From a virus: a stretch of 43,920 bases of DNA. Under the pieces are notes generated by a model. That model ran no database searches. It was not told where the DNA came from and worked only from the letters and a program-made list of their open reading frames with translations. The stretch is taken from IMG/VR virus record IMGVR_UViG_3300031669_000066, positions 1 through 43,920 of that record; one strand, given 5' to 3'. Both the position numbers and the translations under genes were made by a program. Of this stretch, positions 1 to 43,920 are shown one piece after another. The stretch's first letter is position 1. The number at the start of each line of letters is the position of its first letter.

Positions 1-79
1 GCAATGCTTTGCACATTCCGAAGTATGTTGCATTCGCCAAAATTGCAGGCTTCCCGTCAAGCGTTTCTTCGGCCCATAT
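1..79. repeat. 79-bp terminal direct repeat identical to 43842..43920 (circular assembly overlap)
   Basis: Read directly: gcaatgctttgcacattccg...ttcggcccatat occurs at both window ends; a coding ORF reads through the junction. Confidence 0.9.
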
Positions 80-136
80 CTCGATCACCTCGGCCATCTT
101 GTCTTTTACTTTTTGCGATATTTCCATGTCGTTCAT
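1..136 (-). CDS. N-terminal part of a 59-aa ORF that crosses the window junction (continues 43841..43798)
   Basis: Manual minus-strand translation MNDMEISQKVKDKMAEVIEIWAEETLDGKPAILANATYFGMCKALQDKTDEINEKFQGA. Its ATG (136..134) overlaps the TGA of the 136..732 gene (ATGA). Absent from the ORF track because it is split by linearisation. Confidence 0.5.
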   Translation of the reverse strand, partial: MNDMEISQKVKDKMAEVIEIWAEETLDGKPAILANATYFGMCKAL

Positions 137-732
137 CACCCCACCCCCAACAATTTGGTAATCGCATCGAACGCTTGCTGTGCATCTTCTTCTGTGAGCC
201 AAACCCTCCCAAATTTGAGTGAATTTTCATCCAGTTTAGACCCTACCCACGCCTCGTTATACACCCCGTAAGGACTAATCGACCAGTATTTTGATCGAAT
301 TCCCGGCGCAACCCTCTCCGGCGCTGGCACTTCAACGTCGCCAATCTTGATGGTGCGGGGCTTTAATCTAACAATGCTATTGCTACCAATCGCAGTAAGT
401 GGCTTTTGGCAATCGCGCCAACCTGTGTCCGTTTGATACTCCCACGGCCCCTGATGACCATCTGCGATCATGTGCAGGACTTCTGATGCTTTGTGTGGTT
501 TCATTTCGTTCTCCTGTGGGCGTGGGGTTGATTGAGCTAAATGAAGTTTCTTAATATCCTCATACTCATATAAGCACCAACCATCAGCGTCTGATCTGTC
601 ATCTCTCGGATTAAACCAATATAGATTGTCACCACTCTGTCTTAGCCAAGGGCTAGTCGCTGCCCAGATACTGCAATAATGCGTCGCCCCATCAGGGGCT
701 TTTGACCAGTCGGGTTTGTTCTTATGCATCAT
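136..732 (-). CDS. Hypothetical early protein (198 aa, Trp-rich)
   Basis: Long ORF in a chain of start/stop-overlapping minus-strand genes; no motif recognised. Confidence 0.7.
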   Translation of the reverse strand: MMHKNKPDWSKAPDGATHYCSIWAATSPWLRQSGDNLYWFNPRDDRSDADGWCLYEYEDIKKLHLAQSTPRPQENEMKPHKASEVLHMIADGHQGPWEYQTDTGWRDCQKPLTAIGSNSIVRLKPRTIKIGDVEVPAPERVAPGIRSKYWSISPYGVYNEAWVGSKLDENSLKFGRVWLTEEDAQQAFDAITKLLGVG

Positions 733-923
733 CGTTCTCCCCCTTCTTCAGTATTCTCTTCCGGCCATTCAATGTAGTCAGGATCGCGCTGGTCTGGATG
801 ACGTAATCGCTGCGCCATTCTTCGCCGTTCCCAGCTCCTTTCAGCGAGCAATTCCGCTCTTTCGGAGTCCTCGAAAGGTTCGCAGTTGCCCTCTTTCCAA
901 TAATCTTGTGAAGTCATACTCAC
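729..923 (-). CDS. Hypothetical small acidic protein (64 aa)
   Basis: 4-nt overlaps with both neighbours (732/729 and 923/920). Confidence 0.55.
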   Translation of the reverse strand: MSMTSQDYWKEGNCEPFEDSERAELLAERSWERRRMAQRLRHPDQRDPDYIEWPEENTEEGGER

Positions 924-1444
924 ACCTCCAGTTCAGTTTCAGGTAAATCATATTCCGCAAGAACCTCTTGCAACTTCTTCTCATAGGCCGCTGCGGCTTC
1001 TTCCGGCGTGTCATGCAGTCCAAGGTAGATTTGCACGCCTCTGCTGCTGAACTTTGCTTGCCACCGCCCAGCACCTTTGTGGAAACTCACACCACGGAAG
1101 CCGGAAGTGTTGTCGGTTCGGAGACGTGCTGACCACTGTGGGGAAGCATAATCCACCGTTGCAAGGTTGATTCTGCGCATGTCAAGGTGATTGCCATTGC
1201 GGAAGACTACGCAATTCCCTGCAGGGATTGTGCCTACGATCTGACGGTGAAGGTAGACAAAAGCCGTGCCAGGCCGGGCTTCGAGTTCTGCTCTCTTACG
1301 ACGACGGGTTACGAAGCCGTTGCTGTTGACGTACCAGCGCCAGCGGGAGTAGTGAGTTGAGTCTTCAAGGTCAAGGAGGATCTTCACAAGGCCATTGGAC
1401 TGGTCTGGACAGGTGAAGCAGGTTGCGAAAATGTATGGCTGCAT
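920..1444 (-). CDS. HNH homing-type endonuclease with C-terminal AP2 DNA-binding domain
   Basis: HNH_3-like YLHRQIVG...FRNGNHLDMRRINL. AP2-like SGFRGVSFHKGAGRWQAKFSSRGVQIYLGLHDTPEEAAAAYE. Confidence 0.8.
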   Translation of the reverse strand: MQPYIFATCFTCPDQSNGLVKILLDLEDSTHYSRWRWYVNSNGFVTRRRKRAELEARPGTAFVYLHRQIVGTIPAGNCVVFRNGNHLDMRRINLATVDYASPQWSARLRTDNTSGFRGVSFHKGAGRWQAKFSSRGVQIYLGLHDTPEEAAAAYEKKLQEVLAEYDLPETELEV

Positions 1445-1683
1445 TATGAAGCTTCTCCAGAATGTGGAAGGAAGAACCGTTCGAGGTTATCGGACTTGCG
1501 GCGGGTTTTGATGATCCTGCCCTCCTTCCAGAGCTTTCGCAAGAGAGCGCCGACACCTGCCTCGTGGACGCCAAGGACAGTTGCTACCTCTGACCGCAGC
1601 AGGGGGTTGGGGGAGGCGGCGAGTACCACGATTATGTCCGCTTCAGTGTAGGAAGGCCTGTAACTGGGAAGGTCTGTGGTCAT
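1444..1683 (-). CDS. Small winged-helix (MarR/PadR-like) DNA-binding protein
   Basis: 79 aa; SEVATVLGVHEAGVGALLRKLWKEGRIIKTRRK resembles a helix-turn-helix plus wing; 1-nt overlap with downstream HNH gene. Confidence 0.5.
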   Translation of the reverse strand: MTTDLPSYRPSYTEADIIVVLAASPNPLLRSEVATVLGVHEAGVGALLRKLWKEGRIIKTRRKSDNLERFFLPHSGEAS

Positions 1684-1685
1684 TT

Positions 1686-2330
1686 TTAAAGCTTCTCCGT
1701 GGTGGCAGTCGCGGCAATCCGAAGCAGCAAATCCCTGAATTCTGGTGGCGTATGTATCCTTGGGCTGCTATCCGTGCCGCCACCCTTAAATGACATAAGC
1801 CCCATCTTTCGGCATTTAGCGTTCCCGTACCTTTCCATGGCCCAAACAGGGAAATCCTCGTCTTTTACTTTGTACGCGCCCCACTTCAACTCTGGGAGTT
1901 CACACGCAACCGCGTAAAGCCAGGTAGGTTTAGGGCAGTAGTGGCCGTACCTCCCTTGCTCAACGCAGCATGTCCACCCGCCGAATTCGTCGGCTTTTAC
2001 CCACCCGCCGTTGCGCGGTGGCTTAGTTAACCCAAAGTGATCCCATGCGTGACTACCCATAGGATGCTCCAGCACCCCGCCATGCGCGCGAACCGCCGCG
2101 AGCCCAGCTTCAAAACACCCACCGTCGTCGCCTTTCTTTTTCCTTACTCCTGTTCTAGCTATTACGCTAGGGCTTCCCGCCCACATCTTCCCCCACCTCT
2201 GGCACGGCGGGTGCGCTATTACTGGGTGCGGCCCGGAGTATCGCCTGGCGTCCTTCACTTCGTCCCATGGCTCCACGCCGTCCAGTCCAAAATAAGCGCC
2301 ATCGGTTTCAACATACAGTGCAGCAATCAT
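1686..2330 (-). CDS. C5-cytosine-methyltransferase-like protein (PPCQ motif), function uncertain
   Basis: AHPPCQRWG (motif IV-like), VLEHP (ENV-like), QGRYG (motif VIII-like), RIHTPPEFRDLL (motif IX/X-like). No recognisable FxGxG SAM motif or target-recognition domain; only 214 aa. Confidence 0.45.
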   Translation of the reverse strand: MIAALYVETDGAYFGLDGVEPWDEVKDARRYSGPHPVIAHPPCQRWGKMWAGSPSVIARTGVRKKKGDDGGCFEAGLAAVRAHGGVLEHPMGSHAWDHFGLTKPPRNGGWVKADEFGGWTCCVEQGRYGHYCPKPTWLYAVACELPELKWGAYKVKDEDFPVWAMERYGNAKCRKMGLMSFKGGGTDSSPRIHTPPEFRDLLLRIAATATTEKL

Positions 2331-2462
2331 TTTTCAGTCTCCTTCTTGGTTAAAAATCTGCATAACACGGCGGTCAACAGCGACCGCGCTGAAGCGCGGC
2401 GCGTTACCTTATGCGTTAGCGCGCCTCGGCTTGCGTTCTGCCGTAATGCGCTCGGTCATGGC

Positions 2463-2909
2463 TTATAACTGAATCTCCGTGTATTTCACGATGTCGTCAT
2501 CCAAATTTTCGTGCTTCCAGCCAAGCAAAAATTCTGCACGGCGTAGTCTTACCTCACCATCGCGCAACCGCACAAGCACAAAAACGCCATCATCTACGGG
2601 GCATTCACCGCCGTGCCACTCGACCCAATTTGGCCGTGTTGGGCCTTCGTAAAGTCGGCATTGTTTACAAGCACAATCGCATTTGAAGGCTAGTACATCG
2701 TCAGGGTTGTACCCAAGTAGCACGCGTCGTTTCCACTTCTGTGAATCATAATTCCGCGTTTCAACAGTTCGTCCGATCATCTTCGACCAGTCAATAGTGG
2801 GTTCTTGATGTTTCGCAGCTTTGGCCTTGAGTGCGTCAATCTCTCTCACGCACCACGAGTTCCAGGATTGCAGATTTTCGATCTGCTGTGTGAGTTCTGT
2901 TTTGTTCAT
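2463..2909 (-). CDS. Hypothetical protein (148 aa) with Cys cluster CDCACKQC
   Basis: Long ORF, SD-like AGGAGA upstream of ATG; N-terminal coiled-coil-like segment. Confidence 0.7.
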   Translation of the reverse strand: MNKTELTQQIENLQSWNSWCVREIDALKAKAAKHQEPTIDWSKMIGRTVETRNYDSQKWKRRVLLGYNPDDVLAFKCDCACKQCRLYEGPTRPNWVEWHGGECPVDDGVFVLVRLRDGEVRLRRAEFLLGWKHENLDDDIVKYTEIQL

Positions 2910-3000
2910 ATCATTCTCCTGTTTAGGGCGTGGGATTGCACTAGCGACGCGTTTGCGTCTTCAGTTCTCGGTTAAAATCAATTCATTCTCGACGTTTTCT

Positions 3001-3030
3001 ATCCTATATCGCACCACGTGCAGTTTGCAA
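3001..3030 (-). promoter_or_regulatory. Candidate sigma70-type promoter TTGCAA-N18-TAGGAT for the 2463..2909 transcription unit
   Basis: Minus strand -35 at 3030..3025, -10 at 3006..3001, about 90 nt upstream of the ATG at 2909. Confidence 0.3.
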
Positions 3031-3078
3031 GGGGTATTGATGCAGTTATAAGGGGCGCGCGAGGTGGGGGATGGGGGG

Positions 3079-3118
3079 TTATTTGCGTGTGTTACTCCGG
3101 AGTAATACAGGCTAATAA
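3079..3118. repeat. Palindrome family copy 1 (core TTACTCCGGAGTAA 3092..3105)
   Basis: ttatttgcgtgtgttactcc|ggagtaatacaggctaataa; 17 of 20 arm positions complementary; intergenic. Confidence 0.95.
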
Positions 3119-3277
3119 TCATTGCCTCCGCCCCCATCCTACCAACCAGCCGGCCACAGCAGATTAAAGGCTCCGCCTACTGGAGATCGTTGCGTTAGTA
3201 TAACCATGCCAGACGTATTTGTCAAGAGGCCCACGCACAGTTTTCAGCCTCAACCGCCATCTCTGACCGCTATCCCC

Positions 3278-3303
3278 AACCGCCACTGCCAACCGCCACT
3301 GCC
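3278..3303. repeat. Tandem 13-bp direct repeat aaccgccactgcc x2, plus ctgaccgctat x2 at 3263 and 3315
   Basis: Read directly in the ORF-free segment. Confidence 0.8.
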
Positions 3304-3382
3304 AATCGCTATCACTGACCGCTATTACCAGTACCTGTTGGCAGTCTCCGGTACTGTTAGTTCTTACTTAAGGGGCAGTTCA

Positions 3383-3419
3383 TGGTGGGCATTGTGGCGC
3401 GTGGTGGGGCATTGGCGCG
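3383..3419. repeat. Imperfect 18-19 bp direct repeat (tggtgggcattgtggcgcg / tggtggggcattggcgcg)
   Basis: Read directly; followed by the G-rich stretch ggagggtagggtggtgg, which recurs at 5229..5250. Confidence 0.7.
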
Positions 3420-3615
3420 CATGGTGGAGGGTAGGGTGGTGGACACAGGATAGCGTGGGTTAGCGCGTGTTTGGTGGTGTTTTGCGGTATGGTATGGTGT
3501 AGATTGGCCGCGTGTAGTGCCGCGTGTGGGGTTTAATTCCGTCGGGAATAGTAGGGTGAGGAGAGAGGAGAAAACCGCTCAAAACGGATTATAGGGGGTT
3601 TGGTGTGATTGGAGA

Positions 3616-3655
3616 TTATTTGCCCGTATTACTCGGGAGTAATGCACGCAAATTA
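3616..3655. repeat. Palindrome family copy 2 (core TTACTCGGGAGTAA 3629..3642)
   Basis: ttatttgcccgtattactcg|ggagtaatgcacgcaaatta; lies 16 nt beyond the T-run of the 3673..3703 terminator. Confidence 0.95.
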
Positions 3656-3672
3656 CCAAACCCCCATCAGCG

Positions 3673-3703
3673 AAAAAACCCCGCACAATAGCGGGGCTGT
3701 TTT
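3673..3703 (-). terminator. Rho-independent terminator after the 3728..4318 gene
   Basis: Minus strand CCCCGC-tattgt-GCGGGG followed by TTTTTT; 25 nt after the stop codon. Confidence 0.75.
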
Positions 3704-3727
3704 GGGGTGCTCCCCCTCACGGGCGGT

Positions 3728-4318
3728 TTATTCAAGATCGTCAAGCTCCCCGAGCAATTCCGCGCCGGTATCATCCGCACCTTTACTCATGAGCCGCGCA
3801 ATAATTGTGGCAATCTCGGGCACCTTCCGCAATGCCGCGCGTTGCTCCTTGGTTTTGCTCTCCACGAAAATACGGGTTTTCTCCTCGGGCAGGTTTTTGA
3901 GTTCGGCCAATGCCATGATGAGATAGTCATCCGCCGTGATTTTAGCGGATGCGCGGCTCTTGTTGTCCCAGCTCGGTTCCGTGGGATTCGTGAGTCGCTC
4001 AAAAATTGCCAGGACGGCATTGTATTTGTCCTCCACGGATGCGCTTTTTCCCGTGGTTTTATCCCGTGGGATTGCGGCACCGTCCTGCAATTTGGCGCGT
4101 AGGCGATCTATCATGGCGTATTGCCGAATACCGGGATCGAGTTTGTCCGAATCCAGTACGATGGTTTTACCATTGGCGAAATTGAGGGTTAGGATGCCCC
4201 CCTCAATATTGGTCTCCACGTCTTTTTTTGGGGTAGCTGGCGCGGTAGTGGTCATGGTAGCGGCCTCGTTGGTTTTTGTGGTTGGTTTGGTTGCGGTAGT
4301 TTTCGCGGTAGTGGTCAT
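3728..4318 (-). CDS. Hypothetical protein (196 aa), paralog of 41483..42082; Thr/Ala-rich N-terminus, acidic C-terminal tail
   Basis: Aligns by eye with the 41483..42082 product (GGILTLNFANGKT / GGITLRLDFVNGET; RAALRKVPEIATIIARL / KLALRGAPGISAIISRI; DDTGAELLGELDD / VDTAALLGELE). Confidence 0.75.
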   Translation of the reverse strand: MTTTAKTTATKPTTKTNEAATMTTTAPATPKKDVETNIEGGILTLNFANGKTIVLDSDKLDPGIRQYAMIDRLRAKLQDGAAIPRDKTTGKSASVEDKYNAVLAIFERLTNPTEPSWDNKSRASAKITADDYLIMALAELKNLPEEKTRIFVESKTKEQRAALRKVPEIATIIARLMSKGADDTGAELLGELDDLE

Positions 4319-4335
4319 GGTAATAGCCTCTCAGG

Positions 4336-4518
4336 TTAATTCGTGCGATCACGGGTAAAAAATCGGATTGCGTACACAATGCCCACGCAAAACAGGCCGA
4401 TAATGGTTAATAGGGCGATAAATTGCAGTGTGGGATCGTCGTCGCTCATGCCTCCTATTAGGATGGTTGCAATGGATAGAATGATGAGGGAGTTTTGCGT
4501 CCGTGGGGTTAGGTTCAT
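4336..4518 (-). CDS. Small membrane protein (60 aa, two hydrophobic helices)
   Basis: LIILSIATILIGG and FIALLTIIGLFCVGIVYAI; SD GAGGAGG 8 nt upstream of the ATG, embedded in the end of the upstream gene. Confidence 0.6.
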   Translation of the reverse strand: MNLTPRTQNSLIILSIATILIGGMSDDDPTLQFIALLTIIGLFCVGIVYAIRFFTRDRTN

Positions 4519-4739
4519 TTTGCAGCCTCCTCTTTGGGCACCTCATATACCCTCAACATAAACGTATCTAGGTTAAAATTCGGATAGTTTCGCTCAAATT
4601 CCACGGCCAATAAATAGGCGTCTTCCCGAATTGTGCGCGCGATTAGGACGTTATCCCTCCCCGCGTATTTGTGGAAATTGTGAGCGCGTTTACTCAATGC
4701 TCGCGCGATCAGCTCAAAATCTTTTTTGCTCATGCTCAT
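4515..4739 (-). CDS. Hypothetical protein (74 aa from MSMSKKDF...)
   Basis: Track ORF 4515..4775. The ATG at 4739 has GAGGAGG 8 nt upstream and an ATGA overlap with the 40-aa ORF, so the start is trimmed. Confidence 0.6.
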   Translation of the reverse strand: MSMSKKDFELIARALSKRAHNFHKYAGRDNVLIARTIREDAYLLAVEFERNYPNFNLDTFMLRVYEVPKEEAAK

Positions 4740-4858
4740 TGTGCAGCCTCCTCTTCCCGTATCAACACAACCCATTGATCATGGAATTGATCATCCGTGA
4801 TAACGCCCATGCGCCACTTCCAAACCAAATCGTCATAACGATCAGCGAAACTATTCAT
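4736..4858 (-). CDS. First leftward gene, 40-aa ORF (MNSFADRYDDLVWKWRMGVITDDQFHDQWVVLIREEEAAQ)
   Basis: Manual translation; below the ORF-track size cut-off. SD GAGGGGG upstream; about 45 nt downstream of the predicted transcription start of the 4911..4938 promoter. Confidence 0.45.
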   Translation of the reverse strand: MNSFADRYDDLVWKWRMGVITDDQFHDQWVVLIREEEAAQ

Positions 4859-4910
4859 CTATATGCCCCCTCATTATGCTCAGGCCGTATGCCGTTGCTC
4901 TATGGTTCCC

Positions 4911-4938
4911 ATTGTATCGGGCTGCATCATCATGTCAA
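4911..4938 (-). promoter_or_regulatory. Strong sigma70-type leftward early promoter TTGACA-N16-TACAAT
   Basis: Minus strand ggggTTGACAtgatgatgcagcccgaTACAATggg; -35 at 4938..4933, -10 at 4916..4911. Confidence 0.7.
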
Positions 4939-5223
4939 CCCCGCACGTTGAAAATAATCAAAATAGTTTGTCGCAAAAATACCACACCAGCTCCTCACAT
5001 TGGCACACCTCATGCAATAGCACAGACTGAACCAAAAACCCCATTTTGCGCGTATGGCACGAACGCAGCCTCCTCAATGCAATGGTAGTGGGTACCATCT
5101 AAAACATCGTAAATGGACGTAGAACGCGAATAAACGCAATCGTAAATTGGCACAGTCTGTGCATAGCAATAATAGCCACCATGCACGAAGCGCGCCATGT
5201 CAAAAACCGTGCCAACCAGGATG

Positions 5224-5259
5224 CGTGCGAGGGTAGGTGCGAGGGTGGGTGCGAATGTG
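5224..5259. repeat. Three tandem about 12-bp units (gcgtgcgagggta / ggtgcgagggtg / ggtgcgaatgtg)
   Basis: Read directly; GGTGCGA recurs at 5483. Confidence 0.8.
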
Positions 5260-5366
5260 CTTGCATTGCAGGAAAAAATCTACCACGCGCGCGCACGTTC
5301 CTTTCATTGCATCCGGTATGGACTCACTCGCGTGTGGTAGCAGGTGCAACCATGGGATGAGCGCGT

Positions 5367-5427
5367 GTGCATGGTGCATGGTGCATGGTGCACGTTGTCG
5401 GCTGCATGGTGCAATGGTGCAATGGTG
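5367..5427. repeat. Array of 7-8 bp tandem units GTGCATG x3, GTGCACG, then CTGCATG, GTGCAATG x2
   Basis: Read directly between the divergent promoters; iteron-like. Confidence 0.8.
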
Positions 5428-5553
5428 GCGCGCCCGTGTTCGCTGTCGTGTTCGTAGGGGTCGATGGATGCGTGCGCCCGTTGGTGCGATTGTTGGGAAT
5501 GCCTGCGGTGTGGTGGGGTAGGGGGGAAATTTGCTGCGCTGCGAAAATGGCTA

Positions 5554-5581
5554 TTGCACCCCGTCAGATTTTTTATAAAAT
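5554..5581 (+). promoter_or_regulatory. Candidate sigma70-type rightward promoter TTGCAC-N16-TAAAAT
   Basis: ctaTTGCACcccgtcagattttttaTAAAATttc; about 270 nt upstream of the first plus-arm gene. Confidence 0.5.
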
Positions 5582-5722
5582 TTCTCAACCCTCTCCTAGA
5601 CTGAGCTCTTTGGTTTCTCCTACCTGCTCTTGATTGCTGAGAAGGTCTGGTACTTTTTTCAGTTATTTTTTGCTGCTGCTTAAGGGGGTGAGTAATGGAC
5701 GTGGAAAGGGTAGGCAGAGGGA

Positions 5723-5762
5723 TTATTTGCCTGCATTACTCCAGAGTAATACGAGCACGAAA
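5723..5762. repeat. Palindrome family copy 3 (core TTACTCCAGAGTAA 5736..5749), in the leader of the plus arm
   Basis: ttatttgcctgcattactcc|agagtaatacgagcacgaaa; right outer arm degenerate; 89 nt upstream of the ATG at 5854. Confidence 0.95.
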
Positions 5763-5853
5763 CCATCCTTGCGAACTGCCTCCTAGCCCCTTCCCTTCCC
5801 CCTTTTGATCTGTTATCTTCTTCCTATTAGCAATAGAAACCAGAGGCACTGCC

Positions 5854-6210
5854 ATGACCACACCTACTGTAAGCAGCAACAAAGGGCCAAAGCTCAACTA
5901 CACGCATGATGCGATGATTGACTTGATCCTGCAAGAACCTACTGTAACGGCAGAGGAGCTTGCACAGGTCTTCGGGTACAGTGCAGGTTGGGTTTCTCGA
6001 ATCCTGGCCTCTGACAGTTTCAGCGCACGGCTCGCACAGCGCCGACACCAGGTTATTGATCCTCTTATCGCACAGAGTGTGAATGAGCGGGTAGCTGGTA
6101 TTACCATTCGCAGCCTGGACATTATCAACAATGTGCTGGAGAAGGAGCAGGGGGCCGCATACGCTCTTGATGCCCTTACGATTGCATCTAAAGTTGCGAG
6201 CAGCATGTAA
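5854..6210 (+). CDS. HTH DNA-binding protein, small-terminase candidate (paralog A)
   Basis: TAEELAQVFGYSAGWVSRILAS HTH-like; paralogous to 6210..6704; heads the packaging operon. Confidence 0.6.
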   Translation: MTTPTVSSNKGPKLNYTHDAMIDLILQEPTVTAEELAQVFGYSAGWVSRILASDSFSARLAQRRHQVIDPLIAQSVNERVAGITIRSLDIINNVLEKEQGAAYALDALTIASKVASSM

Positions 6211-6704
6211 TGGGTGGTGATTCCGCTAACTTGCCAGTACCCTTGTACACCCCTGATACAATGGTGCAGCTGATTCTCGCTAATCCCTCTTGGGGCAAGG
6301 CACAACTCGCTAAGTACTTTGGCAAGCCTGAAGGTTGGTTCTCCTCTGTGCTGGCTTCGGAGCGCTTCCAGCAAGCTCTTGATCCCTACAGAGCTAACTT
6401 ACCTGATCCCTCTCTTACCGCAACAATGGAAGAGCGGGTGAAGGCAATGGCGATTCGAAGTATGGATGTGCTCTTGAATAAGATGGATTCTAAGGAAGCT
6501 TCAGACCTGCTCGTACTGAAGGCGGCAGAACTCGGTATCAAGGGTCTTGGCATGGGGCAGATTGAAAGGACTAAGCCCCCTGAAGCCCCTACTGGCACCG
6601 TAGAGACACTTGCAGAGAGATTAATAGCTGCGCTGGAACGGCAGCGTATTAATGCACTTCGTTCTGAGCCTATTGATATAACTCCGAAGGAGCAACTCCA
6701 ATGA
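6210..6704 (+). CDS. HTH DNA-binding protein, small-terminase candidate (paralog B)
   Basis: Aligns with paralog A over about 100 aa (MVQLILANP / MIDLILQEP; GWFSSVLASERF / GWVSRILASDSF; ERVKAMAIRSMDVLLN / ERVAGITIRSLDIINN); ATGA-type overlap. Confidence 0.6.
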   Translation: MGGDSANLPVPLYTPDTMVQLILANPSWGKAQLAKYFGKPEGWFSSVLASERFQQALDPYRANLPDPSLTATMEERVKAMAIRSMDVLLNKMDSKEASDLLVLKAAELGIKGLGMGQIERTKPPEAPTGTVETLAERLIAALERQRINALRSEPIDITPKEQLQ

Positions 6705-6958
6705 AAGGAAAATTACTTTGCCTTCCAAATGCCTCTGTAGAAGCTATTGAAAAGGGGGGAGAGAAGTCTGCACTGGAAATGTGTCAGGAGGCTTTACAAA
6801 AGAGTGGGGAAGAAAGATTGCAGAATGTATTGATCCTTGGATTCGATGAGCAGGGTAACTTTCTGGTCCAAGCTTCAGAAAATACTTCCATATCTCACAG
6901 TGCATTACTGCTGACACTCACTCAAGCTTATTTAGCGACTGCTTATAATGGCAGTTAG
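6701..6958 (+). CDS. Hypothetical protein (85 aa)
   Basis: Overlaps both neighbours; no motif recognised. Confidence 0.55.
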   Translation: MKGKLLCLPNASVEAIEKGGEKSALEMCQEALQKSGEERLQNVLILGFDEQGNFLVQASENTSISHSALLLTLTQAYLATAYNGS

Positions 6959-8411
6959 CCTCACTCCAGACCTCATCGAGGCTTTCTCAGCGGCCTATCT
7001 TTCTGCAGGCTATGATGATGCTAAACCCACCCCACAATTCCATAGGAACAGCTGGGCACTCTATTGCAGTGAGGTAAAGCAAGCAGCTGTAGCAGCCCCT
7101 CGTGGCCACGCCAAGTCCACCGCCCTCACACATGATTACGTCCTGGCCAGCGTGCTCTTCGAAGTTGATGACTACGTTATCCTTATCAGTACCAACGAAG
7201 AACTCGCCATTGAGCACCTCGGGGATATAACCAGGGAACTCGTCGAGAATGAGGACATTATCACTGACTTCAAGATTAAGGGCTTCGTCACGAATTCGAA
7301 GACTGAAATCATTGTGGAGATGGGAGATGGCCATCAGTTCCGAATTCTCGCACGAGGCTCTGGTCAGAAGATGCGAGGGAGAAAGTGGCGGGGGAGTCGT
7401 CCCGGCCTGATCGTATGCGATGACCTCGAAGACGACGAACAGGTCGAAAACAAAGAGCGCAGGGATAAGTTCCGACGCTGGTTCTTCCGAGCGGTAAAGC
7501 CAGCACTGCGCAGAGGGGGCAAGCTTCGTATTCACGGTACAATCTTGCACGAAGACTCCCTTCTCGCTCGCTTAATGAAAGACAACGAGTGGCAGACGCT
7601 TTTCTATAAAGCTCACAAATCCTTCGATGACTTTTCTGAAATCCTTTGGCCGGAGCAGTTCTCTGAGGAAGACCTTCGAAGCATCCGACAAGGCTTCATT
7701 GAGCAGTTTGACTCCTCTGGCTACTCTCAAGAATATCTCAATGACCCATTTGATAATACTGAAGCTTACCTCAAGAAAGAGTACTTCATCCCAATGGAAC
7801 CTGAGGATTTCGAGCGACCTGTCTGCACTGTTGTAGGCATCGACTTTGCCATTTCCAAAAAGGATAAAGCCAACCGTACCTCAATGACTGTAGCTGGGCA
7901 GACCGATGAAAACGTCCTCCTCTTCTATGATCAGCATGTTGATCGCTGGGCTACTGATGAAATCATTGAAGAAATGTTCATTATTGAAGAAATGCACGCT
8001 CCCTATTGCTTTTTCGTAGAGGACGGGGTAATTTGGAAAGCAATCGAGCCGATCTTGAACCAGGAAATGATGCTTCGTGAGAGGTTTCTGAACTGCATTC
8101 CTGTTAGTGCCATGCGGGACAAGGCTACGAAAGGCCGGAGTTGGCAGAAGCGGATGAAAGCTGGGGCATGCAGATTCGATAACGAGGCACACTGGTATGC
8201 AGCTTACGAGCATGAATGCCTACGCTTCACAGGGTATAGTGATGCTGTACTCGATGACCAGTTTGATTCCTCAGCCATTATTAGCAGGGGTGTGGATCAG
8301 CTCCCCCTGCAGGATGAAGAAACCTATATGGATGAGGATGAACTGTATCAGCGTGGCCACGGCCCGGCCCAGTATATTGACAGCGGACGCTCAGGTACCA
8401 CAGGGTACTGA
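6948..8411 (+). CDS. terL: Terminase large subunit
   Basis: Walker A-like AAPRGHAKST, Walker B LIVCDDLED, nuclease-domain acidic motif VVGIDFA; size and position. Confidence 0.9.
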   Translation: MAVSLTPDLIEAFSAAYLSAGYDDAKPTPQFHRNSWALYCSEVKQAAVAAPRGHAKSTALTHDYVLASVLFEVDDYVILISTNEELAIEHLGDITRELVENEDIITDFKIKGFVTNSKTEIIVEMGDGHQFRILARGSGQKMRGRKWRGSRPGLIVCDDLEDDEQVENKERRDKFRRWFFRAVKPALRRGGKLRIHGTILHEDSLLARLMKDNEWQTLFYKAHKSFDDFSEILWPEQFSEEDLRSIRQGFIEQFDSSGYSQEYLNDPFDNTEAYLKKEYFIPMEPEDFERPVCTVVGIDFAISKKDKANRTSMTVAGQTDENVLLFYDQHVDRWATDEIIEEMFIIEEMHAPYCFFVEDGVIWKAIEPILNQEMMLRERFLNCIPVSAMRDKATKGRSWQKRMKAGACRFDNEAHWYAAYEHECLRFTGYSDAVLDDQFDSSAIISRGVDQLPLQDEETYMDEDELYQRGHGPAQYIDSGRSGTTGY

Positions 8412-8427
8412 GACATGATTATCACTA

Positions 8428-10719
8428 TTGCAGGTAGAACTAATGCGCACATACGCTGAATCTGGGGAAGGTGGAGTGAAGCTGGCACTTGAGGAGATTA
8501 TTAAGTCTTCCAATGTGGCCAAGAGTATTTCAGAGGATCTCCTGGATTCTGTTGGGATGACTGTTTCTTTGGGATACCGTGCTGACGTTGCTTCCCGAGA
8601 GGAATGGGAACAGCGCATGGAGAAGGCAATCAAGCTTGCCCTGCAAGTTCAAGAGAGTAAGAGCTTCCCCTGGCAAGATTGCAGCAATGTGAAATTCCCT
8701 CTAGTGACCATTGCGGTACTGCAGTTCCTCGCCCGTATCTCCCTGATGACAAAAGGTTCCAAGCTCGCAAAGGTCAAGACCATCGGCAAAGATCCCCTGG
8801 GAAAGAAGTCCCAGATTGCCTCACAGATCTCCGAACACCTCTCACTGCAGCTCGCGGAGTTTAGTCCGAACTGGGTTGAAGAGGATGAGCAAGCCAAACT
8901 CGCTGCAGCTATCCTCGGAAGCGCTTTCAAGAAAACCTACTATGATGCAATCTCCGGCCAAGTGATCTCAGAACACATCCCTATTGCGAACTTCGTCGTG
9001 GATTACTATACCAAGGATATTGCAAAGGCTCGCCGTGCAACTCAACGTATTTTCATGTCAGGTAATGATATTCAGGAACGGGTAGCCAGCGGGATCTTCC
9101 TTGATGTAGGGGAAGAGGTTCTTGCCGGGGCCGCAGATCCTACCGTGAATTTCCTGCAGCAAGGAACAAATGAAGCCGAGGGTATCCGCCCCATGAGGGA
9201 AGAGTCCTTCGCAATGTATGAAGTGTTGGAACAGCATTGCTGGCTTGATCTGGACGGCGATGGCTATGAGGAGCCTTATGTTGTCTCAGTACTGGAGAAA
9301 AATTCCAAAGTCCTTCGTATCCTGGCGCGCTTCACTGACACTGGTGACGTGCATCGGGTGAACGACACCGCAGTGCAGCAGCTTGAATCAATGGCAAAAG
9401 AGAGCGAGGATGTTAAGCGGAGTTCGTCACTGGAACGACAGGCAGAGCGACTTGATAAAGCACCAGACAATCATATCATTAGAATTGACCCAATTCAGTA
9501 CTTTACCCGATACTTGTTCATTCCAAGCCCTGATGGTGGGATTTATGGCCTTGGCTTTGGCTCCTTGCTTGGCCCCCTGAATGAATCCGTGGATACGCTT
9601 GTCAATCAGCTCATCGACTCCGGTACAATGGCGAATACCGCTGGCGGTTTCCTGGGGCGTGGTGTGAAGATTAAAGGGGGTGTAACGAGCTTCAGCCCCT
9701 TCGAATGGAAACCTATTGACTCTCCAGGTGCTGACATCCGTCAGAATATCTTTCCATTGCCCGTGCGTGAGCCAAGTAACGTGCTCTTCCAACTGTTGGG
9801 ACTTCTTGTCTCTTACAGCGAGAAGGTGGGATCGTCAACTGATATAATGACTGGTGTAAGCCCAGGTCAGAACACCCCGGCAGAGACTTCTCGTAATACT
9901 GTTGAGCAGGGCATGATGCTCTTCAGTGGAATTTACGCTCGTATGTACCGCTGCTTCCGAGGGGAGCTGCAAAAGTTCTATCGCTTAAACCAATTATACT
10001 TCCACTCCTCACCGAATTTCTTCGAACTCACCCAGAGTGAGAATGCAATCATCAGCAAAGATGCCTACTCTGGCGAAAGCTTCTTCATCTACCCTGCAGC
10101 AAGCCCAGATGCGGTCAGTCTCACCCAACTTCGGGAGAAAGCTGCGATGCTGGTGAAGCTTGCGCAAGTTGAACCCGGCTTTAATCGCTATCTTGCAGTG
10201 CGGAAGATGCTTGAAGCGTATGACTACGAAGACATTGATCAGCTCTTCCCAGATCCGAAGGGGCCAAATCCAATTGCCCCTGTAATTCCGCCGAAGATTC
10301 AGATCGAGCAGGCTAAGCTGAAGCAGTCCCAGCAAGAACACCAAGACAATATGACCTTGGCCGTTGCGAAGTTGCAAGAATCCATCAAGGTCAGTGAGGC
10401 TACGATTCAGGAACTGGAAGCGAAAGCCGCAATGGAGATGGCCAAGGCCAATGGTACTGAAGTTGGGCACCAACTGGCCCTTCTGGACGCACAAATTGGG
10501 GCTGAGAAGTCCCATAAACAGAGTTTGATGGATGCCGCTGAGCTTATGCACAGGGTAAACATCGACCACCAGCAGCTTGCATTAGCTAGAGGCAAGCAGC
10601 ACCACGAGCAACAAGCTCACCAACCGTCAGGAGCAATAGAGAATGGCAACAGTAACAGCAACAATGCAGCGGGAATGGGCACAGAACCCAGTAACCAAGG
10701 AGTTCCTCAAGTCCCTTAA
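8428..10719 (+). CDS. Portal protein (763 aa; start uncertain, TTG 8428 or ATG 8443)
   Basis: Immediately follows terL; size; long helical Gln/Ala-rich C-terminal extension like podovirus portal barrels. Confidence 0.8.
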   Translation: MQVELMRTYAESGEGGVKLALEEIIKSSNVAKSISEDLLDSVGMTVSLGYRADVASREEWEQRMEKAIKLALQVQESKSFPWQDCSNVKFPLVTIAVLQFLARISLMTKGSKLAKVKTIGKDPLGKKSQIASQISEHLSLQLAEFSPNWVEEDEQAKLAAAILGSAFKKTYYDAISGQVISEHIPIANFVVDYYTKDIAKARRATQRIFMSGNDIQERVASGIFLDVGEEVLAGAADPTVNFLQQGTNEAEGIRPMREESFAMYEVLEQHCWLDLDGDGYEEPYVVSVLEKNSKVLRILARFTDTGDVHRVNDTAVQQLESMAKESEDVKRSSSLERQAERLDKAPDNHIIRIDPIQYFTRYLFIPSPDGGIYGLGFGSLLGPLNESVDTLVNQLIDSGTMANTAGGFLGRGVKIKGGVTSFSPFEWKPIDSPGADIRQNIFPLPVREPSNVLFQLLGLLVSYSEKVGSSTDIMTGVSPGQNTPAETSRNTVEQGMMLFSGIYARMYRCFRGELQKFYRLNQLYFHSSPNFFELTQSENAIISKDAYSGESFFIYPAASPDAVSLTQLREKAAMLVKLAQVEPGFNRYLAVRKMLEAYDYEDIDQLFPDPKGPNPIAPVIPPKIQIEQAKLKQSQQEHQDNMTLAVAKLQESIKVSEATIQELEAKAAMEMAKANGTEVGHQLALLDAQIGAEKSHKQSLMDAAELMHRVNIDHQQLALARGKQHHEQQAHQPSGAIENGNSNSNNAAGMGTEPSNQGVPQVP

Positions 10720-10891
10720 GGATGATCGGGAAGCGGCGAAGGAAAGCTGGGCGGCGGAGCAATTTGTCGCTGCAACAGCAGAAGGTACGATGATGCAGAA
10801 TGCGGCAGCGCTTGGCGGTGTTCGTGTGCTGGATCAGATTATCGAGAATCTGGAAGCATTGAGCAATATTGAAGAAGGAGAAGAAGCATGA
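10643..10891 (+). CDS. Hypothetical head-module protein (82 aa)
   Basis: Overlaps the portal 3' end in another frame and overlaps the next gene (ATGA); acidic C-terminus. Confidence 0.5.
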   Translation: MATVTATMQREWAQNPVTKEFLKSLKDDREAAKESWAAEQFVAATAEGTMMQNAAALGGVRVLDQIIENLEALSNIEEGEEA

Positions 10892-11292
10892 GTACTGACG
10901 CACACACTCCTGAGCAGATTCCAGCAGAAGGTGAAAGGGGCTGGCGCGCCTCCAAAGGTCGCGTAGAAAGCAATCGCAGCGGTTTCCGAGCTTGCGGCCA
11001 CCGAGTCCTTCTTCTTGGTGCGCAGCTGGAAGAAACCACTGCTGCGGGCATCGTGCTCCTCTCCAAGACTGCAGAGGCCGAACTCAACCATTCAGTCATC
11101 GCAACGGTTATCGAAATCGGCCATGATGCCTGGAGCGATAAGAGCACGGACTTTTGCAAAGTCGGGGATCGCGTCCTTGTTGGTCAGTACGTGGGTAAGT
11201 TCCACACCTCTGAGGTTGATAAGAAGACTTATCGCTTCGTGAATGACCTTGACATCATCACAGTACTCGAAGCCCCTGAAGTTGCTGGATAG
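10888..11292 (+). CDS. GroES/Cpn10-like co-chaperonin
   Basis: By-eye alignment with GroES: [26 protein letters not shown] / [37 protein letters not shown] / [21 protein letters not shown] / ESDILAIVE. Confidence 0.65.
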   Translation: [134 protein letters not shown]

Positions 11293-11335
11293 TTGCCAGT
11301 AAGGTGTGCGCAGAGTAGTGTTAATTTTAACGGGG

Positions 11336-11375
11336 AAAGTTGCCTGTATTACTCTAGAGTAACGCAGGCTAGTAA
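11336..11375. repeat. Palindrome family copy 4 (core TTACTCTAGAGTAA 11349..11362)
   Basis: Between the GroES-like and scaffold genes; 25 nt upstream of the ATG at 11400. Confidence 0.95.
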
Positions 11376-11399
11376 CTCCCAGAGCCAGAGAGATATATC

Positions 11400-12302
11400 A
11401 TGCCTATTGATCCAGTAGAACAAGTCCGACAATTGAGCCTTGACCTTGGGGTGCAGGATGACCCGGCTCCAGCAGATGCAGGAGAAGATGAAGGTACCGC
11501 AGCCGCCCCCCAGAGCAATGGTCGGAACTATGAATCCGAAGCCATCTCCAAAGGCTGGGTTCCAGAGTCGGAATTCAAAGACGACCCTTCCAAGTGGGTG
11601 GATGCAGAAACCTTTGTAAAGCGCGGTGAACGCTTCAACAAGAACCTGCAGCGTGAGGTAGCAGAACTCAAAGCTACCATCGAGTCCTTCAAGGGTACGC
11701 AGGCGAAGGCTGTGAAGTTCTACGAAGAGGCCATTGCGCGGAAGACGGCAGAAAATGCTGAAACCATGAAGCAACTCCGAATCGCCCGCAGTGAGGCTCA
11801 GCGGAACGGGGAAGATGAGACTGTTGTTGATATTGAAGATCGCATCGAGGCCCTGAAGAAGCAGCAGGCGGAAGTAGAGGCAGTCGAGGCCCCGCAAGGA
11901 CTTGATCCCAAAGCAACAGATCCTACCACCAACCCCATCCTGCAAGAGTGGATCGAAGACGGTAACGACTGGTTCAATGACTACCCTGAAGTTCGGGAGA
12001 TTGCATTAGCCCTCGGTGAGAAGATGGTTGCAGCAGGAGAGAAGGCTCGCGGCCGCCCCTTCCTTGATAAGATCACCGAAGCAATGAAGGTACAATTCCC
12101 ACGGAAACTGGGTAAGGCTAAGGTTGCCAATCCGCAGCGAATTGAGGGAAGCAGCTCGAATGCCTCAACTTCCTCAGTCTCCGTGAATGGCAAGACCGCT
12201 CGCGATCTTCCTGAAGAAGACCAGAAGCTGATGAAGCAATTCATCCGTGAAGGCTGGGTGAAAGATGAAAAGACCTACCTCGAAAGCTACTTCTCCCGGT
12301 AA
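11400..12302 (+). CDS. Scaffolding protein (300 aa)
   Basis: Acidic, Glu/Lys/Ala-rich coiled-coil composition; position between portal and capsid genes. Confidence 0.65.
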   Translation: MPIDPVEQVRQLSLDLGVQDDPAPADAGEDEGTAAAPQSNGRNYESEAISKGWVPESEFKDDPSKWVDAETFVKRGERFNKNLQREVAELKATIESFKGTQAKAVKFYEEAIARKTAENAETMKQLRIARSEAQRNGEDETVVDIEDRIEALKKQQAEVEAVEAPQGLDPKATDPTTNPILQEWIEDGNDWFNDYPEVREIALALGEKMVAAGEKARGRPFLDKITEAMKVQFPRKLGKAKVANPQRIEGSSSNASTSSVSVNGKTARDLPEEDQKLMKQFIREGWVKDEKTYLESYFSR

Positions 12303-12341
12303 CGATAGACATAACCCACTTCCAACATAGGTATAGAGATC

Positions 12342-12836
12342 ATGGCACTTGCAAAAAATGAAACCCCGGTAAAAGCGGCACGTTCTGATGAGGAGCGGGC
12401 AGCACTGGTCGAGCGTACACGAGAGGCTAACTTCGGTGGCCCTCGTATGAAGCTCGCAGTTCAGGGGGAGATTCCTGGCTACCATCTTTACTGGGAAAAT
12501 GATGATGGTTCTGGAGCTATTGAGCAGCTACTCTACGAAGGCTTTGAATTCGTAACTCAGGGAGAAGTCTCTCTGACAAGCCATATTGTCGCAGATAGCG
12601 ACCTCACCAGTCGAGTAAGTCGCTATGCGGGGAAACAAACCGATGGCTCCCCAATGCGGGCTTACCTGATGAAGTGCCCAGAGGAAGTTTGGGCTGTGCG
12701 GGAAGAAAGTCGTCTAGCACAAGCTGACTCTTGGGATCGAGACATCAAGCGCCGCCTGGATGAACCAGATCGTGGGAACTACAAGCCCACTGGTGCAACA
12801 GGCAGCATCAACACCAAATATCGTAAGGAGTATTAA
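12342..12836 (+). CDS. Capsid-module protein (164 aa), function unknown
   Basis: Long ORF with SD, between scaffold and capsid genes. Confidence 0.6.
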   Translation: MALAKNETPVKAARSDEERAALVERTREANFGGPRMKLAVQGEIPGYHLYWENDDGSGAIEQLLYEGFEFVTQGEVSLTSHIVADSDLTSRVSRYAGKQTDGSPMRAYLMKCPEEVWAVREESRLAQADSWDRDIKRRLDEPDRGNYKPTGATGSINTKYRKEY

Positions 12837-12839
12837 CAG

Positions 12840-13445
12840 ATGGCTAATGTAGTCTCTCAATACGGCTTTGTTCCGGAGAAGTACCTCAATGGTGCGGCCT
12901 GGAATGGAGCTGTAAACCTGTACCACATCCCCAGTACTGATGGCAGTCAATTCAACGTAGGTGATCCTGTGGTTTCCGTGGCGGGTGCCGATGCCAATGG
13001 TGTTGCCTCTGTTGCGAAAGCTATTGGTACCGCAACAGTTCGCGGTGTGATTGTTGGTTGCTTGCCTATTGCACCGGGTAATCCAAGCTTTGTCGGCACC
13101 AATATCGACCTGACCCTTCAGAATATCCCCGCAACCAAGACCAAGGACTACTACGTTCTGGTCTGCGATGATCCGAAGGTTGTGTTCAAGGTCAAAGATG
13201 ATGGTCTGGCTGCATTGACCGCTACGGCAGTCGGTAAGAACGCCTCCTTCACCGTTGCAAACCCGATTTCGCCTTCCCAGAAGTCTGCCTCTGTACTGGC
13301 AACCGGCACTGTAGCCACCACCAACACCTTGAACCTCAAGATTCTCGGCTTGGTACAAGAACCCAACAACGCATTCGGCGCAAATGCTGCCTGGATGGTG
13401 ATCTTCAACGAACACGAACTTAACGGCAACACTTCCGGCGTGTAA
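12840..13445 (+). CDS. Capsid-module structural protein (201 aa; possible decoration/auxiliary protein)
   Basis: Gly/Ala/Val/Thr-rich beta-type composition; directly upstream of the major capsid gene. Confidence 0.55.
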   Translation: MANVVSQYGFVPEKYLNGAAWNGAVNLYHIPSTDGSQFNVGDPVVSVAGADANGVASVAKAIGTATVRGVIVGCLPIAPGNPSFVGTNIDLTLQNIPATKTKDYYVLVCDDPKVVFKVKDDGLAALTATAVGKNASFTVANPISPSQKSASVLATGTVATTNTLNLKILGLVQEPNNAFGANAAWMVIFNEHELNGNTSGV

Positions 13446-13488
13446 TCGCGGCAGTACGATAGCCTTAACCAACTAAGAGGAACTTGCA

Positions 13489-14403
13489 ATGCCAGTTATT
13501 ACCAGTACCGCCGCCTATCCCAAAGGTCTCTGGCCTGGGGTGAAATCATGGTGGGATTCAGCAGCTGCAGCTACACCACAGTACGCTCCACTGATGTACA
13601 AGAAAGAAACTTCCGACAAGAACTACGAAGAGTATGTTCAAAGCGTAGGCTTGGCCTTGGCAATTGTGAAGCCGGAAGGCTCTCCTATTGCCTTTGATGG
13701 CCCGCAACAGGGCTTCGTGACTCGTGGTACCAACGTGGCTTATGGCCTGGGTGTTATCACAACCTATGAAGAACTCAAGGATAACTTGTACGTCAAGTTG
13801 ACAAAGGATCGTGTTGAGAAACTGCGTCGTGCATTTGCAGAAACAAAGAACATCAATGCCACCAATATCTTCAACCGCGCATTTACCTCAGGGTACGTCG
13901 GTGGTGATGGTGTGACCCTGCTCAACACAGCCCACCCGAACTTCTCTGGCGGTACCTGGGCGAACAAGTTCACCGTGGACTCTGCGTTGTCCCAAGCTGC
14001 TGTCGAAGACATGCTTATTTTGATGATGCAGGCGAAGAATGACCGTGGGTACATTGAGCCGCTGACAGGCGACAAGCTCATTGTGCATCCGAACAATATC
14101 TTCAATGCGGAACGTATCCTGGGCACCCCACAGGCCGTTGGCACCAACAACAACGACATCAATCCTCTGCATGGCCGCAGTCGCCTGCGTGGCGGTATTG
14201 TTGATAACCCGTACCTGACCGGAACTGGACCTTGGTTCATCAACACCAACTGCCCTGATGGCATGATCTGGCAAGAGCGGGAGACACTCGATATCTGGGA
14301 AGATAACGACGCAGACACCCGGAACTTCAAGGTCGGCGCATACGAACGCTATACATTCCTGTGGGGCAATCCACGTGGTCTGTACGGCAGCAACGCGGCC
14401 TAA
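13489..14403 (+). CDS. Major capsid protein (HK97-fold type, 304 aa)
   Basis: Strong SD (AAGAGGAA); YEEYVQSVGLALAIVKPEGSPIAFD and TYEELKDN resemble HK97-type capsid motifs; followed by hairpin plus T-run. Confidence 0.7.
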   Translation: MPVITSTAAYPKGLWPGVKSWWDSAAAATPQYAPLMYKKETSDKNYEEYVQSVGLALAIVKPEGSPIAFDGPQQGFVTRGTNVAYGLGVITTYEELKDNLYVKLTKDRVEKLRRAFAETKNINATNIFNRAFTSGYVGGDGVTLLNTAHPNFSGGTWANKFTVDSALSQAAVEDMLILMMQAKNDRGYIEPLTGDKLIVHPNNIFNAERILGTPQAVGTNNNDINPLHGRSRLRGGIVDNPYLTGTGPWFINTNCPDGMIWQERETLDIWEDNDADTRNFKVGAYERYTFLWGNPRGLYGSNAA

Positions 14404-14413
14404 CTGAGTAAGA

Positions 14414-14465
14414 GGGGAAATTAGCCTGTATTACTCCCGAGTAATGCGGGCAAATAACCCCTTTT
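14414..14465 (+). terminator. Possible attenuator/terminator: copy 5 extended by GGGG/CCCC and followed by TTTT
   Basis: gggg(14414..14417) pairs with cccc(14458..14461), then tttt(14462..14465); downstream of the capsid gene. Confidence 0.4.
14418..14457. repeat. Palindrome family copy 5 (core TTACTCCCGAGTAA 14431..14444)
   Basis: aaattagcctgtattactcc|cgagtaatgcgggcaaataa; 15 nt after the capsid stop codon. Confidence 0.95.
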
Positions 14466-14484
14466 CTATTACTGAGGAACAAAT

Positions 14485-15201
14485 ATGAGCACACCTTCTC
14501 AAGTCTCCCGTTCCCCGAACGGCCTTACTAACTCAACCCCTGATGATTTGCTGAAGGACTTCCCAATTCAGTGGCATCTGAAAAAGCTCATCTCCCGCGA
14601 GACGGATTTTGACCGTTATCGTGCAGCAGACTGGACAGCAACTGTTGTGGGTACTGGTACTGCGACTCAGATCAATGAAGTCGGTGGAGTTCTTCGCCTC
14701 GCAACTTCAGCTGGTGCTACTGATGCCGTGTACCTTGACCGCATTGGTGAATGCTACCAGTTTACCGCAGGTCTCAAAGCCTGGTTCCGCAGCCGATTTC
14801 GTGTAAGTGATGCCACCAATACTGAACTGGTAGCTGGCCTGCAGATTACCGATGCCGCTCCAATGGCGGTCTCTGATGGTGTCTACTTCCACAAACCAAG
14901 TGCAGGCACCCGCCTCTACCTGGTGCAGATCAGTGCAGCTACTGGAGCAACCACCACCAAGGATACTGGTGTTGACCTTGTTGCGAGTACCTATATGGAT
15001 GCTGGCTTCTCCTACGACGGCGTTGGCAATATCGACTGGGAAATCAAGGACACAACTGGCACCACCGTCGCCAAAGGCAAAGAGGTTGCGAACCTGCCAA
15101 CTGTAACCCTCACGGAATCCTTCGGAGTCCTGAATGCTGCCGCAGCAATCCACGACTTCGACATCGACTACACCTTCGCCGCACAGCAACTCAACCGATA
15201 A
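14485..15201 (+). CDS. Virion structural protein (238 aa), beta-sandwich/jelly-roll-like composition
   Basis: SD GAGGAA; pattern GGVLRLATSAG...KAWFRSRFRVSD...DGVYFHK suggests a lectin/LamG-type fold (inference). Confidence 0.5.
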   Translation: MSTPSQVSRSPNGLTNSTPDDLLKDFPIQWHLKKLISRETDFDRYRAADWTATVVGTGTATQINEVGGVLRLATSAGATDAVYLDRIGECYQFTAGLKAWFRSRFRVSDATNTELVAGLQITDAAPMAVSDGVYFHKPSAGTRLYLVQISAATGATTTKDTGVDLVASTYMDAGFSYDGVGNIDWEIKDTTGTTVAKGKEVANLPTVTLTESFGVLNAAAAIHDFDIDYTFAAQQLNR

Positions 15202-15213
15202 TCTGGAGGACTT

Positions 15214-15621
15214 ATGGCCAACGTAACCTCTGTCCAGATTATCAACGACGGCAGTCGAAATGTCACGCTGAAGGCGGAAGGGATTCTCGATACAGCTGAC
15301 CTTGCCTCCGCTACTCTGGTTGACCCTGCAGTCCTCTTCGGCATGGATAACACTGGAACAGTTAAAGCTTCTAAACTACGGATTAATCGGATAATCTACA
15401 ACGTAGAAGATGGGCTTTCACTGAACCTTGCCTGGGATGGTGCAACGGCAGCGCGAATTGAGCAACTTACTGGTCGAGGGGACATGAAGTTCCACGACTT
15501 CGGCGGTATTACCAACAATGCCACTACACCGACCGGCAAGATCCTCTACAGTACCCAAGGTTGGAGCGCCGGAGCAATCCTGTCCTATTCCCTGGTACTG
15601 GAAATGGTCAAGGAGCAGTAA
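15214..15621 (+). CDS. Virion structural protein (135 aa)
   Basis: SD GGAGGA; beta-rich composition. Confidence 0.5.
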   Translation: MANVTSVQIINDGSRNVTLKAEGILDTADLASATLVDPAVLFGMDNTGTVKASKLRINRIIYNVEDGLSLNLAWDGATAARIEQLTGRGDMKFHDFGGITNNATTPTGKILYSTQGWSAGAILSYSLVLEMVKEQ

Positions 15622-15622
15622 G

Positions 15623-15766
15623 ATGCAAAAAGGTCGTAAGAATATGCCAAAAGCATCCCCTCCGAAAGAACGGAAAGGTACAGTGATTGTCAAGCGTCAG
15701 GAGATGGCAAACCTGATGATGGGCAAAGGCCACAAACCCCGTTCACGTTCAACCCGTAAGGATTAA
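15623..15766 (+). CDS. Small highly basic protein (47 aa, MQKGRKNMPKASPPKERKG...)
   Basis: Internal ATG of track ORF 15518..15766 with AGGAG 7 nt upstream; begins 2 nt after the previous stop. Confidence 0.45.
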   Translation: MQKGRKNMPKASPPKERKGTVIVKRQEMANLMMGKGHKPRSRSTRKD

Positions 15767-15772
15767 CCTGCG

Positions 15773-16477
15773 ATGGCTACAAGTGGAACTACTATCTTCA
15801 CGATGACCCGTGATGAGATTGCGGCAGCAGCATTGCGTAGCTTGGGAGCTTTTGGCCCTCAGGATACAATTCCTGCTACTGACCTCACCACAGCAGCGGA
15901 GGCTCTCAACATCCTTGTCAAGGCCATGTCGATAACAGAGCTTCCTTTGTGGTGCGTCGATGACATAGCAGTTCCTCTGGTTGTCGGTATCGGCACTTAT
16001 GACTTGAGTGCAGCTACCGGCACCACTTTACCACTTCGTGTTCTGGATGCGTACATTCGGAATGCTGCCGGGATGGATCGCACTTTGCAGATCATTTCCC
16101 GCTACGACTATGATACGCTGGGGTATAAGAACGCTCCAGGTGCTCCAACACAGCTCTACTATGACCCGCAACTCGGCTCTGGGAAGGTCACGGTTTATGC
16201 GGTTCCTGCCTATGCCGGGGAAACTCTCCACGTAGTCCTCCAGCGGCAGATTCAGGACTTCAACCTCTCCACGGACAACCCCGACTTCCCTCAGGAGGCT
16301 TTGCGGATGCTTAAGTGGGGGCTGATGGATGAACTCGCCCTTGAGTACCGTACACCACGGAATGAGAGACTGGAAATTAACCAGCGTGCTTTAAGCTACC
16401 GGCAGCAGTTCGAGGCTTCGCTGCAAGAACAAGCCTCGGTAGTCTTTGTCCCTACAACACGGCAGACAGCACGATGA
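15773..16477 (+). CDS. Head-to-tail adaptor, P22 gp4-like
   Basis: N-terminus TRDEIAAAALRSLGAFGPQDTIPATDLTTAAEALNILVKAM parallels P22 gp4 [39 protein letters not shown]. Confidence 0.6.
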   Translation: MATSGTTIFTMTRDEIAAAALRSLGAFGPQDTIPATDLTTAAEALNILVKAMSITELPLWCVDDIAVPLVVGIGTYDLSAATGTTLPLRVLDAYIRNAAGMDRTLQIISRYDYDTLGYKNAPGAPTQLYYDPQLGSGKVTVYAVPAYAGETLHVVLQRQIQDFNLSTDNPDFPQEALRMLKWGLMDELALEYRTPRNERLEINQRALSYRQQFEASLQEQASVVFVPTTRQTAR

Positions 16478-17397
16478 ATCAAGTTATCTCTCATTTTCGC
16501 GTGGCTACTGACTTGGATGTACTTCCGTTGCAACGAGCGTTGCTTCGCCAACCATGGCTCTTTGGGCAGGATGGGGAACGGAAAGGAGCCTATGGGAGTG
16601 CTCACTCATGCATGACAGACATCTGGCTCCGGTACAATCCTAAAGAGAAGTATCTCCGGCGCAATAACTTTGCAGGTTTCAACGATGAGCATGATTCGCA
16701 GTGGTATCCTGCATACTACCAGCTTCCGCAAGTCCGCAGCATTATCTTCAAGCTCATGGAGCTGGTGGAAGGTGAGCGACTCGGCGGAGTACTGATTACG
16801 AAGCTTGCTCCTGGGGAATCTATCGATACGCATCAGGACTTTGGCTGGCACGCCGCATACTATGATAAGTACTACATCCCGCTTCAGAATGCCGAAGGTG
16901 CCACCTTCAATTTCCCTGATGGTAAGATTGAGCCAAAGCTGGGTGAGGCATACTGGTTCGAGAACAGTATCCCGCACGGCGTGACCAATAACTCCAGCGA
17001 AGACCGTATTGCCCTGATCGTGTGCATCCGCAGCGACAGCACCAAAGGAGCTTATCGTCCTCAACCAGCTCCAACCTTGAGTACAACTCCTATACATCAT
17101 TTTTCTGCTGGGGTAAATGCGCTGGAACTCAAGCTCCCTGCTGGCCACCGAGCTTGCTCACATAAGCACAACTACGATCACATGAGCATCCTTGCACAGG
17201 GTGAGGTCGTCGTAACAGTAGATGGTTGCACCTCACGCTTCATTGCCCCGACTGTAGTAACTATCACTGCAGGCAAAGTCCACGAAATCATAGCTATTGA
17301 AGATTCCGTCTGGTTCTGCATACATCCTGCAGAATCTCTTGACAGCCCAAAACCAGAGCTGGATGATGTTATCATCGCAGCCATCGAGCAGGAGTAA
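16474..17397 (+). CDS. Asp/Asn beta-hydroxylase-type 2OG/Fe(II) oxygenase fused to a C-terminal cupin domain
   Basis: HxD...H triad THQDFGWH ... IPHGVTN. C-terminal HKHNYDHMSILAQGEVVV...GKVHEIIA cupin-like. ATGA overlap with the adaptor gene. Confidence 0.6.
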   Translation: MNQVISHFRVATDLDVLPLQRALLRQPWLFGQDGERKGAYGSAHSCMTDIWLRYNPKEKYLRRNNFAGFNDEHDSQWYPAYYQLPQVRSIIFKLMELVEGERLGGVLITKLAPGESIDTHQDFGWHAAYYDKYYIPLQNAEGATFNFPDGKIEPKLGEAYWFENSIPHGVTNNSSEDRIALIVCIRSDSTKGAYRPQPAPTLSTTPIHHFSAGVNALELKLPAGHRACSHKHNYDHMSILAQGEVVVTVDGCTSRFIAPTVVTITAGKVHEIIAIEDSVWFCIHPAESLDSPKPELDDVIIAAIEQE

Positions 17398-17402
17398 TCA
17401 CT

Positions 17403-17996
17403 ATGCCTTGGGGAGTAGTAGCAGCAGTAGCAGGTGCAGCAGTCAGCAGCGCTCTGGCACCAACACCTTCAGCACCAACACAAAGCGCATCCGGTGCGGC
17501 AGATCCCTTTGCCCCGCAGCGTCAGCAGTACCAACAGCAACTGCAAAGCATGATGAGCGGGAACTATAAAATGAGTTCTGATCCAAGTTACCAATATCAA
17601 CTAGATCAAGGAAGTACGAATCTTTCCCGGCAAATGGCAGCGCAGCATATGCAAGGAAGTGGAGCGGAGCTTGCTGCACTGCAAACCTATGGCCAGCAGA
17701 CAGCAGCGGCTGATTTCAGTAACCAGTATGATCGACTTGCGCAGCTCTCAGGTGCCAATATAGGCAGTCCAGCTGCAGCAGGGCAGATTATTGCGGGGCA
17801 GCAAAATCAGCAGCTTCAAGCCTCCTCTGCCTTCGGCAATGCCGTTGGTGGGGCAGTAAGTAACCTTGGCCAGAGCGCCTATAGCTACTTCAGTGCTCCA
17901 ACGGCTGACACTTCCGGCGGCTACGCTCCATCCTACGGCAGTTCCGCTGGGGGTTACGATACCTCCTTTGGCGGGGCTTCTGGAAGCTTCTTCTAA
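17403..17996 (+). CDS. Gly/Ala/Ser/Gln-rich internal virion (ejection) protein
   Basis: Low-complexity composition typical of podovirus internal proteins; position. Confidence 0.5.
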   Translation: MPWGVVAAVAGAAVSSALAPTPSAPTQSASGAADPFAPQRQQYQQQLQSMMSGNYKMSSDPSYQYQLDQGSTNLSRQMAAQHMQGSGAELAALQTYGQQTAAADFSNQYDRLAQLSGANIGSPAAAGQIIAGQQNQQLQASSAFGNAVGGAVSNLGQSAYSYFSAPTADTSGGYAPSYGSSAGGYDTSFGGASGSFF

Positions 17997-18010
17997 GAGG
18001 GGGAATTATT

Positions 18011-19339
18011 ATGTCACTTGGTGGATTCCTTCAAGGTGTTGGCCTGCAAATGGGCTACAATGATATTTATGGCACAAAGCTGAACCTGGAACATGCTGAC
18101 CTTAAACTGAAGCAGCAGCAAGTTCAGATGAATTCTCTTGCCATGCAACAGCAAAAGCAGATCATGACTGGCCGTGAGGCACTGATGAAAGAGGAGCAGA
18201 CGCAAGCTGCCTTGAATAAGGGCAAGGTTGTATCCCCGATGCAGGCTGCTTCACAGTATGATCAGCTTGCACAGCTTGCACTCGGCCATGGTGATTTCCA
18301 GAGTGCAACGGCCTTTCAGAATGAAAGCAAGACACTGCGAGAGACTGCAAAAGACACCGCACTGATGGTAGCGAAGCAGAAACAGTCCACCGAGGAAGAT
18401 GCCGCAAAGGCTGCGATTGCTCTGAAGCAAAATCCTACGGAAGCCGGGTACCATGCTTGGGTTGCTAATATGGCCAAAGCCGGGCAGGATGTGTCGAAGT
18501 ATCCTGCAACCCTCCAGCAATTTGCACAAAACCCTGGAGCTATGGCAGCTCTTGGTGCGGCATCCACACTCGGAGAAAGTAGCAAAGACATCCTCGCCTC
18601 CAAGGAGAAGCAGCGGGAGTTCCAACTGAAGCAGCAACAGGTGCAAGAAGAACAGGCACAGCGTCGACAAGACCGATTGACGCAGCAGCAGCTTGTTGCT
18701 AGTATGCACGAACAGACCCATAATGAGCAGGTACAGGCGAGGCTGGATCGGGAGCAAGCAGCGCAGCAAGCCCACCTGGATCGACAGGAAAAGATGAAGC
18801 AGGCAGAATCTGGAAAGCACTTCGACGAACGGCAGAAGTTGGTAACAACAGCGGAGACTGCCAATAGCGATACCCTGAAACAGTACAAGACTGTAACGGG
18901 CGCAATGGGGGCTGCAATGCAAGGCTCTGCGGTAGGGGATCAGCAGCTCCGTCAGGCATTACCAAGCTTGAACTCCTTCCTCAAGGGTCGAGCTACGAAT
19001 GTCTACTACAAGGACAATGCGAACTTTGGGAATCTTGCAGCTAGGGCTGAGAATGCGATCTCCCGCTTCACTCAAGGGAAGTTCTCTGAAGCTGATCGTG
19101 GGCAGATCGTGACTGCATTGCACTATTTCCAGGCTCAGAACACGAAGGAACTCAATGATGCTGAAATCCAGCTCAAAGAGAATGCCAAAGCTCAAGGCCT
19201 TGACCCGAATAAAGTGCAACTTCCAGGGACATTCCCGAGAGTTCCTGAAGGTGCGACGGCTACGGGGCTGACTCCAGATGGCAATTTGGCATATGAACAG
19301 GATGGTAAGTGGTACCTCCTTAATACAGGGGCTAAATAA
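18011..19339 (+). CDS. Gln-rich coiled-coil internal virion protein (442 aa)
   Basis: Composition and position; ATGA-type overlap with the next gene. Confidence 0.5.
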   Translation: MSLGGFLQGVGLQMGYNDIYGTKLNLEHADLKLKQQQVQMNSLAMQQQKQIMTGREALMKEEQTQAALNKGKVVSPMQAASQYDQLAQLALGHGDFQSATAFQNESKTLRETAKDTALMVAKQKQSTEEDAAKAAIALKQNPTEAGYHAWVANMAKAGQDVSKYPATLQQFAQNPGAMAALGAASTLGESSKDILASKEKQREFQLKQQQVQEEQAQRRQDRLTQQQLVASMHEQTHNEQVQARLDREQAAQQAHLDRQEKMKQAESGKHFDERQKLVTTAETANSDTLKQYKTVTGAMGAAMQGSAVGDQQLRQALPSLNSFLKGRATNVYYKDNANFGNLAARAENAISRFTQGKFSEADRGQIVTALHYFQAQNTKELNDAEIQLKENAKAQGLDPNKVQLPGTFPRVPEGATATGLTPDGNLAYEQDGKWYLLNTGAK

Positions 19340-22300
19340 TGCCAACGCAGATTACTGATCCGAAGTTACTGTCTCAACTGCAAGCGCAGCAAGGAGCAGA
19401 GGAAGGAGCTTCTACTGCAACTTCGACTCCGGCCCCTCCAACTGCACCTGCCTCTCCTACGCAGGCTAATCCGATGCCTCCAGCTTCAATGGTAGCAGAT
19501 CCAACCGCAGTGCAGTATCTGAATGCCCAGAAAGGCGCGGTCCCAGGTTCTCCGGCGCAAGCCCCAATGGCTAAGGAACAATCTGTAATCCCCGCGATGA
19601 AGAACTCCTTCGCCCTTGGTGAGGCTAACATGCTTGGGATGCCGGTAGATGCAGTCGGCAACGTGCTGAAATACTTCCATATCGTCCCTCAGGATACTAA
19701 GTTCTTCGGAGGTAGCGAACAGTTCAAAGAAGCCTTCCATGCCAGGGATAATTTCGCAGTACCTCTGGACTCTACCGGGCATGTTAGCACTGCGAACCAG
19801 TACCTTACCACCATTGCGGAGTTCCTTGGAGGTGCGGCGGTCTTTGGAGCGGGGGAGATTGCGGCAGCTCCGAAGGCACTTGCGGAAGCTTCGAAGCTCG
19901 CACCTGCGGCAGTTGATGCAATGGGAACGGGGCTTCGGAGTGTAGAGAAGGCGCTGGAAGGGAAGGCAGAGAAGATTGCTCCCACGATAACAGAGAAGGC
20001 AGCCACTACCCTGTCTGATAAGGTACTTGGAAAGGCGGCAACTGTTGCTAATAATATCAAGAACCTTCGCCAAACCGACTTTACTAACCGGCTCTACAAG
20101 GCTGCAGTCATTGGAGCTGGTGCAACCGCCTCTGGTATGGGTTCTGTGGAAATGGGACAACTCGGCAAAGAACATGCCAAGGACTTCGGCTACACTCCAG
20201 AGCAGGGTGAGGCGGTAGGAAAATTCCTCGGAAGCTTCTTCGGGCCGGTAGCACTGACTGAAGCTGGTCACTATCTCAACAAGGGGATGCAAGCAGGGGT
20301 GGAATCCGCAGGAAATATGGCCACAAAGCTCGGAGTCGGTCGGACTGCGCAGCGCTCATTGGTCAATGGACATGTGCTCAAGGAGACGCAGAAGCTCTTC
20401 AATGAAGACCCGACTTCACTGCAGAACATGGCGATGGCTACCGAGGTCATGCAGAAGGTCGATGGATTCAAGCCGAACTTGCCTCAGATCACTGGTTCTG
20501 CGGGGTTGAAAGCACAGTTCCGAGGTCTTGCGGATAAAAGCCCCGATGCACACTCCCTGGCAACGCAGGTCGATCAGGCGAATCAGGCTGCTCTGGCGAA
20601 ATTCAAGGAAGGTGCATTCGGGCCGAGCACTGCGGCGACTCCGAGTACCGCAGCCAAGGGCAAGGCGAGTAATATCTTTGATCCTGCGAAACTCACCCAG
20701 AGCAATGCACGGCAGATCAATGACCTGCATATGAAGGAGCTGGAGCAGGAACGGACAGCGCTGGATGATGCCTTCCGCACGAGTCCGAATCCAGAAGAGG
20801 CTGGTGCAGCATTGCGGGAGCTTTACTGGAACAAGCGCCAAGGTGCAAAAGCGATACTGGATGAGCAGCTTACTGGAAAGGGCGGTGTGTACCAGACCGC
20901 AAAGCAGCTCGGTGTGACCGCAGACATGGGGGATGTACGGGACTTGGTGAAGAAGATTGCCGCAGATGATCCGAATACCTTCCAGAATATGCCTCCGGTG
21001 TTCTCGAAAGTGCTGAAGGAGTACCCGGAAACGACAGCAGCGACGACGGTGAGGACTGCAGTGACTCCGCAAGGCGCCGCAAAGCCCCTTTACAAGAGTA
21101 CAGTGGTGCCGGGAGAGGCTGGGAAGGATACTGCGAGCTTCGAGGAGCTGCATTCGCTGGCAAAGCAGGTCGGTCGGGAGAGGCTTGATGCGGTGACTGC
21201 ACAGGATATGACCAAAGCGCACTACCTTGGGCAGGTGAAAGACTTGCTGGAGGGCAAGGTGAAGGGGTTTGAAGGGCCGGAATATGGGAAGGTTGGAGAG
21301 CAGCTCTCGAAGTATAATAAAGACTACGCGCAGTATGCACATACCTTCAGAGAAGGGCTTGGTGGACAGCTCGCGAAGCGGACGAAGAACGGCATCAGTA
21401 CTGACGACAGCGAGATTGTCGACAAGCTCATTCTGCAATCAGGGAACAAGTCCAAGGGTGTGCGGGACTTTGTAGAGCTGTACGGTGACGGCCCAGAGGC
21501 GAAGGAGTTGCTGCACAATGGACTGCTGGATTCTTATAGCAGATACGTTATGAAAGATGGTGTTTTTGATGCCAAGGCCGCGCAGCGGTGGGTTGACGGG
21601 CATAGCAAGGCATTGGAGCAGCTCCCAGAAACTAAAGGATACTTCCAGAATGCGGCAAAGGTAGCAAAGGATCTCAACTTTCGCCAGAAGCAACTGCAAG
21701 CAGAGAGGAAGTTGATTGACAAGGGGGTGCTGGCGAAGATCGCAAATGGTACAAACCCGGAGAAGGTTATTAACAGCGCCCTGCAAGATCCGGAAGTGAT
21801 GCGGGTGTTGGTGCAGAGTGCAAAGTTGCATAAGGCAGAATCTCCACTGGCAAGGGCCTTTGCGGATCATGTTGGAGAGCAGGCAGATCCGATGGGGTAC
21901 CTGCTGGAACACCAGAATGCACTGAAGCCGGTGATGGAGACACTGAAGCCAGGACATTGGGATAATCTGATGGTGATTGCGAAAGGGCAAGCGGTGGCGA
22001 GAAGGGCTACGGCGCCGAAGGAGCTGGAGATTGCGCAAGAGAAAGACCCACTGCACAAGAGAATTGGTACTAGCGTGCCTGGGATGATTAGTATTGTGCG
22101 GAATCCGATGGGGGTTAGCAAGTGGGTGAATGCAGGGGCTATTGGTAGCAGACTGCTGTACACTATGCGGAATGAAGATATTGACCGGATGCGTAAGGCC
22201 GCACTGTTTGACCCGGATATGGCAGGGGTGTTGGCGGAGCATCTACGGAAGAACAACTTCGTAGGGTACGGAGGGATGGTGCTGCAAGGGCAAGAGGCGG

Positions 22301-22443
22301 AAGATTTGATGCGGCTGGTTTATATCCATGGGATCAACGGGCCAGTGCAGGCTCTGCACGCACCACTGAAGCCGCAAGAGTTGGCGGATTGGTTGAAGAT
22401 GAGGGAGCGACAACAGCAAGGAGAGGGGGCAGGAGGGAGGTAG
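19339..22443 (+). CDS. Large internal virion / DNA-ejection protein (1034 aa)
   Basis: Largest ORF, helical Ala/Lys/Gly-rich; no RNAP or transglycosylase motif recognised. Confidence 0.5.
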   Translation: MPTQITDPKLLSQLQAQQGAEEGASTATSTPAPPTAPASPTQANPMPPASMVADPTAVQYLNAQKGAVPGSPAQAPMAKEQSVIPAMKNSFALGEANMLGMPVDAVGNVLKYFHIVPQDTKFFGGSEQFKEAFHARDNFAVPLDSTGHVSTANQYLTTIAEFLGGAAVFGAGEIAAAPKALAEASKLAPAAVDAMGTGLRSVEKALEGKAEKIAPTITEKAATTLSDKVLGKAATVANNIKNLRQTDFTNRLYKAAVIGAGATASGMGSVEMGQLGKEHAKDFGYTPEQGEAVGKFLGSFFGPVALTEAGHYLNKGMQAGVESAGNMATKLGVGRTAQRSLVNGHVLKETQKLFNEDPTSLQNMAMATEVMQKVDGFKPNLPQITGSAGLKAQFRGLADKSPDAHSLATQVDQANQAALAKFKEGAFGPSTAATPSTAAKGKASNIFDPAKLTQSNARQINDLHMKELEQERTALDDAFRTSPNPEEAGAALRELYWNKRQGAKAILDEQLTGKGGVYQTAKQLGVTADMGDVRDLVKKIAADDPNTFQNMPPVFSKVLKEYPETTAATTVRTAVTPQGAAKPLYKSTVVPGEAGKDTASFEELHSLAKQVGRERLDAVTAQDMTKAHYLGQVKDLLEGKVKGFEGPEYGKVGEQLSKYNKDYAQYAHTFREGLGGQLAKRTKNGISTDDSEIVDKLILQSGNKSKGVRDFVELYGDGPEAKELLHNGLLDSYSRYVMKDGVFDAKAAQRWVDGHSKALEQLPETKGYFQNAAKVAKDLNFRQKQLQAERKLIDKGVLAKIANGTNPEKVINSALQDPEVMRVLVQSAKLHKAESPLARAFADHVGEQADPMGYLLEHQNALKPVMETLKPGHWDNLMVIAKGQAVARRATAPKELEIAQEKDPLHKRIGTSVPGMISIVRNPMGVSKWVNAGAIGSRLLYTMRNEDIDRMRKAALFDPDMAGVLAEHLRKNNFVGYGGMVLQGQEAEDLMRLVYIHGINGPVQALHAPLKPQELADWLKMRERQQQGEGAGGR

Positions 22444-22447
22444 GGGG

Positions 22448-22487
22448 TTATTGGCCTGTATTACTCCGGAGTAATGCGCGCAAGAAA
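22448..22487. repeat. Palindrome family copy 6 (core TTACTCCGGAGTAA 22461..22474)
   Basis: Starts 5 nt after the stop of the 1034-aa gene. Confidence 0.95.
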
Positions 22488-22547
22488 CTACCTGTGCCAG
22501 ACTGAACCGACCATTCCTACCCCTACCAGCCGCCGAAAACAAGGGGG

Positions 22548-22577
22548 TTGACAACACACCCCGCAGCATGATACTCT
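22548..22577 (+). promoter_or_regulatory. Candidate sigma70-type promoter TTGACA-N18-(TGa)TACTCT for the ATP-grasp cassette
   Basis: gggggTTGACAacacaccccgcagcaTGaTACTCTc, between palindrome copies 6 and 7. Confidence 0.45.
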
Positions 22578-22627
22578 CTTATGGGCGGTTGGGAGGGATA
22601 ATACCTGCGGAGCCTGACGGTTTGGGG

Positions 22628-22667
22628 TTATTGGCCTGGGTTACTCTGGAGTAATACACGCGAGTTT
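22628..22667. repeat. Palindrome family copy 7 (core TTACTCTGGAGTAA 22641..22654)
   Basis: In the predicted 5' leader of the ATP-grasp gene. Confidence 0.95.
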
Positions 22668-22719
22668 GCGCCTCCTTCCAGCCCCTTACTACTACTTACT
22701 ACAGCCTTGGAGCACCAGA

Positions 22720-24042
22720 TTGAACATCCTTATCATTGACAGCATGGCAGCTTCAGTAGACTTCGCCCTCAGAGCCGAAGCCCAAGGCCATGAAGTACGG
22801 GTTTTTGTGCCGCCACTGCGCAGCGGGGATAAGAACCCCGTCGGTCGGGGGCTGGTAGAGCTTGTCCTGCAATGGGAACGGCACCTTCCTTGGGCAGATT
22901 TAGTCTTCCTCACGGACAATGCGCGCTTTATTAAGGAACTCGAACCTTTTCGGAAGCGGGGTGTGCCTATCTTCGGCCCGAACTTGGTCGGAACCTCATG
23001 GGAACTTGAGCGGGGGGTTGGCCAGAATATCCTGGAGGCGCATGGAATCCCCTGCCTTCCCAGTACGGTCTTCACCAGCTACGACGACGCCATGGCTTTC
23101 CTTCTTAAGAACCCGAAGCGATACGTTTCCAAGCCCACCGGCGATGCTGACAAGGCTCTCAGCTACGTCTCTAAGAGTCCTGCGGATATGCTTTTCATGC
23201 TGGAAAGGTGGAAGAAGGCCGGCAAGGCTAAAGTCTCTTTCCTCTTCCAGGAGTTCGTACCGGGGATTGAGGTTGCAGTTGGGGGCTGGATGGGCCGCAA
23301 CGGCTTCCTCTCCTACTTCCTTGAGAACTTTGAATTCAAGACGCTCATGAACGGTGAGGTCGGAGTCAATACTGGAGAGATGGGCACTGTCCTTAAGTAT
23401 TGCACCATTGAGCAAAGTAAGCTTGCACAGGAGCTGTTGCTGCCTCTGGAGGCAGAGCTTATCCGCATTGGCTACACTGGCTACATTGACGTTGCTGTTA
23501 TTATTGCCGAAGATGGCACCCCTTGGCCCCTCGAATTTACCACTCGCCCTGGCTGGCCACTGTTCCAGATCCAGCAGGTACTCCACCCTGATGTAGCTGG
23601 CTGGATGCAGGACGCTCTACGAGGCCGGGATACCTTCCAGCCTGGCACAGATATTGCCATCGGAGTTGTGATCACACTACCGGACTTCCCTTACAGCAAG
23701 CTCACGAAGAAGGAAACCACAGGATTTCCTGTCTGGGGGATTACGGAGAAGAATCGCTACTTCGTACATCCGAGCGAAATGATGCAGGGCGAGGCAATGG
23801 AAGAGACTTCCCCTGGCCGCTTCCGGAAGACTCCGATGATGGTGAGCGCTGGTGACTACCTGATGACGGTTACGGCGACTGCAAGTACAGTAAGCGACGC
23901 GCAGGAGCAAGTCTATAAGCGCCTTAAGGACTTCACAATCCCAAATTCCCCTATGTACCGCACTGATATTGGCGGCCGCTTGCAGAAGCAACTCCCTGTA
24001 TTGCAGGCTAAGGGATATTGTGAGAGCTGGAAGTGGAAATAG
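22720..24042 (+). CDS. PurD-like (phosphoribosylamine-glycine ligase family) ATP-grasp enzyme
   Basis: By-eye alignment with E. coli PurD along the full length: GPNLVGTSWELERGVGQNILEAHGIP / GPTAGAAQLEGSKAFTKDFLARHKIP; GVNTGEMGTV / GPNTGGMGAY; PLEFTTRPGWP / VIEFNCRFGDPE; RTDIG / RKDIG. Start placed at TTG 22720 (GGAG 7 nt upstream); the track ORF starts at 22666. Confidence 0.75.
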   Translation: MNILIIDSMAASVDFALRAEAQGHEVRVFVPPLRSGDKNPVGRGLVELVLQWERHLPWADLVFLTDNARFIKELEPFRKRGVPIFGPNLVGTSWELERGVGQNILEAHGIPCLPSTVFTSYDDAMAFLLKNPKRYVSKPTGDADKALSYVSKSPADMLFMLERWKKAGKAKVSFLFQEFVPGIEVAVGGWMGRNGFLSYFLENFEFKTLMNGEVGVNTGEMGTVLKYCTIEQSKLAQELLLPLEAELIRIGYTGYIDVAVIIAEDGTPWPLEFTTRPGWPLFQIQQVLHPDVAGWMQDALRGRDTFQPGTDIAIGVVITLPDFPYSKLTKKETTGFPVWGITEKNRYFVHPSEMMQGEAMEETSPGRFRKTPMMVSAGDYLMTVTATASTVSDAQEQVYKRLKDFTIPNSPMYRTDIGGRLQKQLPVLQAKGYCESWKWK

Positions 24043-24122
24043 TGACGGGCTGCAATGGATGCGGCTGGACAAATCCGCTCGGGGCTGGTAGCTTTGGGGG
24101 TAACAAGGGGGAATAGTAGGAG

Positions 24123-24162
24123 TTACTAGCCTGCATTACTCTAGAGTAATACACGCAAACAA
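24123..24162. repeat. Palindrome family copy 8 (core TTACTCTAGAGTAA 24136..24149)
   Basis: Between the ATP-grasp gene and the tail-fibre module. Confidence 0.95.
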
Positions 24163-24194
24163 CCCTCGCCTCATTCTTAATGGAGGCTTTCCTT

Positions 24195-24503
24195 ATGGGT
24201 ATGGCTGATTTTTACAAATCCGGCGATTGGAACTTCTACTGCCACCTCTGTGGCGCGAAGCAAAAGTCTTCTATGGCCATGAAGACCTGGGATGGGTTTT
24301 ACGTCTGCCGTCATCACAAGGCAAAGCGGAATCCTCAGGATAAGCTGCGAGGGGTACGTGAGATCCAGGGACTTCCATGGAGTACAAGTAAAACTCCTGA
24401 TCCCACTATCGGAGGTGGGGCTTATGTTTGCAGCCTCCAAGGGTCAACTGCAATTCCTGACTTGGCGATTCCTGGATGCATGATCCCAGGACGAGTTTTA
24501 TAA
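24195..24503 (+). CDS. Small Cys/His protein of the tail module (CHLC...CRHH)
   Basis: ATG 24195 has GGAGG 8 nt upstream (the track start 24180 is inside the SD); DWNFYCHLCGAKQKSS...WDGFYVCRHH resembles a zinc-ribbon. Confidence 0.55.
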   Translation: MGMADFYKSGDWNFYCHLCGAKQKSSMAMKTWDGFYVCRHHKAKRNPQDKLRGVREIQGLPWSTSKTPDPTIGGGAYVCSLQGSTAIPDLAIPGCMIPGRVL

Positions 24504-24519
24504 TTTAAGGGAAACTTAA

Positions 24520-24966
24520 ATGGCAAGTACAAATTTCCAAGATGGCGATGCCTCGACGCCTGTTGTAGCCGCTTGGCTGAATGATGTCAACATTGCTGTG
24601 TATACTGCTCTTGGCAATGCTGGCGTTGCTCCCAAGACTGCTGAGGATGTAAAGGTAAACCTTGGAATTGGATATGCAAAGCTCAATAATCAAACTGGAA
24701 CAGCCTATACATTGCAGGCAGCCGATGATGGTGCTGATGTCATTTGTACAAATTCCTCTGCATTTGTACTGACGGTTCCTCCGAACTCTGCTGTCCCTTT
24801 TCCGCTTGGAACACTCCTCACAGTATCTCAAGGTGGTGCTGGTATTGTTACATTGGCCGGAGGGATTGGTGTTACCTTAGTCGGGGCAAATGGCTTTATA
24901 ACAGGGGCTCAGTACGATTCCCTGGCCCTTGAGCAAATTTCAAGCAATACCTGGAGAGTTCTATGA
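24520..24966 (+). CDS. Tail fibre protein (148 aa, conserved N-terminal attachment-type motif)
   Basis: TPVVAAWLNDVNIAVY resembles the N-terminal motif common in phage tail fibre proteins; ATGA overlap with the next gene. Confidence 0.5.
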   Translation: MASTNFQDGDASTPVVAAWLNDVNIAVYTALGNAGVAPKTAEDVKVNLGIGYAKLNNQTGTAYTLQAADDGADVICTNSSAFVLTVPPNSAVPFPLGTLLTVSQGGAGIVTLAGGIGVTLVGANGFITGAQYDSLALEQISSNTWRVL

Positions 24967-27125
24967 ACCCTCGGGTTCTCTCTGCTATTGCAAATAGCCG
25001 ACACAGACCAGAGTTGATCAGCTCCCAAGGTCTTGTCGCAAATAATGCATTCTCCAGTATGGGACGACGTGGGTACTTTCCTAGTCCTAGTGCAACTTCA
25101 GAATCTCAATTCTTGCTCATAGCAGGTGTGGCAAGAGCTGCAATTTACACTGGCGACCCTCAATGGAAGCCTCTACTCAGTGCCTTGTTGAGTAATATAA
25201 TTTCAACTTACTATCGCGGTGTAGCGTCTTCTTCGATAAACTGGATGCCGCATTGGCTTGCCTGTGCTAAACGGGCTTTCCAAGCTGAGGTTATGTACTA
25301 TTCTTCATCCTTCACGTTTGTAAATGGGGTCGCCACAATTCCTCCTTTGGCACCTTCATTTGGTAATTTGGTAAGGCAGGTTTTTCACGCACGCTCACTT
25401 GATAGTTTGTACCTGTGGCAAAACCCATATTCAACACTTACGACTGGGATTCTCTATCCCGTTGCTTCTGTAACTACGGATCAGATAACTGGAACTGTAG
25501 TAACTCTTACAGATACAACGGTTAATGCAGACTGCTATATCATGTATTCAACGGCTTCTGGAGACCCTATAATAAAGGGACAGCCATTTGAGGCTTGGCC
25601 GGGCTGGCGGGCACTTGACCCCACAGAGGTAAGTGTGGCAGTTGATGCTGTCGCGTGGGCAGTAGACGCTTATCAACAGTCAGCGTTAGCTCTTGCAGAT
25701 CAAACCTATACTACCTGGGCAGAAAATACTCTTGCAGGTTTGCCTGCTCTTTATACTGTAAATGATGGTAGATCCTGGTTTTCTTCCGGAATAGTCCCTC
25801 CAATGGGACTAATCGGTGCTTATGTTTACAATAACATTGTCCCAGATCCAACACTTACCCTTGATCCGACAACTGGTGATATTGTATGGGACGTTTTATA
25901 CTCTGCACTTCCAGCATCAGGGACACCGGAAGCACAGTATGGACGTGGTGGCTTAGGAGATGCGTGGCAAGCGGCGGATGAAATTGCACTGGAAGTGTCG
26001 GTTGATACTACTTACTTTGCATCAGGGACTGGCTTAAGTATAACACTTACCGTTTTTATTCAGAATAATGCAACGTATTCTGGAACCGCTAGGTATGCTT
26101 ACTACTTGAATCTTACTGCAAATGGGCAAGTGAGTTTGGTGTTGTCAAGAAGTTCTTTTGTGAACAGTCTAACAGCGACTCCGGCAGTTGGAGATCCGAT
26201 TGTTGTGGTGGGGTTGGACTTCCAGCCGCCAGCTGGCGGTCTCGGATATGATTTTAAATTTACTCTGTCGGAGCTTCGGCCGATTCCACTGACTGTTATG
26301 CCTTATATGCCTGGAGCAGCCCCCTTTACTGGGAATTACCTTGGTACACCACAAAGTCTTATTGGCTGGCGTGGGCCTGTCTATAGTGGCTATCAGAATC
26401 CGTGGGTGTGGAGCCAAGTTAGTGGAGCTACAGTTGAAATTGCAAATCAACTTTCATATCTGCAAGCTGCTCAAGCTGCGTATACGGCACAGGTTCCAGG
26501 TATATCTGGCCCATTTGCCCCGGTATATGTCTTGCCGAGATGGGATTCCAGTATTTATGGGTCGCCTAATACCTTCACTTGGGGCGGGCCAGACCCGAAT
26601 ACTGGCTGGGGAGGGTATCAAATTCGACCGGCCGAGGCAACTGCAAGGTACTGGTATGGGAATCCTGGGGACACAACTGCACAAGCTATTGTTGTCTCAT
26701 TCCTTACTTGGGTTGCGGGTGCATGGGTAAGCAGTACAAGCTATCCCCCAACAGACTTCCTTTCTACAGGGGCACCGGAAAGTAATTACGATGATCCACA
26801 TTTTGTGGCTCTAGCACTGCGCATGGCAATTTATGCGGACCTTGCCGGAGCTTCGCAGACCCTTACGCGGCCCTTTATTTTGCAGTGTTTGCAGTATTTG
26901 CAACGACTTTATGTAACAACTGGTAGGATGGCTGGAACATGGTCAAGTGGGGTTAGCGGTGGCTGGTTTGGTTTCTGGAATGGTGAAATTCTGGCCTCAT
27001 TGATACTGGCTTTGGATACAGGAAATGCTATTCTTTCTGCGATTGGATTCTCTGCTGCGACCATTGATAGTTGGGTATCTGGGAATCTTGCATACCTTGT
27101 GGGAAGAAATGGGATTACATCTTAG
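24963..27125 (+). CDS. Tail fibre / tailspike receptor-binding protein (720 aa)
   Basis: Size, position, visibly more AT-rich than the genome; helix-rich Trp/Tyr/Ala repeats at both ends suggest an alpha/alpha-toroid enzyme-like domain (inference). Confidence 0.55.
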   Translation: MNPRVLSAIANSRHRPELISSQGLVANNAFSSMGRRGYFPSPSATSESQFLLIAGVARAAIYTGDPQWKPLLSALLSNIISTYYRGVASSSINWMPHWLACAKRAFQAEVMYYSSSFTFVNGVATIPPLAPSFGNLVRQVFHARSLDSLYLWQNPYSTLTTGILYPVASVTTDQITGTVVTLTDTTVNADCYIMYSTASGDPIIKGQPFEAWPGWRALDPTEVSVAVDAVAWAVDAYQQSALALADQTYTTWAENTLAGLPALYTVNDGRSWFSSGIVPPMGLIGAYVYNNIVPDPTLTLDPTTGDIVWDVLYSALPASGTPEAQYGRGGLGDAWQAADEIALEVSVDTTYFASGTGLSITLTVFIQNNATYSGTARYAYYLNLTANGQVSLVLSRSSFVNSLTATPAVGDPIVVVGLDFQPPAGGLGYDFKFTLSELRPIPLTVMPYMPGAAPFTGNYLGTPQSLIGWRGPVYSGYQNPWVWSQVSGATVEIANQLSYLQAAQAAYTAQVPGISGPFAPVYVLPRWDSSIYGSPNTFTWGGPDPNTGWGGYQIRPAEATARYWYGNPGDTTAQAIVVSFLTWVAGAWVSSTSYPPTDFLSTGAPESNYDDPHFVALALRMAIYADLAGASQTLTRPFILQCLQYLQRLYVTTGRMAGTWSSGVSGGWFGFWNGEILASLILALDTGNAILSAIGFSAATIDSWVSGNLAYLVGRNGITS

Positions 27126-27226
27126 GGGTCGATACCGAGTGCTTGATGTGGTGTTGCCGGGTGCCTTTTTTTATCTGGTAGCTGCATCAACCCACTATTT
27201 TTAACAGAAGAAGTTAGGAGACTTTA

Positions 27227-27514
27227 ATGGAATTAGAGCCACCAAAAATTGACTGGGGATTTTTCTCCGTAGCAGGTCTTTTGGGCTCTCTCATAGGTTT
27301 AGGGCAGTTGCTGAATGCACAGGAAGTCCTTACTTGGAGAGTGGTAATAGGAAGGGCATTAGTATCAGCGGGCCTAGCTGCAATGTCCCCTATAATTTTA
27401 ATTTGGTTCCCTCATCTACCTGTAACTGTTGAGTTTGCGGTTGCGGCAATGTTAGCGAGTCTGGGTACTTCAGGTTTGCAGTTACTCGTACATAAAGCTC
27501 TTGGGAGGGCTTGA
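27227..27514 (+). CDS. Holin candidate (95 aa, three hydrophobic helices)
   Basis: Hydrophobic segments GFFSVAGLLGSLIGLGQLL, ALVSAGLAAMSPIILIWF, FAVAAMLASLGTSGLQLLV; ATGA overlap with the endolysin. Confidence 0.55.
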   Translation: MELEPPKIDWGFFSVAGLLGSLIGLGQLLNAQEVLTWRVVIGRALVSAGLAAMSPIILIWFPHLPVTVEFAVAAMLASLGTSGLQLLVHKALGRA

Positions 27515-28011
27515 TAATGGCTACAGTAACTTTTCAAATTGCTTTTGATCGTCTCATTGGGAATGAAGGTGGGTATGTGAATAATCCAGCTGATCCAGGT
27601 GGGGAGACTAACTGGGGGATTAGCAAGCGCAGCTATCCAGATCTGGATATCAAGTCCCTTACACGGGATGGCGCTAAGGTGATTTACCTGAGAGACTTCT
27701 GGAATGCCGGGAAGATGGATCAGTTTGATGGGGTGATTGCATTCCAGACCTTTGATATTGCAGTTAATTCCGGGATTCAGACTGCAATACGGATGTTGCA
27801 ACGGGCAGCAGGGGTTGCAGATGATGGGAGCGTTGGGCCGATTACTCTTGCTGCGGTACAAGCCGCAGGGGGGCCACAGATGGTTATGAGGCTGATTGCG
27901 GAGAGACTGGACTTCTGGAGAAAGCTCTCTACTTGGGGGACTTTTGGGGCTGGTTGGGCAGGGAGAGCTGCTGCGGATCTGCGCTATGGTGCAGGGGATT
28001 TGGGTTCTTAA
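27511..28011 (+). CDS. Endolysin, GH108 N-acetylmuramidase with PG_binding_3-type C-terminal domain
   Basis: FDRLIGNEGGYVNNPADPGGETNWGIS (GH108 signature); C-terminal RMLQRAAGVADDGSVGPITLAAV peptidoglycan-binding motif. Confidence 0.85.
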   Translation: MIMATVTFQIAFDRLIGNEGGYVNNPADPGGETNWGISKRSYPDLDIKSLTRDGAKVIYLRDFWNAGKMDQFDGVIAFQTFDIAVNSGIQTAIRMLQRAAGVADDGSVGPITLAAVQAAGGPQMVMRLIAERLDFWRKLSTWGTFGAGWAGRAAADLRYGAGDLGS

Positions 28012-28046
28012 GGTAAGGCAAAGTAAGGTAAGGTAGGGGGAACAGT

Positions 28047-28247
28047 ATGGGACATATTATTTTAGCGGCACTTGCGGCCTTGGCCATTGGCTTTGTAGCT
28101 GGACTTATTGTGGGCATACTTGAGGCGGTTAAAATTCGAGAGCTTGCTGTGAAAGCCCAGGACGAGGCGCTTGTCTTGCGGAACCGGCTGCAGGAAGCAG
28201 AAACCCGTGTGCGCGCGTTGAAGCAAGAGCTTGCGAAGAAGCTGTAA
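28047..28247 (+). CDS. Membrane-anchored coiled-coil protein (i-spanin-like, 66 aa)
   Basis: N-terminal TM ILAALAALAIGFVAGLIVGIL followed by a charged helix; adjacent to the endolysin. Confidence 0.4.
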   Translation: MGHIILAALAALAIGFVAGLIVGILEAVKIRELAVKAQDEALVLRNRLQEAETRVRALKQELAKKL

Positions 28248-28264
28248 CAAGGGGGAAAGGGAAG

Positions 28265-29749
28265 ATGAAATACTCTCTGACGCCGGATATTGAGACTAGG
28301 GATGGCAGCCTGGCCAAAGACGCTTTGACTGTAAATGTCATCGGAGGTCAGGTACGTCCGGGGATTATACTTCAGACTCTGCCAGCGGGAGCTACTGTTC
28401 CGCCAGTCGGTTATGGGAGAGGGCTGGTTTACAACCAGCAATTGGCCTTTGCCTATGTAGTTGGTGCTGTGATGTATTTTTATACTTCAGCAAGAGCAGC
28501 TGTCTCCTTCCCAATCGACGGTACACAGAATCCTGTTAGCCTTCTTTCTGTCCTGAGTCCTATATGGGCATCTCCAGAGGCTTATGTACTCTTGACTTCG
28601 CCAGGAACAACCGGATTTTATTACTATACATACTCGACTGGGGTTGTGACAGCAGTTTCGGCGCTTTCAGGGATTTACTTCGTCTCGGGAATTGTGGCTC
28701 TGGATGATACATATTATGTACTGACTAGGGATGGCGCGATTCTCGGGAGTGCCTTGGGGGATTTCACAACTTGGAATGCACTGAACAGTTTGATGGTAGA
28801 TCTTTCTGTTGGGGATGATTTTCCTGTTGCTCTTAGACGGCATTTGAATTATATTGTAGCCTTTACACGGAATACGCTGCAATTCTTTTATGACAATGGC
28901 AATCCAGCCCCCGGTTCCCCTCTTTCAGCCGCAGCAACCCTGCTCACTCCTATTGGGTGCCTAACTCCAGATAGTATAATCTTAGCTGCTGGTGGGTATT
29001 TCTTCCTTGGAAGTGCCTTGGAAGGGTCTCCAGCTGTCTACTACTTAACCGGGAATCAAGTAGTTAAGGTTTCTACTCCGGCTGTTGAAAGAGTTCTGAT
29101 TCAGGTTCAGTCCACGCACCCCTTTACCACGGTTAATTATATTCCAAAAGCTGGGGCAGTGTATTCGTCTTTGGCCGTCTTCAACGGGAAACCTGTATAT
29201 ATTCTGACCTTTCCTTATGCGAATATTACACTGTATTATAATTTTGAAGATAAGCTTTGGGGAACTTTAACATCTTCGGTATCTGTCGGCACTGATGCAA
29301 ATGGCGTTCCTATCTTTACTGAGGGCTATTTGAAATTGGCCTTTGCAGTGGCGCCCCCCAATGACTTTGGCCCCATGTACCAAGATATGACAACGGGGAG
29401 GTTAGTTAAATTTGATACACTTAATAATTCTCAAGTAGACCTTGGAGAGCCTATCGTTGCTAGAGTACAGACGCAGCCAGTCTTCGATGACAACACCAAT
29501 AGTCTGCGCAGAATAGCCGCAACCGAGATCATCGGGGATAAAATTGCCGGTACTGCTTATCTGAGCTACTCCGATGACGATTATGCAACTTGGTCAACTT
29601 GGCAACCTGTCTCACTTAGTGCTCGGCGCAGTCGCGTACTCCGACAAGGTGCTACGCATCGTCGGAGTTATAGACTGCAATACTCGGAGGCTCTCCCAAT
29701 GCGGTTTAAAGAATTACAACTGGATGTTCCAGTAAGGCCAGTGGAATAG
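28265..29749 (+). CDS. Tail hub / packaged-DNA stabilisation protein, P22 gp10-like
   Basis: By-eye similarity to P22 gp10 in the central region (YIVAFTRNTLQFFYDNGNP / FIVCFGSSTIEYFSLTGAT; SPAVYYLTGNQ / APSVYIIGSGQ) and at the C-terminus. Confidence 0.55.
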   Translation: MKYSLTPDIETRDGSLAKDALTVNVIGGQVRPGIILQTLPAGATVPPVGYGRGLVYNQQLAFAYVVGAVMYFYTSARAAVSFPIDGTQNPVSLLSVLSPIWASPEAYVLLTSPGTTGFYYYTYSTGVVTAVSALSGIYFVSGIVALDDTYYVLTRDGAILGSALGDFTTWNALNSLMVDLSVGDDFPVALRRHLNYIVAFTRNTLQFFYDNGNPAPGSPLSAAATLLTPIGCLTPDSIILAAGGYFFLGSALEGSPAVYYLTGNQVVKVSTPAVERVLIQVQSTHPFTTVNYIPKAGAVYSSLAVFNGKPVYILTFPYANITLYYNFEDKLWGTLTSSVSVGTDANGVPIFTEGYLKLAFAVAPPNDFGPMYQDMTTGRLVKFDTLNNSQVDLGEPIVARVQTQPVFDDNTNSLRRIAATEIIGDKIAGTAYLSYSDDDYATWSTWQPVSLSARRSRVLRQGATHRRSYRLQYSEALPMRFKELQLDVPVRPVE

Positions 29750-29750
29750 G

Positions 29751-29984
29751 ATGAAAGAACTTGAGATTCCTCCGAGGCAGGAGGGAACAACCGGCCCTCT
29801 GCTTCAACGGTGGCTGTTATTGTTGCATCCTCTCGTGTTGCTGCTGCAACGCGGTCAGGGAGTACCGCAGTATACAACAGCGACAGCTCCCCCCTGGACT
29901 CCAGGTGCAATGTATTTTGATACCACACTGAATAAGTTACGAATAGGCGGAGCAGCAGGTTGGGAAACGGTTACGTCGGCTTAA
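29751..29984 (+). CDS. Small tail-associated protein (77 aa)
   Basis: C-terminus GAMYFDTTLNKLRIGGAAGWETV resembles a motif frequent in phage fibre proteins; the N-terminal half is odd, so the start is uncertain. Confidence 0.4.
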   Translation: MKELEIPPRQEGTTGPLLQRWLLLLHPLVLLLQRGQGVPQYTTATAPPWTPGAMYFDTTLNKLRIGGAAGWETVTSA

Positions 29985-30004
29985 ACTGAGGGGAGGAGAA
30001 AGAT

Positions 30005-30511
30005 ATGAGTATTGCAAGTATGATCGGGGACGTTGCCCCTGCACTGGCTACGGCACTCGGAGGCCCATTAGCCGGAGCAGCGGTTGCTTTTCTTTCAAAG
30101 GAACTGGGGTTGTCGGAAAGTACCACGAATGCAGTTGCTAATGCAGTTGCTGGTATGACACCTGCAGATATGGTGAAGATGAAGGAGCTGGATAATCAGT
30201 TCAAAATTCAAATGGCACAGCAGGGGATTTCACTGCAACTGGCACAGATTGCAACGAATACCGCAGAGGCCAAGAGTACGAACTGGTGGATTGCGGGTTG
30301 GAGGCCTTTTATGGGCTGGGTTGGGGCGATGGGATTGCTGTACGCTTCCTTTTTGCTTCCATTGATGCAGTTTGTGGCTACAATGAACGGATACCATGGA
30401 GGATTTCCAGTGCTGGATACAACCACCACTATGCAGGTACTGTTTGGACTGCTTGGTATTGGGGGTCTGCGGACGGTGGAGAAGGTTAAAGGTGTAGAGG
30501 GGAATCGGTAA
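30005..30511 (+). CDS. 3TM holin (RcGTA-type holin family)
   Basis: AEAKSTNWWIAGWRPFMGWVGAMGLLYASFLLPLMQFV matches the family signature AEA...GWRP..GW as I recall it; three hydrophobic segments. Confidence 0.6.
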   Translation: MSIASMIGDVAPALATALGGPLAGAAVAFLSKELGLSESTTNAVANAVAGMTPADMVKMKELDNQFKIQMAQQGISLQLAQIATNTAEAKSTNWWIAGWRPFMGWVGAMGLLYASFLLPLMQFVATMNGYHGGFPVLDTTTTMQVLFGLLGIGGLRTVEKVKGVEGNR

Positions 30512-30645
30512 TGCCACTGAAGAAAGGTACAAGTAAGAAGACCGTTTCGAGTAACATCAAGACGGAAATGAAGGCGGGCAAGCCACAAAAACAAGCAGTT
30601 GCCATTGCACTGAGCATAAAGAGAAAGTCTCAGAGGAAGAAGTAG
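30511..30645 (+). CDS. Small basic conserved protein (44 aa, MPLKKGTSKKTVSSNIKTEMKAGKPQKQAVAIALSIKRKSQRKK)
   Basis: Manual translation; TAATG overlap with the holin gene. The KQAvAIAL motif recalls a widespread small-protein family; below the ORF-track cut-off. Confidence 0.5.
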   Translation: MPLKKGTSKKTVSSNIKTEMKAGKPQKQAVAIALSIKRKSQRKK

Positions 30646-30658
30646 ACAGGAAGTGGAA

Positions 30659-30710
30659 CCGGGGTTATTTGCTGGTATTACTCTAGAGTAATGAGGGCAA
30701 ATAACCCCGG
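30659..30710. repeat. Palindrome family copy 9 (core TTACTCTAGAGTAA 30678..30691), at the convergence of the two arms
   Basis: ccggggttatttgc...gcaaataaccccgg, outer 14 bp perfectly complementary; followed by tttatttt. Confidence 0.95.
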
Positions 30711-30718
30711 TTTATTTT
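30659..30718 (+). terminator. Probable terminator of the plus arm (copy 9 hairpin plus TTTATTTT)
   Basis: Long GC-closed stem followed by a T-rich run at 30711..30718; the last plus-strand gene ends at 30645. Confidence 0.55.
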
Positions 30719-30824
30719 GCGCGTATTGTGCGCGAGTACCGGGTAATATGATCGGATAGGGTAGGGATTAGAATCTCACACGCGCAACCCTACCCCGTGC
30801 CGTTTCGATTCCCTCCCCTCTCAA

Positions 30825-31316
30825 TCACTCCAATTTGACCGATAGGGCGAAATTAAACACCACGCCATGCTTTGCAGATCCGCCCCACGTTCGCCCGTTA
30901 AACAACGGTATAGCGCGAACCAATAGCATGGAATTAGGACTGAAGGCATACGAGGCAACCACCCCAGCAAGAGGGGTAATTGCCCCCCCAGCTAGGTAGC
31001 GCTGGTATCCAGTAACAATCCCTACTCCGAGACCTGCTTGGAATTTCCCGAAGGAAACCGGCATGAAGTCGTACTCTGCAAATACAGATGGATGACTGTA
31101 GCTATTGCGATAGGCTCCGAGGCTCAGATAATTCTTCTGGCGTAGTCGAACTCGAACTCCGAGGCCTTCGTTGGAGTTGTTGTAAATTCGACCTTGATTA
31201 TCGGCTCTCAGCGTATGGTAACTAGGCCCCATTAAGAGCAGAGAGTAGTCTGCTGCACGAGTCTGCGCCGGCAAGAGTAAGGTTGCTGCAAAGGCTGCTG
31301 TTGCTAACTTTTTCAT
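30825..31316 (-). CDS. Signal-peptide protein, predicted small outer-membrane beta-barrel (163 aa)
   Basis: MKKLATAAFAATLLLPAQTRA|AD signal peptide; alternating hydrophobic beta-strand pattern with Gly/Tyr-rich turns; ATGA overlap with the DNA polymerase stop. Confidence 0.6.
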   Translation of the reverse strand: MKKLATAAFAATLLLPAQTRAADYSLLLMGPSYHTLRADNQGRIYNNSNEGLGVRVRLRQKNYLSLGAYRNSYSHPSVFAEYDFMPVSFGKFQAGLGVGIVTGYQRYLAGGAITPLAGVVASYAFSPNSMLLVRAIPLFNGRTWGGSAKHGVVFNFALSVKLE

Positions 31317-33691
31317 TCACATTCTCCCCAACTTTTTGTACTGCTGACAACACCGACAGGAATGATAAGAGGTTCCGGGTAAGGGATTGGAACCTGCGAT
31401 TCTTCTACGATCCTCCGCAAAGCCCAATCTCCGTGTACAGAGTTGAACTGGCCTACGAGGGAATCATGTACCTGAATGAGCACTTCGACCTCTGGCAGGT
31501 TCGCATTGATATTACTCCATGCACGGTTGATTAAGCAGGCTACTGTGCTCTGGGGTATCCATGCTACTGCTTGGTTGAAGACCGTCCCTTCGATCTTGTC
31601 CATGATATTGATCCGGTAGCCAAAGGCATTTTGGACGTAGCGGCGACCAGTAACCTGCTTCTTGATATCCTCTTGCCACTTCTCGATTTCTGGGGCAAGC
31701 CCGAAGTACCATTTCTGGATACGGGCAGTTTCGTGCACGTTCAGGCCGATGCGTGGGGCGATGCCTTCTGCTGTTCCAAGGTAGTTCGTGCCGTGGCAAA
31801 GGGACTTGAACATTGCATACTCTCTGGGATGGCTGCTCTTGGTCATGCTCTGGTCATGGTAATACTCTCGCATAACTTCCACATACGGTTTGCGGCCATT
31901 GCGGAAGTGATCCTTCATCCATTCGCAGTCACTCTCCCAAGTTACAATTCTGAGGTCGGCACTGTCGAGGTCGATGTCAAACATTGTTTGACCTGGGTCT
32001 GGGATGAAGAGCTTTCGTACATTGGGCAGGTTAAGGGCTTCGTCTTCAGTGTCTCCACCTTTAGGTATGTTCTGCATATTGAGACCAGTGCCGAATGCAT
32101 TCTTGCTTGAGCTGAATCGGTAGGTTTCCGTACCGCAGGTATTGAAGTTTGTCCGTATTCTTCCGTCGGTATCGAGTGCAGCTTGAACGAAGGTACTGTG
32201 AAATACTCCGATGCTTCGGAGTTCAGAGATTTTTCTGGTAAGGGGACGTAGTAAAGGCTCTCGGTCAGCAATTTTATGTAAGGCTTCATCATTAGTCGTG
32301 AGAGAAAGTCCCCCGTTTGCATTGCGTTGCCTAATCTCCTTTTGCCCAAGTTCCACATAGAATAACTCCTGCATTTGCTTTGGTGATTTGATATTCACGC
32401 TTCTGCCAATAACTTCCAGCATCCAGGCTTCTCGTTCTGCTGCGGCAGCTTGTAGCTCTTGTGAGAACTCCCATCGCGCAGCCATATCCATACGCACGCC
32501 CCGGATCATTGCTTTGAGGGCAAGTTCGTTGGCGAGATGTTGCTGGAACTTGTATACCTCGGTCATATTGAGGGCTGGGATTACATTATCGAGTACGTCA
32601 GAGATTGCTAAGGTACGTAAGGAATCCGTGGCATTGTAAATCCAGAACTTCGTTTCCCCTTCCCCTTTCGGCCCTTCGTTCCAATTTGTGCGGTCATCCT
32701 TCCAGTGGAGATGGTCTTCAAGGTAGAGTGAACTGAGGAAAGAGAGATTCTTTTCCATATTGCTGAAACAGCTGTGATGCTTAACCATCGTATCTTCAAC
32801 ATTTGGGCAGAGAAAGTGCCAGAAGCGGTAGATATACTGTGCATCATAGTTCCAGTTCTGTCCAATGATGACTGAATTATGAAAAAGTCGATACATCTGA
32901 TAGACAAGATGTGCTTCTTCTTCCGCTGTCCAATAACCCTCAGGGTCGTGTTGGCACATCAATGGAATGGTTATTGCTTCAGTCTTTGACCAAGCGATGG
33001 CAATAGAAGCGATATGCCCTGCGCGGGTTTCAATATCTACTCCAAGTTTTGGCTTGTACTTTGCACCGATCAACCCTATTAGGGTATTATTAGCTGCCTC
33101 GAAACTTGGGTTTGGGTTTATTTGATAGGCAGTTCTTCGAATCTCTGGGAATTCACTTTGCCTTACAGCTCGTTTCAAGTCATGCACAATTAGAGTTCTG
33201 CGGCTCCATTGGGTGTTGAGGATTGCCGGATTGAGGGTAGGGATAATCTTTAGACCTGGGATAAGGGTACTTTCCATAATGGAGCTGCGCCATGCTTGCA
33301 CTCCCCATTCTCCGGTAAGAGCAAACAGTGCCAAATTCCCGATGGCAATTACGACATTCGGCTTGACTGCGAGAAGTTCTGCTTTGAGTCGTTCGGCACC
33401 AGTGATGACTTCTGGTCGTACCATCTGACCTTGCCAATAGACATGTTGTGGGGTTATATCTTTTTTCTTTAGTGCAATGAGACCATCGGCTCGGCCTCTG
33501 GGGGCACGATCATCATGTACCATTGTAAGGAAGCAAGCTTCACGAGAAGTTCCAGCTTCTTGAAGCATCTTGGAGAGTTCCATGCCCGGAGTGCCGCAGA
33601 ATGGTACACCTTTGTGGATATCCTGCTCATGCGGGAATTCTCCGACGATGGCGATCTTGGCATCAACGGGGCCGGTTGAGATAACTGGCAT
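31313..33691 (-). CDS. Family A DNA polymerase with N-terminal family-4 UDG-like domain and 3'-5' exonuclease domain
   Basis: UDG-like IAIVGEFPHEQDIHKGVPFCGTPG; exo I LGVDIETR. Pol motif A DIDLDSADLRIV, motif B KSLCHGTNYLG, motif C IQVHDSLV. Confidence 0.85.
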   Translation of the reverse strand: MPVISTGPVDAKIAIVGEFPHEQDIHKGVPFCGTPGMELSKMLQEAGTSREACFLTMVHDDRAPRGRADGLIALKKKDITPQHVYWQGQMVRPEVITGAERLKAELLAVKPNVVIAIGNLALFALTGEWGVQAWRSSIMESTLIPGLKIIPTLNPAILNTQWSRRTLIVHDLKRAVRQSEFPEIRRTAYQINPNPSFEAANNTLIGLIGAKYKPKLGVDIETRAGHIASIAIAWSKTEAITIPLMCQHDPEGYWTAEEEAHLVYQMYRLFHNSVIIGQNWNYDAQYIYRFWHFLCPNVEDTMVKHHSCFSNMEKNLSFLSSLYLEDHLHWKDDRTNWNEGPKGEGETKFWIYNATDSLRTLAISDVLDNVIPALNMTEVYKFQQHLANELALKAMIRGVRMDMAARWEFSQELQAAAAEREAWMLEVIGRSVNIKSPKQMQELFYVELGQKEIRQRNANGGLSLTTNDEALHKIADREPLLRPLTRKISELRSIGVFHSTFVQAALDTDGRIRTNFNTCGTETYRFSSSKNAFGTGLNMQNIPKGGDTEDEALNLPNVRKLFIPDPGQTMFDIDLDSADLRIVTWESDCEWMKDHFRNGRKPYVEVMREYYHDQSMTKSSHPREYAMFKSLCHGTNYLGTAEGIAPRIGLNVHETARIQKWYFGLAPEIEKWQEDIKKQVTGRRYVQNAFGYRINIMDKIEGTVFNQAVAWIPQSTVACLINRAWSNINANLPEVEVLIQVHDSLVGQFNSVHGDWALRRIVEESQVPIPYPEPLIIPVGVVSSTKSWGECE

Positions 33692-33692
33692 A

Positions 33693-35078
33693 TCAAGCTC
33701 CTTTCCCTAGCATGTTGAGGAGTTCGCTGCCGAGGTTTGCGCCTTGTTGCTGGATTGCGGCGGTTTCCACGTCAAGGTTCTGAGCACGCTTGAGGCAGAT
33801 ACCGTAGGATCCTGGATTCATTTCGATTGCGACTGCTTTGCATTGGAAGCGGTGTGCAGCGGGGAGGATGGTACCCGTGCCTGCGAAGGAGTCCAGTACC
33901 GTATCTCCTGGACGGACGCTTCTTTGGAGGAGATTCTCAAAGAGGGCAACTGGTTTCTGCGCGCCATGCTGAAGTCCGGAGTCCGCTGTTGTAGTAATAA
34001 CGTCAGAGTAAATGGCGGTGGTTTTCTTGTGCCCCTTGATTGCGTAGAGTAATACTTCATACTGCCTCCGGGGGCCTTCGTCGGGTAAGGGCACTCGGCC
34101 AGAGCCGGGCTTAGTGCAGATAAACGGAGTACGGAAAACGTACCAGCCAGCGGCCTTCATCATCTGACCGAGTTCATGGAAGTTCGCAATATCGCAGAAA
34201 ACGTAGGCATGAGCTTGGGACTTGGCAACCTTGAAGGCCAATGGGCACCATTGCAGCATAAGAGCTTTCCAGCTCTCGTAGTCATCTTTGTACTGGTGAG
34301 TGTTGTTAGCTAACCTGCCACCTCCACCATCCCCGAAGGAATCTGCCCCCATACCATACGGAGGGTCGGTAAGAATTACATCAAACTGCTCGGGATCAGC
34401 GGCATTCATCCAACTGAGGCAATCGGTGTTGTGGACTTGGTGGATGCTGGAGTTGAAGGTCTTGCCTACTGTCTTGGCCAGCTCTACATTCTTCTGGGCA
34501 ATTTCCTGCCGCTTGAGGATCTTGAACGCCTCGTCAGAGGTCTTTGCTTTTGCGATCTCTGGATTGTCAAGGTGCCGGGAGACGATGATATCCTTGCGGA
34601 GGTTTTCTTGGAAAGAGCCATTGCTGCGGCCTTTGAGTTCCATTGCGGTGTCTGCAACGGTATGGATGCGGCCTTCAGCTTGAGCCTGTGCGCTGCGAAT
34701 CCGGTGGAGTTTGGCTTTAGCTGCTGCGGACTCCTGCCATGTAAGGTCTTTGCGGTGCAGGTTTTCTTCCAGCTCCGCTTCTTCGGCATCCAATGGAGAG
34801 AGTTGCCCCAGGGTGACGTAAGGGATCATGCCTTCAGGTACAAGCTCGTCGTTGTACTTGAAAACACCCCCGAGCATCCAAAGATCAGTGATAGCCCGTA
34901 ACCGGCGTTCCCCCGCGACAAGGGTGAGGGTTTTGTCCTCTTCTTCTCGGACTACAATGGCATGAAGCAATCCCTTGGTTTTGATAGTCTCCACCAGCTC
35001 CATGATGGCGACAGGGTCAAATTCCTTGCGCTGGCGATCGGCGCCAATATTGATCTTATTTATATCAATGAGTTGCAT
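33693..35078 (-). CDS. ParB-like nuclease domain fused to an N6-adenine/N4-cytosine DNA methyltransferase
   Basis: N-terminal ParB-N-like LVAGERRLRA; MTase motif IV ILTDPPYGMG followed by motif I VLDSFAGTGT (beta-class order). Confidence 0.8.
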   Translation of the reverse strand: MQLIDINKINIGADRQRKEFDPVAIMELVETIKTKGLLHAIVVREEEDKTLTLVAGERRLRAITDLWMLGGVFKYNDELVPEGMIPYVTLGQLSPLDAEEAELEENLHRKDLTWQESAAAKAKLHRIRSAQAQAEGRIHTVADTAMELKGRSNGSFQENLRKDIIVSRHLDNPEIAKAKTSDEAFKILKRQEIAQKNVELAKTVGKTFNSSIHQVHNTDCLSWMNAADPEQFDVILTDPPYGMGADSFGDGGGGRLANNTHQYKDDYESWKALMLQWCPLAFKVAKSQAHAYVFCDIANFHELGQMMKAAGWYVFRTPFICTKPGSGRVPLPDEGPRRQYEVLLYAIKGHKKTTAIYSDVITTTADSGLQHGAQKPVALFENLLQRSVRPGDTVLDSFAGTGTILPAAHRFQCKAVAIEMNPGSYGICLKRAQNLDVETAAIQQQGANLGSELLNMLGKGA

Positions 35079-35169
35079 TCTGGTTTCCCATGTAAAGAAT
35101 GAAAATGAAAAAAGCCAGCTCGGTTAAGGAGCTGGCCTGTCTAGGAGGTGGGAAGCTCAGGCCAGTGGG

Positions 35170-35616
35170 TTAGGCTTTTGCAACACCGCGAACTTCGGCG
35201 TAGGTATTTTCACCATCAATGCGGTGCTTCACTACGATCTTGGCGCTCATACCAGGGAGCATGGAGAAGGAGAAGGCTTCCTTGGGATCGTTCTTGCCGA
35301 TGGCTTCACGGAGACGGCCCAGGCCAACATTCTTGCCTGCGGAAGTATCGATGCCGCCGGCTGCGGTGAGGTCGAGCATAATACCTTGGCGAACGGTAAC
35401 AGTATCACGACCGAGGGCAGCTTTGACATCCGGGTCTTCCACGAACCAGGTTACATCCAGAGACACTCCGGACTTTGTGCCATCTTTAGACTGCCACTGA
35501 CGGGCGTCAACTTTATCAATGATGCCGAAGAACTCGCCTTCAGGGACTGGGATAACGACGGTATCGTTTGCGCCTTGGACTGATGCTTGGAGGAAGGTAT
35601 CAGGATTGAATGACAT
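35170..35616 (-). CDS. Putative ssDNA-binding protein (DUF669-like, partner of AAA_24 ATPases)
   Basis: Size, beta-rich composition and synteny next to the Sak4/AAA_24-like ATPase; assignment by context. Confidence 0.45.
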   Translation of the reverse strand: MSFNPDTFLQASVQGANDTVVIPVPEGEFFGIIDKVDARQWQSKDGTKSGVSLDVTWFVEDPDVKAALGRDTVTVRQGIMLDLTAAGGIDTSAGKNVGLGRLREAIGKNDPKEAFSFSMLPGMSAKIVVKHRIDGENTYAEVRGVAKA

Positions 35617-35642
35617 ACGAAAGGTTCCTTACTGTAGTGGGT

Positions 35643-35667
35643 AAACTCTCCGAACACCGGAGAGTTT
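35643..35667 (-). promoter_or_regulatory. 10-bp stem hairpin in the leader of the SSB-like gene (AAACTCTCCG-ggtgtt... CGGAGAGTTT)
   Basis: aaactctccg aacac cggagagttt read directly; 27 nt upstream of the ATG at 35616. Confidence 0.5.
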
Positions 35668-35715
35668 GAGTAGATTGTCACATGAGGGGTCAGTGTGCAA
35701 AGGGTTTTTTAACAG

Positions 35716-35755
35716 TTATTTGCGTGTATTACTCCGGAGTAATACGAGCTAGTTT
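35716..35755. repeat. Palindrome family copy 10 (core TTACTCCGGAGTAA 35729..35742)
   Basis: Starts 6 nt after the ATPase stop codon; shares the upstream tttaacagttatttgc context with copy 12. Confidence 0.95.
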
Positions 35756-35760
35756 GGGCT

Positions 35761-36630
35761 CTATGCCAACTTCCCTCCCCGGCTCTGCCATTTCTTAATG
35801 ATCGCACCATAATCTGCCGGAAGCCCGGCCGCAATCGGCAGATTCCGTGTTTTCACATCCGCCATTGCACTGCCAGTGTCCCAGGTAAATTTCCCCCCTT
35901 CCCGTACGGTCAGGATCACATCACTGAACATCGGAGGGAGCTTCGGGGCCAGTGCCTTGCCCAACGCACTCACCATCAACTTCACTCCTCCAAGCACCGA
36001 ATCAGTCTCCCGATCAACGTGTGCAATCAGTATGAAGTGGCAACGGCAGTTCTCAGAAAGCATTAGGACGATCTTCTCCACCTGATCCTGCGCAATGCCC
36101 CAATCGGACTGGTTTCGGACTGGCTTGCCCCCTACCACAAGAGACATTGCAGCGCGCGAAAGCCCACTGAGGGAATCCACCACCAGTGCCCTTGCGGGAG
36201 TCCATGTATCTACGCAGCCGTAGGTCTCGCCTGTACGATCATCGTGGAAGTCATTGAGTGCCTCAATGAACTTCAGAAATTGATTGTACTTGCTCCGATT
36301 AGGGTCAGCCATTTTTGCCAGGGAATCCAGTGCGAGGGTATTGACCTTTGTAGCACTTGAGAGTAAGTCGGAGAAGCTCGCCTTTGGAGCCTCCAGATGG
36401 TGCCAGTGGAGATTTTCTGGGATTGGTTTACCCTTGTCGGTGAAGTAACCCAGGAGGGATTCAATCCCAGGCTCAAGCCCGAGGTAAAACACCTCAACCC
36501 CTGCATCCACCAGCGTACCAATTGCAGTGGTCTTGCCGGTACCTGCTGGCCCCATTGTCAGCACGTTCACTCCAGGTAGGAGAGATTTCTCAGGTAAGGT
36601 CGAAGTCATCGGAGTTTGCTCTGTAGTCAT
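35761..36630 (-). CDS. RecA-like AAA ATPase (AAA_24 / Sak4-like)
   Basis: Walker A GPAGTGKTT, Walker B-like ALVVDSLS; size and synteny. Confidence 0.7.
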   Translation of the reverse strand: MTTEQTPMTSTLPEKSLLPGVNVLTMGPAGTGKTTAIGTLVDAGVEVFYLGLEPGIESLLGYFTDKGKPIPENLHWHHLEAPKASFSDLLSSATKVNTLALDSLAKMADPNRSKYNQFLKFIEALNDFHDDRTGETYGCVDTWTPARALVVDSLSGLSRAAMSLVVGGKPVRNQSDWGIAQDQVEKIVLMLSENCRCHFILIAHVDRETDSVLGGVKLMVSALGKALAPKLPPMFSDVILTVREGGKFTWDTGSAMADVKTRNLPIAAGLPADYGAIIKKWQSRGGKLA

Positions 36631-36964
36631 AATTTTGCCCTTGTTCGAAGTAATCTAAATGGCGTTGGAGTTCCCATTCCAGAAGTGGCTCTGGCAATGG
36701 GGAAGGAAAAATCCTGCTGGAAGGGAAGTAGGTTGACCCAGCGATTGCGAATGGTCTGCTAGGATGCTTCCTGCAAGGTTGGGTTAAGACTGCCCATTCC
36801 TGCATATCACCTTCGATAGGGAACCGTGCCCAGATCTCTGCGCAGTAGGGGCAAAAATATGCCAAAGAGCGCGGAGAGTAGAAGCCAATGTCAGTTGACT
36901 TCTTGAGCGGGATAGTGGCAGAGCCAAGGTGGTTTCCTTCGATGATGTAGTGCTGGATGGGCAT
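36590..36964 (-). CDS. Hypothetical protein (124 aa, CPYC...C Cys motif)
   Basis: Long ORF in the replication operon; no family recognised. Confidence 0.6.
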   Translation of the reverse strand: MPIQHYIIEGNHLGSATIPLKKSTDIGFYSPRSLAYFCPYCAEIWARFPIEGDMQEWAVLTQPCRKHPSRPFAIAGSTYFPSSRIFPSPLPEPLLEWELQRHLDYFEQGQNYDYRANSDDFDLT

Positions 36965-36970
36965 GGTTGG

Positions 36971-38008
36971 TTACTTCTTCATCATTTGTTGCAGTTCATT
37001 GTTCATTTCATCAGATACCAGCAGCTCTCCTGCTGCTCCTGCCGCCTCTGGCGCACCCGCTTCCCGCACATGCCCCCATGCAGCTTCGTACTCCGCCACG
37101 GTAACTTCCTTCCGTTCCAGTGGATCCCAGACCCGTTGCTGAAAATTCACCGGTAGCCAGTTCTCTGGGGTGGAGGACTTGCACACTTGCACCAGTGGGC
37201 ACCCACCGTAGTCTGTGCAGGAGCCGTCTAAGTTATAATCCCAGTATCCTTCTTCCCACATCTTCTTCATCCGTTCAATGTCACGGACTGTCTGATCATG
37301 CCAGCGTTCAATCTCATATGGGCTGCGATTGGTACTAATCTCAAGCGTGTCGTACTTGGTCTTAAGAATTGACACCCCACGGATCAGTGCCCCATTGGCC
37401 TTAACTCCGTGCTGCGCGAGTGCCCAGATATAGCCGGTAAACTGTGAGCGCATTTCCCACTGCCGACCCCAAGAGGCTCCGAGGGATGAAGTGGTCTTAT
37501 CGTCGTAGACATAAATTCCACCAAGGCGGTGTGCAACCATATCTGACCGACCCGTGTAGAGAATGGGGCTGCCTAAGGTAGGATGGGCAACGGGGAGCGG
37601 TTCTGCGAAGCTGAACTCGATACCTCTACCCCCTCCTGGAAGGGTGATTGGTTCCGCACCGTCAGCGCCTAATGGATAGTTGGCGAAGTAGAATTCCAGC
37701 GCGCCGCACATCCTCTCAAGCGATTTGGCGGAATCAGATGGGCACTGGAACTCGCCGTATTCCTTAATGAGCTTGACCATGCCAGCGCCTTCTGCATCTT
37801 CTTGGCCCATACCGTTGATGTAGAAAGCTTCTCGGGAAGCTTCCAGGCCGGAAGCGAATGCCTTTCCTGCTACGAGGTGTACAGATTCGGACTTGGGCTT
37901 CCAATGTTCAATATACTGCCGGAATGCTTTTTGGGGGCAAGCGCGGAAAGTGCTAAGGATGGTGCTGTCGATGGTTGGAGGGAATAAGGGGCGAATTGCT
38001 GCCGTCAT
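36971..38008 (-). CDS. PD-(D/E)XK exonuclease with Cas4-like Cys cluster
   Basis: GRSDMVAH...IYVYDDKTT (D...DxK), N-terminal Cys (FRACPQK) plus C-terminal CTDYGGCPLVQVC. Confidence 0.75.
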   Translation of the reverse strand: MTAAIRPLFPPTIDSTILSTFRACPQKAFRQYIEHWKPKSESVHLVAGKAFASGLEASREAFYINGMGQEDAEGAGMVKLIKEYGEFQCPSDSAKSLERMCGALEFYFANYPLGADGAEPITLPGGGRGIEFSFAEPLPVAHPTLGSPILYTGRSDMVAHRLGGIYVYDDKTTSSLGASWGRQWEMRSQFTGYIWALAQHGVKANGALIRGVSILKTKYDTLEISTNRSPYEIERWHDQTVRDIERMKKMWEEGYWDYNLDGSCTDYGGCPLVQVCKSSTPENWLPVNFQQRVWDPLERKEVTVAEYEAAWGHVREAGAPEAAGAAGELLVSDEMNNELQQMMKK

Positions 38009-38038
38009 TGGGTATACCTCTATTGCTTAAGATTGTGG

Positions 38039-38314
38039 TTACAGTTCCGAAGGCAGTGAGGGATATCCTGCACTTTCCAATAACAGCGTTGAATGCACTG
38101 CCTCTTCAATGGCCGAACTGGTATCTCCGGCATTGCGTCGTGCCGTCACGGAAGCCTCCTCCCGAACCAACTTGAAAACGGCGCTCATAGTCTTCGCTGA
38201 AAGTACAAGTTCTTGCTTACCTCCTTCTCCTTCCAGGACAATTTTTCCTTTAAAGCTTCCGGCATCTGTTTCGTATGAAGCACGGCGCACAATTTCAATC
38301 CCAATAACTTTCAT
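38039..38314 (-). CDS. Hypothetical protein (91 aa)
   Basis: ORF with good spacing in the operon. Confidence 0.55.
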   Translation of the reverse strand: MKVIGIEIVRRASYETDAGSFKGKIVLEGEGGKQELVLSAKTMSAVFKLVREEASVTARRNAGDTSSAIEEAVHSTLLLESAGYPSLPSEL

Positions 38315-38338
38315 AACTATTACCTCTGATAAAAACTA

Positions 38339-38563
38339 TTACAAACCTTCCAACTCATCAAGCAGTGCTCCAGTATCTACTGGTGCCGCTGCCACCTTTG
38401 CCGCCGATTTCGTTGCGCGGCTCCCTTCACTGCGAGTGTTCGCAAAAAGACGTTCTTTGCGGATCGCGTCAATTGCAAGCCGCATCTCAGCCGGAGTAAG
38501 GGTACCTTCCGCCGCTTTCTGGCGCCAGATCTGGACGCTGTGGGTTACTACTTCGCTTGTCAT
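38339..38563 (-). CDS. 74-aa protein homologous to the C-terminal module of the 3728 and 41483 paralogs
   Basis: TLTPAEMRLAIDAIRKERL...VDTGALLDELEGL versus KTPAQKLALRGAPGISAIISRIE...VDTAALLGELE; starts 18 nt after palindrome copy 11. Confidence 0.6.
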   Translation of the reverse strand: MTSEVVTHSVQIWRQKAAEGTLTPAEMRLAIDAIRKERLFANTRSEGSRATKSAAKVAAAPVDTGALLDELEGL

Positions 38564-38581
38564 GATTACTGTGTCCTGTCG

Positions 38582-38621
38582 TTAGTTGCCCGTATTACTC
38601 TAGAGTAATACACGCAAATTA
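38582..38621. repeat. Palindrome family copy 11 (core TTACTCTAGAGTAA 38595..38608)
   Basis: Between the helicase stop (38650) and the 74-aa gene start (38563). Confidence 0.95.
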
Positions 38622-38649
38622 CCCCTCAAAGCCTCAGATTGCAACACCC

Positions 38650-39945
38650 CTACGCCAAGTATAATTGCTTTCTTGGCCTCGTGGTTGCTACATACAGGCA
38701 TTGAAAAGCCTCCTTTCGATTCCGATTGAGCAGCACATCCTGATAATCCACCCATACCCGTTCATAGGTACTGCCCTGACTCCGGTGTGCTGTAATTGCA
38801 TAGGCATACTTGATGTCGTGGAAGAGTTCTTTCAAGTCCCAGAACTTCTTCCAGACTCGACCATCAGCCTTGGCTTCGTGTGCGAGAATGTTGCAGTCGT
38901 TGTCGAATTGCTGCTGCGAATCAGGGTGGAGTACGAGCAATCGCAGTACACGGTTGCCTTCATCCCGTACCTTGAGTTCAAAGGCCTTGTACTTTGGTGC
39001 AAGAGGATGCGGGCAGATTGCTACCCCTTCCACAATGGCCTCTTCGTCTGTAGTGAGGAGAGCTTCATCCCCTCGCATGCAAGGTGCAGCGGCCACAATC
39101 CGATCACCTACGAGGTATTCCCCTGGGATAGCAGCGGCACCAAAGATTGCACTGCGGATTAGTTGGTTGTACTCAGCGGTTTTGACATTCCGCCATGCAA
39201 TAACCTTGCCATGGGAGCCATCCGCAAAGGCCCCATCTTCAGCTGCGATGTAGATTGATTGCAGGAACTGCGCCTTCGACATTTTCCAGATTCCCTCGAT
39301 GCCATCGTTTGCATTCTTGAGCTTGATGCAGGGTGCCGGACTGTCGATAACCTCCCGCAGTTCATTGGCGAGGTCAAGAATCTGGTTGTCAAATCGCATT
39401 ACCGTCTCCAGGTTAACTCCGAGAACCCCCTGCGCCCAGACAGGAGAGACTGCTTCCTTTACCGGAGGCAGCTGGCAACGATCTCCGATGAATACAACCT
39501 TAAGCTGGTGTTTTTCAGCTGAAGCCTTGAGCAACCCATAGAGATTACTGTTAATCATGCCAGCTTCGTCCACGAAAATTGCATCGTAGTCTGCGAGGTC
39601 AACAGGGGGTTTACCCTGGGTGATGGTTTTTAGTTCCCCATTCTTATCAATGCGTAAGCCGAGGAAGCTGTAGATGGTCATTGCCTCTTCGACGACCTTG
39701 CGAAGTTCCTTTGCGGCCTTGTTTGTTGGTGCGGTAAAGGCATACTTGGCATGACTTTTGCGCACCCTTGCGAGGACTTCTTGAAGGCAGTAGGTTTTAC
39801 CCGTACCTGCTGAGCCTGACAAGGTGAAGTTCCAGTCCTCTGGGTCGGGAGATTGCAGAAACTCAACAAGAGCATTGACTGCCTCTGTTTGCTCTTCGGA
39901 AAGTTGGAATGGCGTGTGGCCCTTGGCCGCAGTCATATTGGTCAT
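38650..39945 (-). CDS. SF1B helicase (Dda/RecD-like)
   Basis: Walker A GSAGTGKTY, Walker B IFVDEAGMI, motif III FIGDRCQLPPV, C-terminal AITAHRSQGSTY. Confidence 0.85.
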   Translation of the reverse strand: MTNMTAAKGHTPFQLSEEQTEAVNALVEFLQSPDPEDWNFTLSGSAGTGKTYCLQEVLARVRKSHAKYAFTAPTNKAAKELRKVVEEAMTIYSFLGLRIDKNGELKTITQGKPPVDLADYDAIFVDEAGMINSNLYGLLKASAEKHQLKVVFIGDRCQLPPVKEAVSPVWAQGVLGVNLETVMRFDNQILDLANELREVIDSPAPCIKLKNANDGIEGIWKMSKAQFLQSIYIAAEDGAFADGSHGKVIAWRNVKTAEYNQLIRSAIFGAAAIPGEYLVGDRIVAAAPCMRGDEALLTTDEEAIVEGVAICPHPLAPKYKAFELKVRDEGNRVLRLLVLHPDSQQQFDNDCNILAHEAKADGRVWKKFWDLKELFHDIKYAYAITAHRSQGSTYERVWVDYQDVLLNRNRKEAFQCLYVATTRPRKQLYLA

Positions 39946-39975
39946 AATGGATTTCCTGTAAGAGCCGCGCTCTTG

Positions 39976-40266
39976 TTAGAACTTTAGGGGATGGTTAAGA
40001 ATGACGCAGGACATAACTACTGCACATGTTGAATACCCACGGAAGAAGGCATTGGCAACGGGTAAGAAATCTTCTATGGTTGATGCAGCAACCTGTGTCG
40101 TCATTGTAGTTGTTTCTACGACTGCAAAGATCCCCTCTTTATGGATAACAGCGAACTGTGCTGGAACAATAGGGTTTACGTGCCCACGTGATAAAGATCT
40201 TGAGGACTTCTCAATCGTTTGATTCAGGTCTTCTGTAAACTCGCGTAATTCTGAGAGATTATCCAT
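39976..40266 (-). CDS. Hypothetical protein (96 aa from MDNLSEL...)
   Basis: Track ORF 39976..40347 trimmed to the ATG at 40266 with SD-like GAAGGGGAAG upstream. Confidence 0.5.
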   Translation of the reverse strand: MDNLSELREFTEDLNQTIEKSSRSLSRGHVNPIVPAQFAVIHKEGIFAVVETTTMTTQVAASTIEDFLPVANAFFRGYSTCAVVMSCVILNHPLKF

Positions 40267-40462
40267 TGGAGGCTTCCCCTTCTGGTTGCGGTTTCGGCTC
40301 AAAGTACTCCCGGAGAAGCTTGGTGAAGAATACCTGCTGCGCACCAAAGGGGATCTTCCCTTCCAGCTCCGAGTAGAGTTCTTTGTCCATCAGTTCGCAG
40401 AGATCAGCTGGAATTGAGATATTCCGGCTAACACTCTTGATGGTATTCTTAGGTCTGGCCAT
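40259..40462 (-). CDS. Ribbon-helix-helix (Arc/CopG-like) DNA-binding protein
   Basis: N-terminal basic arm plus beta-strand KSVSRNISIPADLCELMDK followed by two helices; 67 aa. Confidence 0.55.
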   Translation of the reverse strand: MARPKNTIKSVSRNISIPADLCELMDKELYSELEGKIPFGAQQVFFTKLLREYFEPKPQPEGEASNG

Positions 40463-40668
40463 TACAAATCTCCTGTGATAGTGAGTAGGTCAAAGATGAA
40501 GTCCGGCTCCATGCCGAGTTCTTCCAGGGTGTATTCAGGATGTGGGCTTTCATCCGCAATTTCCCGAATATAGTTTATAGCTTCGTCTGCTGTCAGAGCT
40601 TCTCGATACATGATACCCTGCACCAGAGGTAGTTGATAGAGAAGATGGTTTTTGAGGTTATCTGACAT
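40462..40668 (-). CDS. Small acidic protein (68 aa from MSDNLKNH...)
   Basis: Track ORF 40462..40746 begins with TTG and no SD, so the ATG at 40668 is preferred; TAATG overlap with the RHH gene. Confidence 0.5.
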   Translation of the reverse strand: MSDNLKNHLLYQLPLVQGIMYREALTADEAINYIREIADESPHPEYTLEELGMEPDFIFDLLTITGDL

Positions 40669-40774
40669 AATCACATCCAGAGGTAGTTGAAGAAAAGAAC
40701 GTAAGAGAAAAGTATCCCAATGAGCAGCCCCCGAAGGACTATGCAAAGGAGCACAGCGGGCAGGTCTTGGAGCA

Positions 40775-41263
40775 TTACTGCTGGAATCCTAAGGAGGGGA
40801 GACAGTGTGCGCAGTGTTTGACTTGGACGAAAGTCGTCTCCACACTGTGCGGGAGGTCTTTGTAGGGGTCTGGTGAAGATACCCGAGTCCAGCGAAGAAT
40901 CCCTTGCGTCCGATGCTTGGTATGGTGGAAGAATCCTTCGAGGACTTTATGAACTGCGCCACAAGAGCAGGTTACTTCATTCACCTTGGCTTCAATACGG
41001 ATGGAGGTGTAACTCTGCTCCAGCTCCATTGCAGTAACCTCTCGCTGGAGCATTTCCGCCAGCTCCGGATCATCCTGGGTTCTGGCGAGTTCGATGCGCT
41101 TATTCCGAAGCTTGTGCTTCTTCGCAGCTTCCAGCTCAATGTCTGCAAGGAGCATATCAAGATCGCTGAAGTCCATCTCTTCAGCAGTAAGAGGGAGAGA
41201 GAAATCATAAACTGGAGAGTTGGAACCATTGCTTGCTGTAGTCATCATCGTAAATTCCTGCAT
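40775..41263 (-). CDS. Hypothetical protein (162 aa) with CSCG...HCAHC Cys/His motifs
   Basis: First gene after the 41310..41338 promoter; acidic N-terminal half, zinc-binding-like C-terminal half. Confidence 0.65.
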   Translation of the reverse strand: MQEFTMMTTASNGSNSPVYDFSLPLTAEEMDFSDLDMLLADIELEAAKKHKLRNKRIELARTQDDPELAEMLQREVTAMELEQSYTSIRIEAKVNEVTCSCGAVHKVLEGFFHHTKHRTQGILRWTRVSSPDPYKDLPHSVETTFVQVKHCAHCLPSLGFQQ

Positions 41264-41309
41264 AATTTAGTCAGTGAGCGAAAAGGCGAGATTGCCAATT
41301 CGTGAGAAG

Positions 41310-41338
41310 AGTATAACGCAAACTCGCGCGAATTACAA
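41310..41338 (-). promoter_or_regulatory. Sigma70-type promoter TTGTAA-N17-TATACT
   Basis: Minus strand ctaTTGTAAttcgcgcgagtttgcgtTATACTc; -35 at 41338..41333, -10 at 41315..41310; about 25 nt beyond palindrome copy 12. Confidence 0.6.
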
Positions 41339-41362
41339 TAGACTGAGAGGGGGGATTTTAAC

Positions 41363-41406
41363 AGTTATTTGCCTCTATTACTCCGGAGTAATAGAGGCAA
41401 ATAACT
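41363..41406. repeat. Palindrome family copy 12, a perfect 44-bp palindrome (core 41378..41391)
   Basis: agttatttgcctctattactcc|ggagtaatagaggcaaataact, every position complementary. Confidence 0.97.
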
Positions 41407-41419
41407 ATCTCGGGGCAGT

Positions 41420-41454
41420 AAAAAACCCCCAGAGCGATGCAGGCGCCTTGGGGG
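41420..41454 (-). terminator. Rho-independent terminator after the 41483..42082 gene
   Basis: Minus strand CCCCCAaGGCG-cctgcat-CGCtcTGGGGG followed by TTTTTT; 29 nt after the stop. Confidence 0.7.
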
Positions 41455-41482
41455 TTGAAAGTGCTATCGGAGAGCGGCAGGA

Positions 41483-42082
41483 TTAGTGCTTGTGCTTCCC
41501 ATGGTGCGCAGAGGCTTCAGCTTCAGCCGGGGTTTCCAGTTCACCGAGCAGTGCAGCAGTATCGACCTTGACCTTCTTGCTGCCCTTGTTCTTCTCGGCC
41601 TCGATGCGGGAAATGATGGCGGAGATACCAGGGGCACCGCGCAATGCCAATTTCTGAGCGGGGGTCTTCGCGGCCAGGAATGCTTTGATGACCTCAACAG
41701 GCTTGCCGGTGTGCTCGACCAAGGCCTTCGCCAGAATGCTTGCGCCGGTCAATGCAGAAGCTTCACGCTTCACGCCCCATTCGCCCTTGGACAGACGCTC
41801 GTGCAGTTCATCAACTGCCAGAATCATGTCGTCAACATCCTTGACACCGGCAGTTTCATCGCCGTACTTGCTTTCAGCACCGTGGGCAGCGAACTGGTTC
41901 ATCAAGGCAGAGTTCAGGTCAAAAGAGCGAGTTTCACCGTTGACGAAATCCAGGCGCAGGGTAATACCGCCGTCTTCATTGACCTTGGAAGTTTTGATCA
42001 TCTGCCGCTTACCGGCGAAGCGAACTTCAGTACCGTCGGTCATCTTTACCATCTTTGCATTGCTCATAGCTTCAGTTGTCAT
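41483..42082 (-). CDS. Hypothetical protein (199 aa), paralog of 3728..4318
   Basis: See 3728..4318. Own terminator and adjacent palindrome in the same order and spacing as its paralog. Confidence 0.75.
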   Translation of the reverse strand: MTTEAMSNAKMVKMTDGTEVRFAGKRQMIKTSKVNEDGGITLRLDFVNGETRSFDLNSALMNQFAAHGAESKYGDETAGVKDVDDMILAVDELHERLSKGEWGVKREASALTGASILAKALVEHTGKPVEVIKAFLAAKTPAQKLALRGAPGISAIISRIEAEKNKGSKKVKVDTAALLGELETPAEAEASAHHGKHKH

Positions 42083-42244
42083 TGCTCTTTACCTTTTGAG
42101 GTACTCACTTTTACGGAAGGTGTCAGGTGTGAGGTAGGAACCTGTCGTATTGAGATTGCATCATACCATTGAGGGCGAGAGCTGTGCAAGAGGTTTTTGC
42201 ATAACTCACGCAGATATGGTGGAATACTGCCATAGAGAGTTGGC

Positions 42245-42607
42245 CTAATTTTTGCTTTCCCTCTCCTCCCGCAGTTTCCGAAGGCGCTCTAGGGCGGAGT
42301 TGATTGCTGGAGCAGAGGTTGTTGGGGAAGTGTCGGAGTCCTTTACTGCTGCCGCAAGGAGTTGGGTGTCCCAGGCCTCACTTCGTGGTATCCAGAGTAG
42401 CTCTGCCTCGCGCACTACGAGTTCCAGATTATCGCAGTAGGGCACGAGGTCAGAATCTTCGCTGCGCAGGGCTTTGAAGTAGGAGTAGACTTTGCGGCGG
42501 AGATTGTTGGCCTCAGCTCGGGAGGTGCAAGGGACGCAAACAGTGCCTTCAGCGGTAGAGCGAAGGAGATCTGGATACAGTGGGCCGTAGCTGGCAGAAG
42601 ATTTCAT
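42245..42607 (-). CDS. Hypothetical protein (120 aa from MKSSASYGPLY...)
   Basis: Track ORF 42245..42649 trimmed to the ATG at 42607 (TAATG overlap with the upstream gene). Confidence 0.55.
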   Translation of the reverse strand: MKSSASYGPLYPDLLRSTAEGTVCVPCTSRAEANNLRRKVYSYFKALRSEDSDLVPYCDNLELVVREAELLWIPRSEAWDTQLLAAAVKDSDTSPTTSAPAINSALERLRKLREERESKN

Positions 42608-42837
42608 TACAGAACCACTCCGGCATAGGCCATATCCCGAACTTCCCATAGGGCGTCTGGTACAGCTGGCCCCGTGCTTCTATCATGTGCGAAGTCTCCT
42701 ATATCGCCTAGACATGACTGCAATCTGTCGATACGAGTTTCGGCCTCTGATAAAGCAGCTACGGCTTTCAGTAATAAAACTCTGTGCGGCGGTGTTGCAG
42801 CATCTGCAGCTGCTTCCAATTCTTCAATCAGGTTCAT
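42607..42837 (-). CDS. Ead/Ea22-like small protein (76 aa)
   Basis: N-terminus MNLIEELEAAADAATPP matches the neighbouring MNLLEKIEAALDCATPP and the LEAA..ATP motif of Ead/Ea22-like phage proteins. Confidence 0.55.
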   Translation of the reverse strand: MNLIEELEAAADAATPPHRVLLLKAVAALSEAETRIDRLQSCLGDIGDFAHDRSTGPAVPDALWEVRDMAYAGVVL

Positions 42838-42908
42838 AGTAATCTCCAGTATGTCGTGACCTTGGTTGTTATAAGTGCCCTACTGGTAAACGGTTCTTTG
42901 CGCGCCAC

Positions 42909-43250
42909 TCATGATTCACCTCGCGCGGCTTTGAGTTCATCCAGCAGGTCATCGGCCCGATTTGCATTATGCTCGCACTGTCCGCAGGAACTCCAGTAAT
43001 CAGGCTTTTCGGGGGTTTGCCCTTGGACATGAGTAATGAACTCCACAAGGGAGTCGGGCACCAACTGCATCCCATCAGGAACTTTCTGCCCGTCTTGCTT
43101 CCCCTTGTAGTAGCCATCCATGTGCGCGATCAGCAGCAACTCTTCGTATTCGCCTGCTGCGCGCACATATGCCTCGCACTCGCGCAAAAGATCAGACATT
43201 GGCGGTGTTGCGCAGTCTAAAGCTGCTTCAATTTTTTCAAGTAGGTTCAT
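42909..43250 (-). CDS. Ead/Ea22-like small protein (113 aa)
   Basis: Shared N-terminal module with 42607..42837; C-terminal ADDLLDELK. Confidence 0.6.
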   Translation of the reverse strand: MNLLEKIEAALDCATPPMSDLLRECEAYVRAAGEYEELLLIAHMDGYYKGKQDGQKVPDGMQLVPDSLVEFITHVQGQTPEKPDYWSSCGQCEHNANRADDLLDELKAARGES

Positions 43251-43295
43251 GGTTTTTCCTCTGTGTTATACACCTGAATAGGTGTCTATTGCTTG

Positions 43296-43709
43296 TTATG
43301 CCCCAACAAGCGCGCACCTGATTCCCTGCGCATCAGCAAGGGCGTTGTGAGGTATGGCCGATTCCGCGTCTATCCGTACCACCTCCATTGTCAGGGGTGG
43401 CGTGTCCAATCTATAGCCGGGGCCAGTGATTAACGCCTGGCAAAAATGCGCAATATCTTCCGGCCAATCAGCAACAACATGAACGGCGTCAAACTGTGCC
43501 AGCCACGCATGTAAACTGCGCTGCATTTCTCCCACGCTCACGGGTTGCTTTCCTAATATCGGCATCACATTTAACGCAACCCATGGGCCGGGGTTATCGC
43601 ACGGCACAACCTCATACCATTCACGCCCATCCTCAGACACCAAGGCCATTGAAATCAGCGCCCCCTTGAACTCATTAAATTCACAATCTAAAAACAAATT
43701 CACGTTCAT
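43296..43709 (-). CDS. DEDDh 3'-5' exonuclease (DnaQ/RNase T-like, 137 aa)
   Basis: Exo I LDCEFNEF, Exo II-like VVADWPEDI, Exo III HNALADA. Confidence 0.7.
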   Translation of the reverse strand: MNVNLFLDCEFNEFKGALISMALVSEDGREWYEVVPCDNPGPWVALNVMPILGKQPVSVGEMQRSLHAWLAQFDAVHVVADWPEDIAHFCQALITGPGYRLDTPPLTMEVVRIDAESAIPHNALADAQGIRCALVGA

Positions 43710-43722
43710 CTCCTATGGTTGC

Positions 43723-43805
43723 AGGGCATAACAAGGCGCTGAACCTCGCTCCCTGTGGTCGCTGGACTGCCGCAAGCGGCAGCCGGTTAGCTCTACGTTA
43801 TGCCC
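43723..43805 (-). promoter_or_regulatory. Structured intergenic element: 8-bp outer stem (GGGCATAA/TTATGCCC) enclosing a 6-bp stem with a CUUG tetraloop
   Basis: Minus strand GGGCATAA-N66-TTATGCCC; inner CTGCCG-CTTG-CGGCAG. Spans from the stop of the junction ORF to just before the SD of the exonuclease gene. Confidence 0.45.
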
Positions 43806-43920
43806 CTTGGAATTTCTCGTTGATTTCGTCCGTTTTATCTTGCAATGCTTTGCACATTCCGAAGTATGTTGCATTCGCCAAAATTGCAGGCTTCCCGTCA
43901 AGCGTTTCTTCGGCCCATAT
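43798..43920 (-). CDS. C-terminal part of the junction-spanning 59-aa ORF (43842..43920 duplicates 1..79)
   Basis: Same reading frame as 1..136; stop TAA at 43800..43798. The 62-aa track ORF 43713..43901 is in a different frame and looks spurious. Confidence 0.5.
   Translation of the reverse strand: MWAEETLDGKPAILANATYFGMCKALQDKTDEINEKFQGA
43842..43920. repeat. Second copy of the 79-bp terminal overlap
   Basis: Identical to 1..79. Confidence 0.9.

Follow-up and report, generated by a model that had tools for sequence, protein, structure and literature searches.

Twelve dispersed 44-bp palindromes in the genome of an uncultured phage as a possible operator set for a phage-encoded DNA-binding protein

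Why would a phage carry the same palindrome at a dozen places, none of them within a gene? The question is raised by the IMG/VR virus record IMGVR_UViG_3300031669_000066, whose positions 1–43,920 constitute the stretch of DNA analysed here (the window; 43,920 nt). The pattern TTACTC-NN-GAGTAA (searched as TTACTCNNGAGTAA) has exactly 12 matches in it, at the positions listed by a first-pass annotation, compared with a mean of 0.00 in 100 dinucleotide-preserving shuffles; a 46-column position weight matrix built from the copies found no further sites in the window. Each copy is a 44-bp dyad composed of a 15-nt arm, TTAC, N6, GTAA and a second 15-nt arm. The central dinucleotide is CG in four copies, TA in four, GG/CC in two and CA/TG in two, as annotated, and arm position 11 is C or G on either arm, giving a mismatch in 8 of the 12 copies. 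All 12 elements fall in non-coding DNA, which makes up 8.4% of the window, so that chance placement has a probability of ~1e-13. The annotated absence of copies from ORFs holds for copy 7 as well: the sole overlap, of 4 nt, is with a mechanically called TTG start of an ORF at 22666, and the ATP-grasp gene in question likely starts at 22720 (MNILIID...).

None of the copies is assigned a strand. Copies 1 (3077–3120) and 2 (3614–3657) flank a gene-free stretch of ~490 bp with six 13-bp iterons, a candidate origin. Copy 1 lies ~70–113 nt downstream of a promoter-like site (3225→3197), and copy 2 is 19 nt past a bidirectional intrinsic terminator (3677–3698) at the end of gene 3728–4318. The minus-strand arm does not end at ~2909: the minus-strand gene 3728–4318 is conserved in relatives, and both copies therefore lie inside this arm instead of marking the annotated boundary between leader and packaging modules. 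Copy 3 (5721–5764) is situated 89 nt 5′ of the first conserved gene of the plus-strand packaging/structural operon, copy 4 (11334–11377) between a Cpn10-like gene (end 11292) and a 300-aa gene (start 11400), while copy 5 (14416–14459) starts 12 nt past the major capsid gene stop (14403), with the next ATG 25 nt on. Copy 6 (22446–22489) starts 2 nt past the stop of a 1034-aa gene and upstream of a promoter-like site (22548–22575); copy 7 (22626–22669), the most degenerate with 14/24 Watson–Crick pairs, is found between this site and the ATP-grasp gene, and copy 8 (24121–24164) lies past the ATP-grasp stop (24042), ending 15 nt short of the next gene (24180). Copy 9 (30663–30706) marks the convergence point of the plus- and minus-strand arms; its long perfect run of outer pairs, annotated as 14, comprises 15. 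T-rich runs follow copies 5 and 9. Copy 10 (35714–35757) is 3 nt past the AAA_24 gene stop (35761) and 97 nt upstream of gene 35170–35616, and copy 11 (38580–38623) occupies an 86-bp gap between an SF1 helicase gene (end 38650) and a 74-aa gene (start 38563). Copy 12 (41363–41406), a perfect 44-bp palindrome as annotated (22/22 pairs), is 13 nt past a terminator (41420–41454) and 24 nt upstream of the −35 element of a promoter-like site (41338→41310), which precedes the operon containing the gene of a 67-aa protein discussed below.

The elements do not mark every module boundary, as had been proposed: similar-sized gaps at 2330–2463, 15621–15773, 27125–27227, 35078–35170, 42082–42245 and 42649–42909 contain no copy. 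The module map itself was wrong in part. The two intrinsic terminators beside copies 2 and 12 proved real and distinct from the palindromes, and three relatives (L128, L130 and L132) possess separate intrinsic terminators beside their post-capsid copies; the palindrome is thus not itself the terminator. A promoter-like site is found upstream of copies 1 and 7 and downstream of copies 6 and 12, whereas the gaps holding copies 4, 5, 8 and 11 are too small for a promoter. No sigma-70 promoter is embedded in the element, judging by the promoter-like sites examined around the copies.

At least 25 related metagenomic phage genomes share this architecture, as does GenBank MW202489.1. The carriers form a clade of uncultured phages of ~40–47 kb from soil and freshwater, with about 6–12 copies per genome, and the 15+4+6+4+15 geometry is rigid at 44 bp throughout. 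Across relatives, the outer ends keep RGTT and the core keeps ATTAM/KTAAT; arm positions 7–14 are lineage-specific (GCCTGT, GTGCGC, ACCGCG, GGGCGG, GTAGGA, GCGCAC). The junction after the Cpn10-like gene, that of copy 4, is occupied in 14 of 16 loci; 13 of 14 have a counterpart of copy 5 behind the capsid gene, and 16 of 25 relatives have one of copy 3, ~1.2 kb upstream of terL. The whole clade has conserved the sites at fixed positions, and the divergence of their motif follows phage phylogeny (r ~0.8 against TerL distance). MW202489.1 and relative L210, which also encode homologues of the 67-aa protein together with ~200-aa paralogues, have a different terminase and still possess the element, indicating that it travels with the early rather than the structural module.

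Variation between the two arms bears on whether the element is read as DNA or as RNA. In the window, the arms are paired in 79.6% of cells, compared with 81.9 ± 1.2% after the 3′ arms have been exchanged between copies, and 2 double-sided changes were observed where 5.6 were expected. Across 13 genomes with 61 elements there are 28 compensated changes (37 ± 5 expected) and 323 one-arm deviations. Between genomes, by contrast, 66 double-sided changes were counted against 28.7 expected, a value reached by 0 of 500 shuffles, and dyad symmetry is strictly kept. The absence of arm covariation within genomes, combined with symmetry between them, means that each arm follows a genome-specific consensus: arms stay near it, each independent of its partner. 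Such behaviour characterises a symmetric DNA site that is bound by a protein and co-evolves with a phage-encoded factor, not an RNA hairpin under selection; gene conversion between copies might give the same appearance of consensus-tracking. On the sense strand G·U is not favoured (74 G·U versus 91 A·C), and the upstream and downstream arms, relative to transcription, differ at no position.

As the most likely explanation, we hypothesize that the twelve elements are operators, bound sequence-specifically by an oligomeric protein that the phage encodes; we regard this reading as about evenly balanced between right and wrong. An operator set had been among the first proposals for this genome, and it is favoured by the independent deviation of the arms, the absence of transcriptional polarity and the co-divergence with lineage at conserved positions. 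The protein would read the 44-bp dyad-symmetric site in double-stranded DNA, and its specificity would co-evolve with the sites lineage by lineage. Once bound, it would act on transcription across gene-module junctions, possibly as a roadblock or insulator between transcription units or, where a promoter adjoins, as a repressor or activator; the mode of action would resemble that of stoperators or phiC31 CIRs. However, the inconsistent placement of copies relative to promoter-like sites counts against this reading, as does near-continuous conservation over 44 bp, which is long for a simple dimer site. Moreover, no integrase, repressor module or phage RNA polymerase is recognised in the genome, so the need of an apparently lytic phage for genome-wide operators is not obvious.

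Alternatively, the copies could act as ~20-bp RNA hairpins in polycistronic transcripts, serving as RNase III processing sites, 3′-exonuclease barriers or factor-independent attenuators on the model of T7 RNase III sites and REP-stabilised mRNAs. Every copy is a transcribed intergenic palindrome, the consensus arms would yield a ~20-bp stem of RNase III substrate size, and the post-capsid site is a classic attenuator or stabiliser location; the T-rich runs after copies 5 and 9 and the dyad symmetry kept across genomes point the same way. Nevertheless, we consider hairpins improbable. Arm covariation, the test set for them in the first-pass annotation, failed, as the arms do not covary within genomes while the DNA is conserved, and neither G·U excess nor polarity is seen. 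Predicted folding energies of the 12 copies range from −9 to −31 kcal/mol, with only −9 to −14 kcal/mol for the weakest; 3–8 of 24 positions per copy are mismatched and ~20% of stem positions are unpaired. The hexamers are invariant in sequence across copies while the stem varies, and copies are homogeneous within each genome, a uniformity that a purely structural role would not require. Syntenic copies in relatives show no conservation of the T-runs, classical terminators stand separately beside several copies, and Rfam contains no match to the element.

The arm and symmetry evidence for a symmetric DNA-level site applies equally to dispersed protein-binding sites with a non-transcriptional role, which we see as possible, if on the unlikely side. 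They might be centromere/partition-like or genome-organising sites (as KorB OB, N15 sopC or parS), replication sites (priming or origin accessory), targets of site-specific nicking, or points of module exchange by recombination. The candidate origin with its six iterons is flanked by copies 1 and 2, and relative L115 is laid out alike; canonical parS-like palindromes occur in the same early region of L182 and L143, the phage encodes a ParB_N–methyltransferase fusion, no primase is recognised in the window, and the dispersed palindromic OB sites of RK2 are bound by the ParB-family protein KorB (PMC11790492). However, retention of the post-Cpn10-like and post-capsid junctions over deep divergence points to a local role there, the element is unrelated to parS or OB, neither ParA nor a canonical ParB with HTH was found in the phage, and Microcystis phage Mel-JY34 also has the methyltransferase fusion, yet no detectable element. 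For module exchange, the one case, an anecdotal one, is the ATP-grasp cassette, which has a promoter-like site of its own and is flanked by copies 6/7 and 8, whereas the close relative L207 (81–88% identical) differs by an insertion away from any palindrome. Selfish or neutral MITE- or REP-like repeats, spread or homogenised by gene conversion and devoid of regulatory role, would explain multi-copy, strictly intergenic imperfect palindromes of genome-specific sequence, as in REP/RAYT systems, and assembly breaks do fall at the elements. This origin is highly improbable, since the same junctions are filled in most relatives despite complete sequence turnover, which indicates long-term retention rather than repeated invasion; besides, the 44-bp geometry is rigid across the clade and scans detected no transposase or RAYT-like gene. 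Acquisition of a REP/BIME-type family from the host chromosome is scarcely credible: its only merit is a general likeness to extragenic imperfect palindromes, and each related phage has its own version of the element. The corresponding check, a scan with GTATTACTCNNGAGTAATRC of one genome per species (185,579 bacterial and archaeal), gave 6 single matches, none with flanking arms, which speaks against selfish repeats as well. The motif is likewise not a known phage motif in 50,697 phage records; against Rfam, these records and the species genomes, the earlier impression that it is undescribed holds.

If the elements are operators, the best candidate for their binder that we infer from sequence is the 67-aa protein encoded on the minus strand at 40259–40462. 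Its N-terminus is basic, and residues 10–16 form a strand-like segment that is hypervariable. The protein is conserved wherever the element occurs; L169 and Mel-JY34, however, have homologues while the element is undetectable. Its family comprises 507 representative homologues with a conserved scaffold, in which residues 10–16 alternate between hypervariable and hydrophobic, and has the look of a DNA reader undergoing diversification. Where strand residues are identical or similar, so are the motifs: the residues SRNIS and the motif TTTGC-YSGTA-TTACTC are common to the window and L207, L208 (YKNIG) and L210 (FKNIG) pair with ACTCG-YGYG-RATTAC, and R-x-G pairs with ACCGSG. The ribbon-helix-helix (RHH) fold initially assigned to the protein was unsupported by Pfam, PHROGs, PDB sequence profiles and Foldseek, and an AlphaFold model (pLDDT 67) presents the N-terminus as a helix, lending the RHH fold no support. 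A partial Mantel test gave 0.37 for the protein, close to several structural proteins, and thus does not single it out. The second binder proposed previously, a wHTH protein (1444–1683), has homologues in 0 of 39 related loci and is therefore improbable.

Several known systems resemble the putative operator set in part. T7 RNase III sites are RNA structures and T4 PeSLs are promoter plus stem-loop cassettes, both polar. Like the present element, they can form stem-loops and lie between genes where modules of lytic phage genomes meet; unlike them, the present element lacks arm covariation, polarity and an embedded sigma-70 promoter. The Mu C site is similar to the core geometry TTAY-N6-RTAA. 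The dyad bound by C is imperfect, spans 16 bp and has its centre at −43.5 (PMC2582627). Mu C and Mor-type sites are dyads read by a small phage-encoded dimer, and the present element is likewise a dyad; Mu, however, has only four C sites at fixed promoter positions, whereas most copies here stand at no fixed distance from a promoter-like site, and a Mor/C-family protein was not detected in this phage. Plasmid RK2 has 12 KorB operators (OB), likewise a dozen dispersed palindromes on a mobile genome of ~40–60 kb. Through them a single protein, KorB, silences transcription globally and in part over long range (PMC11790492). Each OB is a palindrome of 13 bp, and its reader is a CTPase clamp of the ParB family; the present motif is unrelated, and instead of a canonical ParB only the ParB_N–methyltransferase fusion was found.

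Other parallels come from actinobacterial phages. Streptomyces phage phiC31 is a temperate siphovirus whose repressor is known. Its CIRs are ~17 bp long and repressor-bound, and lie between genes at many places in both the early and the late operons; they were reportedly described as highly conserved inverted repeats by Ingham et al. in 1994 and Wilson et al. in 1995. Our elements are similarly symmetric, dispersed intergenic inverted repeats, but the site is 44 bp long with a conserved core and a lineage-specific segment, and its binder is only a candidate. The Cluster O mycobacteriophage repeat TGTTCGGNNNCCGAACA is a 17-bp palindrome with >30 copies, one third of them within ORFs, and is unchanged among five Cluster O genomes (PMC4351075). 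Both families combine invariant inverted hexa- or heptamers with a variable centre and occur in many copies genome-wide, unoriented relative to transcription; the present element, unlike the Cluster O repeat, is strictly non-coding, numbers ~6–12 copies per genome and has a sequence that differs from lineage to lineage. Stoperators of Cluster A mycobacteriophages are 13 bp long. As in L5 and Bxb1, one short site recurs genome-wide in tens of copies, mostly in short intergenic gaps and mostly off promoters; at junctions, stoperators have been suggested to halt elongation. They are asymmetric and transcription-oriented, in contrast to a 44-bp dyad-symmetric element without polarity. Their reader is an immunity repressor of temperate phages that has two domains and is monomeric (PMC9283540), while the present genome has no recognisable integrase or immunity repressor. 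In both cases the consensus differs between related phages and tracks phylogenetic distance; the distance between stoperator motifs is correlated with that between genomes and between repressors (PMC6550527).

The core TTACTCNNGAGTAA occurs exactly 12 times in the window, compared with 0.00 times in dinucleotide-preserving shuffles, at the same coordinates as reported in the first-pass annotation, and scanning the window with a position weight matrix made from the copies adds no thirteenth one. The copies extend to 44-bp dyad elements with the consensus GGTTATTTGCCTGTA-TTACTC-NN-GAGTAA-TACAGGCAAATAACC, starting at 3077, 3614, 5721, 11334, 14416, 22446, 22626, 24121, 30663, 35714, 38580 and 41363 (copies 1–12). 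The earlier counts of central dinucleotides are reproduced, and copy 12 is indeed a perfect 44-bp palindrome; the perfect outer pairing of copy 9 also holds, with 15 pairs instead of the 14 first counted. All 12 elements are situated in non-coding DNA, which makes up 8.4% of the window in a gene map checked against relatives (chance probability ~1e-13). The statement that no copy lies inside an ORF is thus upheld: copy 7 has a 4-nt overlap solely with a mechanical TTG start, and the ATP-grasp gene concerned likely begins at 22720. The motif is also absent from known elements, as had been suspected: no Rfam family is matched in the window, the 48-nt consensus has no match in 50,697 phage records, and the 14-base core gives only single chance matches in IMG/VR. 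The feature is real, strongly non-random and previously undescribed.

The terminase TerL has thousands of metagenomic relatives (more than 3000 at E ≤ 1e-20); its best match among the nearest phage records is 39.5% (tblastn), TerL peptides gave no relatives in IMG/VR, and megablast of phage records with the terL–portal region (6948–12000) found nothing. We examined 80 metagenomic loci of soil, peat and freshwater origin, together with loci fetched by exact protein look-up, using an architecture scan (44-nt window, TTA at 16–18, TAA at 27–29, at least 14 of 22 dyad pairs) that recovers 11 of the 12 window copies against a background of 0.02 matches per shuffled window. Element families were found in about 20 relatives with TerL 61–79% identical, additional ones in the related loci L135, L208 and L210, and at least six copies of AAAACCGCCGGGTTTAC-N6-GTAAACCCGGCGGTTTT in the complete GenBank genome MW202489.1. 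A relaxed scan yields 128 matches in 414 kb of real sequence versus 19 in shuffled sequence. The geometry is constant across relatives (15 + TTAM + N6 + KTAA + 15), with outer RGTT and inner ATTAM blocks conserved in the clade and arm positions 7–14 specific to each lineage: the segment reads GCCTGT in the window, GTGCGC in L115, ACCGCG in L128, GGGCGG in L152, GTAGGA in L121 and GCGCAC in L182, and the window-type GCCTGTA contrasts with the L208-type TCGTGTGG. Although the element sequence has turned over completely, its syntenic positions are kept: a copy follows the Cpn10-like gene in 14 of 16 loci and the capsid gene in 13 of 14, and another lies ~1.2 kb upstream of terL in 16 of 25. At these junctions the element begins a few to ~50 nt past the upstream stop codon and ends 15–27 nt before the next start. 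A large clade of uncultured phages shares the element as a conserved trait.

The window covers almost all of a 43,982-bp metagenome contig, has 51% G+C and contains no detectable tRNA genes. Its plus arm encodes TerL, an SU10-like portal, a Cpn10-like protein, capsid, tail, holin/endolysin and a GARS-like ATP-grasp protein; the minus arm encodes PolA with a UDG domain, a ParB_N::methyltransferase fusion, AAA_24, a PD-(D/E)XK nuclease, an SF1 helicase, RNase H and an HNH-AP2 endonuclease. The window genes include no recognisable integrase, repressor, RNA polymerase or primase, and protein family scans, including Pfam, detected no Mor/C family member, integrase, phage RNA polymerase, RAYT or transposase. 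The two arms converge at copy 9. The claim that the elements mark every module boundary is too strong, since several gaps of comparable size have no copy. Nor do copies 1 and 2 divide a leader from the packaging genes: the minus-strand gene 3728–4318 is conserved in relatives, so the minus arm extends to ~5380. These two copies instead flank ~490 bp free of genes, in which a strong promoter-like site and six 13-bp iterons are found.

The iterons are arranged in tandem at 3251–3330 (CAACCGCCACTGC / TGACCGCTATCMC) within the stretch 3122–3613, whose left half is C-rich and right half G-rich, and the region between copies 1 and 2 is a candidate replication origin. Folding of 3122–3612 as a structured RNA is not supported (z = +1.3). 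In L115, the interval 6258–7456 is likewise gene-free and bracketed by palindromes.

The first-pass annotation had proposed, as one option, that the elements act as RNA hairpins, serving as RNase III processing or mRNA-stabilising sites in the manner of T7. Copies do fold, with stabilities of −9 to −31 kcal/mol and 3–8 mismatches in 24 stem positions, a spread more in keeping with operators of graded strength than with a structure under selection. Base pairing itself does not behave as the selected feature. Within the window, arms pair with their own partners in 79.6% of cells versus 81.9 ± 1.2% with the 3′ arms of other copies; 495 of 500 swapped-arm shuffles equal or exceed the observed pairing, and double-sided changes number 2 versus 5.6 expected, in agreement with a separate count. 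Over 61 elements from 13 genomes, compensated changes amount to 28 versus 37 ± 5 expected, beside 323 one-arm deviations. Arm position 11 may be C or G on either arm, leaving a mismatch in 8 of 12 window copies, and in the transcript sense G·U is not favoured (74 versus 91 A·C). Between genomes, by contrast, dyad symmetry is strictly maintained, with 66 double-sided changes versus 28.7 expected, a value reached by none of 500 shuffles. Each arm therefore follows a genome-specific consensus and not its partner. Since arm covariation is absent and the DNA sequence is conserved, the hairpin explanation fails the test posed for it, and we consider it quite unlikely.

The elements have no polarity, as upstream and downstream arms differ at no position among 70 elements (all p > 0.1), and a suspicion from L128 that the outer arms come in directional "type A" and "type B" forms is unsupported over the same number of elements. 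In plus-strand coordinates the left arms of the 12 window copies are a little closer to the consensus than the right ones (169 versus 146 matches of 204, raw counts), independently of transcription direction.

Intrinsic terminators can also be set aside, as a terminator scan calls none of the 12 copies. T-rich tails are present only after copies 5 and 9 and are not kept at syntenic copies. The two classical GC-stem/T-run terminators previously described beside copies 2 and 12 are both real and constitute separate elements, and terminator-like hairpins also follow the post-capsid copies in L128, L130 and L132; the terminator is thus not the palindrome itself.

Sigma-70-like sites are overall not above chance in number, but a few strong ones are situated near copies; the host promoter type may differ. 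Of the 12 copies dispersed over 43.9 kb, only 4 lie near promoter-like sites. One such site, 3225→3197 (11/12 matches), places copy 1 at about +70 to +113; another, 22548–22575 (10/12), lies between copies 6 and 7; and the −35 of a third, 41338→41310 (9/12), is 24 nt downstream of copy 12. Copy-to-site distances thus vary, from upstream to downstream, and copies 4, 5, 8 and 11 end 15–25 nt from the next start codon, too near to it for a separate promoter to fit between. A promoter embedded in the palindrome was rejected, as hexamer spacings are unfit for sigma-70 and no scan match falls inside any copy. What the copies have in common is a place at the junction of two units, before or after any promoter that is present, and this placement would suit a roadblock or insulator function.

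Motif distance correlates with TerL distance (r ~0.8), close relatives sharing motifs, and with distance in a 67-aa protein encoded at 40259–40462 on the minus strand (r = 0.84). Motifs differ completely between phages whose TerL is still ~78% identical, which argues for a phage-encoded rather than host-encoded reader. Of the two binders put forward in the first-pass annotation, the wHTH protein (1444–1683) is unlikely, having a homologue in 0 of 39 related loci. The other is the 67-aa protein, one of three conserved proteins shared by the upstream regions of relatives; the remaining two are paralogues of ~200 aa (3728–4318 and 41483–42082, both minus strand, 34% identical), each having a terminator and, beyond it, a palindrome downstream. 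Despite a different terminase, MW202489.1 and L210 retain the element together with the 67-aa homologue and the two paralogues, indicating that the element goes with the early module.

The 67-aa family comprises 507 representative homologues with a conserved scaffold (M-x-R-P ... L-P-E-D-L ... S-E-x-E-G-R-V-P-x-G-A), in which residues 10–16 alternate between hydrophobic and hypervariable. This putative strand shows a correspondence with the DNA motif: SRNIS in the window and its close relative L207 is paired with TTTGC-YSGTA-TTACTC, YKNIG in L208 and FKNIG in L210 with ACTCG-YGYG-RATTAC, an R-x-G group with ACCGSG, and Q-x-N-x-S with GTAGGA. Copy 12, the perfect palindrome, precedes the operon of this candidate. 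The correspondence and the operon position, though confounded by phylogeny, are suggestive of the 67-aa protein as the reader; a partial Mantel test for a co-evolving protein did not single it out. The pattern that would point to autoregulation, with the best palindrome ahead of the operon of the candidate, holds in the window but does not extend to relatives generally.

The RHH fold previously assigned to the 67-aa protein was not confirmed by Pfam, PHROGs, PDB profiles, AlphaFold or Foldseek. The protein has no family in Pfam or PHROGs; PDB profiles give a CopG-family RHH at E = 0.9 and EndoAI at E = 0.3, the AlphaFold model (pLDDT 67) has a helical N-terminus, and Foldseek returns no match. 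Its only RHH-like trait is the sequence pattern of an alternating strand followed by a P-E-D-L helix start.

The ~200-aa paralogues are modelled well by AlphaFold (pLDDT 80) as a five-stranded N-terminal domain and a helical C-terminal domain, but no Pfam family and no PDB sequence or fold match was found, and BFVD gives unnamed homologues only; nothing there points to a binder, and they rank behind the 67-aa protein as alternative candidates. They have more than 500 metagenomic homologues, with others in MW202489.1 and in Microcystis phage Mel-JY34, on which a literature search found no paper, and they share a C-terminal motif D-T-x-A-L-L-x-E-L-E with a 74-aa protein (38339–38563). An alternative candidate DNA-binding regulator is a 157-aa protein (40775–41248, minus strand), encoded by the gene that opens the operon following copy 12; its CxC...CxxC pattern indicates a possible zinc ribbon. 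A 118-aa protein (5854–6210) is likewise an alternative candidate binder. The early region of MW202489.1 carries the annotation "ogr/delta-like zinc finger".

Taken as DNA sites, the elements are best explained as symmetric operators at unit junctions, where a co-evolving phage protein would act on transcription, a reading to which we assign an even chance and which is the best supported. It preserves the core of the earlier operator-set hypothesis; of the binders proposed there, the wHTH protein is improbable, and the 67-aa protein is still the best candidate, its RHH fold unconfirmed. A bound protein would form a roadblock or insulator between two units; alternatively, the operator might repress at some places and activate at others. 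The same kind of site may have a non-transcriptional role in partition or genome organisation, as an origin accessory, in nicking or in recombination. This is rather unlikely in our estimate, and is favoured by the iteron region between copies 1 and 2, the cassette-like ATP-grasp gene and parS-like sites in two relatives. Selfish or neutral repeats we regard as very unlikely. Finally, membership in a host REP/BIME/MITE family is close to negligible in probability: a search of one genome each from 185,579 bacterial and archaeal species, a set that may lack the phage host, returned six single matches, none with the arms.

As to partition, the element motif is unrelated to 16-bp parS-like (TGTTNCACGTGAAACA) or OB-like palindromes. 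The only ParB-type gene in the window is the ParB_N::N6_N4 methyltransferase fusion (33693–35078), and the same fusion type is present in Mel-JY34, a phage without the element. The relatives L182 and L143 (TerL ~66% identical) possess canonical parS-like palindromes upstream of terL, at 5293–5316 and 6935–6958 in L182 and at ~5145, 6199 and 8495 in L143; these sites, GTGTTTCACGTGAAACAC and GTGTTCCACGTGGAACAC, are separate from the 44-bp family and may recruit host ParB.

Among known systems, the element would by analogy work most like stoperators, which are 13 bp long; the CIRs of phiC31 also resemble it, and its TTAY-N6-RTAA core bears some likeness to Mu C-type dyads. Stoperators are dispersed sites whose motif co-diverges with repressor and genome (PMC6550527; PMC9283540). 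As with those of Cluster A mycobacteriophages, many dispersed copies of one site lie mostly outside promoters, and the motif diverges with lineage, tracking both TerL and the 67-aa protein. However, stoperators are asymmetric, oriented with transcription and bound by the immunity repressor of a temperate phage, whereas the element, at 44 bp, is symmetric, lacks polarity and belongs to a genome that has no lysogeny module and in which neither integrase nor repressor was recognised; it is therefore not a member of the stoperator family. The 17-bp palindromes of Cluster O, to which the source paper assigns no function (PMC4351075), are alike in form, and the dispersed KorB operators of RK2 are alike in logic (PMC11790492). 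As for Mu C-type dyads (PMC2582627), a Mor/C protein is absent here, no Pfam scan of the small proteins having given a Mor match. Sites of that type are expected as dyads centred at about −43.5 of promoters without a −35, whereas the distances to sigma-70-like sites vary here.

We also speculate, with considerable doubt, that the elements constitute a private "address code" of each lineage, in which some 6–12 copies of the 44-bp site, combining an invariant core ATTAC-N6-GTAAT with a fast-evolving 8-bp specificity segment, would be read by the hypervariable strand of the tiny co-evolving 67-aa protein. If so, an apparently lytic phage would distinguish its genome from the genomes of co-infecting relatives; transcription or replication would come under a control akin to heteroimmunity or exclusion, amounting to a symmetric counterpart of stoperator immunity outside lysogeny.

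Should the elements be operators, control of an entire phage genome would rest with a single small protein and about a dozen sites of 44 bp. The group, for which no regulatory element was described before, is widespread in soil, peat and freshwater metagenomes, and the candidate binder has more than 500 representative homologues. The conserved core and lineage-specific segment offer a natural series of matched site/protein pairs, of use in studying the evolution of DNA-recognition specificity and as orthogonal repressor/operator parts. The elements also serve as a marker to recognise and bin the clade.

The GARS-like ATP-grasp gene (likely 22720–24042) has its own promoter-like site (22548–22575) and is flanked by copies 6/7 and 8, so that the stretch 22446–24164 looks like an inserted, insulated cassette. 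An HNH-AP2 homing-endonuclease-like gene (920–1444, minus strand) lies within the variable early block, and L207 carries an insertion of ~930 bp (3665–4592) in the PD-(D/E)XK nuclease gene relative to window positions 37444–37447. Breaks in assemblies of these phages seem to occur at the element, which would explain why they fall at particular points: two independent contigs, L200 and L207, end inside the copy 12 core (window 41385–41392).

Follow-up and report, generated by a model that had tools for sequence, protein, structure and literature searches.

A probable PurD-derived ATP-grasp ligase, unlikely to be a GAR synthetase, in the virion arm of a podovirus-like phage

PurD (phosphoribosylamine--glycine ligase, EC 6.3.4.13) makes glycinamide ribonucleotide (GAR), and a gene resembling it among the virion genes of a phage raises the question of which reaction its product carries out there. 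The viral DNA analysed here (43,920 nt, hereafter the window) holds such a gene. An earlier note had described it as a 440-aa reading frame with a TTG start and a GGAG ribosome-binding site, in a phage without further pur genes, and each of these points was borne out. The frame occupies 22720..24042 (+ strand), GGAG is seen in the sequence at 22709..22712 (+ strand), 7 nt upstream of the TTG, and the start agrees with the N-termini of homologues (MNILIID here, MKILLID in the consensus). No other pur gene was found among the 46 open reading frames scanned.

PurD fold and substitutions at the substrate sites

The resemblance to PurD was recovered with Pfam, in PDB sequence searches and by Foldseek run on an AlphaFold model. 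GARS_A matched at 6e-9 and GARS_C scored 26.9 bits, under its cut-off, while the best PDB sequence matches, at 8e-14, were all PurD. The AlphaFold model (pLDDT 93.1) retrieved PurD structures as its top 15 PDB matches (E 6e-30 to 6e-25, TM 0.68-0.76, ~450 columns), so that the ligase shares the four-domain N/B/A/C ATP-grasp fold of PurD (TIGR00877; PDB 2YW2, 1GSO and 2QK4; TM 0.70-0.76). PurK and biotin carboxylase came next. These enzymes have N, central and C domains and work through an acyl- or carboxy-phosphate, as is proposed for the ligase, but they matched far more weakly (E ~1e-17, TM 0.52-0.63), and the GARS_C-type C domain is specific to PurD. Among viral references, PHROGs held no family for the protein and BFVD no close structure (best TM 0.41).

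Homology to PurD ran along the A and C domains, with 24% identity over residues 71-420 and only 20-25% overall. Kept from PurD were the Lys and Glu residues that bind ATP, the Glu that binds Mg, the catalytic Arg within R-x-G-x-P and a C-terminal R-x-D-I-G, whereas PurD SGGRV became AGDYL and a tail of 20 residues was added at the C-terminus. GARS_N gave no match up to E 1, and the GGREHA loop was absent, its position aligning to SMAASVDFA, a segment that varies within the family. Against the TIGR00877 purD equivalog the ligase scored 74.8 bits, aligned over residues 75-420 only, where the cut-off is 288 and a genuine PurD (Salmonella) reaches 619. In place of the PROSITE PS00184 motif R-[LF]-G-D-P-E-x-[EQIM], as quoted in PMC3261824, it has R-P-G-W-P-L-F-Q. 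The two divergences picked out in the earlier note, GEMGT for GGMGA and RPGWP for RFGDPE, are thus real.

Both fall in active-site loops, and motif percentages from 200 family members showed that they are family traits. The loop N217-T-G-E220-M-G222 (23368..23385, + strand) corresponds to PurD NTGGMG, with Gly replaced by Glu in 96% of the family. The segment E272-F-T274-T-R276-P-G-W279-P-L281 (23533..23562, + strand) corresponds to PurD E-F-N-x-R-F-G-D-P-E and, by alignment to PurD, retains the Glu for Mg as well as the catalytic Arg. Three further positions of this segment have changed: PurD N288 is T274 (Thr in 98% of the family), D293 is W279 (Trp or Tyr in 95%) and E295 is L281 (Leu, Ala or Thr). 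Outside it, PurD R383 is Y380 (Tyr in 90%). In human PurD numbering, D295, E297 and R385 are W279, L281 and Y380 in the ligase. Given the roles assigned to the PurD substrate-binding residues (PMC2978367, PMC8880213), the comparison that the note had proposed shows that residues of the PurD glycine and phosphoribosylamine (PRA) sites are replaced both here and across the family; the PRA site itself has never been captured in a PurD crystal structure (PMC8880213). The residues handling ATP, Mg and the acyl-phosphate align intact (E95, R98, K138, K145, E184, K207, E272 and R276), and 87-100% of family members have K138, K145, E184, K207 and R276 in common. In the canonical Glu-x-Asn Mg pair only the Glu (E272) is kept, and the change of Asn to Thr could lower or abolish activity.

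The gene is therefore best read, with a probability of roughly 0.72, as encoding a predicted catalytically competent ATP-grasp carboxylate-amine ligase that derives from PurD and no longer makes glycinamide ribonucleotide. A carboxylate would be activated as an acyl-phosphate and then attacked by an amine. Because the acids that hold the ammonium group of glycine are now Trp/Tyr and Leu/Thr, the acyl donor is presumably not glycine, and because both Arg candidates for binding phosphate are gone, the acceptor is presumably not phosphoribosylamine. The conserved acids D14, D66 and E220 suggest instead a cationic or sugar-like amine acceptor. The view of the earlier note, that the protein is PurD-like yet unlikely to be a GAR synthetase, gained support from the family-wide extent of these substitutions.

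A similar verdict was reached by Brown et al. (2011, PMC3261824) on two haloarchaeal 'extra' PurD-like proteins, rrnAC0307 and Hlac_1553, which they did not regard as GAR synthetases. Neither had GARS_N, residues for binding Mg or the Asp that is conserved in R[LF]GDPEx[EQIM], and their N-terminal loop was divergent (PMC3261824). Compared by description only, these are the same departures from PurD as in the ligase; the two proteins are cellular and archaeal rather than phage-encoded, and no function is assigned to them.

A family shared by phages and cells

Homologues sharing the substitutions numbered in the hundreds among phages, and 204 clusters at 50% identity had E < 1e-30. The ligase carries TGEMG, E-x-T and R-x-G-[WY]-P with full-length homology, the features that mark the PurD-like paralogue family. 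A search with a Woesearchaeota member of a cellular sister clade returned more than 3,573 cellular and environmental proteins at E <= 1e-20. The cellular carriers were Chitinophagales, DPANN archaea (Diapherotrites and Woesearchaeota), Patescibacteria and soil bacteria, and some of the genes lay in chromosomal contexts; GCA_026003335.1 is one of the genomes with a member of this clade. Members of this cellular clade (P0242, P0302, P0351 and more than 3,500 others) match the ligase over its full length at 29-33% identity; the Chitinophagales protein P0302, for instance, is 32% identical over residues 4-436 (184 bits). They share with it all the derived motifs (TGEMG, E-x-T and, in the form R-F-G-Y-P, the R-x-G-[WY]-P motif), the lack of GGREHA and a C-terminal tail ending in WGYL or GY, and they too host inteins. 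They differ in having Tyr for Trp279 and Val for Tyr380. Their annotation is 'phosphoribosylglycinamide synthetase C domain-containing protein', and many homologues are labelled phosphoribosylamine--glycine ligase in the source databases. Of the family members examined, ~10% carried inteins, inserted into the NTGEMG and EFT|xR active-site loops, the former being an insertion hot spot in relatives of the ligase. No consistent partner gene was found in the cellular neighbourhoods of this sister clade that were inspected, the most populated context consisting of BamD-like, ValRS and response regulator genes.

On the phage side, nothing on the ligase family in phages was found in the literature, and a DNA search against cultured phages gave no match. 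Protein searches found one uncultured relative, MW202796, in which the ligase gene had been left unannotated. A match in Pseudomonas phage Y11 was dismissed, being a genuine Pseudomonas PurD (GGREHA, RFGDPE) located where an unverified record ends. A scan of genome contigs yielded only five matches, all on contigs of 41-45 kb inside MAGs; these are probably mis-binned phage genomes, and therefore no host or prophage was identified. A single-protein scan with the 1034-aa protein encoded upstream of the ligase gave no match.

Position, inheritance and transcription of the gene

Ahead of the ligase gene, here and in relatives, lie three genes of ejection or internal-virion-like type (197, 442 and 1034 aa; 17403..22443, + strand); they were assigned by synteny, the first also by a match to phrog_598 'DNA ejection'. 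Further upstream lies a second enzyme gene of the virion arm (16474..17397, + strand), with Asp/Asn beta-hydroxylase-like (AspH-like) and cupin domains, which accompanies the ligase in roughly one quarter to one third of related loci. Downstream is encoded a small Cys/His-rich protein of 107 aa (24180..24503, + strand) without matches in Pfam, PHROG or NCBIfam; of 82 related loci, 45 have it after the ligase. Neither neighbour was retained as an obligate partner of the ligase, the AspH-like gene because most relatives are without it and the Cys/His-rich protein because it persists in phages that have no ligase. A precursor peptide of the graspetide type was also sought beside the gene in relatives and none was found, since the ligase gene abuts its neighbour there and leaves no small reading frame.

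The earlier note had raised a moron-like, mobile or separately regulated cassette. Similarities to phage morons and auxiliary metabolic genes do exist: the ligase is an enzyme of cellular ancestry in the late-gene arm, has its own promoter-like site and hairpin-capable flanking repeats, and is missing from a few relatives. A recent or sporadic acquisition nevertheless does not fit the data. When related phages were sampled independently of the ligase, through the adaptor gene, 23 of 25 carried it. Its locus, between the ejection-like and fibre genes, stayed constant whether the relative was 29% or 73% identical, or anywhere between, and ligase identity followed adaptor identity (r = 0.71), indicating co-divergence with virion genes. 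Composition was ordinary as well, both in GC content (54.3%; genome, 51.2%) and in codon usage (cosine 0.89, inside the range of neighbouring genes). The two exceptions, L235 and L242 (records IMGVR_UViG_3300017700_000726 and _000797), miss exactly the ligase gene while keeping two palindromes, and are otherwise intact. Since they lack the gene, the ligase is presumably dispensable for virion formation. It would thus be a near-core accessory gene of an uncultured podovirus-like group, inherited with the virion arm and probably catalysing the same ligation as in its cellular relatives. Phages of this group are abundant in samples from peat, acidic soil and freshwater.

The three palindromes bounding the gene and the sigma70-like site upstream were present where the earlier note had placed them. 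Copy 6 (22444..22490, core ATTACTCCGGAGTAAT at 22460-22475) begins one base past the stop of the 1034-aa gene, which ends at 22443; copy 7 (22624..22670, core 22641-22655) lies in the ligase leader, ~50 nt upstream of the start codon; and copy 8 (24119..24165, core 24136-24150) separates the ligase stop from the next gene. All are unstranded. The whole window has 12 copies of TTACTCnnGAGTAA(T), these three included, and every one is intergenic; the 24 strand matches compare with 0.42 expected, a count that none of 100 shuffles reached. As RNA they would form weak hairpins (copy 6, -17.6 kcal/mol, z -1.6; copy 7, -15.2 kcal/mol, z -0.3; copy 8, -11 kcal/mol, z -1.2), the downstream one without a U-run. 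The three palindromes are therefore members of a genome-wide set of 12 intergenic elements and not cassette ends in particular. Four relatives (L027, L028, L029 and L032) have an identical 16-bp core 39 nt ahead of the homologous gene.

The promoter candidate (22548..22577, + strand) reads TTGACA-N16-GATACT, matching 10 of 12 positions, or alternatively N18 with TGnTACTCT. It is a consensus match only. Sigma70-like sites were locally no more frequent than chance (3 found, 2.7 expected), but this one is the sole intergenic + strand site in the whole window with at least 10 of 12 matches. In a 73%-identical relative, L093, a site reading TTGACG-N17-TATAAT likewise lies at -172 from the start, and L011 has a 9/12 counterpart, TTGACG-N17-TACACT, between its two upstream palindromes. 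The arrangement thus recurs with diverged sequence, fully in L011, where all three palindromes surround the promoter-like site and gene, and partly in L093, where the promoter and leader palindrome are present and no downstream palindrome was found. Most relatives are without such a site, and in many the ligase gene abuts or overlaps the upstream gene, leaving no space for a promoter. No riboswitch or other Rfam family was detected in the ligase leader here or in L011. Judging from the DNA sequence, host RNA polymerase probably transcribes the ligase gene separately in this phage. Separate regulation, as raised in the earlier note, gains partial support. Of the mobile-cassette idea, the recurring layout and the two clean absences speak in favour, while the palindromes give it no dedicated ends. 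Setting the ligase apart from morons are its presence in 23 of 25 relatives, one fixed locus, co-divergence, typical composition and the frequent lack of a promoter in relatives.

Candidate reactions and their meaning

Which ligation the enzyme performs was weighed against four readings. That it is a conventional auxiliary metabolic gene, whose product would be a true though divergent PurD boosting host purine synthesis, is suggested by PurD being the closest characterised family in both sequence and structure and by the database names of many homologues. We consider this highly improbable: the protein falls more than 200 bits short of the equivalog cut-off, fails PS00184, lacks GARS_N and GGREHA, and has the glycine-binding Asp/Glu and both PRA-phosphate Arg candidates replaced family-wide, in a phage without other pur genes. 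Relatives also occur in DPANN and Patescibacteria, lineages that, to our knowledge, as a rule have no de novo purine synthesis, and the verdict on the 'extra' PurD-like proteins was the same (PMC3261824). Hardly more probable is a ligase modifying nucleotides or DNA bases, by analogy with PurZ, a PurA paralogue that builds a non-canonical base. The parent enzyme acts on a ribosylamine, the aromatic Trp/Tyr gained in the pocket could stack on a base, the phage encodes a polymerase with a UDG-like N-terminal domain and a ParB-methylase, and the HAD domain of the family member P0241 also matches a polynucleotide kinase/phosphatase PHROG. Yet hydroxymethylase, DNA kinase, deazapurine and PurZ-type genes are all missing from the genome, the ligase gene sits in the virion arm and not in the replication arm, the arginines that bind phosphate have gone, and the cellular relatives occur in unrelated contexts.

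The position of the gene points elsewhere, its strict place beside the ejection genes favouring a virion-linked over a general metabolic role. The ligase might be packaged and ejected with the DNA, or might covalently modify an ejection or tail protein during assembly. This reading, though unlikely, draws on the fixed site after two or three large ejection-like genes across 29%-73% identity and different coat types, on several relatives in which the ligase start touches or overlaps the gene before it, on the database protein P0155, in which a Gly/Ala/Ser-rich upstream protein runs on into the ligase, and on other enzymes in the same block (AspH-like/cupin here, GNAT in MW202796). It is weakened by the two otherwise intact relatives without the gene, by the large sister clade in cellular chromosomes lacking virion genes, by the small-molecule substrates of PurD-type enzymes, and by the gene's own promoter-like site here, bracketed by palindromes that form weak hairpins. 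Rather less probable, and argued by analogy, is an envelope glycoconjugate amidoligase that would amidate a sugar carboxylate or acylate an amino sugar of a host surface polymer or its precursor, for which Campylobacter Cj1438 amidoligase followed by Cj1435 HAD phosphatase offers a precedent (PMC11800397). Two distant family members bear a C-terminal HAD-phosphatase-like domain (phrog_1238 6e-11, phrog_415 9e-6), one of them adjoining a Phage_stabilise gene; cellular members lie beside a Glucosamine_iso+PIG-L deacetylase gene, in a Wzy_C/Wzt-type neighbourhood and after a FemAB-like acetyltransferase; and the phage virion arm itself encodes an LpxO/AspH-family hydroxylase domain. Each of these contexts was seen once, however, and the commonest cellular context, noted above, is not a glycan locus. 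Neither an integrase nor any further hint of lysogeny turned up in this phage, which makes a benefit from surface conversion less obvious.

The preferred reading thus remains a PurD-derived ligase with another donor and acceptor. More tentatively, it may belong to a large PurD-derived amidoligase family of podovirus-like phages, DPANN, Patescibacteria and soil bacteria that performs an undescribed ligation and is used by the phages on a virion-linked or host-envelope target; such a role in infection would explain the fixed place beside the ejection genes. Thousands of family entries bear the name phosphoribosylamine--glycine ligase even though they have lost the residues defining this activity, which leads to a wrong call in reconstructions of phage purine auxiliary genes and of DPANN and Patescibacteria genomes. 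A real enzymatic function is very likely, given the size and strong conservation of the family and the targeting of its active-site loops by inteins. In this phage group the ligase is the one enzyme with a fixed place between ejection and fibre genes, and this placement makes it a tractable entry point to what could be a new ATP-grasp reaction and a new phage function.

Fold and active-site residues of the ligase

The PurD-like ATP-grasp gene (the ligase; 22720-24042, + strand) encodes 440 aa from a TTG start with GGAG seven bases upstream, as the earlier note had claimed, and its N-terminus MNILIID agrees with the consensus start of its homologues, MKILLID. In Pfam, GARS_A matched at 6e-9 and GARS_C scored 26.9 bits, under its cut-off, with no match to GARS_N. 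The closest solved structures by sequence were all PurD (GAR synthetase), from 8e-14 upward at ~20-25% identity. An AlphaFold model built from 59 homologues reached a mean pLDDT of 93.1 and a pTM of 0.90. Foldseek likewise gave PurD for all of the model's 15 best PDB matches (E 6e-30 to 6e-25, TM 0.68-0.76, ~450 columns aligned), with PurK and biotin carboxylases next at ~1e-17. The predicted structure thus shows a PurD fold, and the three comparisons, including the structural one that had been proposed as a check, agree with the resemblance first noticed by eye. No close viral structure was found in BFVD (best TM 0.41), nor a matching family in PHROGs.

On the NCBIfam purD equivalog model, which has a cut-off of 288 bits, the ligase scored 74.8 and its alignment began only at residue 75; Salmonella PurD scored 619. 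An alignment of 200 ligase-family members with Salmonella PurD showed the following residues to be kept (window numbering, E. coli in brackets): E95 (E102), R98 (K105), K138 (K145), K145 (K153), E184 (E194), E205 (D214), K207 (K216), E272 (E286) and R276 (R290), together with G278, P280 and a C-terminal R414-x-D-I-G. In PurD these residues serve to bind ATP and Mg and to stabilise the acyl-phosphate, and the alignment shows the putative ATP-grasp catalytic set to be intact.

The glycine and phosphoribosylamine (PRA) residues of PurD have been assigned by published structures and models (PMC2978367; PMC8880213). In the ligase, the GGREHA loop (human Arg13, Glu14) was replaced by a variable SMAASVDFA. 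Across the family, the Mg-site Asn was Thr in 98% of the 200 members, the Asp of RFGDPE was Trp or Tyr in 95% and its Glu was Leu, Ala or Thr, the C-domain Arg was Tyr in 90%, and the second Gly of NTGGMG was Glu in 96%. Because of the replacements in its substrate motifs, the ligase fails PROSITE PS00184, a motif quoted in PMC3261824. The same paper describes two 'extra' PurD-like proteins of haloarchaea, whose defects are of the same kinds and which were likewise judged not to be GAR synthetases. Judged from these residues, the ligase is not a GAR synthetase, and the alignment shows a predicted loss of the PurD substrate residues throughout the family. The residue comparison that had been called for therefore lends good support to the proposal of substrates other than PRA and glycine, and the motif divergence behind that proposal was confirmed (TGEMG for TGGMG, RPGWP for RFGDPE).

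Family members in phages and cells

A word-indexed search returned 2,212 ligase relatives at E <= 1e-5, the best 120 of which had 57-73% identity and lay in many cases on 42-47 kb contigs, and an exhaustive search of 50%-identity representatives gave 204 clusters under 1e-30. Inteins of ~330 aa interrupted ~10% of full-length members (23/220), opening with C-[YF]-S-x-D-T-E-[VI]-L-T and containing in some cases a LAGLIDADG domain. They were inserted between GVN and TGEMG, after TGEMG, or between EFT and xR, in the two most conserved active-site loops of the family. The family members show the marks of strong purifying selection. Among GTDB contigs (one genome per species) there were only five matches, all on 41-45 kb contigs inside MAGs that look like mis-binned phage genomes. 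Two distant members, P0222 (L096, 1841-3442) and P0241 (L095, 277-1848), carried a C-terminal domain (~100 aa) that bears the DxDxT-type signature of HAD phosphatases and that in P0241 matched phrog_1238 (6e-11) and the polynucleotide kinase/phosphatase family phrog_415 (9e-6). The unverified record of Pseudomonas phage Y11 (L084, OQ572412.1, 65957-67216) held a purD of canonical Pseudomonas type at its end; it was rejected as a phage gene, being canonical, terminal in the assembly and seemingly host DNA.

Cellular homologues of the ligase do exist. Two distant representatives, P0205 and P0242, occur in cellular contexts, and P0242, from a Woesearchaeota MAG, retrieved >3,573 proteins of ~430 aa at E <= 1e-20, frequently named by NCBI 'phosphoribosylglycinamide synthetase C domain-containing protein'. 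The sources of this sister clade were DPANN archaea, Patescibacteria, a 2.08-Mb Chitinophagales contig, Burkholderiales MAGs and many environmental contigs. All the derived features were common to the clade (E205, TGEMG, E-x-T, R-F-G-Y-P-T, the C-terminal tail and the absence of GGREHA). The window protein aligned with the Chitinophagales member at 32% identity over residues 4-436 (184 bits), as against 24% over residues 71-420 (70 bits) with PurD. The neighbours of sister-clade genes were a Glucosamine_iso+PIG-L gene in one case, a radical SAM gene in a Wzy_C/Wzt region in another, and elsewhere Cdc6 and PolD, Fic and SET genes, or a FemAB-like acetyltransferase. Beside the ligase homologue in 40 soil metagenome loci lay a divergently transcribed gene whose product we take by eye to be a BamD-type TPR lipoprotein, with what are presumably a ValRS and a response-regulator-like gene nearby. 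No partner gene was common to all the sister-clade neighbourhoods examined.

Genomic position, palindromes and transcription

Bases 1-79 of the window recur at 43842-43920, so that it represents a circular genome of ~43.84 kb assembled with an overlap. The + strand arm (5854-30511) carries structural and lysis genes: terminase, portal, a GroES-like gene and the major head protein, then an SU10-type adaptor gene (15773), three ejection-like genes (17403, 18011 and 19339-22443), the ligase, and fibre genes, holin, endolysin and a P22-type stabilisation or nozzle-like gene. The - strand arm (30825-43709) encodes a family A DNA polymerase, a ParB-methylase, a Sak4-like ATPase, a PD-(D/E)XK nuclease and a Dda-like helicase. 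Among the 46 ORFs scanned there was no other pur gene, as had been stated earlier, and no thymidylate-synthase-type gene, nucleotide-kinase gene or integrase. A DNA-level search against cultured phages found no similar phage.

Several other features of this genome were recorded. The portal gene and a 300-aa ORF (11400-12302) flank the GroES/Cpn10-like gene (10888-11292; PF00166, 1e-8), which is conserved in relatives. An Asp/Asn beta-hydroxylase (LpxO/AspH family) domain is fused to a cupin at 16474-17397 (+), inside the virion arm; relatives encode the two domains in separate genes, at times in reversed order. The uncultured phage relative MW202796 has a GNAT acetyltransferase in its adaptor-to-ejection block, flanked by the genes for the stabilisation protein and the first ejection-like protein. 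The nozzle or stabilisation-like gene (phrog_578; 28265-29749) lies 3' of the lysis genes, and in most relatives its homologue directly follows the adaptor gene, so the tail module has been rearranged here. The polymerase (31313-33691, -) bears an N-terminal UDG-superfamily domain (PF03167, 2e-16), a fusion also present in L093 and L097. A possible control or origin region lies between the divergent arms at 4319-5853, where ~1.5 kb contains no ORFs taken as genes; short tandem-like repeats occur there (5219-5261 and 5466-5496), as does a sigma70-like site matching 11/12 positions on the - strand (4938-4911). A small ORF (920-1444, -), in which an AP2 DNA-binding domain is accompanied by a weak match to HNH_3, suggests a homing-endonuclease-like gene.

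The earlier note had offered a mobile, moron-like cassette as one reading of the ligase, and this was mostly not borne out. In the 80 IMG/VR loci sampled by ligase, the gene always lay 3' of ejection-like gene homologues, and in 45/82 loci (these 80 plus L001 and L002) a small Cys/His protein followed, then fibre genes. The order was the same in three more distant members: one of 29% identity, where the gene overlaps the stop codon of the 653-aa gene ahead of it, one of 34% identity from a phage with a P22-type coat protein, and one that comes after a Phage_stabilise gene. Sampled independently of the ligase, adaptor-gene loci with >= 9 kb downstream held it 4.9-8.3 kb from the adaptor in 23/25 cases, and the identities of the two proteins were correlated (r = 0.71, n = 23). 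Its GC content was 54.3% (genome 51.2%), with GC and codon usage inside the range of neighbouring genes. The ligase is a near-core, vertically inherited gene of fixed position rather than a sporadic insert. Two relatives from IMG/VR sample 3300017700, L235 and L242, had none, and it is thus dispensable for the virion module. The expected site in L235 (17140-18100) held 940 nt without an ORF, followed by the small downstream gene homologue, and contained two copies of that phage's own palindrome ~370 nt apart, compatible with either loss or gain of the gene through recombination at these palindromes.

The three palindromes said to bound the ligase were present, as copies 6, 7 and 8 of a 12-copy, wholly intergenic element of ~46 bp (consensus GGGGTTATTTGCCTGTATTACTCnnGAGTAATACAGGCAAATAACCCC; 24 strand matches versus 0.42 expected). 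The almost invariant core, TTACTCnnGAGTAA, starts at 3092, 3629, 5736, 11349, 14431, 22461, 22641, 24136, 30678, 35729, 38595 and 41378. Four loci with a 58% identical ligase (L027, L028, L029 and L032) carried the same 16-bp core as the window, ATTACTCCCGAGTAAT, 39 nt 5' of the start, and L011 (65% identical ligase) carried its own family, GTTATTGGGGCGGGTTACAAnnTTGTAATACACCCCAATAAC. The core was nearly invariant inside any one genome and differed symmetrically between phages (TTACTC/GAGTAA to TTACAA/TTGTAA). Two copies, one 3' of the major head gene (14414-14461) and the other separating the convergent arms (30661-30708), formed strong hairpins followed by U-runs (-29 and -33.7 kcal/mol, z about -7) and look like terminators. 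The other copies folded weakly, the three flanking the ligase at -11 to -17.6 kcal/mol (z -0.3 to -1.6). We infer that the palindrome may be genome-wide punctuation bound at its core by a dimeric phage protein, possibly a regulator, or else an RNA processing site, with some copies doubling as terminators.

A sigma70-like site was indeed present at 22548 (+), read as TTGACA-N16-GATACT (10/12 positions). The local count of such sites was not above chance; this was the only intergenic + strand site of that quality in the genome. The order of palindrome, promoter-like site, palindrome, gene and palindrome recurred elsewhere: L011 had one palindrome just past the upstream gene, one in its leader and one 3' of the ligase, with TTGACG-N17-TACACT between the first two. 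L093 (73% identical ligase) had TTGACG-N17-TATAAT at -172, the same distance as in the window, and a leader palindrome aligning with palindrome 6, with none found 3' of the gene. A promoter-like site was absent ahead of the ligase in most relatives, and in many there was no room for one, so separate transcription would be a trait of the subclade and not of the family. The separate regulation suggested earlier is accordingly plausible within the subclade of the window and not general. The leader matched no Rfam family and hence holds no known riboswitch.

Proposed chemistry and role

In the proposed reaction, ATP would convert a carboxylate into an acyl-phosphate bound by R276, K207 and Mg, and an amine would then attack it. 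The acyl donor would probably have no free alpha-ammonium, because Trp and Leu occupy the positions of the ammonium-holding Asp and Glu, and the acceptor, given the loss of both candidate arginines, would probably be without the 5'-phosphate of PRA. Three acids that have become conserved, D14, D66 and E220, may point to a cationic or polyhydroxylated amine. Leads on the use of the product are single observations, namely the HAD-phosphatase-like domain fused to two distant members and the amino-sugar and glycan neighbourhoods in some cells. Together these may recall Campylobacter capsule synthesis, which pairs the Cj1438 amidoligase with the Cj1435 HAD phosphatase (PMC11800397). A virion-linked role is kept alive by the fixed place of the ligase beside the ejection genes. 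The ligase is a PurD-derived ATP-grasp enzyme from a large, systematically misannotated family.
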